The position numbers and the translations under genes are program-made. Below are positions 1-63,549 of a stretch of DNA of 63,549 nt, in pieces (position 1 is the first letter of the stretch; every line of letters begins with the position of its first letter). The DNA is from Vitrella brassicaformis CCMP3155 (lineage: Eukaryota; Protista; Chromerida). The stretch is taken from assembly GCA_001179505.1 (NCBI GenBank), contig CDMY01000502.1, positions 1 through 63,549 of the forward strand, given 5' to 3'. The notes beneath the pieces were generated by a model that saw nothing but the letters and a program-made list of their open reading frames with translations, was not told the origin of the DNA and made no database searches.

Positions 1-926
1 GGCACTACCACCTCGCCGTCGTGCTCATTGTAGCCCTCCTCTCCGTAGACGCCGGCCAGGCCCTCGCCGCCCGTCTGCGAGTGTGGCTGGCCCTGGGCGA
101 TGGCAGGGGCGCGAGCCGCTGCTGCTGCGGAGGAAGCACACTCACAAGTGAAAGTATCAGTGAGTCCATATGGACGTTCTCCCCTCTCGTCATACCGGGG
201 GCATCCTGGTGGAGTGCCTCCATCATCTCGCAGCGCTTCTTCCACTCGGCCGCCATGGCTTTGTAGTATCTGAACGAATAGTTGCCGTACCCGAGGAAAT
301 AGAGAATTGAGAACACAATGTTGTATCATGTCGACATGTCTTCTTACTGGATTTGGCGGTCCCGCTTGTCGAGCTCGGCCAGGTATTGACTGTGCTGCTG
401 GTCCTGCATGAAGGACACACACAAAGGGGAAGGATACGTACGTCACATGAATGAGATAAGTGGGCGCTTCGTTCGTGAGTGGACACATACCAGCTGTCGC
501 TGCGTGGAGTATCTGTAATATTCCTTGGCGGCCTCGCTCTTGTTTCTGCATGGACGTCAAAGGAAGGAAAGGCAACACATCCACACCCATATGTACATAC
601 AACATCTACCTTGTCTGTCATACTTACATTTCCTCTCGACAGTACTGAGAGTGGCGGGCAAACATGGCGAAGGTGGGCGCCACGACGGGCTTGACGGCCT
701 CTGGCTTCTTGCTGCTCTCCGTCACGGCCACATATACGATGACGGCCAGTATTGACAGGCCAAGCCCCAGTAGGACATAGAGCAGCCTCTTGAGCATCCT
801 GTCGGCGGGGCACTCGGGGCATTGCTGGGCGCAGTACACTGTGAAAGTGGTGGTGGTGGTGGTGTCGTATTCGCTGGGTGGCGCCGAAGGCGTGTCGCCT
901 ATCGTGGCCCCGAGCGTACCAGCAGC
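1..926 (-). CDS. Hypothetical single-pass membrane protein with coiled coil (partial, spliced)
   Basis: Exons join at GT-AG sites: ...LKRLLYVLLGLGLSILAVIVYVAV...REE|INKSEAAKEYYRYSTQRQL|DQQHSQYLAELDKRDRQIQ|YYKAMAAEWKKRCE... One hydrophobic helix is followed by a heptad-like region. The 5' end runs towards the N gap and the 3' end runs off the window. Confidence 0.6.
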
Positions 927-980
927 CTACATACAGGACACACATGATAAGGAACACTCCACAATGCCCCCATCAGTTCT

Positions 981-1280
981 NNNNNNNNNNNNNNNNNNNN
1001 NNNNNNNNNNNNNNNNNNNNNNNNNNNNNNNNNNNNNNNNNNNNNNNNNNNNNNNNNNNNNNNNNNNNNNNNNNNNNNNNNNNNNNNNNNNNNNNNNNNN
1101 NNNNNNNNNNNNNNNNNNNNNNNNNNNNNNNNNNNNNNNNNNNNNNNNNNNNNNNNNNNNNNNNNNNNNNNNNNNNNNNNNNNNNNNNNNNNNNNNNNNN
1201 NNNNNNNNNNNNNNNNNNNNNNNNNNNNNNNNNNNNNNNNNNNNNNNNNNNNNNNNNNNNNNNNNNNNNNNNNNNNNNNN
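981..1280. other. Assembly gap (300 N)
   Basis: Run of exactly 300 N. Confidence 0.99.
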
Positions 1281-3560
1281 TGCCGCTCACTGGCTGCATG
1301 GACGCCGGCGCCCGGGTGGTGACGGCCTGGCTGAAAGGGGCGACGATGGCAGCCAAGTGCCTCCAGATCCCCGGCAGCTGTATGGACCCTCTGTTGCTGT
1401 TCCGTCTCTTGACGACGATGCGGACGGGTACTCGCTTTGGCGATGTCACCATTACAAAGCGCCTCGTGGTCCTTGTCGTGGTCGGCGGCGTCTTCCCCTC
1501 AAGGCACATCTGTTCACGCACACGCACACGCAAGGCATTGGCATTTGCGGCAAATTGGCGGTTGCAAGTCTTGCCCACCTGTGTGTGGTTGTCTTTGGGG
1601 CGGATGCCTGCCTCCCCCTCCCCGCCGTACACACGCCAGCCGACTGACACATTCTGATGCATGTACATGTTGGCCTCATCGTGATAGTAACCGAAGAGGC
1701 CATAGGCAGGCTGTTGTGCGGCAAAACGGCACTTGACCTGCAGTGTGATGCTCTCGCCTTCAGCAGGGAGATGGCTCACACCCTCAGGCACCATGCAGAG
1801 CAGAGGCTGGTCGTTCGCCTGGACGCTCAGCTCAAACATGGCTCGCTCGAGTGAAGACAACGCGCCCAGGACACCCGACACGCCGCCCGCATACGCCTCC
1901 ATGCCCCGGTCCCCCTCAGACACGAGTGTGTCGAGCCCTGGAGCTGCCATCACGGTGCTGGGCAGCGGATGGCCGTCGAGGGTGACCCTCTGGGCCTGCT
2001 GGCAACACACTTGGACGGTCGGGAGGGAGGCTGCGATGGCATTGGTGTCGCCGGTGAAGGGCAGGTGGATCTTGAGGCCCTCGGTGCCGGTGCTGGTGTA
2101 TGTCTCCGCTGCATCGGCAGCAAGACACGTGCTGAGGAAGCTTTGCAACTTCTGATGCATTACATGCATAACAAGGACACAAGCCATGAATGCAGGCGTG
2201 TGATCTGGATCCGTGTGGCTGTCATCAATCTCACACACCTGTATGTCGTCCGATGAGTTGATGGCTCTGTCCCCCAAACACATCTCGATCTCCCACATGG
2301 GGCCGCCCGTGTTGTTGCCGATGACCTCGGGCATCAGTGTGTCGGGATCGTTGCCGCCGTACGTGCCGTAGAAGCGGCTGTATGGCGGCTCGCCGTAGTA
2401 TCCCTGGCCACTTCGACCATGGAACTGGTGCCTGGGACTGCGGAATGTGAGCCGGGTGCCGGTGAGTGACGAAATCGTGTCAGCTGGCATAACATTGGAC
2501 AGAAAAGGCTGATGTGATCTGTGCCGCCAGATGTCTGGCTGGTGTGCGTCTGCCTCACCTGTGGGAGTGTTGGCGATAGCTTGTGCCACGTCGGCGAGGA
2601 CCACTTCCTCCTCACACATGACATCACCCTGACAACACACAGACAACAGCCACCCAATCCTCAGTTGATCGCCCCTCATCCCCCCTCTCTCTCCCCTGCC
2701 GTCACCTTGTCATGGATGAACTGAATGGACGAGAGGCCGTCTGATGCACGCTGTATCCACGGGCGCTGCCCATACTGCCCCGCGTCGATGGCAGACAGAC
2801 GCTTGAGGGCCCCTAGATCGTAGTTGCGCTCGTCTGCGATGTGGGACCACACGGTACCGACGGTGGCCTCCTTGAGGTGGGGGAATGCGACGGGCTCCTC
2901 GTTGTCCGGCAGGTCGATCTTCTTGAATTGGCCGGTCTTGTCGCGCATCATGCGCTCGAAGGCCAGGCGCACGCGGCGGTCGGTCACCTGGCGGCGGTTG
3001 TGCTGCAGCCCCAGTGCCTCCTTCTCAGTGGACACCGAACCCTGCAGCACGACGCTCTCGACGGTTGGGGCCAGGCTCTCGAGCAGATACAACAGCGACG
3101 GGGTGGGGCGGTGGTTGATGAGCAGATGCTTGCACAACGAACGACCTGCACAGAACACAACACATCTGGTGTGTGCCCATTCCCGTCTGTTCTTTCATCG
3201 CTCCGTTACTTACGCGTCCACTTCTTGGCGGTGTCCATGGATGGCCACGTAGGCTCCCTGGCCTGCATGGACACATACAAGCCAGGAACGCTTCCAATGT
3301 CGGTGCATTCCGGTGTGGATCTTTCTTACGAGCTCAGACGTCTTGTGCGCCCCCCCGCTGCCTTTCTTTTGGAGCATTTGGGCGGTGGCCCTTCCCGGCG
3401 GGGTCATGACAAGGTCGGAGAGCCACCCGACCGGCTTACTATCCATCCACTTATCGATGTCCGTCAGGTGGACCCTTGGACCGACGCGCCACCACGTGAC
3501 GGCCAAGGTGCCCAACAGGACGACCAGCAAACTGTGCATCGCGCTGGAATACACCATCAT
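1281..3560 (-). CDS. Lineage-specific LRR-like protein, paralogue of 31583-35150 (3' end lost in gap)
   Basis: The spliced model MMVYSS...KTSEL|AREPTWPSMDTAKKWT|RSLCKHLLINHRPTPSLLYLLESLAP...|GDVMCEEEVVLADVAQ...|DTISSLTG...EIEMCL...LKIHLPFTGD... aligns block by block with the gene at 31.6-35.1 kb, with matching intron positions. Confidence 0.7.
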
Positions 3561-3642
3561 GCGAATGCTTTCAGCAGGAGAACCTTTCTGAAAGCCTTTG
3601 CAAAGTTTTTTTTCTATAAGTCGATCGACAGGCTCTTCCTTT

Positions 3643-3650
3643 AGCTCGCA
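3643..3650 (-). promoter_or_regulatory. TGCGAGCT motif, 82 bp upstream of the ATG at 3560
   Basis: The plus strand reads AGCTCGCA. The same 8-mer recurs at a similar distance before five other start codons. Confidence 0.55.
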
Positions 3651-4436
3651 CGATGCGCTTGAGAAAGGATCTGGCAGATCTCTTCCATAGAAGTGACCAG
3701 CATGCTGCCCTGCATCAGCGGAAGGTCGAGCCGACGCTGAGTGTTGTCATTACACAAAGATCTGCTTCAAATTGTACGGGGCCCGCACCCCGAGTGAGGA
3801 TGGATGCAACACAAAGCCAGTCTGTAACTGTACCGCTACCACATAAACCCATTCACACGGGGACAGCAGAAGGGCAGTACACAGGGCGTGTCCCCTCTTC
3901 TCCGCCCCCACTGGCTCCGCCCATCCACAGGCAGCGGGGAAGAAACCGACACGTACGTCTGGCCGAGTGGCCAATATATGCGGCAGTGCAGTCCACCTGG
4001 CCTCTCTCCCCTTGTCTGTCTGTCTGTCTGTCGTTACATTACGTACTCGTCGAAAAGAGAATGCGGAAAGTCCGTCTTCCTGGCTGCCAGGTAATAGTGC
4101 GTATTCGTCTTCCTGTGCTAAGCTGCCGCAGTCCCTGGTGTCGGTGTGCAAAAGACGGGTAGGGTAGGTGCACCGGGTGCCCGAAGCATGAGCAGGAAAA
4201 ATGCGTGATGGCACACACGTCAGTCGAACTACTCACACGTACATGTGCAGTGAATGCAACTGCATCAACCGTATCCGTTTTCGTGAGTGTACAAATATTT
4301 GCACGTCTGCAGCATGAAGTCACCGAGCGAGTCAACACAGAGCCGCGCACGCAGCCGACAAAAAATGTGTTACAAGCATCAATTAACTCACCAGCATACG
4401 ACGGGCCTGCTGCGTCACCCAGCCACATTCCGAGCA

Positions 4437-4660
4437 TTAGGCGATCTTCACCTTCATCGTGCCAGTCGCAACGTGGGCTCTAGAGTAATGTCTCTGGCGA
4501 ATATAAAATGTAGGCAACGATCCTGACGTTGTCAAGCGCTCGTCGCCGCGGCGATCGTGTAGATGTCGTAAATGGCTACCTGGTGCATGCCCGCCTCCCC
4601 ATTCCTCTCTGACGACGGCCTGCATAGTGGTCAGCTGCCCTCCCTCACACTTGGCCACTA
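4437..4660 (-). pseudogene. Scrambled fragment of the neighbouring kinase-like locus
   Basis: A 25-bp block (4633-4657) is identical to 5519-5543, and a 20-bp block (4586-4605) is identical to 5762-5781, but in a different order. It also carries the 33-bp motif at 4489-4521. Confidence 0.6.
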
Positions 4661-5014
4661 ACAGCCAGGCAAGAAGAAGAAAAAAACGACACATGTGACG
4701 GTTGCCGCCAATACATGTGTCGTTTGGTCATCGACGTGGCTACCCAATATGATGAGCGGCCGACCACGCCACTCGCGCAGAGGACCTCTCTAGTGTGATG
4801 TGTGGTGTGTGGTGTTGTCTTGGCTCTTGTCTGTCTGCTACCCTCTGCGCTACTCGTTGCCCCCCTCTCTGCCCCAAAGCACCAACTGAAGCTATGACCT
4901 TGTCTCTCTCCCGCTCCCTTCCTCCCTCCTCGCTTCTCCCTCCCTCAAAACACGAATGCAACACACACAAGGCGACAGGGGGTCGGATGGTGGTGGTGAT
5001 GGTGATGGTGGGCA

Positions 5015-6580
5015 TCAGAGGGAGACGCCCAGGGCCTCCATCATGGCCTCGTACTCAGCTGACAACACACACACAGACACACAGACAGAGGTGTGTGTTG
5101 TACGGCTTGTATTGTGGTGCCAGTAACGCAATTTTGCAGTCACGTGCGTGCTGTGCTCACTCGGCTCTGGTGTCTGGCAGTAGTCGGGCCACTCCTTGGC
5201 AATGCGCGTCATCTCTGCACACAGCCGAACACACACGGCAGAGATGCACACATGCTTTGTGCAATTGACGGTGCCAAGTGCCTCGACACACCTGTCGTGG
5301 TGTCGTCGCAGTATGAGGCCATCATCTCCCTCAGCTCCTCCGGAGCCACGCCCTGGGCATGCCCCACACACACATCGCGGAACAGGCCAGCCGTCTTCTG
5401 GGCGATCCCGCGGGTGGCCGGTGTCAGCCGCTCGTCGTTGTCGATGCTGGTCAGGGCGCCGGTGTGGATGCTGTGGATGGCCTGGGTGTATGTCTCCTTG
5501 ACGGCCTCCAAGGTGGTGAGCTGCCCTCCCTCACACTTGGCCAGCACGCCCCTGATCTGACCTCTTGCATCCGGGGCCACTGACCCCCCAGCATGGAATC
5601 GTCACAGCAGAGCGGCAGCAGGCAGCACGCCGTGCCGACCAGGTCGCCGTAGTAGTCCACCACTTATCGCGCAGTGCCCGCCCCTCCAAGACCGCCTGCG
5701 TGTTGCCCACAGTGGTGCACGGGGGGCCGAGGCGATTGTTCAGGGCGGACTCGAAGTCAATCATGCCCGCCTCCCCATTCCCCCCGTCCGCCAGCACCAC
5801 ATTTCCCGGGTGACAGTCGTTGTGGGTCGTCTTGGCATCATGAAGTGCCAGGGTGGCTCAAATGGTGTTCACCGCGAGCGTGGGCTTTAGCAGTGGGGCG
5901 GCGGGACGGGGGCGACACACCTGAGTGCACAAGTGCAATACGTACACATTCATGGATGGATTCACAGCGTGTGTATGTATGTATGCATGTAGGTCTCCGC
6001 ACCGTTGCCGACTTTCGTCATGATAAGGCATACCCCGTGCCGACCATCTTCTCGCCGTCCTCGCTGACCACCGGACGGACGGCGGCCGCCAGGACATCAG
6101 GCACGGCACGTGTGCTGCTTGTTGCTGGCTGTGTGCTGCCCAGCTGGGGCACCATCTTCAGGGCCGTGTTGGCATCGGGCAGACGGCCCACCTCGCTCTG
6201 CAGGCTGTTGTACAGCTCACGCACATGGTCCCTGCCCGAGCCTCTCTGGTCATGGGTAATGTACTTCATGACGGCTGCTGTTGTGCTGGCGCCCTTGCAA
6301 AAAAAAAACATAACAAGGGTGAATTCACCCCTGCCGCCGGTGAGTGCCCGCCCACACTCCAACGTCATGCCGTGACCCACCGGCACGACGTCGTCCGCGA
6401 CGATGGTGGGTGGGGGTGGGGGTCCGCTGGACAGCACATTTGAGAATGGGTTGGAGAAGGCGACGGGAGGTGTGGCCTGGGCATCGCTGGGGGGTGAGTC
6501 AAGTGCTTTGGGCCGTGGGGAGTCCTGTGTCGATGACCCGTCCGATGGCTCGCCAACAACCTGTGTGGAAAGGACAACAC
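5015..6580 (-). pseudogene. Disrupted protein-kinase-like gene (K2)
   Basis: It contains a G-rich loop (GRALTGGRGEFTLV), beta3 Lys (AAVMK), hinge (LIMTKVG), catalytic loop HNDCHPGNVVL (D-x4-N), a DFG-like MIDFES and a subdomain IX-like DYYGDLVGTAC. These are split by an in-frame TGA at 5858-5860 and several frame changes (~6025, ~5660, ~5570). Confidence 0.7.
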
Positions 6581-6619
6581 ACAACACATATATGTATGAT
6601 TCCATCTATGTATGATTTG

Positions 6620-6760
6620 TGTAGCGTCTGTACCATTGCCGACTTTCGTCATGATTAGACATGTCCCTGTGCCGACACATCGTGCGATGTGGTGCGAAAT
6701 GATGAATTCATGTCTCCGCCAGATATAAAATGTAGGCAACGATTCTGCATGCAATGCGAA
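6620..6760 (-). pseudogene. Third kinase-like fragment (subdomain IV-V region)
   Basis: It reads AESLPTFYIWRRHEFIISHHIARCVGTGTCLIMTKVGN. The LIMTKVGN-encoding DNA (~6632-6676) closely repeats ~6001-6045, and both are followed by a GT donor. Confidence 0.5.
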
Positions 6761-7307
6761 TGTGATCTCTCTTCTGTGCATGTAGACTCTTTCGTCTGTG
6801 CGCATACCGCATAATGCATGTGCAGCGCTATCTCCCTGCAATCCCTGCCATCCTTGCTGCCTTTGGTCGCCGCGATGACGGTGCTGCTGTTGGGCTTCAG
6901 GCAGATGGCTTCATCCCCGCCGACATCGTCATCCCACTCGTCGTTGCTGCTGTCCTCACCCTTACCCACCGCTATCTCGGTATCCCTCTCCTTCACCGCC
7001 TCCCAGCCGCCGCAGCACCCAAACCCAAACAACGCCCCGCCCTTCTTACCCTCCCTCTTGGCCTCGGACTCAGCCTTGCTCTCCTCCGCACCCTTGCCCG
7101 CCTAGCATGAAAAGCCCAGCACGCGGAGACCCCTGCTGGCCTTGGTCTTGTCTGTGCCGCTCTCGGTGGCCTGGCTCTGCGCCTTCTGCGTCTGATAATC
7201 CTGCGACGGCATGAGCGGATTCATCAACCCTTCACGTGCCCCTCCGTCTGTGTGTGTACCATGTATTGTACGCCATTCAAACGCTCGCATCCAGATGCTC
7301 TCGGCCG

Positions 7308-8664
7308 TCAAGTAATCTCTTGGGCAAAGGACCGTAGAGATATGTCTCTGCCGAATATAAAATGTAGGTAACGATTTTGACGACCCCAGCGAGACACCTG
7401 GCCGTCTGCCCCCCGCACCTCCCGCTCCTCACTCCTCAAGAAGGGGTCCACCCACATTACCCATTCGTCGGCCAGGTAGATCCGGCGGTTACCAGTGGAG
7501 CAACTGCTCTGGCGGCCCGCAGAAGTGTGTGTTGATAGGCAGCTGCTGTTCCTTTTCCACGGCGGCCGAAGAGAGCGGGGCGAGGGCCGCCTTCTGGGGG
7601 TATGGGGGTGAGGGGATGGTGCCGTCGCTGCGGCGCAGTAGGGGGCCGGGTTGGCGACCGTGCAGCGTATTGTCGTGGTCGATGAACAGCACACCGGCCC
7701 GGTCAGATACGCCGCCACCTGAGGCAGGCGGGCAAAGAAACACCACACCAACCACACACAATACATAAGCCAAAGTGCGGTCATCCCATTTCTCCGCGTC
7801 TGTAATGGTCTGTCTGCGTGTCACTGATAGCCTTACCCATGGCGATCCTACGCACGTAGATGTTATTCACGCAGTGGTCGAGGAGCACGGTGTCGTAGTC
7901 GTCGAGTGCCCTCCTATGCCCCCTCACTCCCTCACGCAACGCCCTCACTGTCGTCAACAACTTATCAATCATCCCCATGGCCTTCTGGTCGGCCGGCTGT
8001 GTGGGCGGGTGGGCCGCCGAGATGGCCGCCAGGTTGTGCATAGCAGGTCGGATAAGGACACATGTGTGTTGGCGGATGGGGGGTCGTTGATGACCTCCTC
8101 GGCGAGGTACACGCACTGCTGTGGCGGGGCGGATGGGCTGGCGCGGAAGTCCGCGCCGTCTGAGGGGCCAGCATACTCGTAGACGTCGAGGAAGAGCCCC
8201 CTCTCGTTCCTCTCCCTCTGCCGCTGCTGCAGCCTTTCCATGGTCGCTCTCTCCGCCTCCATCTCCCTGCAGATGGAGCGTGAGACCTGCTGGCTCCCCT
8301 CCGGCGGCGCCGCTATCTTAAACTCCGTCCACTCCCCATTGACGAGGCCGGCCGTGACTGTGGCCCTTGTGCCGCTCCCGAGGACTATGGGCAGCTCGAT
8401 ATCGTCCCCGCTCTTCAGACGAAGGATGGCCGGTGGCTGAGGTGGCCCTGATGGGTCGCTAGCCATCGCTGTGGCCTCCTCCTCTCGCTGAGCTGCTGCG
8501 ACGAAACGGCTGAGCTGCTGCTGATGGACTGGGACTGCTGCTGTCACGGGGAAACAGAGATCAAACCATTTCCCGTCTCTGCCGTCGAGAATTGCGGAAA
8601 GAATTGAAGTCGTCGAGATTTTCTGGGCGTTGCTTGAGACGCCCCCTAGCTTGCCGTCCCACAT
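7308..8664 (-). pseudogene. Frameshifted atypical protein kinase gene (K1)
   Basis: Motifs in order: LGSGTRATV (G-loop), FKIA (beta3 Lys), REMEAE (alphaC), VLLDHCVNNIYV (D-x4-N), intron, VLFIDHD (DFG-like), FCGPPEQLL (APE-like), IYLADEW (subdomain IX). Frame changes are needed at ~8040 and ~7495. Confidence 0.7.
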
Positions 8665-9169
8665 TTGGTGTGAATGGATGACAGATGTATCAAGACTCTG
8701 TGTAAGCCATTGAATTGATTGCACGTGTCGCTCCTGCCTTTCTGCCGGCCGGCCGCGTCGACGTGCAGTTCATCGGCCAATCCAGTTCATCGGCCAATCG
8801 ACAGGCTCACTGTCCTAAGTATCCGCCATCGCTGGACGCTCGGCCCGTCTGCAGCTCTCACTGCGACGAAGGGCTCGTGCACTTTCGGCTTGTCATGAGC
8901 AGACAGAAGAGGCAGGCACCATAATGCCACGCCGCTGTGTACAGTACATCCAGCCACCCACCCAACGTCAGAGAACTGCTCCTCAGCAAGTAGGAGACAG
9001 AATCCACTCATTCTGTCTCGCTCGAGGCGTGCCTACTTCGACTGAGGAGATGTTGTCTGACGTCGACGGGTGCCTCTAGGGCCATGCATAGATCTGCTCC
9101 CATATCAGCTGACTCACTGACTGACTCACTGACTGACTGACTGACTGGCTGACAGATCAAGCTATCTGT

Positions 9170-10711
9170 CTATGTCTTGTTCTTGGCTGCTGCCTTGCCG
9201 GCTGGCGGGTCCAGGATGTGTGGGAAGGCCTCCCAGAACCTGTCGCCTATCAGGTCCTCATGCAAGACCCACAGCCTGCGCACACACCATACACCGAGAC
9301 ACCCAGATGCATCGGCCGGCCAACAACCATCTGTTCGGCAGGCTGACCCTGGATAGGTGGCCTTGTCTCGGCCTGCGTCCTCATCGCCCCCTGACGGCTC
9401 TTCTGGAGGACCATTCGTGGCAGCCGCAGAAGCCGGTGGATCTTTCTCATGACAACCGCCGTCTGCCTGTGCCGTCCTCTGCTCTCTCCGCCTGCCGCTG
9501 CGGCCTGCCGGGTCTCGGATGATGATGGTCCCCTTCCTGCGTTGGTAGAAGAGTAGACCCATGGAAATGATGGACAAATGGAGCATCGGCTGCCGGCTGT
9601 TGCCACAGCGTACCTGTAGATGGCGGGCAGCTTGGCGTAGTTGATGCCGAATCGCTGATAAAGCAGCTCGTTCTTGGCGGCCGTGTGGGTGCCCTGGTTG
9701 ACACAGACAGACACGGACATGGCTACGGGATTGCCAATAGCCCATCCACACGTGCTTGCGGCTCACCTTGAGGGTTTCATAAGCCTGTTCGCGCGACTCG
9801 CCCGCTTTGACGAGGCTCCAGAAACACGTATTGTACTGGTTGTTGACGTGACCTGCAATGTATACATACAGACATACAGACATACACACAGACACAGACA
9901 CTCTCTCCTTGTCTCTTCTAGATGCTCACAGTCAGCCTGCCGCCAGCTGAAGTAGTCGCGCACATTCTGCTCTGAGGGGTAGCACACCACACGCCCATCG
10001 AACGACGGGCAGCACTGAAGGCGGCTGCCCTCAGCCCCGCTTTCATCAGCACCACACTCCCCACCATCGCTGCCGTCCCGTGGGCGGCCGAACACATCGT
10101 TCCACGAGAAGACGTAGGCGGCCGTGAAGAGCGACACCACACTCGTGAGGATCTTGCTGAGGTAACGAACACCAACACACACAGAAGGGGAAATGAAGTC
10201 AAGACGGCTGTCACATTTCGCCGGGTGTGTCCACATGGATCTCACCTCATGCGTCTGCCCCAGAGGGTCGTGTCACGCCGGAAAAGGAAACTGCGATACG
10301 CGGCATACAACGGAGAGAAGAGAACAGCCGATGGCAAAACGGTCCGCGTTGTGTGGCTGCCACTGACCTATATTCGTCCGACTCGCCGAAGGCCAGGACG
10401 ATCTCGTTGAATTTGTTCACTACTGCTGCAGCCGCGCGGGTCATGAGCGCCAGGCCGCGGGGATCGTTGGGCTTCTCGAAGCCGTGACGAGCGGTGAACC
10501 TGCATGAACACACAGGCGCACACACATCCGAAACGTCTCAGACAATGAGTGATCTACGATGCGTTGCCTCTCGTGTGCGTATGTTTGTGCGTGTGCGGGT
10601 GACTGACTCAGTGAAGGCCCTTCCGTCGAGTCGCACGACGAACCAGCAGTTGGGCAGGATTGGCGGGTCATGCTCGAACGTCTTGACGTACTCAAAGCGG
10701 CTGCACGCCAT
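9170..10711 (-). CDS. THG1: tRNA(His) guanylyltransferase Thg1
   Basis: [13 protein letters not shown]...[76 protein letters not shown] and [10 protein letters not shown] are all Thg1 hallmarks, in multi-exon order. Confidence 0.96.
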
Positions 10712-10807
10712 CGTCTTAAGACGAAGATCAGCCCGACGATGGGCTCATCCAAGAGTGACAAGCGTGACTTTTATCACGACTCAAAACAGAGATCTCCTGC
10801 ATGTTTA

Positions 10808-10832
10808 AGCTCGCAACTGCCGTTTGCAAGCT
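10808..10832. promoter_or_regulatory. Inverted pair AGCTCGCA (10808-15) / TGCAAGCT (10825-32) in the THG1-Myb divergent promoter
   Basis: The exact motif is 96 bp upstream of the THG1 ATG, in THG1 sense. A one-mismatch variant faces the Myb gene. Confidence 0.5.
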
Positions 10833-11051
10833 TTGCAGATCGTTTCCTCGGCCAAGCAGTCCCCACCCCACCAAGTCTGCCCTCCTCTGCGGCCTGGAGA
10901 AATACCTTTGCGAATTCGAAGAGGCGGCTCGGACTTGACTGACGGGCTGCCTGTACAGCTCTCCTGCTCTGCCCTGTCTGCCCTCCCGCTATCCCCAGCT
11001 GCGTCTCTTTCTCCCCTCTCTGCGGGGGCGGGCCACCAGCCAGCTGCCGGG

Positions 11052-12576
11052 ATGGACGTCGTGTATGTGGACCCCGCCTTGCAGCAGGCGTTGAAGGGTC
11101 TGCTGAATGGCGAGGGCTCCAGAATGCCCTGGACGGCCGTGGAGGACCGTCAGCTGAGGTTCCTCGCTGCCACCGGCACCTTCACCTGGGCCGACATCGC
11201 CATCAAGTTCCCACTCAGGACCGAAACAGAATGCCTCGACAGGCAAGCGACCTCTGCCACAGCACAGTGGCAGTGCCACACACGTGACTTTCCCTTGTTG
11301 TTTGTGTGTCGTGTATCTGGTCAGGTGGCGTGAGCTCGAGAATCCCCTGCCGCGTCCCGCTCGTCGGCAGCCCGCCACGTTTCCGTTCAGGAGCGAGGAG
11401 GACACACACCTGCGGCCGATTGCCCTGGAGCTGCTGGCCGAGTGCGGGGGCATCGGGGGCGACACACACGTCAGCAACTGCACCTGGACAGAGGTCGCCA
11501 CCCGACTCGAGAAAATCACCGGTAGGTAACTGACAAAACACAACGCACTCAGACAGACGGCAGGAATGCGGGTTGTGCTGTTGGTTGGTCCAGGCATTTG
11601 CCGCAGCGGCAAGCAGGTCCGCGAGCGGTTCGTCAACTACCTCAACCCGGCCCTCAAGTACGGCGACCTCACCGACGAGGAGGACCAGTACATCCTCAAG
11701 CGACAGCAGGAAATCGGAAACAAGTACCTGTGCGGGGGGGTGGAGCCAGCCAATATAAATCTCACCGCATGCCAGCCACACGCACACAATCGGCACGGTG
11801 TTGTTTGTCTCTGTGTGATCGACGGTAGGTGGAGCACGATAGCCCGCGAGCTGGGACGGTCGTCCAACTGCATCAAGAACCGCTACTACCTCATGACCAA
11901 GTCCAGGAGCAAGCGACGACGACGGCAAGCCGCAGCGCAGTCGCCACCATCCCCCTCCCCCGCCCCCGCCCCCACCCCCAACCCTCCCTCTCCTACCTCT
12001 CCCTCTCCGCCAACGCCAGTCACGCCAGTCACGCCACCTACACCACATACACCCGCCACCCCTTCACCCTCCGACGTCATCCACCCGACCACAGCTCCCA
12101 TCCACATCGAGCCCATCCCACTCGACTACCCCACTCAGCTGGACCCCGCCGTCGTGCACACCGTCCTGGCACTGCTGACGAGCGGATGCCCACCAGCAGA
12201 AGCAGACGCGTCGCTCACCGGCTTGCCTGAGTTGCCGGCAATGCCGCCGACCATGGAGGCGCCACAGGAAGAGGAGGAGCAGCAGCCAGGGGAGGATCGG
12301 CACGACCAGCATGAGGGTGGTGTTGGTGGCAAGAGGAAGCGGGATGATGCTGACAGCAGCGGTGAGGAGGGTCAGCAGGGCGGGGAGGATGACCTGTTCG
12401 GGAAGCGGGCCAAGGTGGGAGGGGATGGGGAGGGTGAGGGGGTGGCGCCTGTGGTGAGTGCGGCTGTGGCTGTGGGGATGCCGTACATGTGCATCCCGTC
12501 GTTTGACGAGAGTTGCGCGTCGCTGTGGCCCATGTCGGCGCCAAACACACCCATACACCGACACGAGCAGCTGTGA
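11052..12576 (+). CDS. Three-repeat Myb/SANT transcription factor
   Basis: Repeat 1 is PWTAVEDRQL...TWADIAIKFPLRTETECLDRW. Repeat 2 is FRSEEDTHL...WTEVATRL...RSGKQVRERFVNYLNP. Repeat 3 is LTDEEDQYIL...GNKWSTIARELGRSSNCIKNRYY. A Pro-rich and acidic tail with a KRKR...KRAKV basic motif follows. Confidence 0.92.
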
Positions 12577-13987
12577 ATGGAGAGGGCAAGCCGGGCGGCT
12601 GATGTACCATGGGTGGTTTTGAAGGAAGAAACGAACGATTGGTTGGTTGGTTGGTTGGTTGCTGCGACTCTCGTGCTCGACAGAGAGAAGTGGTGAGTAG
12701 ATGGCTGGCTGTTGATTGCCTGGATGGATGGCTGGCGGGGCGGCAGACTTGCCTTGTACACACAGAATAGACAGATAGCCAGCCGCAAGGGGCTGCAGAA
12801 TTAGAGAGGAGGATGGATTGGAGGTTGGGTGGGGTGGTTGGGTGCCCTGTGCTGTGGGCATCGAGTGATGGGTGTCGCGTGTGTGCCTGTGTGCTCTTCC
12901 CTCCCCCTTTTCATTCCCTGCTGGTAGTCTGTCTGTCTGTAGGCTCTCTGTACTCTGTGCTCCACGCTGTGTCGTCTTGTGTGTGCACTGTACGCTACAT
13001 ATCTTCATTCATTCGCACATGTAGACCGGCAGATCGATCAGCCGCTGTGCGTGTGCAGTCCGTATTTGTGCTGTGTGGTTAGTTTTAGTCAATCGTATGG
13101 GTCTGTCTGTCTGTCTCTATCGGTTTGCAGCGAGCATCTTGGTGGAGCATTTTTTTCGCCAGTGGGTCGCCCTCTCCTGTGCGCAGTCTTCGTCGTGAAT
13201 GCAATGCATGGGTGGATGTGGTGCGGCACAGGGCAGCGAGAGAGGGGGACGCACGCGGACGGCCGGCCAGTGGGATTTGGTTTTTCCTGAGTAGTCTTTC
13301 TGCCACCTACGATGTTTTACTCTTTGCCCGCCTGAACGTGTGCATTTGTCATATTTGTGTATCGACGATCTTCTCTGCAAACCCTGTATTTGTGGGCCTC
13401 CCTCCCGCCTGCGTGTTTGCTGCCTGTGGTGTGTGTGCGTGTCTGCATGTCCCTCCCTCCCTCCCTCCCTGTCGTCATGGTGTGTCCATGGATGGGGTGA
13501 GCTGCTGACTGCTTAGCTTGATTGGTTGGCTGATGGGCAGCATAGCGCGTACCTGATGCATCGCTAGTCTTGTCTTGTCTTGGTTGATCGTTACCGCCAT
13601 GGGTGTGCGTGTGCGTACAATCGCAACATTGCTCCCACGTCGGGGGCAGTGAATTTTGTAGCTACTCCCCTCTGACTGTATCTTGCTGAGTACGCTACAC
13701 TACACACACCGACTGGACCACACAGACACCACACCCATACACACACTAAATGGACTCATACACTCTCTGATGGATGGATCCTGAGTGCCTCCGGGTCCAC
13801 CTGTGTATCTCGGCTTACCGTCTTCACCACTTATCAGTCATCGCACTACCACACCACACCCACACCACACACCCATACCCACACACGTCAGGCGCTGATA
13901 ATTTTTTGGTTTGACGCGTGCCTGCCTGCCTGTGTGTGCCTGACTGCCTGCCGTCTTGTTTGTGTGCATGGACGCCCTGCTTGGTGA

Positions 13988-14070
13988 GCTGTCTGTCTGT
14001 CTGACTGACTGTGTACTCGATGATCGCACCAACACTCACTTAGAAATAGGTCTGTCTGTCTGTCTGTCTG
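13988..14070. repeat. (TGTC)n/(TGAC)n microsatellite tract, representative of many in introns and intergenic DNA
   Basis: The repeats are directly visible. Similar (GT)n, (ACAG)n, (ATGG)n and (AG)n tracts occur throughout the window. Confidence 0.85.
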
Positions 14071-14797
14071 AATGAATGAAAGGTTTTTGTCGAGTGATGC
14101 CATCCATTGCGTATACAGTGTGGCTGCTGGCGGTGTTTTTGAAAAGGATCGGGATCGAGGCGATTCAACGACATGACATGCGCACACCAGTGATGGACGA
14201 TGTGAAGACAGACACGGATGTGGGCGGGGGCGAGTGCGTGGATGGTGTCAATGTGGCGATGCATGGCTGTGAGTGAGTTGGGTCGGTCTGCGTTTTGGCG
14301 GGGAGGCTAGTCACGTCACACATGACAGACAGACAGACAGACAGACAGACAGGGGATACCATGTACCAGACAGACAGACATCAGACGGGTCAGTGTGGGT
14401 GGGGGGGACCAGCATGTGTCTGTCGTCGTGGGGCTGGGTCGCTTTCCGACTGAGGTGGGGGATGGCTTCTGCTGCGCCAATCAGAAAGATACTCGTCGCC
14501 AGCACCTCAGCCGATCAGCGATTTGTCACACCACGGGTGCGGTGGGGCTATGACGGGCGCTTTCCCACAGCGCGGCGGCCCGGTAATTTTTGCCCGTCTA
14601 TTGGATGAACAGCATGACTGCATGGTGGTAATTGGCGGGAGGTGTGAAAAGAGCAGCAGTGATAGCGGATCGCGTAGCGGATCAGAGCAGCCATTGCATC
14701 ATTGCTTGCATGAGAGCGCATGGGAGTGCATGTCTTGAGGTGCGTGTTGACAGAGGGGGCTTCATTCAACCCACGTACATCCATCACTGATTCACTG

Positions 14798-14889
14798 CCA
14801 ACGTCCTCGATCCCCACGATACTCGAGATTTGAAGTACCCCACAAACGAAACCACCACCAACGTCCTCGATCCGACTCGAGATTTCAAG
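14798..14889 (+). repeat. Two-copy direct repeat with 60-bp period
   Basis: CCAACGTCCTCGATCC occurs at 14798 and 14858, each followed closely by ACTCGAGATTT. Confidence 0.8.
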
Positions 14890-14960
14890 ATCTGAGCTCG
14901 CGGAGTTGTCGTGTCGCTCTTGGCTGGTTGCAGCCGTCCCGTTTGCTCTCTGTCGACAGC

Positions 14961-17350
14961 ATGGAGAAGGCTGCATCCTCTGTCCTGCATCGGAGCCCGG
15001 CGGAGCTGCTCCTCTGTCCGTCGGCGCGGGTGATTTCAAAACAGAACGGCGGCCACGATAGTTATTTCCATCCCACCACGGCCATGGGGGTCTATGACGG
15101 GGTCAGCGGGGTGGCGGGAGTTCCGGGCTGTGATCCAAAGGCGTTCTCGTCGGTGAGATGCAGTGGCAGATGCATTTGGATGGATGGAATGGATGGATGG
15201 ATGGATGCATCCAGTGGGGATGCATCTGCAGTGATCACTGCATCAATTGTCCATGGATATCGTTTCGATGCGTCGACCTGTGTGGTTTTCCGTTGCAGAG
15301 GCTGGCGATGGAGTGCAACAAGGCCGAGAAGCACATCACGGAGGCCGGCTACCAGAGCAAAACCCACACGCGAGCAGCCACGGTGCTCTCCGAGGGCATT
15401 TCGGGGCTCAGAAGCTCCGGGTAAGTAAGACCTTCCTCCATCCATCCATCCATCCATCCCATCGCTGTTGGCTCTGTGTGTTTGTTTCTGCGTCAGGTTG
15501 AGGGGGTCTACGACTGCTGTTTTGTGTACCGTCCACGGCACCAACCTGGATGTCGCGTGCATCGGCGACTCAAGGGTGAGCGTGTACCGTCGCGAGGGCG
15601 AGAGAGGCAAGTTCGTCGAGATCTACCGCTCCCGCACGACCCACTTCAGACCGCACGACACGTTCAACTGCCCGGCGTAAGTGTTCCTTTGCCTGCACAG
15701 GCTGTCCTCCCACGCCACACACAAACATGCCCATCCATTCATTGTGGCTGATTCCTGTCTGCGTGTTGGCTGACAGGCAAGTGAGTCGCGTGCCGTGGGA
15801 GGTGCCGGGCCGCTACCACACCCACTGGTCCCGCGACGCCCCCTTCGCCCCGGCCACACCCGAGAGTCTGAGAGAGCTCATGAGTGAGGAGACCGTGCGC
15901 ATCCGTGTGGGCGACATAGTGGTGATGGGCTCGGACGGGCTGTGGGACAACCTGTTCCAGCACCAAGTGGCCCGCATCATCAACAGCACGCATACGGCCG
16001 CCACACGCGGCACTAGAAGCAACAGCAGCAGCCCCATCGCCGTGAGTGAGGCCGTATCTGATGCTCTGGTCAAGGCCGCGTACCAGTGCAGTATCATGAG
16101 GGACATCCTGTCGCCCTTCACACTGGAAGCGCGAGCTCATGCGAGGCGGGAAGTGGCGAAGATGGGACTGAGTGCGCCGCTGGGTCTGAGGCAGGACGCC
16201 AGCATGTTGGGCGGGAAGGTCAGAGCAACACTCACCTCACTCCCTGCACACATGGATGGATGGATGGCTGCGTACGTGTGTGTGTTCAGCCCGACGATAT
16301 CACGTGTGTAGCAGCGGTGTGCGTTGGGGAGCGGCCGGCGATTGACATGGCCGTGCGGTGCAAGGAGGGCGAGATCGCCCCGCCAGCCCAGCTGGGCCCC
16401 CGTGAGATAGCCAAGATGCTCCCAGACGTAAGCACACGATTACACGCACCACAACGGACTCACACCACTATCTGCGTCTCTGTCTGTGTGGTTTCTATTC
16501 TTGGCTTCCTTGTCTCTACTGCACTGCAGCTGGTGTACCTGTCCAACATGTCGGTCATAACACACCACACACATCCACCCCACCAGCACACACGTCAATC
16601 GATTCATGACGTGTCTCATTTATTTTGTGTGTGCTGATTGACATCCATCCATCCATCAGTGACCAGTACCCCCATCTCGCTCGTGTGGAGGGGCGCTCGA
16701 CAAGCTCTCGCACCAGACAGCTCACTGGCGTACCCAAGAAGTTCGGTGGCGTGAGCGAGAGACCCAACGTCGGCAGGCTCGTGGGTGCCTCTGTGTCGGC
16801 CGCCATGAAAGAGCTGGCTGCCGAGAGGTACGCTGACACGTCCATCACATCACAGCGTATGGACAGCCATGGACAGCCATGTGCACCTTCCCCTGTCCTC
16901 TTATGTCCATTGATTGATCAGTCGCCCCGCCCCCCTCCCCACCCGTCCGGCCCCTCCCACCCTGCACACGGCCCCACCCACACCTCGCCAGCAGCAGCAG
17001 CAGCAGCAGCTACAGCACCAGGGGCAGCACCAGGAGCCTCAGAGCGGCCAGGAGGATGGTGCTGGGGGGTGGCAGGGGGTGGGCGCCGCTGTGGTGGGCG
17101 AACTATCGGGCATAGTCGCCAGTGCCGTGTCTCGGTTCTGGCGGATGCTGAGGTCAGCACAAAGAGACACATTTCTTGTACGTACCTGCACAAATGCTCT
17201 CTCTCTCTACTCCTCCGTGCACATACGTATGTGTGCAGAACGGATTCGCCCCCGCCAACAAGCAGCCCGGCTGGAGAGGGGAGGAAGCGCAAGCACGACC
17301 CCACAGCTCACAACACCACCGACCAGCGCGCTAAGAAGGCCCGCGTGTGA
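14961..17350 (+). CDS. PP2C-family protein phosphatase (PTC7/SpoIIE-like subgroup)
   Basis: Motifs: GGHDSYF, MGVYDGVSG, GSTTAVL, LDVACIGDSRVSVYR, FNCPAQV, GDIVVMGSDGLWDNLF and GGK|PDDITCVAA. A low-complexity C-terminal extension ends RKRKHDP...RAKKARV*. Confidence 0.9.
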
Positions 17351-17677
17351 GTGCGGGTGACTGAGTCAAGGGGGGCTGCTAGATGAAGGGTAGCTGCTGG
17401 GGGAGCTGTAGATTTCTCGGTGGACAGTGAGTGGGTGTGTGAGTGAGTCGGACAATTTGCTCCATGTGTTGAAGGACCACTGCCAACGCCACAATTGCTC
17501 GCGTCAGTTCACATCTACTCTTCAGTCTCAGCTCTCATCTCATCACGCACGGGCCAGCCAGAGAGGCTCCACCCACCAGAGAATGAAAGACAGAAAAGCA
17601 TATATCGCGCACACACGAGAATGCAGCGGACGAGAAGAGGCACATGAGATGGGGCGGTCGGACAGACAGGCAACCCC

Positions 17678-18828
17678 TCACACCTCGTCACCACACGCAG
17701 CACAGCCAGGTTGGCAGGCAGACAGCCGGCCACCGCGGGGGCAGGTGGGGGAGAAACAAGGGCTCATTCCACCACCTAGCACCTCCAACACCGCAGGGCC
17801 ACACTCTCTCTCCCCCAGGCCGTCACTGATGTACACGCCGAACACATAGGGGTCCTTGCGGATGATCAACACCAGGCGCTGGTTGTCGCCCACACAATCG
17901 AGGAGATCGCCGTACTTGGAGCCGTGCACAGTTGACCTGTCGAATCAGACAAACACCAACATGCTTTGGATGGCACCATAGATGTGTGTGTGTCGCTCGC
18001 CATGCCAACGTACCGGCAAAGTGTCTGTCGCTGTGTGCCGTCCCCTTCTATGAGGTGCCGCAGGCCGATCCGCTAGTGCGAGGAAGCACCGGGCGAATGC
18101 TGTGTTGGCCGTAGTAGCGGCTGCCTCAATTCTGAATGCCGATAAGGTCTGCTGAATAAGCTGCGGCCGCCGCTGAGGGCCGAGAGCTCTCGCCGCGAAG
18201 GGATCATCGCTTTTGTGTTGCGCTGCAGCCGCTGTCCTCCCAGCTGCTGTCGTGGCTGCCCCACCGTCTCTGCTAGCACAACAACATGACAGCCATATGC
18301 AGCCACAAAGGGCAGATGAACCACTCGCCTCGGTGGCTGCCTGCCTCACCTATGGGCTGCACCAACGGCGCCTCGACCATGATGATGATGTCTTCGCCAG
18401 CATCGATCAGATCTTGAAAAACTTCTCTGACAGGCAGAAAGGCACACAACAAGGCGTCCACACACATACAGACACGAACGCGACGAACACACACACACAC
18501 ACGGTTTGTGTCCACCTACCTGACGGGCTTAAGTCGGTCGTCCTCCAGGCTGTCGTCTTTGCACTTGAGCTCCCCTCCCGTGACAGACGACCCCTTTCTC
18601 TCGTATATTGGCTGAATGCGACCGGCGACCTCTCTCAGGAGGCCACCCAGCGTCGTATCATCAGACAGCTTGAAGTCCTCTGTCGCCACTCTAGAGCCGG
18701 TTTCTTGGTAGACAACTTTGACCAGAACGGCAAGCTTGTCCGGCAGAGGGTCTTCATCTCTCGCTTCGGCAACTGAAGGCTCAGTCGAAGGCTTACCGCC
18801 CGCCATCGCCGGGAATGAATCAAACATG
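17678..18828 (-). pseudogene. TLDc-domain gene with a putative ubiquitin-like N-terminus; nonsense codon and truncated TLDc
   Basis: The spliced frame MFDSFPAM...LAVLVKVVY...TTLGGLLREV...|EVFQDLIDAG...|...SH*RIGLRHLIEGDGTQRQTLCR|STVHGSKYGDLLDCVGDNQRLVLIIRKDPYVFGVYISDGL carries an in-frame TAG at 18073-18075. It loses similarity to the second TLDc gene after ISDGL and lacks the terminal EVE motif. Confidence 0.65.
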
Positions 18829-19282
18829 CCTGCAGCGACACACACACACACACACAGACAAAGTGAACGGATGAGTCTCCAGATGGAAACGACGATAAGT
18901 GCATGAGAAAGTGCCTCCCTTCCCATCTCTGTATGTCAGCTCACAAGTCGGTCAGCCGGTCAGTGCTCACGTGTTGATCTGGCTCACTGCCCCAGACACT
19001 GACAGGGCTGGCACATCCATTATCGGCAGTGATCATGGCGTGTGGCGGAGTGAGTATGCAAGTGTGTTCTTCATCGTCGTCTGTTTGCTGATGGCTTCAT
19101 TCATCGCTGCTTTAGCCTCGGTTTCAGGGAGCACCCTAGGCGGCCTAGCGGCCAAGTCCCCTGTCGGTCTGTCCAACATGAAAACACGCACCCTAACATG
19201 CAACCCGGACACGCAACACGCAACACGCAGCACGCAGAGGGCAGATGCAGCAAACAGGAGGATATTCATCGCTGCTTTCATT

Positions 19283-19290
19283 TGCGAGCT
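19283..19290 (+). promoter_or_regulatory. TGCGAGCT motif, 112 bp upstream of the BET1 ATG
   Basis: Exact 8-mer in sense orientation. Confidence 0.55.
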
Positions 19291-19402
19291 TGAATCTGAC
19301 GTGGGCCAACAGGGAAGGTGTGATATTCTTGCTTTGTGCTGCGGAGCGTGAGCTATTGATGAGCACTGCTGTATGACCGATAGAAACGTCTTCAAGCAGA
19401 GG

Positions 19403-19826
19403 ATGGCGAACAGGTAACAGAGAGGGAGGGAGGGACAACCACTCCCACACGGCGCCTGTCGGTTTCTTCTGAACGCTGCTTTGGTGTGTGGTTGTGTGCA
19501 GGTTCGAGGTCGACCAGCGCGCCGCTCTGTTTTCGAATTACTCGAAGCGGCGCGACCAGGAGCAGGAGAGGTATGCGCACCACTCCGAGGCCATGATGGA
19601 GCAGGAGAATGACAGATACATCGAAGACCTGGAGGGCAAAGTCTCCACACTCAAAGAGGTGCCCAAACACACGCGCGCACACACACATACACGCAAGCAA
19701 ACAGCCTTGGACTCTGTTCTGTTGGTTTCTCTCTCTCTCTTGCTGCTGCTGCTGCTGCTGCTGCTTCAGTTGGGTCATGCTATCAAGGATCAAGTGAGAG
19801 AGTCAAACACCATCCTCGATGGCCTG
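19403..19826 (+). CDS. BET1: Bet1-like Qc-SNARE (partial; TM-encoding 3' exon lost in gap)
   Basis: MANR|FEVDQRAALFSNY...AMMEQENDRYIEDLEGKVSTLKE|LGHAIKDQVRESNTILDGL| matches the Bet1 SNARE motif (EQENDxxxxxLxxKVxxLK...I..EV...N..L). Confidence 0.88.
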
Positions 19827-19909
19827 GTAAGGAAACACCTGGATGCAGGCGTCAGCCAGGGGAGCAGCATTCAATAGTGTTGTGCTTGCGACCTGTGTGT
19901 GTCTGTCGA

Positions 19910-20209
19910 NNNNNNNNNNNNNNNNNNNNNNNNNNNNNNNNNNNNNNNNNNNNNNNNNNNNNNNNNNNNNNNNNNNNNNNNNNNNNNNNNNNNNNNNNNN
20001 NNNNNNNNNNNNNNNNNNNNNNNNNNNNNNNNNNNNNNNNNNNNNNNNNNNNNNNNNNNNNNNNNNNNNNNNNNNNNNNNNNNNNNNNNNNNNNNNNNNN
20101 NNNNNNNNNNNNNNNNNNNNNNNNNNNNNNNNNNNNNNNNNNNNNNNNNNNNNNNNNNNNNNNNNNNNNNNNNNNNNNNNNNNNNNNNNNNNNNNNNNNN
20201 NNNNNNNNN
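19910..20209. other. Assembly gap (300 N)
   Basis: Run of exactly 300 N. Confidence 0.99.
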
Positions 20210-20740
20210 GCAGCTTCAGCACCAGGGGCAGCACCAGGAGCCTCAGAGCGGCCAGGAAAATGGTGCTGGGGGGTGGCATGGGGTGGGCGAACTATCGGGC
20301 ATAGTCACCAGTGCCGTGTCTCGCTTCTGGCGGATGCTGAGGTCAGCACAAAGAGACACATTTCTTGTACGTACCTGCACAAATGCTCTCTCTCTCTCTC
20401 TCTCTCTCTTTTCCTCCATGCTCGTATGTGTGCAGCACGGATTCGCCCACGCCAGCAAGCAGCCCGGCTGCAGAGGGGTGGAAGCGCAAGCACGACCCCA
20501 CAGCTCACAACACGACCACAGAACAGCCAGCTAAGAGGGCCCGTGTGTGAGTGCGCGTGACTGAGTCAAGGGGGGCTGCTAGATGGGGGGTAGTAGCTGC
20601 TGGGGGAGCTGTAGACTTCTCGGTGAGTGGGTGTGTGAGTGAGTCGACGCGAACAATTTGCTCGATGTGTTGAAGGACCGCTGCCAACGTCACAATTGCT
20701 CGCATCACTTCATATCTACTCTTTAGTCTCAGCCCTCGTC
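20210..20740 (+). repeat. Diverged duplicate of the PP2C 3' end and flank (copy of ~17010-17540)
   Basis: It is colinear, roughly 90% identical by eye, and includes the last intron, the last exon (KRKHDPTAHNTTTEQPAKRARV*) and the 3' flank. Confidence 0.9.
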
Positions 20741-21147
20741 GCATCACATCATGTGGCATCCCATGTTTGGCGCGGCTGCACCCGACGTCCCTCACCTAAC
20801 TCAACAGCGCTCTGCAGCACGCTGCTGTGAGGGGTGAAGGGCTGTGACTTCAGCCACAACCAAAACAGAGATGACGATGAATGTGGCGTCCCTAAACATC
20901 TCTCAGCACGCCACGAGCCTGACTGACAAACCCTCTCCGAGCTCGCAGCAAGTCAGCCATATGTATCGTAGACATCATGTGGGGTCGCCTGTCCGCCTGT
21001 CGGATAGTTGCGACGTGCCCGGCGGACGGACCAACCAAAGAGCACATACACACTTTGGTTGAGGCGTTCCCGGTTCGCGCGACAACTCTCCGACAGACAG
21101 ACAGACAGACAGACCCACGATCGAATGATGGACCTAGTGAGCACGAC

Positions 21148-21478
21148 CTATATGGCTGGGGCAGCCCTCTCGCTCTCACTATGTGCATGAGATGTGCTCC
21201 CCTGAGCCGCCACATCCGCACCCATCTCCCCGCCCGCATCAGCCGTCCCCGCCTCGAGTTCAGCACCTTGTGGCTCATCGGGTGCGCCGGTCTCCGCTTG
21301 GCCGTCGGGGAGGGGGCGGGGGACAAATGGGTTCATGAAGACGTGCTGGATGACGTCAACAGACAGCAAGACAGGGACGTATGCTCTGGTTCGATCCATC
21401 CCCCTGTGCCGGTGCGATCTGACCTTGAGATCGAGTTGGTTCCATCCCTTGGACACCTCACGCTCGTTGCCCCACCTG

Positions 21479-21511
<33 letters not shown>

Positions 21512-22354
21512 TAGGCACACAACAGCCGTCAATCAACCACACGCGCCCAGCACTGCCCTCCGTGCTCCTGTCGACCGTGCTTACCTGCCCTCCCCCCTGA
21601 TGGCCTGAATGGACAGCTTGAGGGACGTGTTGGTGTAGCGGGGCATCCGCAGGGGCGGCTTCCTTCGATGGAACCAACGAAGCGCGTTCATCTGACCTGC
21701 ATGCCGGCAGTGAGCGAAACACACCAACCAGACGGACCAGCTCGTTCGCAAGTCACTACATGAATCAACCGGGGTGTTTGTTGTGTTTTGCTGTGTACCT
21801 TCAAGTGAGGGCTGCCACAGGCCCTGTACACTCCTCTTCTCCGTCCACACACGCGGACCGCCGTGGCGCATGTGCTCGTTGCCAGAATCTGACACACATC
21901 ATCACACCGCAGCACCCACCAAGAGGAAACACCAATATTTATGATATGATGGTCATGTGCTTCTGCTGTCGGGGCAGGTGGGTCGTACGTGAGTTTCTGA
22001 GGAAGTTAAGTATGTCGTCGATGTGTCGTGGCTTGAGGTTCTTGAGGTTGATCCTGGTGGTCGTGTTGCTGGCAAACCCCGCCGTGACCTCGGGCTCCTC
22101 ATACTGTGAGTGCTCTGTCGTCACCGTCACCTGGGGATTCTTCTCGCGCCACTTGTACAGCAAATGACGAAAGTAGAACCTGACACATACATGGATATAT
22201 GCACCCAACACACACAGGCACCAGGAGCCATCCATCCATGCCGGCCTGTAGATGCACGTGTGTTGTGCTGTTACCTGACGCCTCTGCTGCTGTGTCCGGT
22301 CTCGCTGTATCGGATGTTGACGGTCTTGAGCTGCCACACGCCACGACTGCACAT
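21148..22354 (-). CDS. MRPL43: Mitochondrial ribosomal protein mL43 (L51/S25/CI-B8 domain)
   Basis: MCSRGVWQLKTVNIRYSETGHSSRGVR|FYFRHLLYKWREKNPQVTV...EPEVTAGF...INLKNLKPRHIDDILNFLRNS|...RSVQGLWQP matches mL43 (compare plant MALRGVWQL...SSRGIR). Further exons extend to a stop at 21148. Confidence 0.88.
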
Positions 22355-22589
22355 CCTTGGTGCCGCTCAAAGCTACTGTACAAAATACAATAGATCACTG
22401 AGTCTGCCGTTGCTCCCTTGTCATTCTCGCTACTCTGATGGCCTTTGGACGCTTTGAGGGACCGTTTGCCTTCTGCTCCGGAGGTCGGAGCTAAGCCCGC
22501 AGGTGCCAAACGGAGTAAGGCTTCTTCGCAGCATCCAAGCTTTGTTGAAGGCTGGGAGGGCTCAGGACAGGCAAGATTTGCAGGCTCCA

Positions 22590-23467
22590 ATGGAGGGCTT
22601 TGACCAGAAACGCTATCGCGGCGGCGGCACGGCGGGTGGCGGCAAGAAGGGCGGATACGGAGGACTCACATACGTCAAGCAAGGTGAGAGGACAGCAAGC
22701 ATGACGCTCATGAGACCGAAGACAGTTCACTCGTCTGTCTGCTTGTCTGGTTCTCTGTGTGTCTGCAGTTCCCAAATTCCTGCAGAAGTACTATGACCAG
22801 CACCCAGAGCTTGCCGTGAGCGAGAAGCATCAGAAGACCGTCTCACAGAGGACGCCAAATGAGTCGCGCGAGGAGGAAATGGCGCACATGCTCAAGGTAC
22901 CGCTGACGCGCCAGGCTGCAACCGGATGCTGTGGAGGACACTGGCCAGATGGTCCCGCCTCTTTGTGTGTGTCAGGATCTCGAGTCGGCCCAGATTGTCG
23001 ACAGCAGCGTCACCCTCGACGACCTCAAGAAGCAGCACGCCCTGCAGTCACACAAGGACGCACGAGCCCACCAGACATGCGACGTCAAGTCACTCGAGGC
23101 CGAGGGCAAGTTCGTCTTCAAGAAACCAACCGCCGCCAGCTCGCGACCAGACAAGGACCACCATCCGTCAGCGCGCCGAGGGAGGGCAGAGAGGGATCAT
23201 CCGTCGTCGCGCGGCGGCAGAAGTGAGGAGCCGTCAAGGCACCGCGGTCGGAGCCGAAGTCGGAGCCGCAGCAGAGAGCGGTTCAGGGAGACCTCGCGCG
23301 AGCGAGACGACCGTAGATGGAGGGAAGACAGTGAGAGGGAGAGGGGTAGGGGGGATGACGACAGGGGGCGGTCGGGGAGGGGTAGGGTAGATAAGGACAG
23401 AGCCAGCGAGGCGAAGGAGGGGAGGAAGGGGGCAGCGAAGAATCTGCTGTCTTTTGATGACGACTAG
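22590..23467 (+). CDS. DUF4604 / KIAA1143-like small basic protein
   Basis: It has N-terminal GLTYVKQ|VPKFLQ, central GKFVFKKP, an RS/RE-rich stretch and C-terminal KNLLSFDDD*. Confidence 0.7.
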
Positions 23468-24367
23468 ACAGTCGCGACAGCCGTGCTGTGTGTGAATGCC
23501 ACGCTGCGTTCCACCTGAGGACATTGATGTCTCTTCCGAGTGGGAGTGCGGTCGCAGCTACCGACGTAATGGCACCGCTTTGCCGCGCGGGCGGGATGTT
23601 GATGTCCTCGATGAAGAGCGCATCCATGTATGCTCGATGGATGAATGGACTATGGAGAGAGGCATGTGGGTGGATGGAGAGATGTGGTGGTGTTGTGAAA
23701 ACATGCTGGATTGATGTATGTTGTCGTTCGGTGACGACGAGTCAGCTGCATGGAAGGGTGTTGTGGGCAGCTGCTGTGACACTGATGCTGTTGACTTGAC
23801 CAATGATGCAAGAGTGAGAGTTCCGTTCCACACGTGTGTTGACATATGATGCTGCTGGTCCGTCCGTCGTCCAGCCATGGCCGCAGTGTGTGGTGCACTC
23901 ACCGGCACACCCAGCAGCACCCAGCAGACACACCAGTGTGCCAGTCGCCACATGTGCCATGTGCCTGCCTGTTTGTTTGGGGCATCTATAGCAAAACCGG
24001 TGCTGTGTTGCACTGGGGGGATGAAGCTGTCAAAATCTTGAGACGTACAAAACCATTGATCGACACGTCCTTGACAAAACAAGCCGGTCCACGGACCCGC
24101 GGCATTATGCACAAACGACGACACGGAGGCAGGCAGGAGACAGAAGGCCGAGTCACAAGGCAGCATGGACAGCGGAGTTTCCTCCTCCTCCCGCACCACA
24201 AAAAAAGCAGCTTTTCTTATACAGTAGACATGGGTAATGCTGTCGCTCTGAGGTATGAGCGACAGCAACACCCACGTAACGTCAACCGAATGGCAAAGCT
24301 GCTAAGCTCAGCTGCTCAAGGGCAGAGAAGGGAGAGACGAGGGCCACTCACCCACCCACCCACCCAC

Positions 24368-25400
24368 TCACTGTACACAGAGCACCTCCACCTCGTCAGC
24401 CACGAAGTCAAATGTGCCTCCCAGGTAGACACTCCCGCGCCCATCCCTCACCCCCTGGTACCCCTCGGGCACCCACTGGGGCACAGTCAGCTGGCTGCAC
24501 CGACGGATGTCGGCAGCAGGGCCACCGCCACTGCCACTGCTGCCGCAGCCCAGCCATAGGTGGCCACCGATCCGCACACTCGCACCACTGGCAGCCCCCT
24601 CCCTCCCCGCCACCACCAGCAGCTGCCACTGGGGTGATATGTCGATCTTGGTCGGCCTCTTGAAGTGGCCGGCCAGTGAGAACCACCAGACGTCACAGCG
24701 GTAGTAGTGGTAGCTGTCTGTCGGGTCGTCGGGCGGCTGGAGGCCGCCACTGATGCAGCAGCCGAACACATACGTCTTCTTGCGGATGACGAACACCAGG
24801 CCCCTCCTGTCGCCCACACAATGGAGCAGATGGCCGTACGTCGAGCCATGCGAAGAGGCCCTGCACCACACACAGACGGACACGCGGACAGTGATGTCCT
24901 CAGATGCGTGTGTGTGTCTGGAAAGCTGTGTACCTGTAGATGAGTGTGAGTGTGATATCGCCGCCCAGCCACTGGGCGACGTGCGTCACATACGAGAGGC
25001 CGATGGAGCTGCCGCCCTTGGCCCAGGCACGCGCAGCACTGACAGACACACCAACACAGAGAGAAAGATCTTCACACCCACCCGTACATCAATCTCTCGC
25101 GCCTTTGGCTGCAGGTAAGTGTATCCTTTACCTGCATATCCCGCAGACACCGTCGTCGCGAAGGCTGGCGGGCTGGCGATCCATCAGCCGCCGGACACAC
25201 TGACCGGACGGACACACATGAGTGGCGTGATGCCCTGGCGGTGTCGCACTCACCTTGGCACAGTACGAGTGACGCTTTCGTGTGCTGCAAATGCTGCAGG
25301 ACGGCGGCAGGGGCTCGGGAAGGCCACGTCTGATGCTTCGGGCCATGTTCAGCATGCACCTGCCATGGAATTCGGCATCTGACCCACACACGCACAAGCA
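24368..25400 (-). CDS. TLDc-domain protein with an N-terminal RING-like zinc finger (5' end unresolved)
   Basis: Spliced CSIC...HSYCAK|CVRRL...CGIC|SQRRERLMYG|AARAW...LTLIYR|ASSHGSTYGHLLHCVGDRRGLVFVIRKKTYVFGCCIS...WWFSL...HLWLG...YLGGTFDFVADEVEVLCVQ* is a complete TLDc domain. Confidence 0.8.
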
Positions 25401-25816
25401 AGCACACAACCACACACACCTCACAGATGAGTTGTGTGTTCATTCCGCCTTCAGCCACCGCATGGTTTGCCTCCACTGCCCCGCGGTACGGCTGCAGGTG
25501 AGGAGGCCGCCACCGTTGTCGTCATCAGAGATATGCAAGATGCCCGTGACTCATCGCCATGGAAGGCTGTTCGGGCAAAGTCTCGGGCAAAGTCGCAAAG
25601 TCAAGTCGACATTCAGGGTTTCACTGCAGGGTTTCGATCTGCTGGGTTTGAGGCCAACGTCGCCGATGTCGGCAGCCCGCCGAATGCATGGACAACCCCA
25701 AGTCACAGCAGCACAACACAGCCAGTCAGCAGCCCCTAACTCGTAGGACTCACAGACAGAAAACACACCATCTCATTCATTAATTAGCTAGGACAGTCCC
25801 TCCCTCCAAGCTGATC

Positions 25817-28800
25817 TCAGTACAGGCCATCTGCCCTCCGCCCGTTGCTTGCGTCGCCGCCATTCTGACACACACATACACACACACTGTCTAGATCGTG
25901 TGACGCGTGGCGTGGTCTGGTTGTGGTGACCTGGTTGTATTTGCGTGTGGTGGTGGTGTGGTGGTCATGTGCGGCGTTGAACTCCTCCTCTTCCTCGTCA
26001 GAGTCGCCAGACATCTCTATCTGACGCATCGCAGCCTAAACACACACACACACACAGACGACAGACAGACGGACAGACAGACAGACACACACAGAGAGAG
26101 AGAGAGAGAACGATGTGTGATCTGGTAGCGCTGTGACTGCCTGTCTGTCTGTCTGTCTGTGTGTATACCTTGAGTTTGGGGTCGGTTTCCTCCTCCATTT
26201 CCTCCTCGTCGTACTCGTCCTCATCGCTGATGTACATACATCAGCAACACACATACGCACGGCAGCAATCGATGCACATGAGCATTGGAGTGTGAACCAC
26301 CCGCCNNNNNNNNNNNNNNNNNNNNNNNNNNNNNNNNNNNNNNNNNNNNNNNNNNNNNNNNNNNNNNNNNNNNNNNNNNNNNNNNNNNNNNNNNNNNNNN
26401 NNNNNNNNNNNNNNNNNNNNNNNNNNNNNNNNNNNNNNNNNNNNNNNNNNNNNNNNNNNNNNNNNNNNNNNNNNNNNNNNNNNNNNNNNNNNNNNNNNNN
26501 NNNNNNNNNNNNNNNNNNNNNNNNNNNNNNNNNNNNNNNNNNNNNNNNNNNNNNNNNNNNNNNNNNNNNNNNNNNNNNNNNNNNNNNNNNNNNNNNNNNN
26601 NNNNNCCCCCCAGGCACCCGTAAAGGTCCCTCATGATCTCCCGCGCCTCCTCTTCCACTTCCCGGTGGTGGCCAGCTGACCACAACACACAAACACACAC
26701 ACACAAATACAAGGGGGTGCTATGTGCAGGCGTGTGTGTGAGTGCGGGTCGGTCGCGTGCCTGTAGCGTCAATGGCGGGCACGTAGAAGGCCGCCAGGGC
26801 ATACAGGTAGAAGTTCAGCAAGGCCTGTACCGCCATGAACTGAAAGGCTGACACACAAAGGTCCATAACAAATGATTTGATATGCTTGGGCGTTTGTGCG
26901 TGCGTGCGTGTGTGCGCTCTGCGCATAGCCCACTTGTCCTCGGAACTGGTCCAGCGCTGCCGGTGAGTGCGGCGATGAAGAGGGCGATGATGTTCACAAG
27001 GTGGAGGAAATACAGCAGCTTGAATCGATACTGCAGCAACCTGCACAAACAAACAAACACACACACACACACCGTCTCCACACGCATCCACACGCACAGC
27101 AGCCGTGTTGTGTTGACTTGATTTCGGTGAATGCCCTGATTGCGAGGAAGAGCAGCCAGATGACGTACACGCCTCCGGAGAGAAGGAGCCAGAGCTGGAA
27201 GGGCCAGAGGGCGACAATGTCCTCGCGGAAGAGGTGGAAGGGGTGGTTGGTCTCCTGCCACGCCGTGTACAGAAAGTACACCGACGACGCCACCCAGATG
27301 TTCGCTGATCCATCCATCCATCCATCCGACAACAGCACAGAATAGCGCTGGGTGGGTGGTCGGCTGGGTCTGTCCTTATCTGACCGGCAAAGCACAGCTT
27401 GAGGCACATGCGTCCCCTTGGCTTGGCCTCTGATGCGATGCCCTCCAACACCACCAGCCAAAACACCAGCAACGCACAGAAGAACGTCACCTGGCAGAGA
27501 TGCACACCGAGAACCGTACCACGCGCACACGGGGGTGGGGTGTCTGGATGTGTTGTGGCTCAGAAAGCTTTTCTCACCCGCAGGAATATTCCGATTCGCA
27601 TGAAGAGCTGTGACTCGAGCACAAAGACCAAGATGAAGGTCGGATCGTTGAACCCCATCAGACACTCACAAACCAAACGACACACACACACACAAGAGAC
27701 GCTGGCTTCCAGGTTTATTGCGGTCCTCCCTCCCCTCGATGTGTGTGTGTGGCGTCATACGAATAAGAGGAAGACCACCCAGCGCTGCTCGACATTCCAG
27801 TGAACCACAGGCAGCTCATTCATCTGCACACGTGGACGACAGCCATCAATCTGTCTGTCCGTGTGTGTGTGTGTATCTGTCTGTCTGTCCACCACCGACC
27901 CGACCTGCAGCAGGAAGACCAGGAGTGCGAGTCCCGTGATGCAGAGGAAGATGACCTTGCACACGGCCTCGTACACGGCAAAGTAGCCGTTCTTCAACAC
28001 CAGGTCAAACACGACGTCGCCGACCCAATCCAGCTCCTGCATCCAGACAGCTCGGTGGCCGGAATGATGCCCCATGCTTAGTTGCTCCCCTACCTGTGTG
28101 GTGTTGACGAGTCTGAAAGTGATGTTGAATGAGCTGTACTCGGACTGGTGCGTGTTCAGCACGACGATCGGCTCACACTGGGGGGGACACAGATGGACAC
28201 ACACAACAGTCAAGTACGCACAGAATTGCATTTGGCCTGGCCGGGCCCTCCCGCTTCTTTGCCTGCCTACCGTACCAGTTGCTTGTGGTCAAAGCAAACC
28301 ACCCTCTCAACCTGAAGACGATCACCACCACAAAGGGCAGCAGCAGCAGCAGCAGCGTGACATCCCTTGACAGCCACACACTAGACAGACTGTGTTCTCA
28401 CCTTCTGGCCGATCAAGTGGTATGGCTCCAGTGGCGGGCCCTCTGTCGCATTGCTCCCGCCCTCCTTGAGCGGGTCTGACGGCACCGGGGCCTCCAGCGG
28501 CGGCAGACCTGCATCGCGCATCCCACCCACCCACACCAATGACACACGGACCGCCCAAGCAATCGCCAACGGAGCTCTGCCGACTCACCCTGTCCAATGT
28601 CATTGTCAGTGTCGGTGTCATTGCTGTTGTTCTGCTCATCGCTATCTGCAGGTGGAGCCATCCGCCGTCTCCGCCCTCTCCGCCTCCAGAGGTGGTGGTG
28701 GTCGGGCGTATCGAGGGCTCTCCGCCCCCTGCTCCTCCTTCTTCGTCGTCTTGTCTTGTGCGGCCCTGCGCGTGTGGTGGCTGGGGGCGGGATGCGCCTG

Positions 28801-29863
28801 GGTTTGGGCCTGATCAAACCCAACTTGCACACGTAACCGATCTGAAAGCAGACAACACGCACACGAGAGAGAGAGAGAGAGAGAGATCGTATTGGGGGTG
28901 TGATGTGCCAAATCTGGTCTCTCCGTCCCAGCCCAGCCCACCTACCTTGTGGCAGTGCACATTCTCCTTAGCGCAGCTGATGTGGCTGACCGACTCAACC
29001 AACGACGGCAAACTCTCGCTCTACACACACATACACATACACACGCACACAAGCATGGGGAAAGTAAACCCAGGAACAGCAACCCAACAGATACGCACTG
29101 ATCGACGCTCACGTTGATAGAGGGGAACAGCCTTGTCCGGCGCCTCACGGCCGACGGCAGGGCGTCAACCACACCATTATCGGCATCAGCATGGTCGCCG
29201 TCAGCAGTGGCATTGCTGCTGCTCTTTGTGAAGGGGGCAGGGTTGGGGTCAGGGAGTAGCAGCAGCTGTCTTGCTCTCCTCCTGCGTCTGTGGTGGTGCT
29301 TGTCGGTGAGTCTTGCGGTGAGGTAGAAGAGGTGGTCGTACTTGTGGGTGAAGTGGAGATTCAGAAACCACACCGACTCGGGCCGCGTCAGATCCACGCC
29401 CTGACCACCACACGCGCACACCGACGGGCGCACGCACACACATTGTGGCTGTCTGTCTGGGCGGTGGGCAATGTTTGTGTGAATGAATGAGTGAGTGGCT
29501 TGCCTGGCATTTGTCGGGGTCGAACTCCTTGGCCTTGTGCGCCCCGCACTGCCACGCCGAGTAGGTGTGCGTCTCCATCACACTCGGCCCGAACAGAGCC
29601 AGCAACAGCACCGACGCGTACACTGCAGCACAATGAGAGAAGGACGTTTCAGAGATGCATGGCATGGCATCGCTGGACGCTTGCAAATCTACCTGTGATC
29701 CATGCACACAAGATGCTGCCAATGTCCCTCTTTGTCAGCGTGTCGAGCTTGATGGCGAATTGTCTGAACAAACGGCGCGTGCAGGACAACGAACGCGTAC
29801 ACGCGGCTCCATTGATCTTTGTGCTGAAAGTGTGTGTGCTGACCTATCGAGAATGCCTTCCAT
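25817..29863 (-). CDS. TMEM181: TMEM181 (GPR178/Wntless-like) multipass membrane protein, spanning a gap
   Basis: MEGILDR|QFAIKLDTLTKRD, LLALFGPSVMET, WNVEQRWVVFLL, FNDP, FFCALLVFWLVVLEGI, GVYVIWLLFLAIRAFTEIK, RFKLLYF and ALLNFYLYALAAFYVP match TMEM181 motifs in order. The acidic C-terminal exons lie beyond the gap. Confidence 0.88.
26306..26605. other. Assembly gap (300 N)
   Basis: Run of exactly 300 N. Confidence 0.99.
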
Positions 29864-29971
29864 CGTCCCATGAGGGGCTCACTGCCGACAGACGGTCAAA
29901 GATACCACTGATTTGACAGTAGATCTGCCTGCCTCACTCACAAGGGAGGATCTCAGGCGCCACTTGTGAAC

Positions 29972-29994
29972 TGCGAGCTTAGCTTTGGCGAGCT
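29972..29994 (+). promoter_or_regulatory. TGCGAGCT (29972-79) plus a GGCGAGCT variant in the divergent region between TMEM181 and the ATG at 30081
   Basis: Sequence TGCGAGCTTAGCTTTGGCGAGCT. The exact motif is 101 bp before the ATG at 30081. Confidence 0.5.
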
Positions 29995-30080
29995 TGGAGC
30001 CAAACGCAGTGAATCGAACCACCACCACCATGCAATGTCTTTTGCGGAGGAACCAATCCAAAGACGTGCAGCAAGGCGAG

Positions 30081-30130
30081 ATGGCCGACAACGACCAGAT
30101 CTTGGCGCTTTTTAAGTCGATTGGCCTGCC
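30081..30130 (+). pseudogene. Orphan first exon resembling the N-terminus of eukaryotic glutaminyl-tRNA synthetase
   Basis: MADNDQILALFKSIGL resembles the GlnRS N-terminal helix (L.LF..(I/L)GL). No downstream GlnRS exons could be found. Confidence 0.25.
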
Positions 30131-31582
30131 CTGGGCTCTCGTGGCATCACAAGCCAGGCTTGTGTGGCATCTTATGCATGCGGCATCGTTTTCGGCTGGC
30201 TGCATGCATCATTTGCTTGCTGTCCAGGTTGGTACCAGCCGACCTCCGCTGCGCCGCCTGCCAGCATCGCATCCTTGTGAACCGATGGCGTCCATGACGC
30301 GGGCTCTGATGGTGACGGTGGGGATGAGGGTGCAGCAGGAGCACCGAGGTCATGGAAAATCTCATGCCCATGGCCGTTGAAGAAATACAAACACGTAGGC
30401 ACGTATAGATCGACGAGAGGGTGAATGGTCGGTGTGGTCGGTGTGGTGTGTGGACAACTGGACCACCTGGCTATCGTTGAAGGTCCACCCTGAGACCATC
30501 CCCTTTGCAGAAGACAGATACGACTCGAGTGAGCCACACCAAAAATGAGGCAACGCACACTCACATTCCCCTGTGAAATCTCTGCTTGTGTGTGTGTGAT
30601 AGGGAGGAGTGTTGGATCGGCGACGACGCTCAACTACGCCCTGAAGGAGCCTGGCTCAACATACGACAGTCTACTGACTTACATAATGCCAACCGGCCAC
30701 TCAAGGCTATCCACTGGTCAGAACGGTCGGCCGAATTGGGATAGGGAGGAGGGCATCCCATGGATGTCGCTACAGACAGCTGCAAGCGAGGTTTCGTGCA
30801 GGCAGGCAGGCAGGCAGCGTGTGTGTCGTCTTGTACATATCTTTATATGCATCTGGGGGTGCCTTATATGTGTTGTCTAGGTAGGTAGGTATGCAGCCAT
30901 CTTAAGGGAACGCAAGTATGTGTATGAGTGGGTGGGTTTGTGGGTGCATTTGTGCATCGTGCACGTGGGACGCACGCATTAAATCATCTCAATGGTGCGT
31001 CCGAATACACACACGCAACACCAACAACCACCCACCAGTCGTGCAACCAGTAGCTCGACTCGACGCATTCACCAACACGCCCCTTTCGCTGTGCTGTCCA
31101 TGTGTCTGTCGCCATGCCTACATCATGAAACCTAGCTCAGCTGATAAACGCACAGATGCACTCACGCACGGACACAAGCATACAAGGCCGTGCATGCAGA
31201 TGGACACCTACTGAACTCTAGCATGACGCAAAAGCCACACCACCCCTCCCATGACATATTCTAGGATGTCTACATATGTCTACATGTCGCTCGCTCTTTG
31301 ACGCACTGCACGCCGCCACACGCTCGGGGCGCCTGCCCGCCTCGGGGCAGCAGAGAGCCCAGGCAGCCATGCAGAGAGCCGAAGAGCAACACAAGGAACG
31401 CATCCTTGAGGCATGAGATGTCACCTCAGGACGATATGGGTAGAGGGGGAGCCCTCCCCCATCATTGCATGCAGCGTGTATGCAACAGGCAGCGGAAGGG
31501 AAGCATCAAGCATCAATAAACCAACTTCACGCCCCCCAACATGCAGACAGAGGACGCGTCCATGAGTGTGTCCGCCACATCC

Positions 31583-34500
31583 CTACGCCGCCTGGCTCGC
31601 CTTCTCTTTCTTCTCCTTCTTCCCTCCCCCTCCCCGCCCCCCTCCCTCCCCGTCCCCACTTTTGGTCGCCGGGCGGGTCATCTCTAGGGTGACGCCGTCC
31701 ACCACCGACACAGCAAACTTGCCCTGGGCCATGTCACGCAAAATGCGCGGAAAAGAAAACCGTGGCCTCACACGCAGCACCAGCACCACTCGCTGCAGCA
31801 AAGGGAAGCTGTCGAGTGCCATGCCGACCCTCTGTGCCAGCGTGCGGCACATGGTCCTGGCCTCGGCGGCCGAGAGGCCCTGGACCGTCCGGCCATATCT
31901 GAGTGTGGTCAACTCTATCTGCAGTGTCCTGACTCGCCTCTCCATCACCTGTCTGCCCCGATCCCCCACACCGTACATACGCCACTCAACGCGCTTTTCC
32001 CCCTGGCCGGCGGCCAGATCGACACGCCACCCCACCACCACACGCAGAGGGCTGCCTTTGACAGAGAGCAGCGAGACTGGCTCAGGCACCAGGAAGAGGC
32101 TAGTAGTGGGGGCGGCAAGGGCCCTCAAGTTGAAGGTGACGGACGACAGTGAAGGCAGCTTTCCCAGCACTGTGTCCGCCCCTCCCAGGTAGAAGAACAT
32201 CTGCCCATCCCCCTGCTCAGCCACGACCGTCTCGACGTTAGGGAAGAGCGCGGCGGGGTTGGCCGTGATGTACGAGGGGAGGTAGTTCCAGGGGGCGTTG
32301 ACGGCGCCGGCGATCGTCAGCTTGGTGGCACTCCCGCACACCAGCGAGCTGAGCTGCTGCTGGTGCGGCTGGAGTGTGTTGGCCCACGGGAGTACCGTCA
32401 CTGAGGCTGCCTGTGCAAAAGCAGCTTGATGGTGGGGAGGCATAAGGGCAGCTCGGTGGGGTCGCCGGCGAAGGGCAGCCGCACGGACAGGCCCTTCTTG
32501 GCTAGGTCGACCGGCCTCTGGATGTCCAGGGCGCCCCAGTACACCTCGGTGGCACCCGGGGCCAGGCAGGTGGCCCTGAACCGATCGAGCGCCTGAAGAA
32601 TGAACAAAGAAGCAAAGCGGACAAGAGGCTGTTGTGTGGGTGGGTGGGAAACTAGCTAGCAGTGGGTCAGACGTCCTTTCTTGTTTGTTACCCCACCTTG
32701 ATGAATGAAACGGAGCGCACGTCGTCGTCGCCGAGCTCGGCGAGGCACATCTCGATCTTCTGCAGGCGGCCGCTGCCGGTGGGTGAGCGGAACAGGTTGA
32801 TGAAGGCGTCCAGGTTCACCCCTTGAAACCGACCACGACCCGTCAGCGAACGGAGAGTCTTGGCTGCAGACAAAAGGGAAGCAGTGTATCTGTTGTGTTG
32901 TGTCTGTTGTCCGTTCTGTCTGTGGCCGCGGCTTTCTGACCTGATGCAGTGAACATGAGGGAGTCGACAATGTCTATCAGGTTGACGTCAGAGCGGCAGC
33001 CCAGCTCACGCTGCAGCCATGCCATGCGGCCAGGCAGGTGCACCGAGGTGCTGTGTTGCGTATGGTGTGCATGTCTAAGTGAGTGTGGATAGGCGCTGAC
33101 CTCGAACGGAATGTGGAGGGATCGGAGGCCGTTCCTGGCGCGACTGATGAACGACCGAGGGCCAGACGCCGTCAGATCCACCACATCCTGTGTCAACGAT
33201 GCGCAAACATGGCAGACAGACAGTGCGCGACCCACAGGTGCACTCACTAATGTGATGTGATGCGACCTACCAGTGCTGTCAGTGCCGGCAGCTGCATGTT
33301 TCTGTCAGCCGCCATGTTGCTCCACCCGCCACGCACAACCGCCGTTGCCAGAAGGGGGTACTCCACCGGAAACTGGCAACAGCACACGTCGACATACACA
33401 CCCTTTTCCCGCCCCACTCCGCTGCGTACCCGGTTGTGTGGCATCTTCATGTGGTGTCTGCCGCGCAGGATCCGGCCGCCCTCCTGGTGGCCGTTGGCAT
33501 AGCCCCGCAAGTCCACCCTACGAAAAGATGGCGCCACTGCCTCCAGCAGCCGCACCAACGCCACAGTCGGACGGTGATCAACCTTCAACTCACGGCACTC
33601 CAACAGCCGACCTGAAAGGCGCGCACGCAGACACGCACACAAACACGCACACAAGGGCAGCAGAGTCACGGCAATGACAAGGGGAGTAAGACAAGCTCCT
33701 CCCTCCCTCCCTCCCTCCCTCCTTGTTTCCCGCCTACCGTGCCAGGTCTTGGCGACTTTCTCACGTGGCGGCATGCTGATGTGGGCGATTGGGTGCATGC
33801 TGCTGTTTGTGGTGAGATGGTGAAAGTAGGTGCTGACGCACGAGAGGGACTCAATGGACGACGGGAAACCCAGATGACCGCCTAAGAAGGTCAAACCAGA
33901 CCGGTGAAAGGAATGTGAACGGTGAAAGGAATGTGGTCAGTTGCTCGTCTCCCCGTACCGATGCCGATGCGGTGGTCGTCGCTCAGCCAGAGAGCCTCCG
34001 GCAGTCCCTCCAGACACGCACAGTAACCCTGTCACACACATACACACACACATACAGACAACAATATGGGGACCTGACACGCAGCGGCGTGGATGTGTGT
34101 GTGGGTTACCCCCTCGTCGTTGAGTTTGTGCATCTTCCCCTCCAGTATGTCGAATTTCTTGTTGGCCTGCTCGAGCTGCTCCATCGCCGACTCGGCATTG
34201 TCGATCTGCCTGTGGGCGTCCTGTAGCACCATCGACCCCATGACACGGTAGTGACGATCCAGCTCCTGATTCAAAGGCAAAGAGGCAAACTTGGCAGAGG
34301 GATGGGCTGTGTAGGCAGGTGGGCAGGTACCTGCGTACGCTGCTGCTGTAGGTCTGTGTCGGGCGGCGGGAGATTCTCCCTCATCTCGTACACGTGTTTG
34401 GCCTGAAGATCGATCACAACACCAACCACATTCACACCCACACCTACACCGCTTCAAACGGTCTGCCTATACGGCCTTTGGTCATCTCACTCCCTCACTG

Positions 34501-35150
34501 ACCCGCTGTTTGGTCTGTTGAAGTCTTTGCATGAGTGTCTGCAGCTTCTCGCCCATCGTGTCGAGAGTCGATAGCACAGTATCTGGACACACATCTGCTA
34601 CATCCTGCAGACACAAGCACATACCAGAGAGAGGCAACACAACAGCAGAAAGGAATTGCATTGCGTCCATCGATCGCATCACCAACTATCCCCTTCCTCT
34701 TGCAAGGTGTACCTGCATCTCAACGTCGGCTTGCTCATCTACAGCTCCCTCCACTTCGTCACCCTCCGCATCTTCCTCTCCCTCGTCACTATCGGCTGCT
34801 GGTGCTGCTGCCTCCAAATTGGCTGCCACGCCCGTGCGTGTGCCATCCTTGTGGTTCCTGTCCTTGCCCGCACCACGCCGCCCCTTCCCACTCCTCGCCG
34901 CGCGACGGTCCTCCCAGTCCGACCACCCCGATGAGCTGCTGCTGTCTTCCTCCATGGCCTCCTCATTCTCTGACTCTTCCTGCCGCTCGTCAGCCATCTC
35001 ATCCTCGCGCCCCTGCTGACTGTCCTCGTCGTGTTCATCTGTGGTTTTGCGCTTGTGCTTCTTCGGTCGGGGGCGGACAACAGAAGCAGAGGCCGCCTCG
35101 GCTGCCACGGCAGCTTTGCGTTTGGGGGGACGCCTGTCCATCATCGCCAC
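31583..35150 (-). CDS. Acidic/basic N-terminus + coiled coil + F-box-like motif + LRR-like C-terminus; one apparent frameshift
   Basis: Exons splice in frame: MAMMDRRPPKRK...VEMQ|DVADV...|AKHVYEM...|ELDRHY...NDEG|GYCACLEGLPEALWLSDDHRIGI|GGHLGFPSSIESLSCVSTYFHHL...|GRLLECRELKVDHRP... The reading frame shifts at ~32420 (LPTIKL / FAQAASVTVLP). Confidence 0.7.
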
Positions 35151-35178
35151 ATTACTCGACTCACGCGGCTCAGCGCGG

Positions 35179-35211
35179 CTCCCTCCTGCGAGCTAAGCTT
35201 GCAGGAGGGAG
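35179..35211. promoter_or_regulatory. 33-bp near-perfect palindrome in a 150-bp bidirectional promoter
   Basis: CTCCCTCCTGCGAGCT-A-AGCTTGCAGGAGGGAG has 16-bp arms with one mismatch. It contains TGCGAGCT and its inverted variant AGCTTGCA. Confidence 0.7.
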
Positions 35212-35302
35212 GTAAACACTGCACTGGGAGGCGTTCGGCCCTCCAAAGGGTATCCCGAATCATCCCGCATTCACATTGTTGTCAGTGCTTGAGCGTGTAG
35301 CG

Positions 35303-37019
35303 ATGGCAGGCCCCTGGTGCGGTCTCACATTCTGTCTTCTCATCCTTCTCGCGCAGAGTCCGTTCTGCGCTGCCTGGCTCGATGACGTACGTAAGCGCCC
35401 AAGCCAATTGAGAGAGCCCATCGGTTGGCGCGAATGAGAGTGCAATGTGTGTGTGTGTGTGACACTTTGTGTCAGGGTCACATGCTGGTCGGGGGAATCG
35501 CCAAATACGTCATGACTCATCAGATGGACGGCGGCAAGACAGCTGTTGAGGCACTGGAGGCTGTATTGAGAGGATGGGAGTATCAATACCCTGGTCTTTC
35601 GTCTCTCGTGACGGCTCCCATCTGGCCTGACCATATCAAGTGCACGAAAGACGTTGGGCACTGCCGCGGCGGATGGCGGCATGAAGGCCTCCGGGTGGGT
35701 GACAACAGTGGCACAACGGCCAGCCGCATACACGTAGACACCTGGTGCCTGCCTGCCACACGCAGGTATTCGACGCCTGGCATTCTATCAACGTCCCCCT
35801 CAATCCTCTCGATGTGGCCCTTCCTGAGAACGTACACGAGAGCATCAACGCGCAGTGGCTTCTGGAGCATGCCAACAAGACGCTGATGGAGCTAGGCCGG
35901 AAGCAGGACAAGGGAACGATTTTCAGCTGGAACTTCATGCTGCGGTGTGTGACGTCTGTTGCGGGGGGAATGATGCATACTTTCGCCCTTTCTCTCTGCT
36001 TGTTTGTGTGCTTGCAGGTTTCTGATGCACGTGTATCGGGACATTCACCAGCCCCTTCACGCCTGCACACTTTACAACAGCCAATTCGCAAACGGGGATA
36101 AAGGCGGCAACGATGTATGTAGGAAGGCAGCCACATTTCGTCCATGCCGCACGCTTGGCGTATTGACGCATTTGGCTCGTAGGTCAAGATAAAAGTCGCT
36201 ATCGGTGAGGGCATGGGGTATAGCCCACCGAGCTTGCACACATTGTGGGATGCCGCTGGCGGCCCTCTGCAACGACTATGGCCCCAACACACAGAAGAAG
36301 ACGTGCTCTGTGAGGTGCGCACGTATACATGCAGAGACAGATGGAACAACACAATGGCGGCCGTCTGGCCTTGCAGGCGCTCGAACATAAGGACCACATA
36401 CGGCAGGCCATGGCGTCTCCCGAAGCGAGAATACTCGACTTTAAGGACATCATTGCCGAGTCGCACCAGTTTTGCGAGCAACACGTCTACACAGGTGCAA
36501 AGGCACATGAGTCGACACAGACATCCTACCGATTCCTATGTTTCATTGTCTGCATTTGTGCGCGGAATAGAGTTTCTGAAAACCGACGGGGCACTGCCGT
36601 ATCAGCCGAGCGATGACTACATCCACCAGACGGCCGCCATATCATATGGCCGCATCATCATCGCGGGCGTCCGGCTCGCCCAGCTCCTCATGCCCATCGC
36701 CGACAACGCGATATCCATGCAGGCAAGGGAAACACCACAAAAAACGCCAGAACCCGTGGAGGAGCCACAAAACGCTGCTGATGCTGAGACCACCGCATTA
36801 TTGGGTGTCGACGAGGACGGAGCGGCCATGTGGAAGGCCATGTGTGGGCTGCTGGTGCTGGCCGTGCTTTGTCTGAGTGTGATGGTGGCGTGGCTGGGAT
36901 GGCGGCAGGCGTGGTGTGTGCGTGAGGCGAGGCTCAAGGCAGAAATGCTCAACATCATCCAGATGGCGGCAGCCAGGCCAGACAGGAATGTTGGTGCTTT
37001 ACAGGCGATAGACAGATAG
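35303..37019 (+). CDS. S1/P1 (class I) nuclease with signal peptide and C-terminal TM anchor
   Basis: The signal peptide is followed by WLDD|GHMLV, WPDHIK, DAWH, FLMHVYRDIHQPLH, GDKGGN, LHTLWD, ESH and AGVRLAQLL. The zinc-ligand positions appear present, and there is a hydrophobic helix near the C-terminus. Confidence 0.93.
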
Positions 37020-37271
37020 ACAAATGGATGCAAGTGCTTTAAGACCTTCTCACTTGTGGCCACCCTGACAATACACGCATCAGTGGTTCTCCACGCTTTG
37101 TCCTCCAAATCACTTGCCGATTGCGGCAGTTCAAGATCCATGCCGAGCGGTGTCTGGCCAAAGCGTCATAAGCAGAATGCGATGAGTTCCACCCATCTCT
37201 TTTTGCGATCGCTCGCTCGCTTAGCTCGCAGTGGAGGTCTCGTTAAACACAATAACCAACCAACCAGTCTA

Positions 37272-38078
37272 ATGGCTAAGAACGGGGGCCGCATGCTGAA
37301 GTACCACAAACTAGGGTACTCAAAGCACAGAAAAGCCCAGATCTATCACCGTGTCATGGTTGCGGCTGCTGTTCCAATGTCATGTGGGAGCAAATGGAGC
37401 GACATTCAGGTGTCAGAGCTGTGTCTGGGCACCATGACCTGGGGCGAGCAAAACACAGAGGCCGAAGCGCACGCCCAGCTCGACTACTTCGAGAGCGTTG
37501 GCGGTACGTTCATCGATACGGTAAGGTGATTGATGATCTGCTGCCTATGTGCAATGACACAGAATGTGCAATGACACAGAGATCCAGATCTGGCAAGCAC
37601 TGGCTGGGTGCCTTTGTGCTGTGTTGGTGCAGGCTGAGATGTATCCGGTGCCGCCCCGGACGGAGATCCTTGGCCGCACGGAAACCTACCTCGGGCGATG
37701 GCTCAAGGGCAAGGACAGGAGCAAGTTCATCATCGCCAGCAAAGTGCCCGGATACGCCGATAGGGAGTGGATCAAGCCGTGAGCTGTTGGGCGGATGGGG
37801 GGATGGCGGGAAGGATGTGCACTCTCATTCCTGCTGTGATGGTGATGTTTGTTGGTGTGTCGTGTCAGGAAGCGTGTTCCGCCGATGGAGATGGATGGGA
37901 CGCCTGTGCGGCCCAGCCCCGACCAGATGCAGCGGTCGATAGCCACCATCCTCCATCGCCTGCAGACTGACTATGTCGACATACTCTACATTCACTGGCC
38001 AGACAGGTATCGGAACCATTCCATACAGAGGAGGAGGCCAACAAGCGTGTCAAAAGAATATGCATGTGTCTGTGCGCA

Positions 38079-38118
<40 letters not shown>

Positions 38119-39336
38119 TATATGTGTGTGTGTGGTGTGTGTGTGTTTGCCAGGTACAAGCCGATCTTTGGCCCGACGGTCTATGACGTGACGAAGGAGC
38201 GGGAGACCCTTCCATTCCTGGACCAGCTCAAGGCCATCAACACCATCATTGACGAGGGAAAGGCAAAGGCCTGGGCGGTGTAAGTGGGTGCGACACACCA
38301 GCCCATCTCACGACTCTTGTGTGTGGCACTCGTCGCTGCCCGTGTGTGTGTGCACCATCTGTGTGTGTGCAGTTCGAACGAGTCCACGTTTGGTCTGACC
38401 AAGTTCTGTGAGCTGGCTGAGCGGCATGGTCTGAGGAAGCCTGTGTGCATTCAGAACGACTACTCGCTCATCAACCGAACGTGCGCACGACACACGCATC
38501 GCGGTACGGTGGTCATTGGTGTGTGTGTTGGGCTTGTGTCAGGTTTGAGTATGAGCTGGCTGAGGCGTGCAGCCCCCGCTACCACAACATAGCCGGAGTG
38601 CACTATGGCCTGCTGGCGGGCGGCAGTCTGACCGGCAAATACAACACTGCAAACAAACCAACCAAGTGAGGGAGTCAGAGAGGGATGGATACACGGCAAG
38701 GGGGATGAGTGAGCAGAGGTGCGTCTTCTGTATGCGTGTGGTATGTGTGTGGTATGTGTGTGGTTCAGGAGCCGACACACGCTGTTTCCAAAGTTCCAGG
38801 CTCGCTACCACTGCGATGCAGCACTCAAGGTGAGGGCGTGCGGGATGCATTGCAGACAGACAGACACACCCGGCATGCACAGACATGCATTCTCCGTCTC
38901 TCTCCTGTGTGTCGGTCGCTGTGCGTGGGGTCTGACCGGGTCAGGCTGTGGACAAGTACATGGCCTTGGCCAGCAAGCACGGGCTGACGATGACGCAGCT
39001 GGCGATGGGCTTCGCCAAGTCTCGCTTCTTCAACACCAGCCCCATCCTCGGAGCCACATCCGTCGAGCAGCTCAAGGTGAGGGCGAGGGAGAGGGAGGGA
39101 AGACAGCATTGCATTCGTTGGCACACGCGTGTGTGTGTGTGCGTGTGTGTCTCAGGAGTGCATCGATAGCTACACCGACCTGCCTGCTGAGGTGCTCAAA
39201 GAGATCGATGAGGTGCGTGAGGCCACCCACAATCAACACAACAAGGGCATGGCCGCAACACATCATTCCTGTGCTGCCTGCCTGCCTGCCTGTGCAGATT
39301 CACCTCGAGTGCCGCGACCCGATGATGACCGTATGA
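37272..39336 (+). CDS. tas: Aldo-keto reductase, Tas-like subfamily
   Basis: Motifs across ~10 exons: VSELCLGTMTWGEQNTEAEAHAQLDY, FIDT|AEMYPVPP, TETYLGRWL, RLQTDYVDILYIHWPDR, SNESTFG, IQNDYSLINR, YGLLAGGSLTGKY and ILGATSVEQLKE. Confidence 0.93.
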
Positions 39337-39964
39337 AATATGAGCTGAGGAAAGCCGTGCATGTACCATGGATGTGTCACTTACCGGTACTTGTTGTGAG
39401 ATAGAATGGGGAGAGTTTTGCGAATGGATCTAGCGCTCACGTTCCCGTTTTGACATTGATGTATTCATTGTGTACGCCAAGCACGTCCCGCTTCTGCGTA
39501 CATGGTGGACGGGACGGGTGTGGCGTGCTGTAGTGTTGCCATGCATGACAGCCATCGATGTGACCCATTCATGAATCTATCGCCCGTCTTGCCAGCGCAT
39601 GACGGTGATGTGTTCATGCATTTGGCTGTTTCGTGATGCGCCAATTGCGTTGTATGAGTCCCCGCTTTCATGTCATGATGTGGTGTGATGTGATGTGGTG
39701 TTGCGTGAGCGTGTGCAGGAGAACTTCACCACTCGTGAGCTCATCCGTACAATCATTGGTCGCGGTCTCTTTCGATGCATGCCATCCACGCACCTGCTAC
39801 CATAGGATGCAGCCATTCCATGAATCAATGGATCAATCAGTCAGTCAGTCAGGCTACCCCTTCTCCCCTCTCTCTCTCTCCTCCCAGCCCACCCACAGGT
39901 GCTCAGGCCTGAGCCTGCTAGCTACCCCCTGCCTTGTAGTCAGTCTGTGTGGTGTATGTGTGGT

Positions 39965-41760
39965 TTACTTGTTCTTTCCCTTATCTAGCGTCTTAATGAT
40001 GGAAGGATGGTCATTCTTGGAGCCGACCACCACCCTCCCATGGTCATCCGACGACCAGGGGGGCGGGGCGTACGACCTTCTGGGCACGGGAGCCTGTGAG
40101 TAGACAGACAGACACAGGCAGGAAGGACAGGCAGGTACATACGTCTCGTCGTTCGGCTGGTGGCTAGTCTGGCTGGCTGGGTGAGATACCGGCTGAGACA
40201 CTGGCGGGGACGCCCCTGCAGATGGACGGACACACATGACATGCACATCAATCAGTTCATGTCATGTGTCCGTCATTCCACTCTCTTACCGCCTGGGTTG
40301 CGATTCTTCTGATCGATCAAGCAAGGAGGACAAAGATAGTGTGTGTACAGCTGTGCATGCCCCTATCACACATTTGCCTTCTCACCTCCCGCAGGGCTTT
40401 GATGTCGATCGGCGCGGCTCCCATGATCATCTGCCAAGAACAGAGATCGATCAGCAATACACACATCTGTTGTTTCGCGGACCTTCTGTCCTCCCTTGTC
40501 CTTCTTTTTCTTGTCCTTGCGCCCCTTGCGGGGCACCGGGGGCGCAGGCTGCGATGCCGATGCAGTCGCTGCACCACAAACACAGCAATGCTCATGGAAA
40601 GACGTCGGTCTTTGCGCCTGTCCGCCTGCACGTACGGGTCTTGGTCGTATCGTCAGTCTCCGTCAGATCCTGACAGCAACACATTGCAACGCATGACGAC
40701 CACGCACTCCCTTTGGATCTATCCCGTCGCTTGCCTTGTCGTCCTTGGCCTTGGCCGAGCTGCCCAGATCCAACAACGGCACGTCAACCTGTGCAGTTCG
40801 TGCAGCAGCAATCGGCACGTTTGTGCATTTTGTGCGTACCAGCGCCCCCTGCGACATCAAACACGCCTCCAGAGCGACACTCAACACATCCTCCTTGCAC
40901 CCAACACCACCGTCGTCCACCCCGAGATGCCCCACCACCACCTTCAGCAACGCCAGCAGATACTTGCAGACCCCGCCCACACGCAGCACCGACCTACACA
41001 CACACAGACATAGGCACACATACAAACCGATGCACACGACACCAAGCACGTCTACGTGCGCTCATTTCTTACGCCGACGCGAGCCCTTCTTGCAGCTTCT
41101 TGCATGTGCTCTCGTCGATGGTGTGGATGTCTAGGTCGCCGATGGTCTTGTGGAATTCGGAGAGTGTCATGATGGCCATGGGTGGCTCGGCGGGCGTCGG
41201 GAGGTCGGCGAGTGTGGGCAGGGCGTCGGTGAGAACGTTCATGAGTGTGATGGCTTCACTGGGGGGCTCAGGCTCTGTGCCGAGCTGCACGAGGGCTTCT
41301 ACAGTCAACTGAGAGGAAGAAAAGAGGGAATGCAACACAACAACGCGGTGTCTCGTGGTCATCCATCCATCCATCCATCCATTCATCCATCCATTCATCC
41401 ATCCCCCGCACCCACCTTAGTCTTGCAGTATTCGATGACCGTGTTGGCGCCGACTTTAGATGCTATGATGCCCGGCAGAATGACGGCCAGGTGCTCCAGA
41501 ACGGCCGCCCGGATGTCGCCAGGGCCCTCAGCGCCGCACAACTTACTCATCACCCCGGCCTTGTCGCCACCACCTGCGCACACAGACACGGACATACGCA
41601 CAGATGCGCTCCACACAGACTCGTGTGTGTGCACGTGTGTGAATCTGGTCCATCCATCCATCCATGCATGCACCAGTCGCCCCTTCGCAACCGAGCCGAA
41701 CCACCTGAATACTGCCGAGTGCCAATTCGCCACTGCCGAGCATCACGTGCACGACATCTC
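39965..41760 (-). CDS. Hypothetical protein (spliced); 5' end embedded in the 144-bp tandem repeat
   Basis: Phase-consistent GT-AG joins: MLGSGELALG...GAT|GGGDKAG...YCKTK|LTVEALVQ...GLAS|SVLRVGGVC... A probable last exon is APVPRR...KGKNK*. No family was recognised, and the middle exons are uncertain. Confidence 0.55.
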
Positions 41761-42146
41761 CCACCAGCCCACGAGCTCAGCGCTATTCCGTGCCAACTAT
41801 CCCGCCCTTTGTGCGTCGTCGTTTGAACCTCTGGTTGACGGCCACTTCCCCAGGGGCCTCATTTCCGCACCCACCATTGCCGAGCATCACGTGCACGACA
41901 TCTCCCACCAGCCCACGAGCTCAGCGCTATTCCGTGCCAGCTATCCCGCCCTTTGTGCGTCGTCGTTTGAACCTCTGGTTGACGGCCACTTCCCCAGGGG
42001 CCTCATTTCCGCACCCACCATTGCCGAGCATCACGTGCACGACATCTCCCACCAGCCCACGAGCTCAGCGCTATTCCGTGCCAACTTTCCCGCCCTTTGT
42101 GCGTCGTCGTTTGACCCTCTGGCTGACGGCCACTTCCCCAGGGGCA
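41735..42146. repeat. 144-bp tandem repeat, ~2.9 copies
   Basis: Units start at 41735, 41879 and 42023 (GCCGAGCATCACGTGCACGAC...) and differ by only a few substitutions. Confidence 0.95.
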
Positions 42147-42345
42147 TCACTTATGTGCACTCTATATGTCAAGGGTTGATGATCTATGACGGACTCGGTG
42201 GGTGGTCGGACAGAGGGTTACATTTGGTATGCTTGCAGTGATTGAATGGAAGGGACAGCTAGCTAGTTTTTAGTTTGCATTCTTGATGGACTCCTCGTGC
42301 TGACGCGCTTTCCGTTAATCCCGTGCTTTATCAATGCATGTTGTC

Positions 42346-45300
42346 ACCGGTGTGCGTCGAGCCCAATGAATCTTTTTGGGTATGCACGGACGAATGCATC
42401 AAAGAACAACCCAACACGAAAGCCCCATTGCAGAGACGGAGCAGACAGATCGCCTGCAATCTCAGCTCGCAGACGTCTGGCTGCCAGGGGAGAAACTTAT
42501 CCGAGTCTTCGCGTAAAGGGTGGGTGGCCGCGTGAAGGTGACGAGCACAGATCGACCAGCAAATAGCAGCCGGGTGAGGCCATCTCCACAGCACAGCACT
42601 CTCTCAGGTCAGTCACACGAGCACACACCCAAGGAATGGCCAGACTGACTGACCGGTGCTGTTGTGTTGTGTGTGTAGGTTTGCTGCCTCTTCGGCGTCT
42701 TCGAAGGCGCTTTCAGCGAAGCATTTTTTGAGAATGGATGTCAGCAGCAGCAGTGGAGCTGCGACGACGCTTGCTGTGGCCAAAGAAGTGCTTGAGGTGA
42801 GTGAGAGTAAGAAGTGGCTCCCAGACATCTGATGATGACGGATCAGCTGTCTGACCTGCTGTGTGTGTGTGTGTGTGGCGGGGGTGTTTCCAGGGATGGA
42901 TGGCCCACACGAGTCAGTGCTGCGGCCCGGAGTGCGATGGGAGCAACTTTTTGTGGCGTCCGGGCATGGACATCTTCCAATCCAAGAGCTTCTACGACCC
43001 AAGGCTCAAAGACGCGGGCTCCTTCATCATCTCCTTCGTGAAATTCCATTGGTCGCACGGCAAGCGGCTCAACGAGAGCGGCAACATCGTCGTGTTTGTT
43101 GGTCACTCCTTGAAGGCCCAGCTCGAAGCGGCCAAGTCACGGCACCCGCACGTGGACTCTGATGAGGTGCTGGCGGCGGTCAAGCAGCTGCTCAAGCAAC
43201 AGCCGGGCCATACCCTCAGCCGCTTCATGGCCGTTACAGAAATGGTCGAGCAGACGACTGCACCAACGGACGGCGGCGTGGTGGTGAGGAGGGAGTGTGG
43301 GGATGAATGAGCTTTGTCACTTGTTGGTTCGTATATCTCCTGCCTGTGTTGTTTGTTATGGCTTTTAGTCAGTCGGGGCGGTACTTTTTCCAAACGAATT
43401 CTTTTCCCGGCTCGGCCTGGACTCCTCAGGAATGCCCAATCCGCTGCACGTCCGGCTCATGTCTGAGTTCAACGGCTTCAAGAGCTCCGTCCTCTTCACA
43501 GGCGCCATGGCCACACGGGCGTACGAGCTGGTCATCCGTCAGGCCAGCTGCTTCGAGGGAGCGACCATGCTGGCGGCCTTATGGGCGGCCATGCAGGGCG
43601 AGAACAAGCAGAAGCGATCAGTGCACTGGGAGCTGGACCACGACTGGAACGACGAGTTTCGCATCAAGGAAATCACCACGGTAGGTACTCGACTCGACTG
43701 CTGCACTGCAGACATGCACCATGCTGTGTGTGTGGGCCAATCAAGGTGATTTCAATTATCATCCACCATACGTTCAACATGCTCAAAGAGTGAGTGTGTG
43801 AGTGGGGGAGCGACGCGGCACGACTTGCACACCTGTGTGTGGTGCCTGCCTGTTGTGTGTGCAGGGATCCGCCCGAGGGAGCGTTGGCCAAGCACTACAA
43901 GAACGTCATCCTGGTGTGTGTCCAGGCAGGGAGGGAGGGAGGGAGGGAGGCAGCACACAGCAACCTTGGTGGCCAAGCCCAATGTATGCCTGTTTGGCTG
44001 CCTGCAGGTGTACATGAGGCTCATAGACGTCATCAACTGGCCCTCCATGTGGAAGAAATTGCAGCGAAACAAGATCATATTCGACGGCAGTCCCTTTGCC
44101 TCACTCACTCCTGAGATCAACGCGGTGAGAAAGACGTCGCACATCACCACGCACTGAAAGCTCGTGTCCGTCTGTATGAACGCAGAACAAGGCTAATGGT
44201 GAGGCCTTCTGCGTCAAGCACCCTGGCTCCCATGAGAGCACTTTCCTGCTGCGATCCTGCGAGGCCGTCAGCCGCCACAAGGACCTTTTCGCCCCTCTGC
44301 AGCGCAGCACAGCACCGGCCATCGAAGAAGCAGGACTCACGAAGACAGTCATCTACCACATCAACGACAAACCACCACGGAGCAGCACCACCACCAGCAG
44401 CAGCGGCAGCAGCGGCAGGGCGACGGGCATATTGCGGTCGAAGGACCTCGCCTTCTCCACGGACCTGTTTGAGACGCACCGGAGATGTTATGACCTGCTC
44501 ATGAAGCGAGACGGCGCCACGACGGGCGAGCTGGTCAAAGAGGAGCGACGGCTGGAGGGCAAGAGGCTGGCGCAGCTGGAGGCGGACGCACAGCGACACA
44601 TGGATGAGCTGCTGGAGTGGGAGAACACAGGCAAGAAGCCCGGCAAACAGGACACTGCTGGCAAGAGCGAGGCCAAGCCAGCGACCGCCGGCAAGAAGCA
44701 CAACAAGAAGGGCAGGGAGGGGAACGTCGGGCCGTCAGTGCCCCCGTCATCGGATCGACTGACGAGTAGGCAGATCAGATGGCGACGGAGGCGACACAAG
44801 ACGAGCTTTGATGCAGGCAGCACTGTGCGTTTGATTTTCTTACGTGATGATGCAGGTCTTCTGACGGGAGTGCTGGGGCATGTGCTGCTGCTGCCGCTGC
44901 TGCTGCTGGCCAGCCTGGGGAGTCTTCTACGGCGCCACATGACATACTCCCAGCCCCCGCGGAGATCGATGAACCGTAAGCCCCACACAGGAGACAGATG
45001 CATCGCGTCGGAACATATCGCTTTCTGTCTGTCTGTCTGTCTGTCTGTCGTGTGTGCGTGTTGGTGTTCCAGCATCGCAGAGGCGCCCCCTGCCTGACCT
45101 GCCAGTGCCGCAGCGACTCCCGCGTCGACCAGGTGGGCATTCGATCCGCCGCTCGCCATGTACATATCTCTGTCTGTCTGAATATCTATCTCTCTGTCTG
45201 TCTGTACGCACAGCTGTGACGTGCCGTCGAGCGACTCTGCGTCAGCGGCAGAGGATATCCTCCCCAGCGTCTCAGATGCGCTTCGCATCGAGACGGAGAA

Positions 45301-46075
45301 GAGACAGCGGCTGGAGGCCCGGCTGGAGACGACACAAGCCAAGTGAGACACACTGACCGATGACCCCCTCCATGTTTTCTGTCACCTGTGTGTGCTTGGC
45401 TCTCTCCATGCTTACAAAGGCTCGGGAAACTGGAGGACCAGCACGCTCGGCACATGCAGAGGTCGACCGAGCACATGTCACTCAAGGACCAAATCATCAA
45501 GGACCAACAGTGAGTGGGGCAGACTTCTACAAAAGAGGCGGGGGTCCTTGATGGTATGGTGTGGGTGTGGTGTGGTCAGTGATCGGCTGGGTGCGCTGAC
45601 GGCCCAGCTGTCGGCCCTGCGGGAGGAAAAGGCGGCGAGAGAGAGGGAGGTGTCGCGAGCACTCGCCGACAAGGAGGCCGAGATCACACGGTGACCATCG
45701 CCACGCACAGATGGCGTGTGCCGCTCGACACGCACGTCTTTTCTCCGGTCATTGACAGGCTGCGGGGAGTTTCAATCGCGACACATCCCAGCCAGGGCAG
45801 CGATCAGACAGCCAAGTAGGCACAGAAGAACATCACACGACTGCAGCCCCTTCAAATGAGTGCATTGTCTCTCCCTTTCTCGTGTCAGGTTGTCCAGCAG
45901 GCTGGCGGGCCTTTCGAGTGTTCCTGATCTGTTGTCCTTTTCGCGTGACGTATTGGCGAGGCAGATGGCCCTGTGTCGTGAGCAGCAGGAGCTGTTGAAG
46001 CTCGTGGATAGTGCACAAGGCTCGATAGACCGCCTGACACGCACACAGGGCCAGGCCGACCGCAATGCTGCTTGA
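42346..46075 (+). CDS. Hypothetical multi-exon protein with a C-terminal coiled coil (start uncertain)
   Basis: Long open exons (GWMAHTSQ...GGVV; MPNPLHVRL...KEITT; VYMRLIDVINW...; DLFETHRRCYDLL...) are followed by heptad-rich exons (ALRIETEKRQRLEARL; ALTAQLSALREEK; ...QGQADRNAA*). Confidence 0.6.
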
Positions 46076-46343
46076 GAAGGATGGAATGGCCGGATATCAC
46101 AGGCACGTGGTATTCGATGTGTTTTTTCTCTGTGTTCTTCGCTCTATGCTGCTAGATGGTGCATGTGTGTGTGTGTATTTGTATTTGTTTATGACTGGCT
46201 CGGGCGAATGGCTTTCAGATTTGAAAATATATATATATATTGCTGGTCTCATCCAGACTGTCACGATGCCGCCGACAAGCGACACATACAAAAGACCTGG
46301 TGCACAGAGTTCTCTCGTCTCCAATAGATAGCACTCATCCCAG

Positions 46344-48264
46344 TCAGTGCCTGCAAGGGCTGTCATGCTCGTCAAAAGACCGAAACCTCACCAAGCCCTC
46401 CTGGATCACTCTTAACCACGACCTATCCCTGAGCACGTCAATGCGGAATGCATCAGGCAGCGACGGCGGGTGAGAGGGGGCAGGTGCAGCTGCCGCCCAC
46501 TGCTTGCCGTCCCACCGCACTGTCTGCGGCACGAAGAAGGAGAGATACCACTCGCCGCCATCCCACCTGCAATGCAGACACACAGATGTGATAACATACC
46601 TGTAGGAGCATTTTTCCTCTCCCACACTTACGTTAGGTTGAGGGCAGGTTGGTCGTGGCCACTCTCCTTCTGCAAGGGCCTCAATGTGACGAAGAATGGC
46701 TGTGGCTGTGGCTTCCTCAGCTCGGCGCCGATGAGGCGCTGTATCTCTACCAGCGGCACGTCGAACGGCCGGAAGGGCGGCGAAGTGGGCGAGGGGGCCG
46801 TCCACCGAGGCGGACAGATCCACAATGCCGCCTCAAGACCAACCTGCAGCCACAAACCACGCATCCACGTGTGCATATGACTGGCTCAGTCCGTCGGTGC
46901 TCACCTCATCGAGATATCTGCGAATGTCGGGCCTGTAGTACTCAGCGAGGTCGACTTGAAAGCTCCTCAGCGACGTGAGATTGGTCTCCATGACGCGATA
47001 GCTCTGCCCCGCCCCGCTCCACCCGAGCATGCCCACATTCCTCGCCAGCGGCAGCAGAGTGTTGGGCCGCCCGCCCTCGCTCCGCAGGTTGGAAAACATG
47101 GCAAGCGCCGGATAGGTCCGCAGACCGAGGTACGGGCTCAGACCCCAGAACCACACAATGCCACTCGACAGCCTGGTAACCCACGACAGGCTTCTTGGCT
47201 CCTTGGCAGCCCTCTTTGCTGATGGAGGGGGGGAGGGAATGGGGGAGGGGGCGACGATGAGGGCAGCGAGCTGACAGATAGACACCGTCACGACCCAGGT
47301 CACTCCCACAGGAAATAAGTTGTAGTTGGGATACTCGAAGTAAGGCCCTTTCGGCACGAACGCATAGACGATCGCAGCCACAGCAGCACCAACCGCCAGG
47401 GCCACATAGCCGCCCCCGAGCCTCTCCATGGCCCTCTCGAACACACGCGGCCGCACCAGCACATAAAAGCACATCATGCAGATGGAGAAGGGATAGAAGG
47501 ACGCAGGCGGGGGCGGCACGGCGAGGAAGATGTGAAATCCCAGGCCCATCAGCATGCCGATTTCTCGAGAGCGCTCGAACCAGAAGCATGCAGAGATGGC
47601 CGTCTCGCCGATGAGGGCGCCCCAGTGCGCGTGACGCAGCATGAACTTGACGACAGACGAGTGGATCAAGGAAGCGGGCAGGTACTGCTTGACCACGATA
47701 GCCAGCACCTGGTTAGCACAGCTCCTGCGGGCCACCAGGAAGTCGGTGTTGAACTTGTGCAGAGCGGCCACCGTGTACAGCGATGCCATCTGGTAGCCCA
47801 GCACGTGGGCCAGCTCCCTCTGCATGTCCTTTCGCCGTTTCTTGTTCGTCATGCCGAGCACCACCACAGCAACCACAGAGGCAGCGAAGCACATCTCTGT
47901 TAGGATGTGGTTTGACAGCGGGCCGAGAACAAAGTCGTAGACGAGGGAGAGCGCCGTGCTGGCCAATAAGAGGGGCAGCCGGGACGGCAGCACCAGCAGG
48001 GAAGCGTTGACAAGGGCCACACAGAGGGGAATGATGCGATGCAGATCCACAAAAGGAACACGGGTCACTGCCAGACACACAGACCGACACACACACGGGC
48101 ATCATGAAGCATGCAGATTCGTGCTCATTACCTCCGTTGGCAGCCACTGCTGCGTGCAGTGCAGCACTGGGCGTCAGATCTTTCACCACGTGCAGCAGCT
48201 GGGTGGACGCCCATAAGAAGGCGAACACAGCGAGGCCATCCGTCGATTTCATCACTGCAGGCAT
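46344..48264 (-). CDS. HTTM-domain (vitamin K-dependent carboxylase-like) multipass membrane protein, bacterial type
   Basis: Motifs: YQMASLYTVAALHKFNTDFL...SCA, WGALIGE...GMLMGLGFHIFL, FYPFS, PYLGLRTYPALAMFSNLRSEGG and C-terminal LVRFRSF...CRH. About 10 hydrophobic segments are visible. Confidence 0.75.
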
Positions 48265-48345
48265 CACGCAGCAGCCAGGAGGCGACACACGAAGCCAAAA
48301 CAGTCCGAAGAAAGCTCCCTTTCCTCCCTCCCTCAACAACATGAA

Positions 48346-48353
48346 AGCTCGCA
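48346..48353 (-). promoter_or_regulatory. TGCGAGCT motif, 81 bp upstream of the HTTM ATG, inside a 190-bp bidirectional promoter
   Basis: The plus strand reads AGCTCGCA. Confidence 0.55.
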
Positions 48354-48457
48354 CGGGTGGTCGCCGTTTCTCGCCTTCCCCCCTTCCCCTTTTTCCTCCC
48401 CAGGCGTCCTCTCCCCAAGCCGCTGTGCGTCCACCGTTGTTCATCTTTCCTTCCAGA

Positions 48458-49179
48458 ATGCTGTCCCTCATCCGCTCCTCGCGCTTTGTTGCCGTCCCTG
48501 CTACCCGGCTGCTCCGCCCCTTCGCCAGCGTGGCTGCCACACACAACACCCCTCAGGAGTGGTAAGCGAACGGAGAATGATGGTGCCCAGGAAGGATACG
48601 GTCTCCACACACCTCTGTTCGTTTTGGTGTGTGTGTGTTCAGGGGGTCGAAGATGTTTGATATGCTCGACCTGGACATGAACGGCTACGTAAGCCACCAC
48701 CCGACCGACAAGCAGGAACAGGCAAAGGCACGTGGCAAGTTGCTTGCGCTGCGTTGTTTGTGTGTCACTCAGGTGGAGAAGGACGAGCTGAAGAGGGTGT
48801 GTTGGTGTTCTGGTCAGTCCAAGGAGAGCGCTGAGAAACAGTGGTGTGAGGTGCTGGCGTGTGGTGCGCCGTGTGTCGACGAAAACATCGCACACTGGAT
48901 CAGCAAGTGAGAGAGGGAGGGAGGGAGGGAGGCAGGGAGGGAAGGGCAGCGCGGGGAGGCAGTGCACTTATGTGGTGTGGTGTGGTTTGGTGCGTGCCGT
49001 GTGGTCGTGTGTGCAGGGACGAGTACGTCAAGTACTGGATGAAGCAGACCGCCGACAAGATCCAGCCCGACGGCCACTACACGCCCGCCTTCGAGAAGAC
49101 GCTGCAGCAGAAGGCCCAGGAGCTCAAAGTGAATTCACTCAACGCAGAGCTGTTCGTCAGTGAGCACCCGGAGGCCTAG
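48458..49179 (+). CDS. Small EF-hand protein with a mitochondrial-type presequence
   Basis: MLSLIRSSRFVAVPATRLLRPFAS is Arg/Ser-rich with no acidic residues. It has a canonical loop DLDMNGY|VEKDE and a second, degenerate loop DENIAHWISK|DE. Confidence 0.8.
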
Positions 49180-50208
49180 CGAACTCAGCTAACGCTCTCA
49201 CACCCCACCCACGTAGCTTCGGCTCGTTTCGCACCGCTTGGTTTTTTCCCGTCGTTTCTTTTCGTGTTTTTTTGCCGTGTTGGTCGATGAGAGTTACTGC
49301 GAGAGGGTGTGGGTACGCGAGAGGGGGGCAGTGTTTCCCATTGCAATGCATCTCCGTACTGTGAGAGTGACATCTATGACGTCCACATCTACTTCTCCCC
49401 CTTGTGTCTGTCTTGTGTTTATACATTCCTGTGTTGTCTGCGTACGTGTACGCCAATACGGGTTGCGCCCGTGTGTGTTTTCCGAAGTTTTTCCTCCCTC
49501 GTGGCCAGCGCATGAAAGAGAGAGAGAGAGAGTGTGTCCCGCTGCCCCTACTTGCGCGTGGAGCACTGTGTATTTAAGAGAGGGGATGGCGTGGAACACT
49601 GAGGGAATGAACACGTACGTGTACACAGTAGAGTGGTGCACCGAGGTGCATCCACCCTGTGAGCGCCCATCTCTGCCTGGCTGTCTGCCTGTCTGTCTGG
49701 CTCTCTGTGAATCACGCTGTGCGTGAGAAGTGTGTGGCACGGATACGTCGTGTCTGTACATTTTCCTGTATCCTGTGTGTGTGTAGCTGTGCAGAGAGCC
49801 TATCTATCCATCTATCCATGTGTCTTGACCGACGGTGCTTACTGCTGAGGAGAGGCACGGCGAGGGGGAGAGGGGAGGGGAGAGGAGAGGAAGTGTCCAT
49901 CCGTTCACGTGCACATGAGCTGACTGACGGCGAGGGACGGACCATGACCTCTTTTTCCTCTCGTTCTTCTGCTGATATCTTGCTGACTGTTCCGTGTGCC
50001 TTGTGCGGCTCCGAGGTCTCGTGTGCGCGTGAAGGTTCATGCGTGTGCGATGCGTCGGTGCTGTCCGGGAGAACATAGAACAATCAGCCAAGTGACGTGG
50101 AACACATGGACGTGTCCTTGTGCATTCTGATTATGCTGATTGTGCTGTCTGTCGTGCTTGGCCATCGCCCTCAGCGAATTTACGTCTGAACACGGTGCGC
50201 AGGAGGGG

Positions 50209-51243
50209 ATGTTCTTCTTGGCTTTCCTGTTCACGTTGGGACTCCTGGGGGTGGAGGGTGACAAGGCCATCACCCCCGCAGAGACTGCAGCGTCAAGCCG
50301 CGTGCACCTCTCTCCTGCAGAAGATGCGACGACCAGGCTGCGTGAGGTCGCCCAACGGCTAAAAGAGCTGCTGGGCGACACAGGGAGCGGCAGTGTCGGC
50401 ACAAATCACATCGACGCTGCTGATGCCGACGGCATGACGAGAGATGACGGGGCCTCACGCGAGCAAGGCGATTGTCCCAGTGAGCATGATGAGCCAGAGC
50501 AGATCAGAGCATCTTCGAGTGGCCTCTGGTGATGCTGTCTTTGTGCATGTGGTTGGGCTGTCTGCAGCGAACTACAATCGGGTCATTGGACCCAGCACGA
50601 CAGCTGAACTCGACGTGACATCGGACAGCCTCCTGTGGGGCGAGCCGGGACCGGAGGCGGCTGCCTTTCTGATCTTTGTCCTCGATTCAGCAACAGGAGA
50701 TGCGACCCTACGGGTGACCGACCGCACAACCAGGTACGCACGTACAGCAGAGGGCAGGGGGCGGCGATAACCACCGTCACACTCGCTCGATGGCGCTTTG
50801 CGTGCGTCTATTGTTCATGTGTGCAGTGAGTTTGCGGAGAGCGCGACCAGCGGCCAAGAAGTGGTGAGGGTTGAGACGGCAGGCATCCCGGGGTCACCGG
50901 GCGTACAATGGACGGTGGGGTGGGTCTGACACGGGGCCGCATGGGCCCAGCATGAAGCTACGTTGCTGTGTGTCTTTCGATGTTCTCAGGTCACGTGCTC
51001 GAGTGGTGCGCCCGATTGTGAGTGGGTACGCAGGCCGGCAGTCAGAGTGAATCACACAGGCGAAGACTGACAGCCGTGGCTGAACACTTTTCTCTCTTCG
51101 CTCGGTGTGTGTGTATGTGTGTGTGTGTAAAGACATTGTCTGTCTACGAGCACACAGGTGAGTGTGTCCTCCCTGCGGGTGCGGACATCGACGGCGTCGG
51201 GGTAACTATCGATGATGACGTGGTGACCCTTACAGTACCGTAG
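50209..51243 (+). CDS. Secreted protein A (tandem paralogue of 51622-52605)
   Basis: Signal peptide MFFLAFLFTLGLLGVEG, helix EDATTRLREVAQRLKELL, then FLIFVLDSATG, QWT|VTC...CEW|TLSVYEHTGEC...TVP*. Confidence 0.7.
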
Positions 51244-51621
51244 CGTAGGCCGGCAAGAAATTGCTGCTTTTTGTGTCGGTCTCTCCCCGCCTTGTACGTG
51301 TACTCGCCATTTTTCACTCACTAGATCACCTCTGCGTTTTGTGTCCGCCTGTCTGTACAGCTGTGTTTGTTTGTCTGTCCTCGACTCTCAGAGCTGCATG
51401 ACTTACGTGTGTCCTGCCTGCCCGGATAGAGACCGTAGGGATGAGATGGATGCGAAAAGGAGGATGGTGTGTGGTGTGTGTCTGCCCATCGGCCTGCCAT
51501 GGAAAGACGCACATGTGCACCCCAGACCCATCTGCACCTCGCCTTTGGTACGTATATGTCTGTTTGAGTGCAAACTTACTTCGTTTACATCGTGTACGAA
51601 CCAATCCTGCCTCGTCACATC

Positions 51622-52605
51622 ATGGAGGGCTTCTTGGCGCTGGGCTGCGTCTATTTGCTATGCCTGGGAGCATTTGCAGCTCCACTGCGCGATGCGCGGC
51701 AAAAAGCCGAGGTGACGACGCCTCCCCCTGAAGACACCGAGGCCAGAGAGCGGCTGATGGACCTCACTGACAAGCTGGGACAGCTGCTGGAAGCAAGGGG
51801 CCGCCAAGAGCAAGACGAGGGTCAGCGTGTGCAGAATCTGATGCCAATCTGCCACCCCCCCTCTCTTGCTGTTGTTTGCCTGCAGTCGTCGTGCCTGAGC
51901 AAGAATGCCCAGGTACGTGCGTAGGCCAGTCAACCTTCACTGCATTTTGCACCTGTTGATTGCTCACACGGATGGGTGAGTGCAGATGTGGAGAGGAGAG
52001 AGAGTGGCACTGCCACCGAGAACACCTCTGGCACCTACCGATGGTATGCCCCTGTTGAGGACTACATGGTCTTTGCTTTGGACTCCCGCACGACAGGCGC
52101 AAACGCCGCACTCACCGTCACCTTCGACGGGTACACGTGTGTGTCATTGCCCGGAGGGATTTCTCGCGCGATGGACCGGACCCCGTGTGTGCTTTGTGCA
52201 TGTCAGAGTGACTGAGACCAGTGCGGCGGCCACCGACAACACTCGGGGTGCGCCATACAAAGCTCCCTCTTGCATGCATGGGCTGCTCATTCCTTCCTGT
52301 GCCCATGCGTGTGTGTAGACATTTATGAGAACGCTATTGCGGTCCGGACAGGCCGCGAGACTGGCTCTGCCGACTGGGCGGTCGAATGCGATGCGGCTTG
52401 CGAATGGGTTCGTAAGCGAAAAGGAAACGGCACACTTATCGCCAGATCACTTAATTGTGCACTGGCTGCTTCGGTTGCTATGCCTGGTGCACTCACTGCA
52501 CAGAGGTTGGATATTTTCCAGCACACGGGATTGTGTGACCCTCAAATCACCGTAACTCTCGTGGACGTCGATATCACTTCAAATCCAAACCTGATTATTA
52601 TCTGA
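51622..52605 (+). CDS. Secreted protein B (tandem paralogue of 50209-51243)
   Basis: Signal peptide MEGFLALGCVYLLCLGAFA, helix EARERLMDLTDKLGQLL, then YMVFALDSRTTG, DWAVEC...CEW|RLDIFQHTGLC...LIII*. Confidence 0.7.
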
Positions 52606-53230
52606 AGATGAGCGGACTTTCGTACGCTTCATGTGAAGACGCGAAGGTGAGAGGAACAAAGACCTGATGGTGCGCACAAACGTGGGCCTTTTGCGTGTAT
52701 GTGTGTTCCCCTGTCCGTAACCCATACGCAGGAGAGCACGGCTGCAGCCACCAGCCAGCCGGCCATTTTCGTTTTTGGTACCCTGGTTTATATGTCCTTG
52801 CAGTGCCTGTCCTGTTGTCTGTGGTCGACTCATCGCTTTTGTACATTCTAGTGGGTGTGGGGGTGCTGTGTGGGGCTTAATTCATACGGACTGGGGTGAT
52901 GCGTCCTCAGAATCGAGGAGTACACGCCTTGGCTCAACTAGTATGTGTGTGTATAAAAGTCAAGCAACAGTCACCACCGAGTGGTCTAGGAGATGCCTAC
53001 TCAAAAATACTGCACAGACAGACACCTGACTGACACACCTGGCACAAAGATGTAACAAAACACACAGGGTGAGCGATACATTGATCGCCCGCCCTTCACA
53101 AATCAATGCAGCCCCACTCTGTATCGCACTGCGTGGATGCGCCACCTGTATCCATCCACTCACTCATGCATTAGCCACACAGGGCGGCACATACACAAAC
53201 GAGGCAAGGCATTCATTCGATCAGCAGCAT

Positions 53231-56200
53231 TCACTCCTCTGTCTCGGCTTTGTCTCTCAGGAAAGCGCCGCTCCTGGTTGTTGTCTCATTCCGCCTGGCC
53301 CTCTCAATGGTAGCAGGGGCGTCGTCGCACACGATAGTGATGTCGCTCTGGAAGCCGCTCTCGCACAGATTCGTGACGAGAAGCGCGTATGCGCCAGGCT
53401 CCACAATAAGTGCTGGGGGGCTTGTAGGCCCCACTGTCGCGCGAAGGACCGACGGCTCGAAGTACAGTCCACTCTCGCAGCCCCGAAACACATGCACCTG
53501 TGTCGTGTCGACCGACTCATCATTGTTGGCGTTCAGGCTCAACGACGCGGGGCGTCCAAACTCCGCCAAGACCAGCCGCTGCGAGTACGACTTGCCCGGG
53601 CATTCCTCAGTGACCTTCGTGTCGAACACGGGAAGTGGGCTGTTGAGCTCCGTCACGTCGAAAGTAACACGCTGGCCTCCACCATCGCATGCCTGGGGTC
53701 CATCAGGCAGCAGATTGATGACGAAGTCATCGTCCAAAGTGCTTGGCGGGCAGCCCGCTGCAGAGACACACAGCGAATCCATGAAGAGCAGATGAGCAAT
53801 GGGTACACGTGTGGCTGTGTATGTCTGTTGTACGTATGGGAAGTTCTTGTGTGCCAGGCTCCAGCGCAATAAAAGGGAGCCTCTCGGCGCCGATGAAGCG
53901 CCGAATGCGGGGCGACTGGACCGGCGAACGGGGCGCGAACTCGGGGACTGAAAGGGGGCTCAGAGGGGAGAGGAGACAGGGTGTGAGCAAGCAAGCGTCT
54001 TTTTCTCACTTTCAACTTGGCAGTTCCTTTTGACTACTGTGCCCTCTATCGACAGCGCCTCCTCAGGCAGCTCCGGGTAGATGATTGCGACCAGGCTGTC
54101 GCCCGCACGGATGGTGCCATCCAACTCATTATACGTCAGCTCCGAGGCTGACGTGTCGACCACTATCTCGTCCGCTCTGCACCCTCCGTCTGGGGTCAGA
54201 CCGAAGTTCAGCGACGTGTCCACTGTGTGGGGTGCCCCATCGCCCGAGTCGGTCACGAAGATGCGCGCTCCTTGCTCGCCCGATTCCACATCGAGGGAAA
54301 GGAAAATAGTGTCCCGCCTGCCGTCGTCTTCACTTGGTGATAAACCATAGATCTCGATGGCGCTCGAGTCGCTCATGGAGCCCTCGACGGTGATGTAGTC
54401 GCTCCCCGGGCCGCCAGTGATGGTGAGAGACAGCGTGTCACCGGCCGGTGCAGTCGTGACCTTAATGCAGTCGTCACCGGCCAGCGCGTCGACGATCAGG
54501 TCTCCACCGGCAGGTGGATCGACGGTTGCCTCGATAATGTCAGCATTGGGCGTTCCTGGGCACGGTAAAGCTCCGTCTCTGAGCGTGCATTCCACGTTGG
54601 GGTCCGCGTGTCCCTCGGCCGCTGCCAAACACGTGGGAATGCCATCTGAAAGACAGGGGCACAGTCAAAGCCATGTCCATACTGTATGTCCGTTGCAGCT
54701 GCGGCCTTACCGAGAGATGTCACTGCTGCGAACGCGTCGACAAGTCCGAACCCAGTGGCAGCGTCGTAGCCCTCGTCGAAGCCCCCGCCCCCCTGCTGGC
54801 TCAGGTCGATCACATCGTCCATGTCCACAGCCGTCTCCTTCAGGACGGCAGCAAGCTCAGCGGGTGTCAGCGTGGGATCCCATTCCAGCAGCAGGGAGGC
54901 CACTGCCGCGACGTGCGGCGCCGCTACTGATGTGCCGAAGAACGATGGAAACCCACTGCCGTCCTCATCTTCCCCGAGGAATGTAGTGTCGGTGCCGTCG
55001 ACCCCAGTGACGTCAGGCTTGCGTCTGACTTCGGGGTTCTCAAGTCGGTTGCCGTCTACATCGAAGAGGATGGGCGTGTTGCCGTGGCCAGAGAAGGGCT
55101 CGGCAATGGGCGGAGACACCTCGTCGTACACTGGCGTGTCGGCGTACTGCAGCGACCAAAGACAAGAGAGTGACTCAAGAGAGAACGTCTATCCGTGTTT
55201 GTCTCTCCTCACGTATGCTGCCCCCACGGTAAGGGCGCCCTCGACATTGGGATGACCGAAAATCGTTGGGCCGCCGTTGAAGAAGGTGACCGGGTAGGCA
55301 TCGCCGTCGGATATAAAGAGGTACTTCATCCTCTCCGGCGGCTCGCCTTCCTTCAGCACGATGCGCATCTTGTAAAGCTCGGAGTCTGGGTCGATGAAGG
55401 GATTCTCCGTCACCTCACTCTGGTCGAAAAAGACCTGTTCGAGGGGGTCGCGATTAATGTTCTCGTCGCGCCCGCCAACATTGGCGATGACGTTGTCGTC
55501 CAAATCAAACAAGACGATGTCAAGGTCAGAAGTGGAGCCACACTCCCCGCCGCACGCAGAAGCGAATGGCTCGTCCTGCCATCGACAATTGACACATGGA
55601 GAAAGGAGCAGTTGGTGTGTGATGGCTTTGTTAACCCACCCATTGGAATATCAGAGTGAAGCTGTCGTCCCTCGGCACACGGATGAGCTGTCGAGGACAA
55701 GGCCGAACACGATGAGGAGGTGTTCTATGGACGCTGTCGGGATCACCTGATAGTTGACGACATTGTCCTCCGTGCCGAAATTGTGCACGGGTAGCGTCTG
55801 TTCCTCTCCAAGGCCGAAGTAGTCGTAGGGGTCCGCTACTAAATCTATCGTCCCGCCATCTCGCCACGTGTTCTCAAAGGCGTTGATGCCATCACTGGAG
55901 GCAACAGATGCACACACCAGAATCAGCCCACGAGGACAAACGTCGTAGGTGTGGTCTGGTTCTTACTTGCTGGCTGCTGTGATGTAGTGGACGCCATCCT
56001 GGACCACCTGGTCCACTGTCTGGGCTACGATGCCGTCCTGGAAGAACGGCTCATTCAAAACAGCTTTCTGACAAATGACATCAGTGCGTAAACATGCCAC
56101 TTGCCCGTCAGCTCCCTGCTTACATCATCGACGAGTATGTCGTTGTCCTCTGCCAGCCGCAAGATGGCATCGACAAAGTTATCACGGCCAACCCCCGTGT

Positions 56201-57131
56201 CGTCCGTCAGAGTGGGCGCAAAGCTCAGCGCAGCATGGGGGGCCAGGTCATAAATTGACTGGGCAATGGCTGCACGTCCACAAAGAGGTGCAGTGCATTC
56301 CTGTATGTGGAAGTTCGCGTACCTCTCCCTTCATCCAGCTGGCTGCCGAAGAAGTCGGGGTAGTCACGTGTCACATCGACGTCAGCAGGGAGGTCGCCAG
56401 TCTCCTGATCAGTTTGTTGTCCACCGGTGGTGTTGAAGGAATTCGAGAGGATGCCTATGGACACGCCACGGCCCGTCAGCCCAAGCCGCTTTCGCACCTC
56501 ATCCACCCGCATCGCCGCATCCGCCTGCAGACAGCCACATCAGCAGAGAACGATACAGTCAATGGACTCACTCGACCGACATGCCATTCGTGATCACCTG
56601 ACTGGTCGCATCCCCACGCGCCGGATCAAAGCTCCCGAGAGCGTCGAGGCGGCGCCCCTTGTCGTGAACGGGGGAGCTGTAGCTGCCGCGTTTCCGTTTC
56701 TGCATGAAGAAGGTTCTCCGTGCATACAGCAGCTGCGGTATGGACGCAAGCTTGCTGACGCGGGCGACAGGGAAGAGGCCCGACACAACTCGCCCATGCA
56801 CGACAGCCGCCTCCATCCCAAGGCCCTGCAGAGCATCCCGCAGCTTCGCCGCATCCTTTCTGCTCGTCGCCGTGGCGTCGATGGCAACGTGTTGGTCAGG
56901 GCGAATGTGGATGCGGGCTGGTGTCTTGGCAGCTCTTCTTGTCGGTGCTGATGGCACAACAGTGGGAAAGGCGAGCCTTCCACGTGGCTCTGTTTCGCTG
57001 TTGATGCCGATGAGATTTGTGAGTGTCCAGCTCAGTTTCTTCTTCAGGGGTTCTTGTGTGCAGCATTGAGTAATCAGCAGAGCGACAATGGACAGCAGCC
57101 TCGCTGGCCTCTCCGAAGAGAGCTTCATCAT
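53231..57131 (-). CDS. Secreted subtilase-fold (S8/S53-like, bacterial-type) protease with prodomain and long acidic C-terminal modules
   Basis: Signal peptide, then GLTGRGVSIGILSNSF, LDEGR|AIAQSIYDLAP, ILVDD|...NEPFFQDGIVAQ, YITAASN, TIFGH, KPDVTGVDG, FFGTSVAAPHVAAVASLL and GYDAATGFGLVDA. Confidence 0.9.
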
Positions 57132-57716
57132 CTCGTTCTTCGCATACACTGTACACAACGGCCGGCCAGGATGAATTTGGAACCGCTTTTCGCTAGACGA
57201 GTCTTACAAAAGGGGACAGCTGGTCACCACGGACGCCCCATACAGAGTCCCAACAAAAGACAAGGGAGGGAGGGGCCTTTCGTCCTGGTGACTATAAAAG
57301 TGCAGCGCACGCACACATGGGAAAATTCGCACTCTGAGCGACCACACTACTACTAACATCACCTCAAATGGACTATCGACGCAACAGAAAACCTGCTATC
57401 TGCGGCTGTCTACAGTGTACACCACACGCACACGGAGACGGCAACGACAAGCTGACAAAGGGAGGCAGACAGACAAACAGACATTGCAAATTGGTCCATG
57501 TCATCGATCGTCATTGTGTGAGTGGTCTGCCTACTTGTAAGCACACATGCGTGTGGCTCCGGGACCATCAGACTGTAGAAAGACCTGCCTTCTCCGATCA
57601 GCAAAAAATCGACAATCAGTCAGTCACCTTGCCGAATGCTGTAGCACCGGTGTGACTTTCCAAACCGCCATCGCACTTCCCACGGCATCCACGAGGAAGC
57701 GATGACTTCTTTGCTC

Positions 57717-60700
57717 TCATGGGCGACAGAATGTCAGGACAGGACACAGCTGATTCACCCGCCGACCAGGCTCGCCGTTGGCTGCTGGAACGTCGACGAA
57801 CAGGGGAATCGTCCGAACAATAAACGCGGAAGCTCCTCCGGCCAAGCTGGGGCGATTCCTGATACGCTCGACGTCCTCACTTGTGCAGCTGAGGAGGAAG
57901 TCAGATTGAAGATTGTCATCCGAGAGGCCAGCCGTGGAGCTATCCGTCGCCACGTTCGCGATAGATCTGCAGCCACACAAAGCAGTGCACAAATCCGTAC
58001 GGTGAGTAACAATCGCTCTGTTCGTCGTGTGTTGATCTCATTACTTGAGATCAAAGTCAACGCCAGCTTCGAGTGGCGGGTCATCGGCCGTCACATTTAT
58101 GGGAGTGGTGGGGCGACACTGAATCTGAACGCCAAGAGGGACGCCTGACGAATTCGATACCCAGGACACAGCGTAACGACACGAGCCAATGCCCCTCTGT
58201 CTGCTCATTACCTTCTTGTCGATTGTCGCATACTGTGGGCAAGACAGCATACAGGATTGTATCGTACTGCTGGCCAGGTAGGCCGTTGTCCAACTCAGTC
58301 ATCCCATGGCTAGCAGTAACAGCAATATTCGTCGAAGTGAAGTCTTGTTGCACCAACAGGCGCGGGACGCACGGGAAGCGGGGGGTTCTCCCGCCACGGC
58401 GGTAAGTGAGTCGAGTCGAGGGTGAGAAGCACCGGTCGTCCGTTTCATCTGTTGGGGCGCTGAGGATGGTGTAGTCCATCTGGTTGAGCGAGAAGCTGGA
58501 CAGACACATGACAGAGAACAACACAGTCACCTCACTCAGCCAACATGCCATGCCATCCAATTCACCTGGACGTCAGCAGCAGCTCTGGGACGGACGCTTG
58601 ACTCCTGGTCTTGCTTTGCTGCAGGTCCTCGATGACAGGGAGAAAGGGCAGATTGAGCGGCTCGCCAGTCTGTTGCGGGATTGCCCTGCCGGATGGGTCG
58701 ATCGCGAGACCTGCATGATACGCAACGACGGCATCACGGGGATCGTCGTGCTTGATCAGTTTGCCTCACCACCGACAAGAGTGCCTGCGAATACCACACA
58801 TCCATGAAGCTCCTCCCGCCTTCCCCTGCCTCATTTATGTATCTTTTCGGCGCGCACCTTCGACGAACATGAGCGTGTCGTTGCAAACCTCCACCGGCTC
58901 TCCGTCAACCAAGGTCAGCACCTGGCGCACCGTACCCTTGATATCGACATTTGCGAAGGCTATCTGAGCCTGGTCATAGGCATCCACCGTAAAGGGCTGC
59001 AGTCTCCCATCCAGCGCAGCCACGTCGTATCTGATAGTCGCCTGCATGTCCTCACAGCTGAAAAAGAGATTTTCCTCTGTTCTGCTGTCTTCCCCTATGC
59101 CTGTCTCCCGGTTGATCAGTCTCAGACAATAGTCGGTCCCGGTTGATCTCTCTTCGATGCGATCGACCATGCGATAGCTGGACGGCTGAGTCGACGTGGG
59201 GGCGGCCAGGATCGCATCAGGACACGCATCAACTGAGACGCAGAGAGAAAAGAAGAAGGACCAGTGAGATGGGGATGTCCAAGTGAATGTCTTGGTGTGA
59301 CTCACAGCATTCGTAACCGATGAAACACGTATCATTCCATATGTTCCCATCCTCTTGCAACACGTCGACAAATGCCGTGATGCTTTGTTTGCCAGGCTCG
59401 TTGGTGGGAGGGCATGTGTGCTCCTCCAGCTGGCTGATCGTCCTGTTCCTAGCATTCGCCGCAATCAACGACTCCTCACCGGTGACATTGACGTTCACCA
59501 AGGTGTCACCCCCCAGCGTGCCGACATCCGGACCGAGTGAGACAGCCACGATGTCGCCCACTGTGAGATTCCTGGGAAGCGTAAAAGGCTCCTCAAAACC
59601 GACTGGAAGGTTCTGGATGCGCGGACCGCGGCAGTTGGTCAGCACTTTGGCACAAACCCACAAACACAGAGCAGACACATGTGATTCGTCTTTAAGTTTC
59701 GATGCCCGTGTCAGCCTCGCACCTTCTGTTCCGTCCGTCAAAGGTCCCTCGGTCAAAGCTCCCAGCTGCCCTTTCAAAACCAGACCCAGTTCCATTCCAG
59801 TGCCACCATCAAAAAGGCCAAATGTTGGCGACAGCATCTCGGCAGCATTCACACAAAACAGCGACACCGCGAGCCGACGGTCGCAGGGATCCACGAATTC
59901 CTCGGCATCAGTGTCATTGAGGCACGAAATGTCGAGGCTCTGAGCTTGCACGAAATATGAGTCCATGATGCGGTCGCTGCCGAAGGAGAGGCGCGGGCCC
60001 TCTTCCGGCCTGAACACTGGGAAGAATATCGATGGGAGGGCTTGACCGAGGAGGGTCCGACCGGGGTCGGGGCCCAGAAAGATGCCCCTCTCTCTCTCTC
60101 TCGACGCCACGCCGGTAGAACGAGGCCTTGTCGATGTACGCTGACTTTCTTTTGAGCTTCGACAGGCCTCGCTGCAGTTCCGGAACACATCTTGCTTCGA
60201 TTCTGCGTCCAGAGAAAGCTCAAGCGGATTCTGAAACAGAAAGACGCACCACGGACCAAGGCAAGCGAGAGCAATACGACCAAGGGGCCCCACTGCCTTT
60301 GCTGACTTACCACCGAGACAGGGAGGCCGGTCGTTGCGTCGGTTCTATATCCGCCTGCTGCCAAGGCAATCACGCCTCCCGCATCGGTGTCGCCTGACGT
60401 TACGGTGAAAACCCGTTGCTTGACAGGAAGGTCGCAGCCCTCCGGTGCCTCATCTGGAAACGCCAGCAGACCGAGACTGAAGTCACGGGCGGGGCTGAGG
60501 ATCCCCATCACCCGTGCAGTGATGAGGTCGCTCTGCTCGTCGTCCCCAATGACCAGAATGCGCTGGTCCTCTTCGTAATTGACCTGTTCCGCTCGCAACG
60601 ACACCGCCTCATCGACGAAGCCAGTGGCAGTGATCTCGATCTGCGCCTCAACCCCTACGCAGGCTGGGTTGCTGGCGTCTTCCACTCGCATCACGCCTTG

Positions 60701-61846
60701 GATGGTGGCGAGGGCGGGCTCGAACGCCTGCCCCTCGCGTTGGGAGCAGAGGCCGGTCTCGGGGCAGTCGAACTGGAGAGTGACGCTGACGCCCTCTGTC
60801 GTGTTGCACGACAGGTCGAGGAAGAAGTCATCGAGCCCACTATCATCGTCAGGCTTGCCCTGAATTCTCATGCAGCTCGACACATTGGTGCCCGTGTTGT
60901 TGATGGTGTCGAGGTAGGCGTCAGAGCTCACGTCTTCGAACAGGTAAGTGCCGGGCACCAGCTGGGCGAACGTCGATTCTTCAAGCTGTGGAACTGGGGG
61001 CGGGGCGTTTGGCTTGAAGCTCTGCTCTCGTGGGTCGGGCCCCTCCTCTCCCCTTCTCTCGACGACGGGCAGGCTGCCCGCACAGTCAAAGGGCACAGCG
61101 AAGCGGTTGACGGCATTGAAGCACGGATCCAGCTCGGCCGGGAAACACAGAGACGATGGCTGGCCGCTGGCGACGCCCAGCACGAGGCTGACATCGCCGC
61201 GCGAGAAGTTGGCCACTTCACCGAACAGACCAATGCTCTCCTCGATGCAGTAGCAGAAGCGAGAGTCGCTCGTGCGGGCACAGATGGGCTTGTCCGACGG
61301 GCAGCTGACAGACAGGCACACACGAACACATATCTCCCAAGAGGCTGTGGCCACCTGTGCGCACACCTGCCGAGTGCCGCCGTGGAGGTCACGCCACTGA
61401 GCTCCCCACAGAGGATGCTCTGCCTGTCTCCCGATGCACTCACGTCGCCGGCGGTCTCCTCGTCGGTGGTCAGGGCATCTGTCTGCTGCCTCTTGAGCTC
61501 TTCCTGGGCGTTATCTTCATAGAAGCACTGGCCGAAGTTGCCCAGGTCGGGGTCGTCGAGGATGGGCAGCAGCGCATTGGCCTCACAACTCGAGAAGATC
61601 TCACCGTCAGGGAACACGACTGAATAGAAACGACAAAAGACACCAAGCGTATTGGGCGACCCCCTGTTGTGCTCGAGGCTTACTTGGCTGGCAGTCTGCG
61701 TTCGTTTCGGTCGGCTGTCCGTCGTCGTCTGTTCTGTTGTTGTTGCTCAGACAGGCCGTCGTGAACTGGGCCACAGCACCCCTCCTCTCCCACTGACTCA
61801 GCAGAATGGAAAGCAACGCCGTTACAAGACGGAGGGCCCACCGCAT
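57717..61846 (-). CDS. Large secreted, acidic, Cys-containing protein of unknown function (~1200 aa)
   Basis: Signal peptide MRWALRLVTALLSILLS. A series of long open exons (ORFs 60928-61617, 59849-61366, 59229-60293, 58835-59464, 58081-58560, 57717-57992) joins at GT-AG sites and contains many NxS/T sites. Confidence 0.72.
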
Positions 61847-62399
61847 AGAACTTCGAAAGGACGATTGAACAAAGGAGTCGATAACAGCAGGAGAACATGC
61901 CGGGGCATCAGAAAAGGCAGGGGCAATCTCAACGGTCAACGGTGCTTGTAAATTTGGCCACTCGGCAAAAAAAGTTCCACGCCAAGAATGCATTAATCAC
62001 AGCTAGACACCTACTTATATAGACAGGTCAGTGCATACAGATGCGTAGGTCGACGTCACGAGTGTGCGCACACAGGTAAGAGCTGCCGGGCACTGCGTGA
62101 CCCCTCCTCTCTAATGAATCAGTCAATCAACGAATGGCGTCGGTCAGCCGACGAAGACGCGCTCGATGGAGTCGATATGCTGCTTACCTGTGTGCCAATC
62201 AAATCGCACACACAACAGCCAACCGACACTTTGAAATGCCACCAAGCGCTGGCCGTCGGCGTGCTGTTTTGTATACTCACACATGGGGCAATCCACTAGA
62301 GGGATGTTCCACTGTCCGAAGCACGTGTCGCAAAAGGCTGACGTCGACATACACACACACACAGAACATACAATTAGGGACACAGAAACAGACAAGTGA

Positions 62400-63549
62400 T
62401 CGACACGCAGGGGGGACTGACCGAGGTGTTTGCAGGGTCGTATGAGTTGGGTTGGCTGGCGCTCCCGGCAGCCCACACAACTCTGCAGACCATCTATGAT
62501 CGCCTCACGCCGCGCTACCTGGCACAGACGCCACCGACAGACCCCTCCAACGGCGCAGACACGCCGCCTTCACCCGACGAATCACTGTGTGCACGTGGGC
62601 GTACGCACCTCTGACTGCAGTCGACTCTTGTCCTCGGCGAGGCGGCTGCTCTCCCCCCTGGCCTCCCTCACCTCCTCCACCAGCTTCTCATTCACCCCCC
62701 TTACCCTCTCTACGTCGCTCTCCAGCTCCCTCACCCGCCCTACCAGCATGTCGGTCGCCCTCACGCGAAGGGTCTCGTACACACGGGCGGTCTTCTGCGC
62801 GCTGTCATCGATGCGGTGGAGGATGGCTTGGATGGCCTCTACGGGTGCCTTCGGCGACAGGGCGTCGAGCTCAGATGCGAGCCTGCAGAGAGCGGAGGGA
62901 GGGATGTGGTGTTGTCTTGTCTTGTCTTGTCGGTCTGTGTGGCGTTGGGCGGTGGGTGGCTCACGTGTCGGGGTGGTTTGCCTTGAGCTCTTTGATCTGC
63001 TCCTCGGCGTCTACCAGGCGCTTCTCGGCGCCATGTTTCTCCTCCAAACACCTGAACGAAACATAGCACATGGATAAACAGATGTGTAACCATACACACG
63101 CAGGCGAGCGCACCTGTTGTATTTGTCGTTGATGTCGGTCGCGTATTGCCTTAGCCGCTCGTTCTCGCGAATCTGCTGCTTCAGCTGCGACTGGCTCGTC
63201 GCATAGTAGCCAGACAAATCGTCACAACTGCATACACACAGCACACAGCACAACAGACGGCGATAAGTCACGAGCTGGTGCCTGTGTCCGGCGTCCGGGA
63301 GGGAGGCACCTGTCGATTTGGTCCTTGAGCGCCTGTATCTCCCTCTGCTTTTCGCGCAGCTTCCGGCTCAGCTGCAGGTTGTCGTCCCTCAGCTCGACAT
63401 GCTCCATCAGGTTGCGACTGTCCTCCGTGCGCAGAGGTAGGGGGTAAGGAATGGGCTCACTGAACACACACACACACATCACACAAGGCATCGCACACCA
63501 CCCAGCCCATCGCGTTTGGTCGTGTTTGTTACCTGACAGCGGCCTCTTC
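62400..63549 (-). CDS. Coiled-coil protein, 3' part (5' end outside window, stop uncertain)
   Basis: Heptad-rich exons: ELRDDNLQLSRKLREKQREIQALKDQIDR; SQLKQQIRENERLRQY; VRELESDVERVRGVNEKLVEEVREA. Confidence 0.65.

What the first reader, a model, noticed from the sequence alone, without database searches (positions are those of the whole stretch)
3643..48353. Candidate core-promoter element TGCGAGCT at a fixed distance upstream of start codons
Seen: by eye I found nine exact TGCGAGCT/AGCTCGCA sites (3643, 10808, 19283, 20940, 29972, 35187, 37223, 42464, 48346). Six are in sense orientation 82, 96, 112, 101, 108 and 81 bp before an ATG (LRR-like gene, THG1, BET1, the 30081 exon, S1/P1 nuclease, HTTM). 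Two more lie in 5' flanks (41 bp before the AKR ATG in antisense; the divergent region near 42.4 kb). Only 20940 is unexplained. None was noticed in a confidently called exon; 42464 falls in the uncertain first exon of the 42346 model. Near-variants occur before PP2C (14895 AGCTCGCG) and in the mL43/DUF4604 promoter (22486 CGGAGCTAAGC). The motif is often extended as TGCGAGCT(A/T)AGC. A rough composition estimate gives about 2-3 chance hits in this window, with no positional preference. Inference: a positioned, orientation-biased housekeeping promoter element. It differs from the TGCATGCA and GAGACG-type motifs known from apicomplexans, and I do not know it to be described. The four secreted-protein genes at 50-62 kb appear to lack it.
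Basis: partly seen in the sequence, partly recalled or inferred. Interest (0 to 1): 0.82.

Follow-up and report, generated by a model that had tools for sequence, protein, structure and literature searches.

The report
Shared promoter word of Vitrella genes
The eight-letter DNA word TGCGAGCT/AGCTCGCA really does mark the short gaps where genes start in the alga Vitrella brassicaformis (a free-living relative of malaria parasites), so it is most likely an undescribed protein-binding site of promoters, many of them shared by two genes.

Summary
Observation confirmed.

- **Source:** the window is the whole scaffold CDMY01000502.1 of Vitrella brassicaformis CCMP3155.
- **Count:** all nine exact TGCGAGCT/AGCTCGCA copies exist. 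The count alone is unremarkable (9 against about 3.3 expected).
- **Placement:** this is the real signal. None lies in an NCBI gene range, though these cover 69% of the annotated span. Seven lie within 300 bp upstream of annotated start codons. In an unbiased scan of all 18,964 8-mers it ranks first or second for upstream enrichment (Bonferroni p about 0.005). All four annotated head-to-head spacers carry a copy.
- **Form:** the element is often half of a dyad, TGCGAGCT-N-AGCTYGCA.
- **RNA evidence:** at 35187-35203 the RNA contigs of two divergent genes end 7 nt outside each half-site. A third mRNA (AKR) starts 57 nt downstream of its copy. The word is therefore untranscribed and close to the transcription start.
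- **Not established:** a fixed distance to the ATG and an orientation bias. The 81-112 bp values are mostly 5'UTR length. Site 20940 lies between two gene ends and may be a chance copy.
- **Literature:** I found no paper describing the motif.
- **Earlier in this scan:** the same word was already noted many times on other Vitrella pieces, with at least four follow-ups. This report is a replication with added geometry.
- **Not tested:** conservation in Chromera.

The parts
35187..35203 (.). Best site: the near-perfect dyad TGCGAGCT-A-AGCTTGCA. It lies in the 161-bp spacer between the start codons of the 838-aa gene (-, ATG 35141) and the S1/P1 nuclease (+, ATG 35303). It is the core of a 33-bp palindrome spanning 35179-35211.
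   Evidence: 1 mismatch to the 17-mer dyad; annotation; sequence
35179..35179 (-). 5' end of the RNA contigs of the minus-strand 838-aa gene. It is 7 nt outside the left half-site and gives a 38-nt 5'UTR.
   Evidence: X7 record 10 and X8 record 12, from two different studies, both end at 35179
35211..35211 (+). 5' end of the S1/P1 nuclease mRNA contig. It is 7 nt outside the right half-site and gives a 92-nt 5'UTR.
   Evidence: L002 = Logan ERR558152 contig, CDS from base 93; L002 starts at window 35211
37223..37230 (-). Exact copy (the + strand reads AGCTCGCA) in the tandem spacer between the nuclease 3' end (37119) and the AKR gene. The adjacent half CGCTCGCT makes it a 3-mismatch dyad (37214-37230).
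37288..37288 (+). Common 5' end of the AKR mRNA contigs in three runs. It is 57 nt after the motif and 16 nt downstream of the annotated ATG at 37272.
   Evidence: X1 record 4, X7, X8 record 13
10808..10815 (-). Exact copy in the 340-bp head-to-head spacer between THG1 (-, ATG 10711, 96 bp away) and the Myb-like gene (+, ATG 11052, 236 bp away). An inverted TGCAAGCT lies at 10825.
   Evidence: ([13 protein letters not shown]..., a typical Thg1 N-terminus)
19283..19290 (+). Exact copy in the 356-bp head-to-head spacer between the 198-aa gene (-, ATG 19016, 266 bp away) and the 163-aa BET1-like gene (+, ATG 19373, 82 bp away).
29972..29979 (+). Exact copy 108 bp upstream of the ATG (29863) of the WLS-like gene (-). 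A second GCGAGCTT lies 15 bp further on (29988). The plus-strand ORF at 30081 is not annotated.
42455..42471 (.). Dyad TGCAATCT-C-AGCTCGCA (2 mismatches) in the 990-bp head-to-head spacer between the 336-aa gene (-, ATG 41743) and the 758-aa gene (+, ATG 42734, 262 bp away).
48346..48353 (-). Exact copy 81 bp upstream of the inferred ATG of the HTTM-domain gene (-). A presequence-like ORF starts 104 bp away on the other strand; its annotation was not seen.
3643..3650 (-). Exact copy in a stretch with no NCBI gene (1052-5014). It lies 82 bp before the ATG of a 106-codon ORF that has a hydrophobic N-terminus. This may be an unannotated gene.
   Evidence: no Pfam hit
20940..20947 (-). Exact copy in the tail-to-tail gap between the 3' ends of two convergent genes (20550 and 21148). 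It is either a chance copy or the promoter of something unannotated.
   Evidence: no Rfam or tRNA hit
22485..22501 (.). Degenerate dyad TCGGAGCTAAGCCCGCA (3 mismatches), 131 bp upstream of the ATG of the 240-aa gene (-, 22354).
14895..14902 (-). One-mismatch copy (the + strand reads AGCTCGCG), 58 bp upstream of the PP2C ATG (14961).

Best explanation
AGCTCGCA/TGCGAGCT is the half-site of a sequence-specific, probably dimeric, DNA-binding factor. Its full form is the dyad TGCGAGCT-N-AGCTYGCA. The factor would occupy the untranscribed core or proximal region of TATA-less Pol II promoters in Vitrella brassicaformis. It sits in the short gap between two divergent transcription starts, or 10-60 bp upstream of a single start. 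From there it would help to recruit the initiation machinery, often in both directions.

Shown here: the placement, the enrichment, the dyad symmetry and the exclusion from mRNA. Inferred: protein binding and a role in initiation.
For: 1. Upstream enrichment. Seven of nine copies fall in the 300-bp zones, which are 7% of the span (p 2.6e-7, Bonferroni 0.005). AGCTCGC tops the 7-mers and GCGAGC the 6-mers. The word is absent or unenriched in 3' zones.
2. Gene bodies avoided. None of the 8 sites in the annotated span lies in a gene range, although these cover 69% of it (p 9e-5).
3. Head-to-head spacers. All four annotated head-to-head spacers (1,847 bp) hold an exact copy against 0.09 expected (p 3e-6).
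4. Dyad. The 17-mer dyad with 3 or fewer mismatches occurs 4 times against 0.30 in shuffles, and all four are in promoter spacers.
5. RNA ends. Spliced RNA contigs from two studies end at 35179 and 35211, 7 nt outside each half-site and +/-16 nt from the dyad centre. AKR contigs start 57 nt after the 37223 copy. The word is not in the mRNA at any of the three 5' ends.
6. Not a repeat. The flanks of the nine copies share nothing beyond a weak T-W before and G after the core.
7. Lead only. First readers of other pieces of this genome noted the same word independently (25 notes hold AGCTCGCA, 21 hold GCGAGCT with promoter, and the two lists may overlap; at least four follow-ups).
Against: - There is no binding or functional data.
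- Only three 5' ends could be examined, and they come from assembled contigs, not 5'-specific reads. Motif-to-start spacing is 7, 7 and 57 nt, so it is not one fixed distance.
- The raw count in the window is not significant after multiple testing.
- One copy (20940) lies between two 3' ends.
- Two copies (3643, and the plus side of 29972) face ORFs that NCBI does not annotate and Pfam does not recognise.
- About a third of annotated genes here lack an exact copy within 300 bp.
Confidence: 0.8

Rival explanations
1. A non-transcriptional chromatin element of intergenic DNA, such as an insulator or boundary site, a nucleosome-excluding sequence or a replication-origin element. It would coincide with promoters only because those are the open regions.
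For: The evidence is positional only. Spacing to RNA 5' ends varies between 7 and 57 nt. One copy lies in a 3'-3' gap.
Against: The word is not enriched in 3' intergenic zones. It sits exactly midway between two divergent 5' ends. It is shared by all annotated head-to-head spacers.
Confidence: 0.08
2. An RNA-level signal in the 5' leader, such as a TOP-like translational or stability element, positioned relative to the start codon as the reader's 81-112 bp cluster suggests.
For: Among TGCGAGCT-oriented cases, distances to the ATG cluster at 81-108 bp for four annotated genes.
Against: RNA contigs begin downstream of the word at all three 5' ends examined. The element is a DNA dyad that serves both strands. 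In the other orientation, distances run from 41 to 266 bp.
Confidence: 0.05
3. Chance plus pattern-seeking: an 8-mer picked after the fact, with ATGs that are found downstream of any site.
For: The count of 9 against about 3.3 ranks only 582nd of 22,208 8-mers. One-mismatch variants are not enriched. An ATG lies within 100 bp of almost any position.
Against: The word takes top rank in an unbiased scan against an independent annotation, with Bonferroni p 0.005. THG1 and the nuclease start codons are backed by homology and RNA evidence. The dyad partners are unexpected by chance.
Confidence: 0.03
4. A passive footprint with no function, such as the remnant of a dispersed repeat or a composition effect of CpG-rich promoter DNA.
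For: Promoter zones differ in composition from gene bodies.
Against: The flanks of the nine copies are unrelated. All 8-mers of similar composition were tested and none matches it.
Confidence: 0.04

Closest known systems
gCATGCa motif of Toxoplasma gondii promoters (Markus et al. 2021, PMC7854901). It resembles the TGCATGCA site of the Plasmodium ApiAP2 PF14_0633.
   Same: Both are short, palindrome-like words present at a large share of promoters in a relative of the same lineage (44% of Toxoplasma TSS windows; 10 of 15 annotated genes here). Both are untranscribed, lie upstream of the start and have no known cognate factor.
   Different: The sequence differs (GAGCT/AGCTCGCA core, no CATGCA). 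The Toxoplasma motif peaks about 82 nt upstream of the TSS, whereas this one is 7-57 nt from RNA 5' ends. Here it lies between very closely spaced divergent starts.
Dyad-symmetric activator sites of TATA-less, often bidirectional, housekeeping promoters in animals: NRF1 (GCGCATGCGC) and the Drosophila DRE (TATCGATA, bound by DREF). These are recalled from general knowledge and were not tested here.
   Same: They work alike: a palindromic site close to the start, in promoters without a TATA box, often shared by divergent genes.
   Different: The sequences are unrelated. No NRF1 or DREF orthologue was sought. This is a resemblance in mode of action only.
Canonical core-promoter elements (TATA box, Inr).
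   Same: Located within the core-promoter interval.
   Different: It is not AT-rich, does not overlap the start as an Inr does, and is dyad-symmetric. Spacing to the start is not fixed in the three cases seen.

Membership tests
Apicomplexan gCATGCa/TGCATGCA promoter motif | Core sequence CATGCA | tested here: not met
   All nine sites read TGCGAGCT/AGCTCGCA. CATGCA-type words are not among the top upstream-enriched k-mers.
Apicomplexan gCATGCa/TGCATGCA promoter motif | Peak about 82 nt upstream of the TSS, in the nucleosome-depleted region (PMC7854901) | tested here: inconclusive
   Here the spacing to RNA contig 5' ends is 7, 7 and 57 nt. There are only three cases and no 5'-specific reads.
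Apicomplexan gCATGCa/TGCATGCA promoter motif | Present at a large fraction of promoters regardless of regulation | tested here: met
   10 of 15 annotated genes with known starts have an exact copy within 300 bp upstream of the ATG.
Canonical core promoter elements (TATA, Inr) | TATA-like sequence at about -30, or an element overlapping the start site | tested here: not met
   The word is GC-rich and lies wholly upstream of the three RNA 5' ends.
Dyad-symmetric activator site of bidirectional TATA-less promoters (works like NRF1 or DRE) | Palindromic site lying between divergent starts | tested here: met
   The 17-mer dyad with 3 or fewer mismatches occurs 4 times against 0.30 expected, always in promoter spacers. 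At 35187-35203 the two 5' ends lie +/-16 nt from the centre.
Dyad-symmetric activator site of bidirectional TATA-less promoters (works like NRF1 or DRE) | Bound by a dimeric sequence-specific factor that activates transcription | not testable with these tools
   This needs EMSA, DAP-seq or PBM, plus reporter assays.
Dispersed repeat or MITE | Copies share extended flanking homology | tested here: not met
   Information content of the flanks is near zero beyond positions -2 and +1. The flanks are printed.
5'-terminal RNA motif (TOP-like) | The motif lies in the transcript, at or near its 5' end | tested here: not met
   Contigs start 7, 7 and 57 nt downstream of the word.

The most novel reading that the evidence does not exclude
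The dyad TGCGAGCT-N-AGCTCGCA is the principal start-site selector of Vitrella Pol II promoters. A single lineage-specific dimeric factor, for instance an ApiAP2 or Myb-type protein, would replace TATA and Inr. It would set initiation symmetrically about 16 bp either side of its centre for most genes, and it would have been inherited from, or lost in, the ancestor of apicomplexan parasites.
Probability: 0.25. Interest if true: 0.72.

Novelty: new member of a known kind. Interest (0 to 1): 0.5.

Why it matters
- **First cis-element for a chromerid.** Vitrella is one of the two cultured photosynthetic relatives of Apicomplexa, and I found no described promoter element for it. The genome paper notes only an excess of head-to-head gene pairs (PMC4501334).
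- **Practical use.** A dominant, easily scanned promoter word would help to place gene starts and to find missing genes. Two sites here face unannotated ORFs. It would also help to design expression cassettes.
- **Evolutionary question.** It makes testable whether the apicomplexan promoter code (gCATGCa and ApiAP2 sites) arose before or after the split from chromerids.
- **Limit.** The kind of thing, a start-proximal transcription-factor site, is ordinary, and the scan has already reported this word from many other pieces of the same genome.

Tried and rejected
1. Count-based significance. Nine copies against about 3.3 expected is not significant once all 8-mers are considered, so I dropped it in favour of placement tests.
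2. Literature. Searches for the raw 8-mer return only primers. Searches on Vitrella or Chromera promoters, ApiAP2 motifs and the C. parvum ApiAP2 paper show no such motif.
3. Getting gene models. The HTTM ORF search did not return the window's own protein. An exact look-up of the Myb ORF failed. Queries with the S1/P1 and Myb ORFs then gave P0006 and P0007 and the NCBI gene ranges for 1052-22576 and 25303-47019. The stretches 22577-25302 and 47020-63549 stayed unannotated.
4. Metagenome scan for the 17-mer dyad. It gave 53 single hits, with no extra copies nearby (0.13 per 10 kb). This is chance level and shows no environmental relatives.
5. RNA genes. Rfam and tRNA scans, run to explain 20940 and 3643 as RNA-gene promoters, found nothing.
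6. Pfam on the unannotated ORFs beside 3643, 29972 and 48346 found nothing.
7. Orientation rule. I considered 'AGCTCGCA points at the start 8 nt away' and rejected it as general, because AKR starts 57 nt away.
8. I did not run the large representative-protein search to reach Chromera loci.


Full report
**Source and annotation.** A word search with an ORF of the S1/P1 nuclease returned one protein, from Vitrella brassicaformis CCMP3155, on a contig of exactly 63,549 bp. Looking that protein up shows that the window is the whole scaffold CDMY01000502.1 of assembly GCA_001179505.1. Two look-ups gave the NCBI gene ranges for window 1052-22576 and 25303-47019. That is fifteen genes with known start codons, all of them with introns. 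The stretches 22577-25302 and 47020-63549 were not seen.

**The observation.** reproduces all nine exact TGCGAGCT/AGCTCGCA sites.
- Shuffles expect 3.25 +/- 1.74, and one shuffle in 100 reaches nine.
- Among all 22,208 canonical 8-mers, the word ranks only 582nd by over-representation. The top of that list is microsatellites.
- One-mismatch variants are, if anything, fewer than expected.
- So the count is no evidence on its own.
- NCBI places the same start codons for THG1 (96 bp), the S1/P1 nuclease (108) and AKR (41). The HTTM model runs off the fetched locus, so its start (81) is inferred.
- NCBI starts the BET1-like gene at 82 rather than 112.
- NCBI annotates no gene for the 'LRR-like' ORF at 3560 or the '30081 exon'.
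- The THG1 start is convincing on its own ([13 protein letters not shown]...; Thg1 domains in downstream exons). So is the nuclease start, which has a signal peptide ending at the mature Trp.

**Assembly gaps.** All three are 300-N placeholders whose flanks do not overlap. No site lies within 600 bp of a gap. Only the model of the 163-aa gene that spans 19910-20209, and therefore the reading of site 20940, depends on one.

**Placement is the real signal.**
- None of the eight sites inside the annotated span falls in a gene range, although gene ranges make up 69% of it (p about 9e-5).
- I tested every 8-mer for enrichment in the zones upstream of annotated ATGs. AGCTCGCA or its overlapping neighbour AAGCTCGC ranks first or second of 18,964 at zone sizes of 120, 150, 200, 300 and 500 bp.
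- Seven of the nine copies lie in the 300-bp zones, which are 7% of the sequence (p 2.6e-7, Bonferroni 0.005).
- AGCTCGC heads the 7-mers (Bonferroni 0.002) and GCGAGC the 6-mers.
- Zones downstream of stop codons show only microsatellites, and the word is absent or unenriched there.
- Each of the four annotated head-to-head spacers (THG1/Myb, 198-aa/163-aa, 838-aa/nuclease, 336-aa/758-aa; 1,847 bp in all) holds an exact copy against 0.09 expected (p 3e-6).
- Ten of the fifteen genes with known starts have an exact copy within 300 bp of the ATG.
- PP2C has a one-mismatch copy at -58, and the 240-aa gene has a degenerate dyad at -131.

**Form of the element.**
- At 35187-35203 the sequence is TGCGAGCT-A-AGCTTGCA.
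- At 42455-42471 it is TGCAATCT-C-AGCTCGCA.
- Weaker dyads lie at 37214 and 22485.
- Matches to the 17-mer dyad with three or fewer mismatches number four against 0.30 in shuffles, and all four are in promoter spacers.
- At 29972 two direct GCGAGCTT copies lie 15 bp apart. At 10808 an inverted TGCAAGCT lies 9 bp away.
- Outside the core, the nine copies share only a weak T-W before and G after AGCTCGCA. They are therefore not copies of a repeat.

**Relation to transcripts.** Four public runs that hold the stretch 32001-38000 all give spliced contigs with GT..AG or CT..AC joints, so they are RNA.
- The contig of the minus-strand 838-aa gene ends at 35179 in two runs from different studies.
- The nuclease contig, fetched as L002 from ERR558152 with 92 nt of leader, starts at 35211.
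- The two ends lie 7 nt outside the two half-sites, +/-16 nt from the dyad centre at 35195. They are also the outer bases of a 33-bp palindrome (CTCCCTCC-dyad-GGAGGGAG).
- The arms are 16 nt long, too short to break a k=31 graph, so I read these ends as coverage ends, meaning real 5' ends or close to them.
- AKR contigs in three runs begin at 37288, 57 nt after AGCTCGCA (37223-37230).
- A one-mismatch copy inside an exon (32343) has no contig end beside it.
- The word is therefore untranscribed and start-proximal, but the spacing is not one fixed number.
- These are assembled contigs, not 5'-specific reads, and only three ends could be examined.

- 'Promoter element' holds.
- 'Fixed distance upstream of start codons' does not. 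Distances to annotated ATGs are 41, 45, 81, 82, 96, 108, 108, 236, 262, 266 and 720 bp. The 81-112 cluster is what one gets from a start just beyond the word plus a leader of 65-95 nt.
- 'Orientation-biased' is not established. Most sites serve genes on both sides. TGCGAGCT points at the nearer annotated gene four times (THG1, 163-aa gene, nuclease, HTTM). AGCTCGCA does so three times (838-aa gene, AKR, WLS-like).
- 'Secreted-protein genes lack it' fails for the nuclease, which has a signal peptide and carries the best site. No copy in the last 15 kb against about 2 expected is not significant.
- Site 20940 lies between the 3' ends of two convergent genes. With about three chance copies expected per window, it may simply be one of them. 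No Rfam family or tRNA lies beside it.

**Mechanism.** I commit to a DNA-level reading. The word is the half-site of a sequence-specific, probably dimeric, factor that binds the untranscribed gap of TATA-less promoters and promotes initiation, often in both directions.
- Shown: position, enrichment, dyad symmetry and exclusion from mRNA.
- Inferred: binding and function.
- Rivals are a chromatin or boundary element, a leader RNA signal, chance, and a passive footprint. They are listed with their evidence, and together I give them about 0.2.

**Comparison with what is known.**
- The closest described case in the lineage is the gCATGCa motif of Toxoplasma. It is present in 44% of TSS windows, peaks about 82 nt upstream, and has no known factor (PMC7854901). 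The sequence and the spacing differ.
- By mode of action it resembles dyad sites of animal TATA-less bidirectional promoters, such as NRF1 and DRE/DREF. This is from general knowledge and was not tested.
- The chromerid genome paper mentions no promoter motif, only an excess of head-to-head pairs (PMC4501334).
- Other searches found nothing. The library searched is incomplete, so 'undescribed' is provisional.

**Earlier scan notes.** The same word has been noted many times on other pieces of this genome: 25 notes hold AGCTCGCA and 21 hold GCGAGCT with promoter, and the two lists may overlap. At least four were followed up and reached the same reading. These are unchecked AI notes. I use them as a sign that the pattern recurs, not as proof. 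This report adds four things:
- the unbiased ranking against NCBI models;
- the dyad statistics;
- the +/-16 geometry at one site and the 57-nt counter-example;
- the correction of the ATG-distance and orientation claims.

**Dead ends.**
- A metagenome scan for the 17-mer dyad gave 53 single, chance-level hits with no further copies nearby.
- Pfam did not recognise the unannotated ORFs beside sites 3643, 29972 and 48346.
- Conservation in Chromera could not be tested.

Noticed in passing
window 37231-37410: AKR mRNA contigs in three runs start at 37288, downstream of the annotated ATG at 37272. With the RNA-supported intron (about 37316-37409) removed, the upstream ATGs open only a 23-codon uORF, and the AKR frame starts at the Met of LGTMTWGE. 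With the intron retained (one contig), ATG 37272 is in frame and adds a 45-aa N-terminal extension. This may mean two isoforms, or a mis-set start codon.
   Followed up: partly
window 37237-37268: A segment of about 30 nt (GTCTCGTTAAACACAATAACCAACCAACCAGT) is matched exactly by very deep RNA contigs (depth 168-1300). These contigs carry unrelated sequence on both sides, with at least three different continuations. So the segment is shared with highly expressed transcripts from elsewhere in the genome. There is one copy on this scaffold and no Rfam match. Its nature is unknown.
   Followed up: partly
within 40 bp of the nine motif sites: The word AGATC occurs 8 times against 1.2 expected (p 3e-5, about 0.016 after correction for 512 5-mers). 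In four sites GATC lies 12-16 nt after TGCGAGCT, about where the nuclease mRNA starts relative to its copy. It may be a second promoter word or an initiator.
   Followed up: partly
300-bp zones upstream of annotated ATGs: Other words lean towards upstream zones but do not survive correction: CGTGCAC/GTGCACG (7 of 15), GATTGGCC (CCAAT-like, 3 of 4) and GCAAACGG (3 of 4).
   Followed up: no
window 35179-35211: The dyad is the core of a 33-bp palindrome (CTCCCTCC TGCGAGCT A AGCTTGCA GGAGGGAG, 15 of 16 arm positions paired). Its outermost bases are exactly the two RNA contig ends.
   Followed up: yes
window 41771-42200: Three tandem copies of a 144-bp unit lie in the 990-bp spacer between the 336-aa and 758-aa genes. 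The stretch stays open in one frame, as a repeated 48-aa peptide, but is not annotated as coding.
   Followed up: no
window 1281-5014 and 29864-31582: Two stretches have no NCBI gene, yet each has a motif site facing an ORF that starts with ATG (3560 minus strand, 30081 plus strand). They are candidates for missed genes. Pfam finds nothing.
   Followed up: partly
window 48458-48565: An ORF that starts 104 bp from site 48346 on the plus strand reads like a mitochondrial presequence (MLSLIRSSRFVAVPATRLLRPFAS...). It may be a divergent partner of the HTTM gene. I did not see the annotation of this part.
   Followed up: no
window 53231-55188, minus strand: Three consecutive long ORFs include a subtilase (Peptidase_S8) segment.
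   Followed up: no
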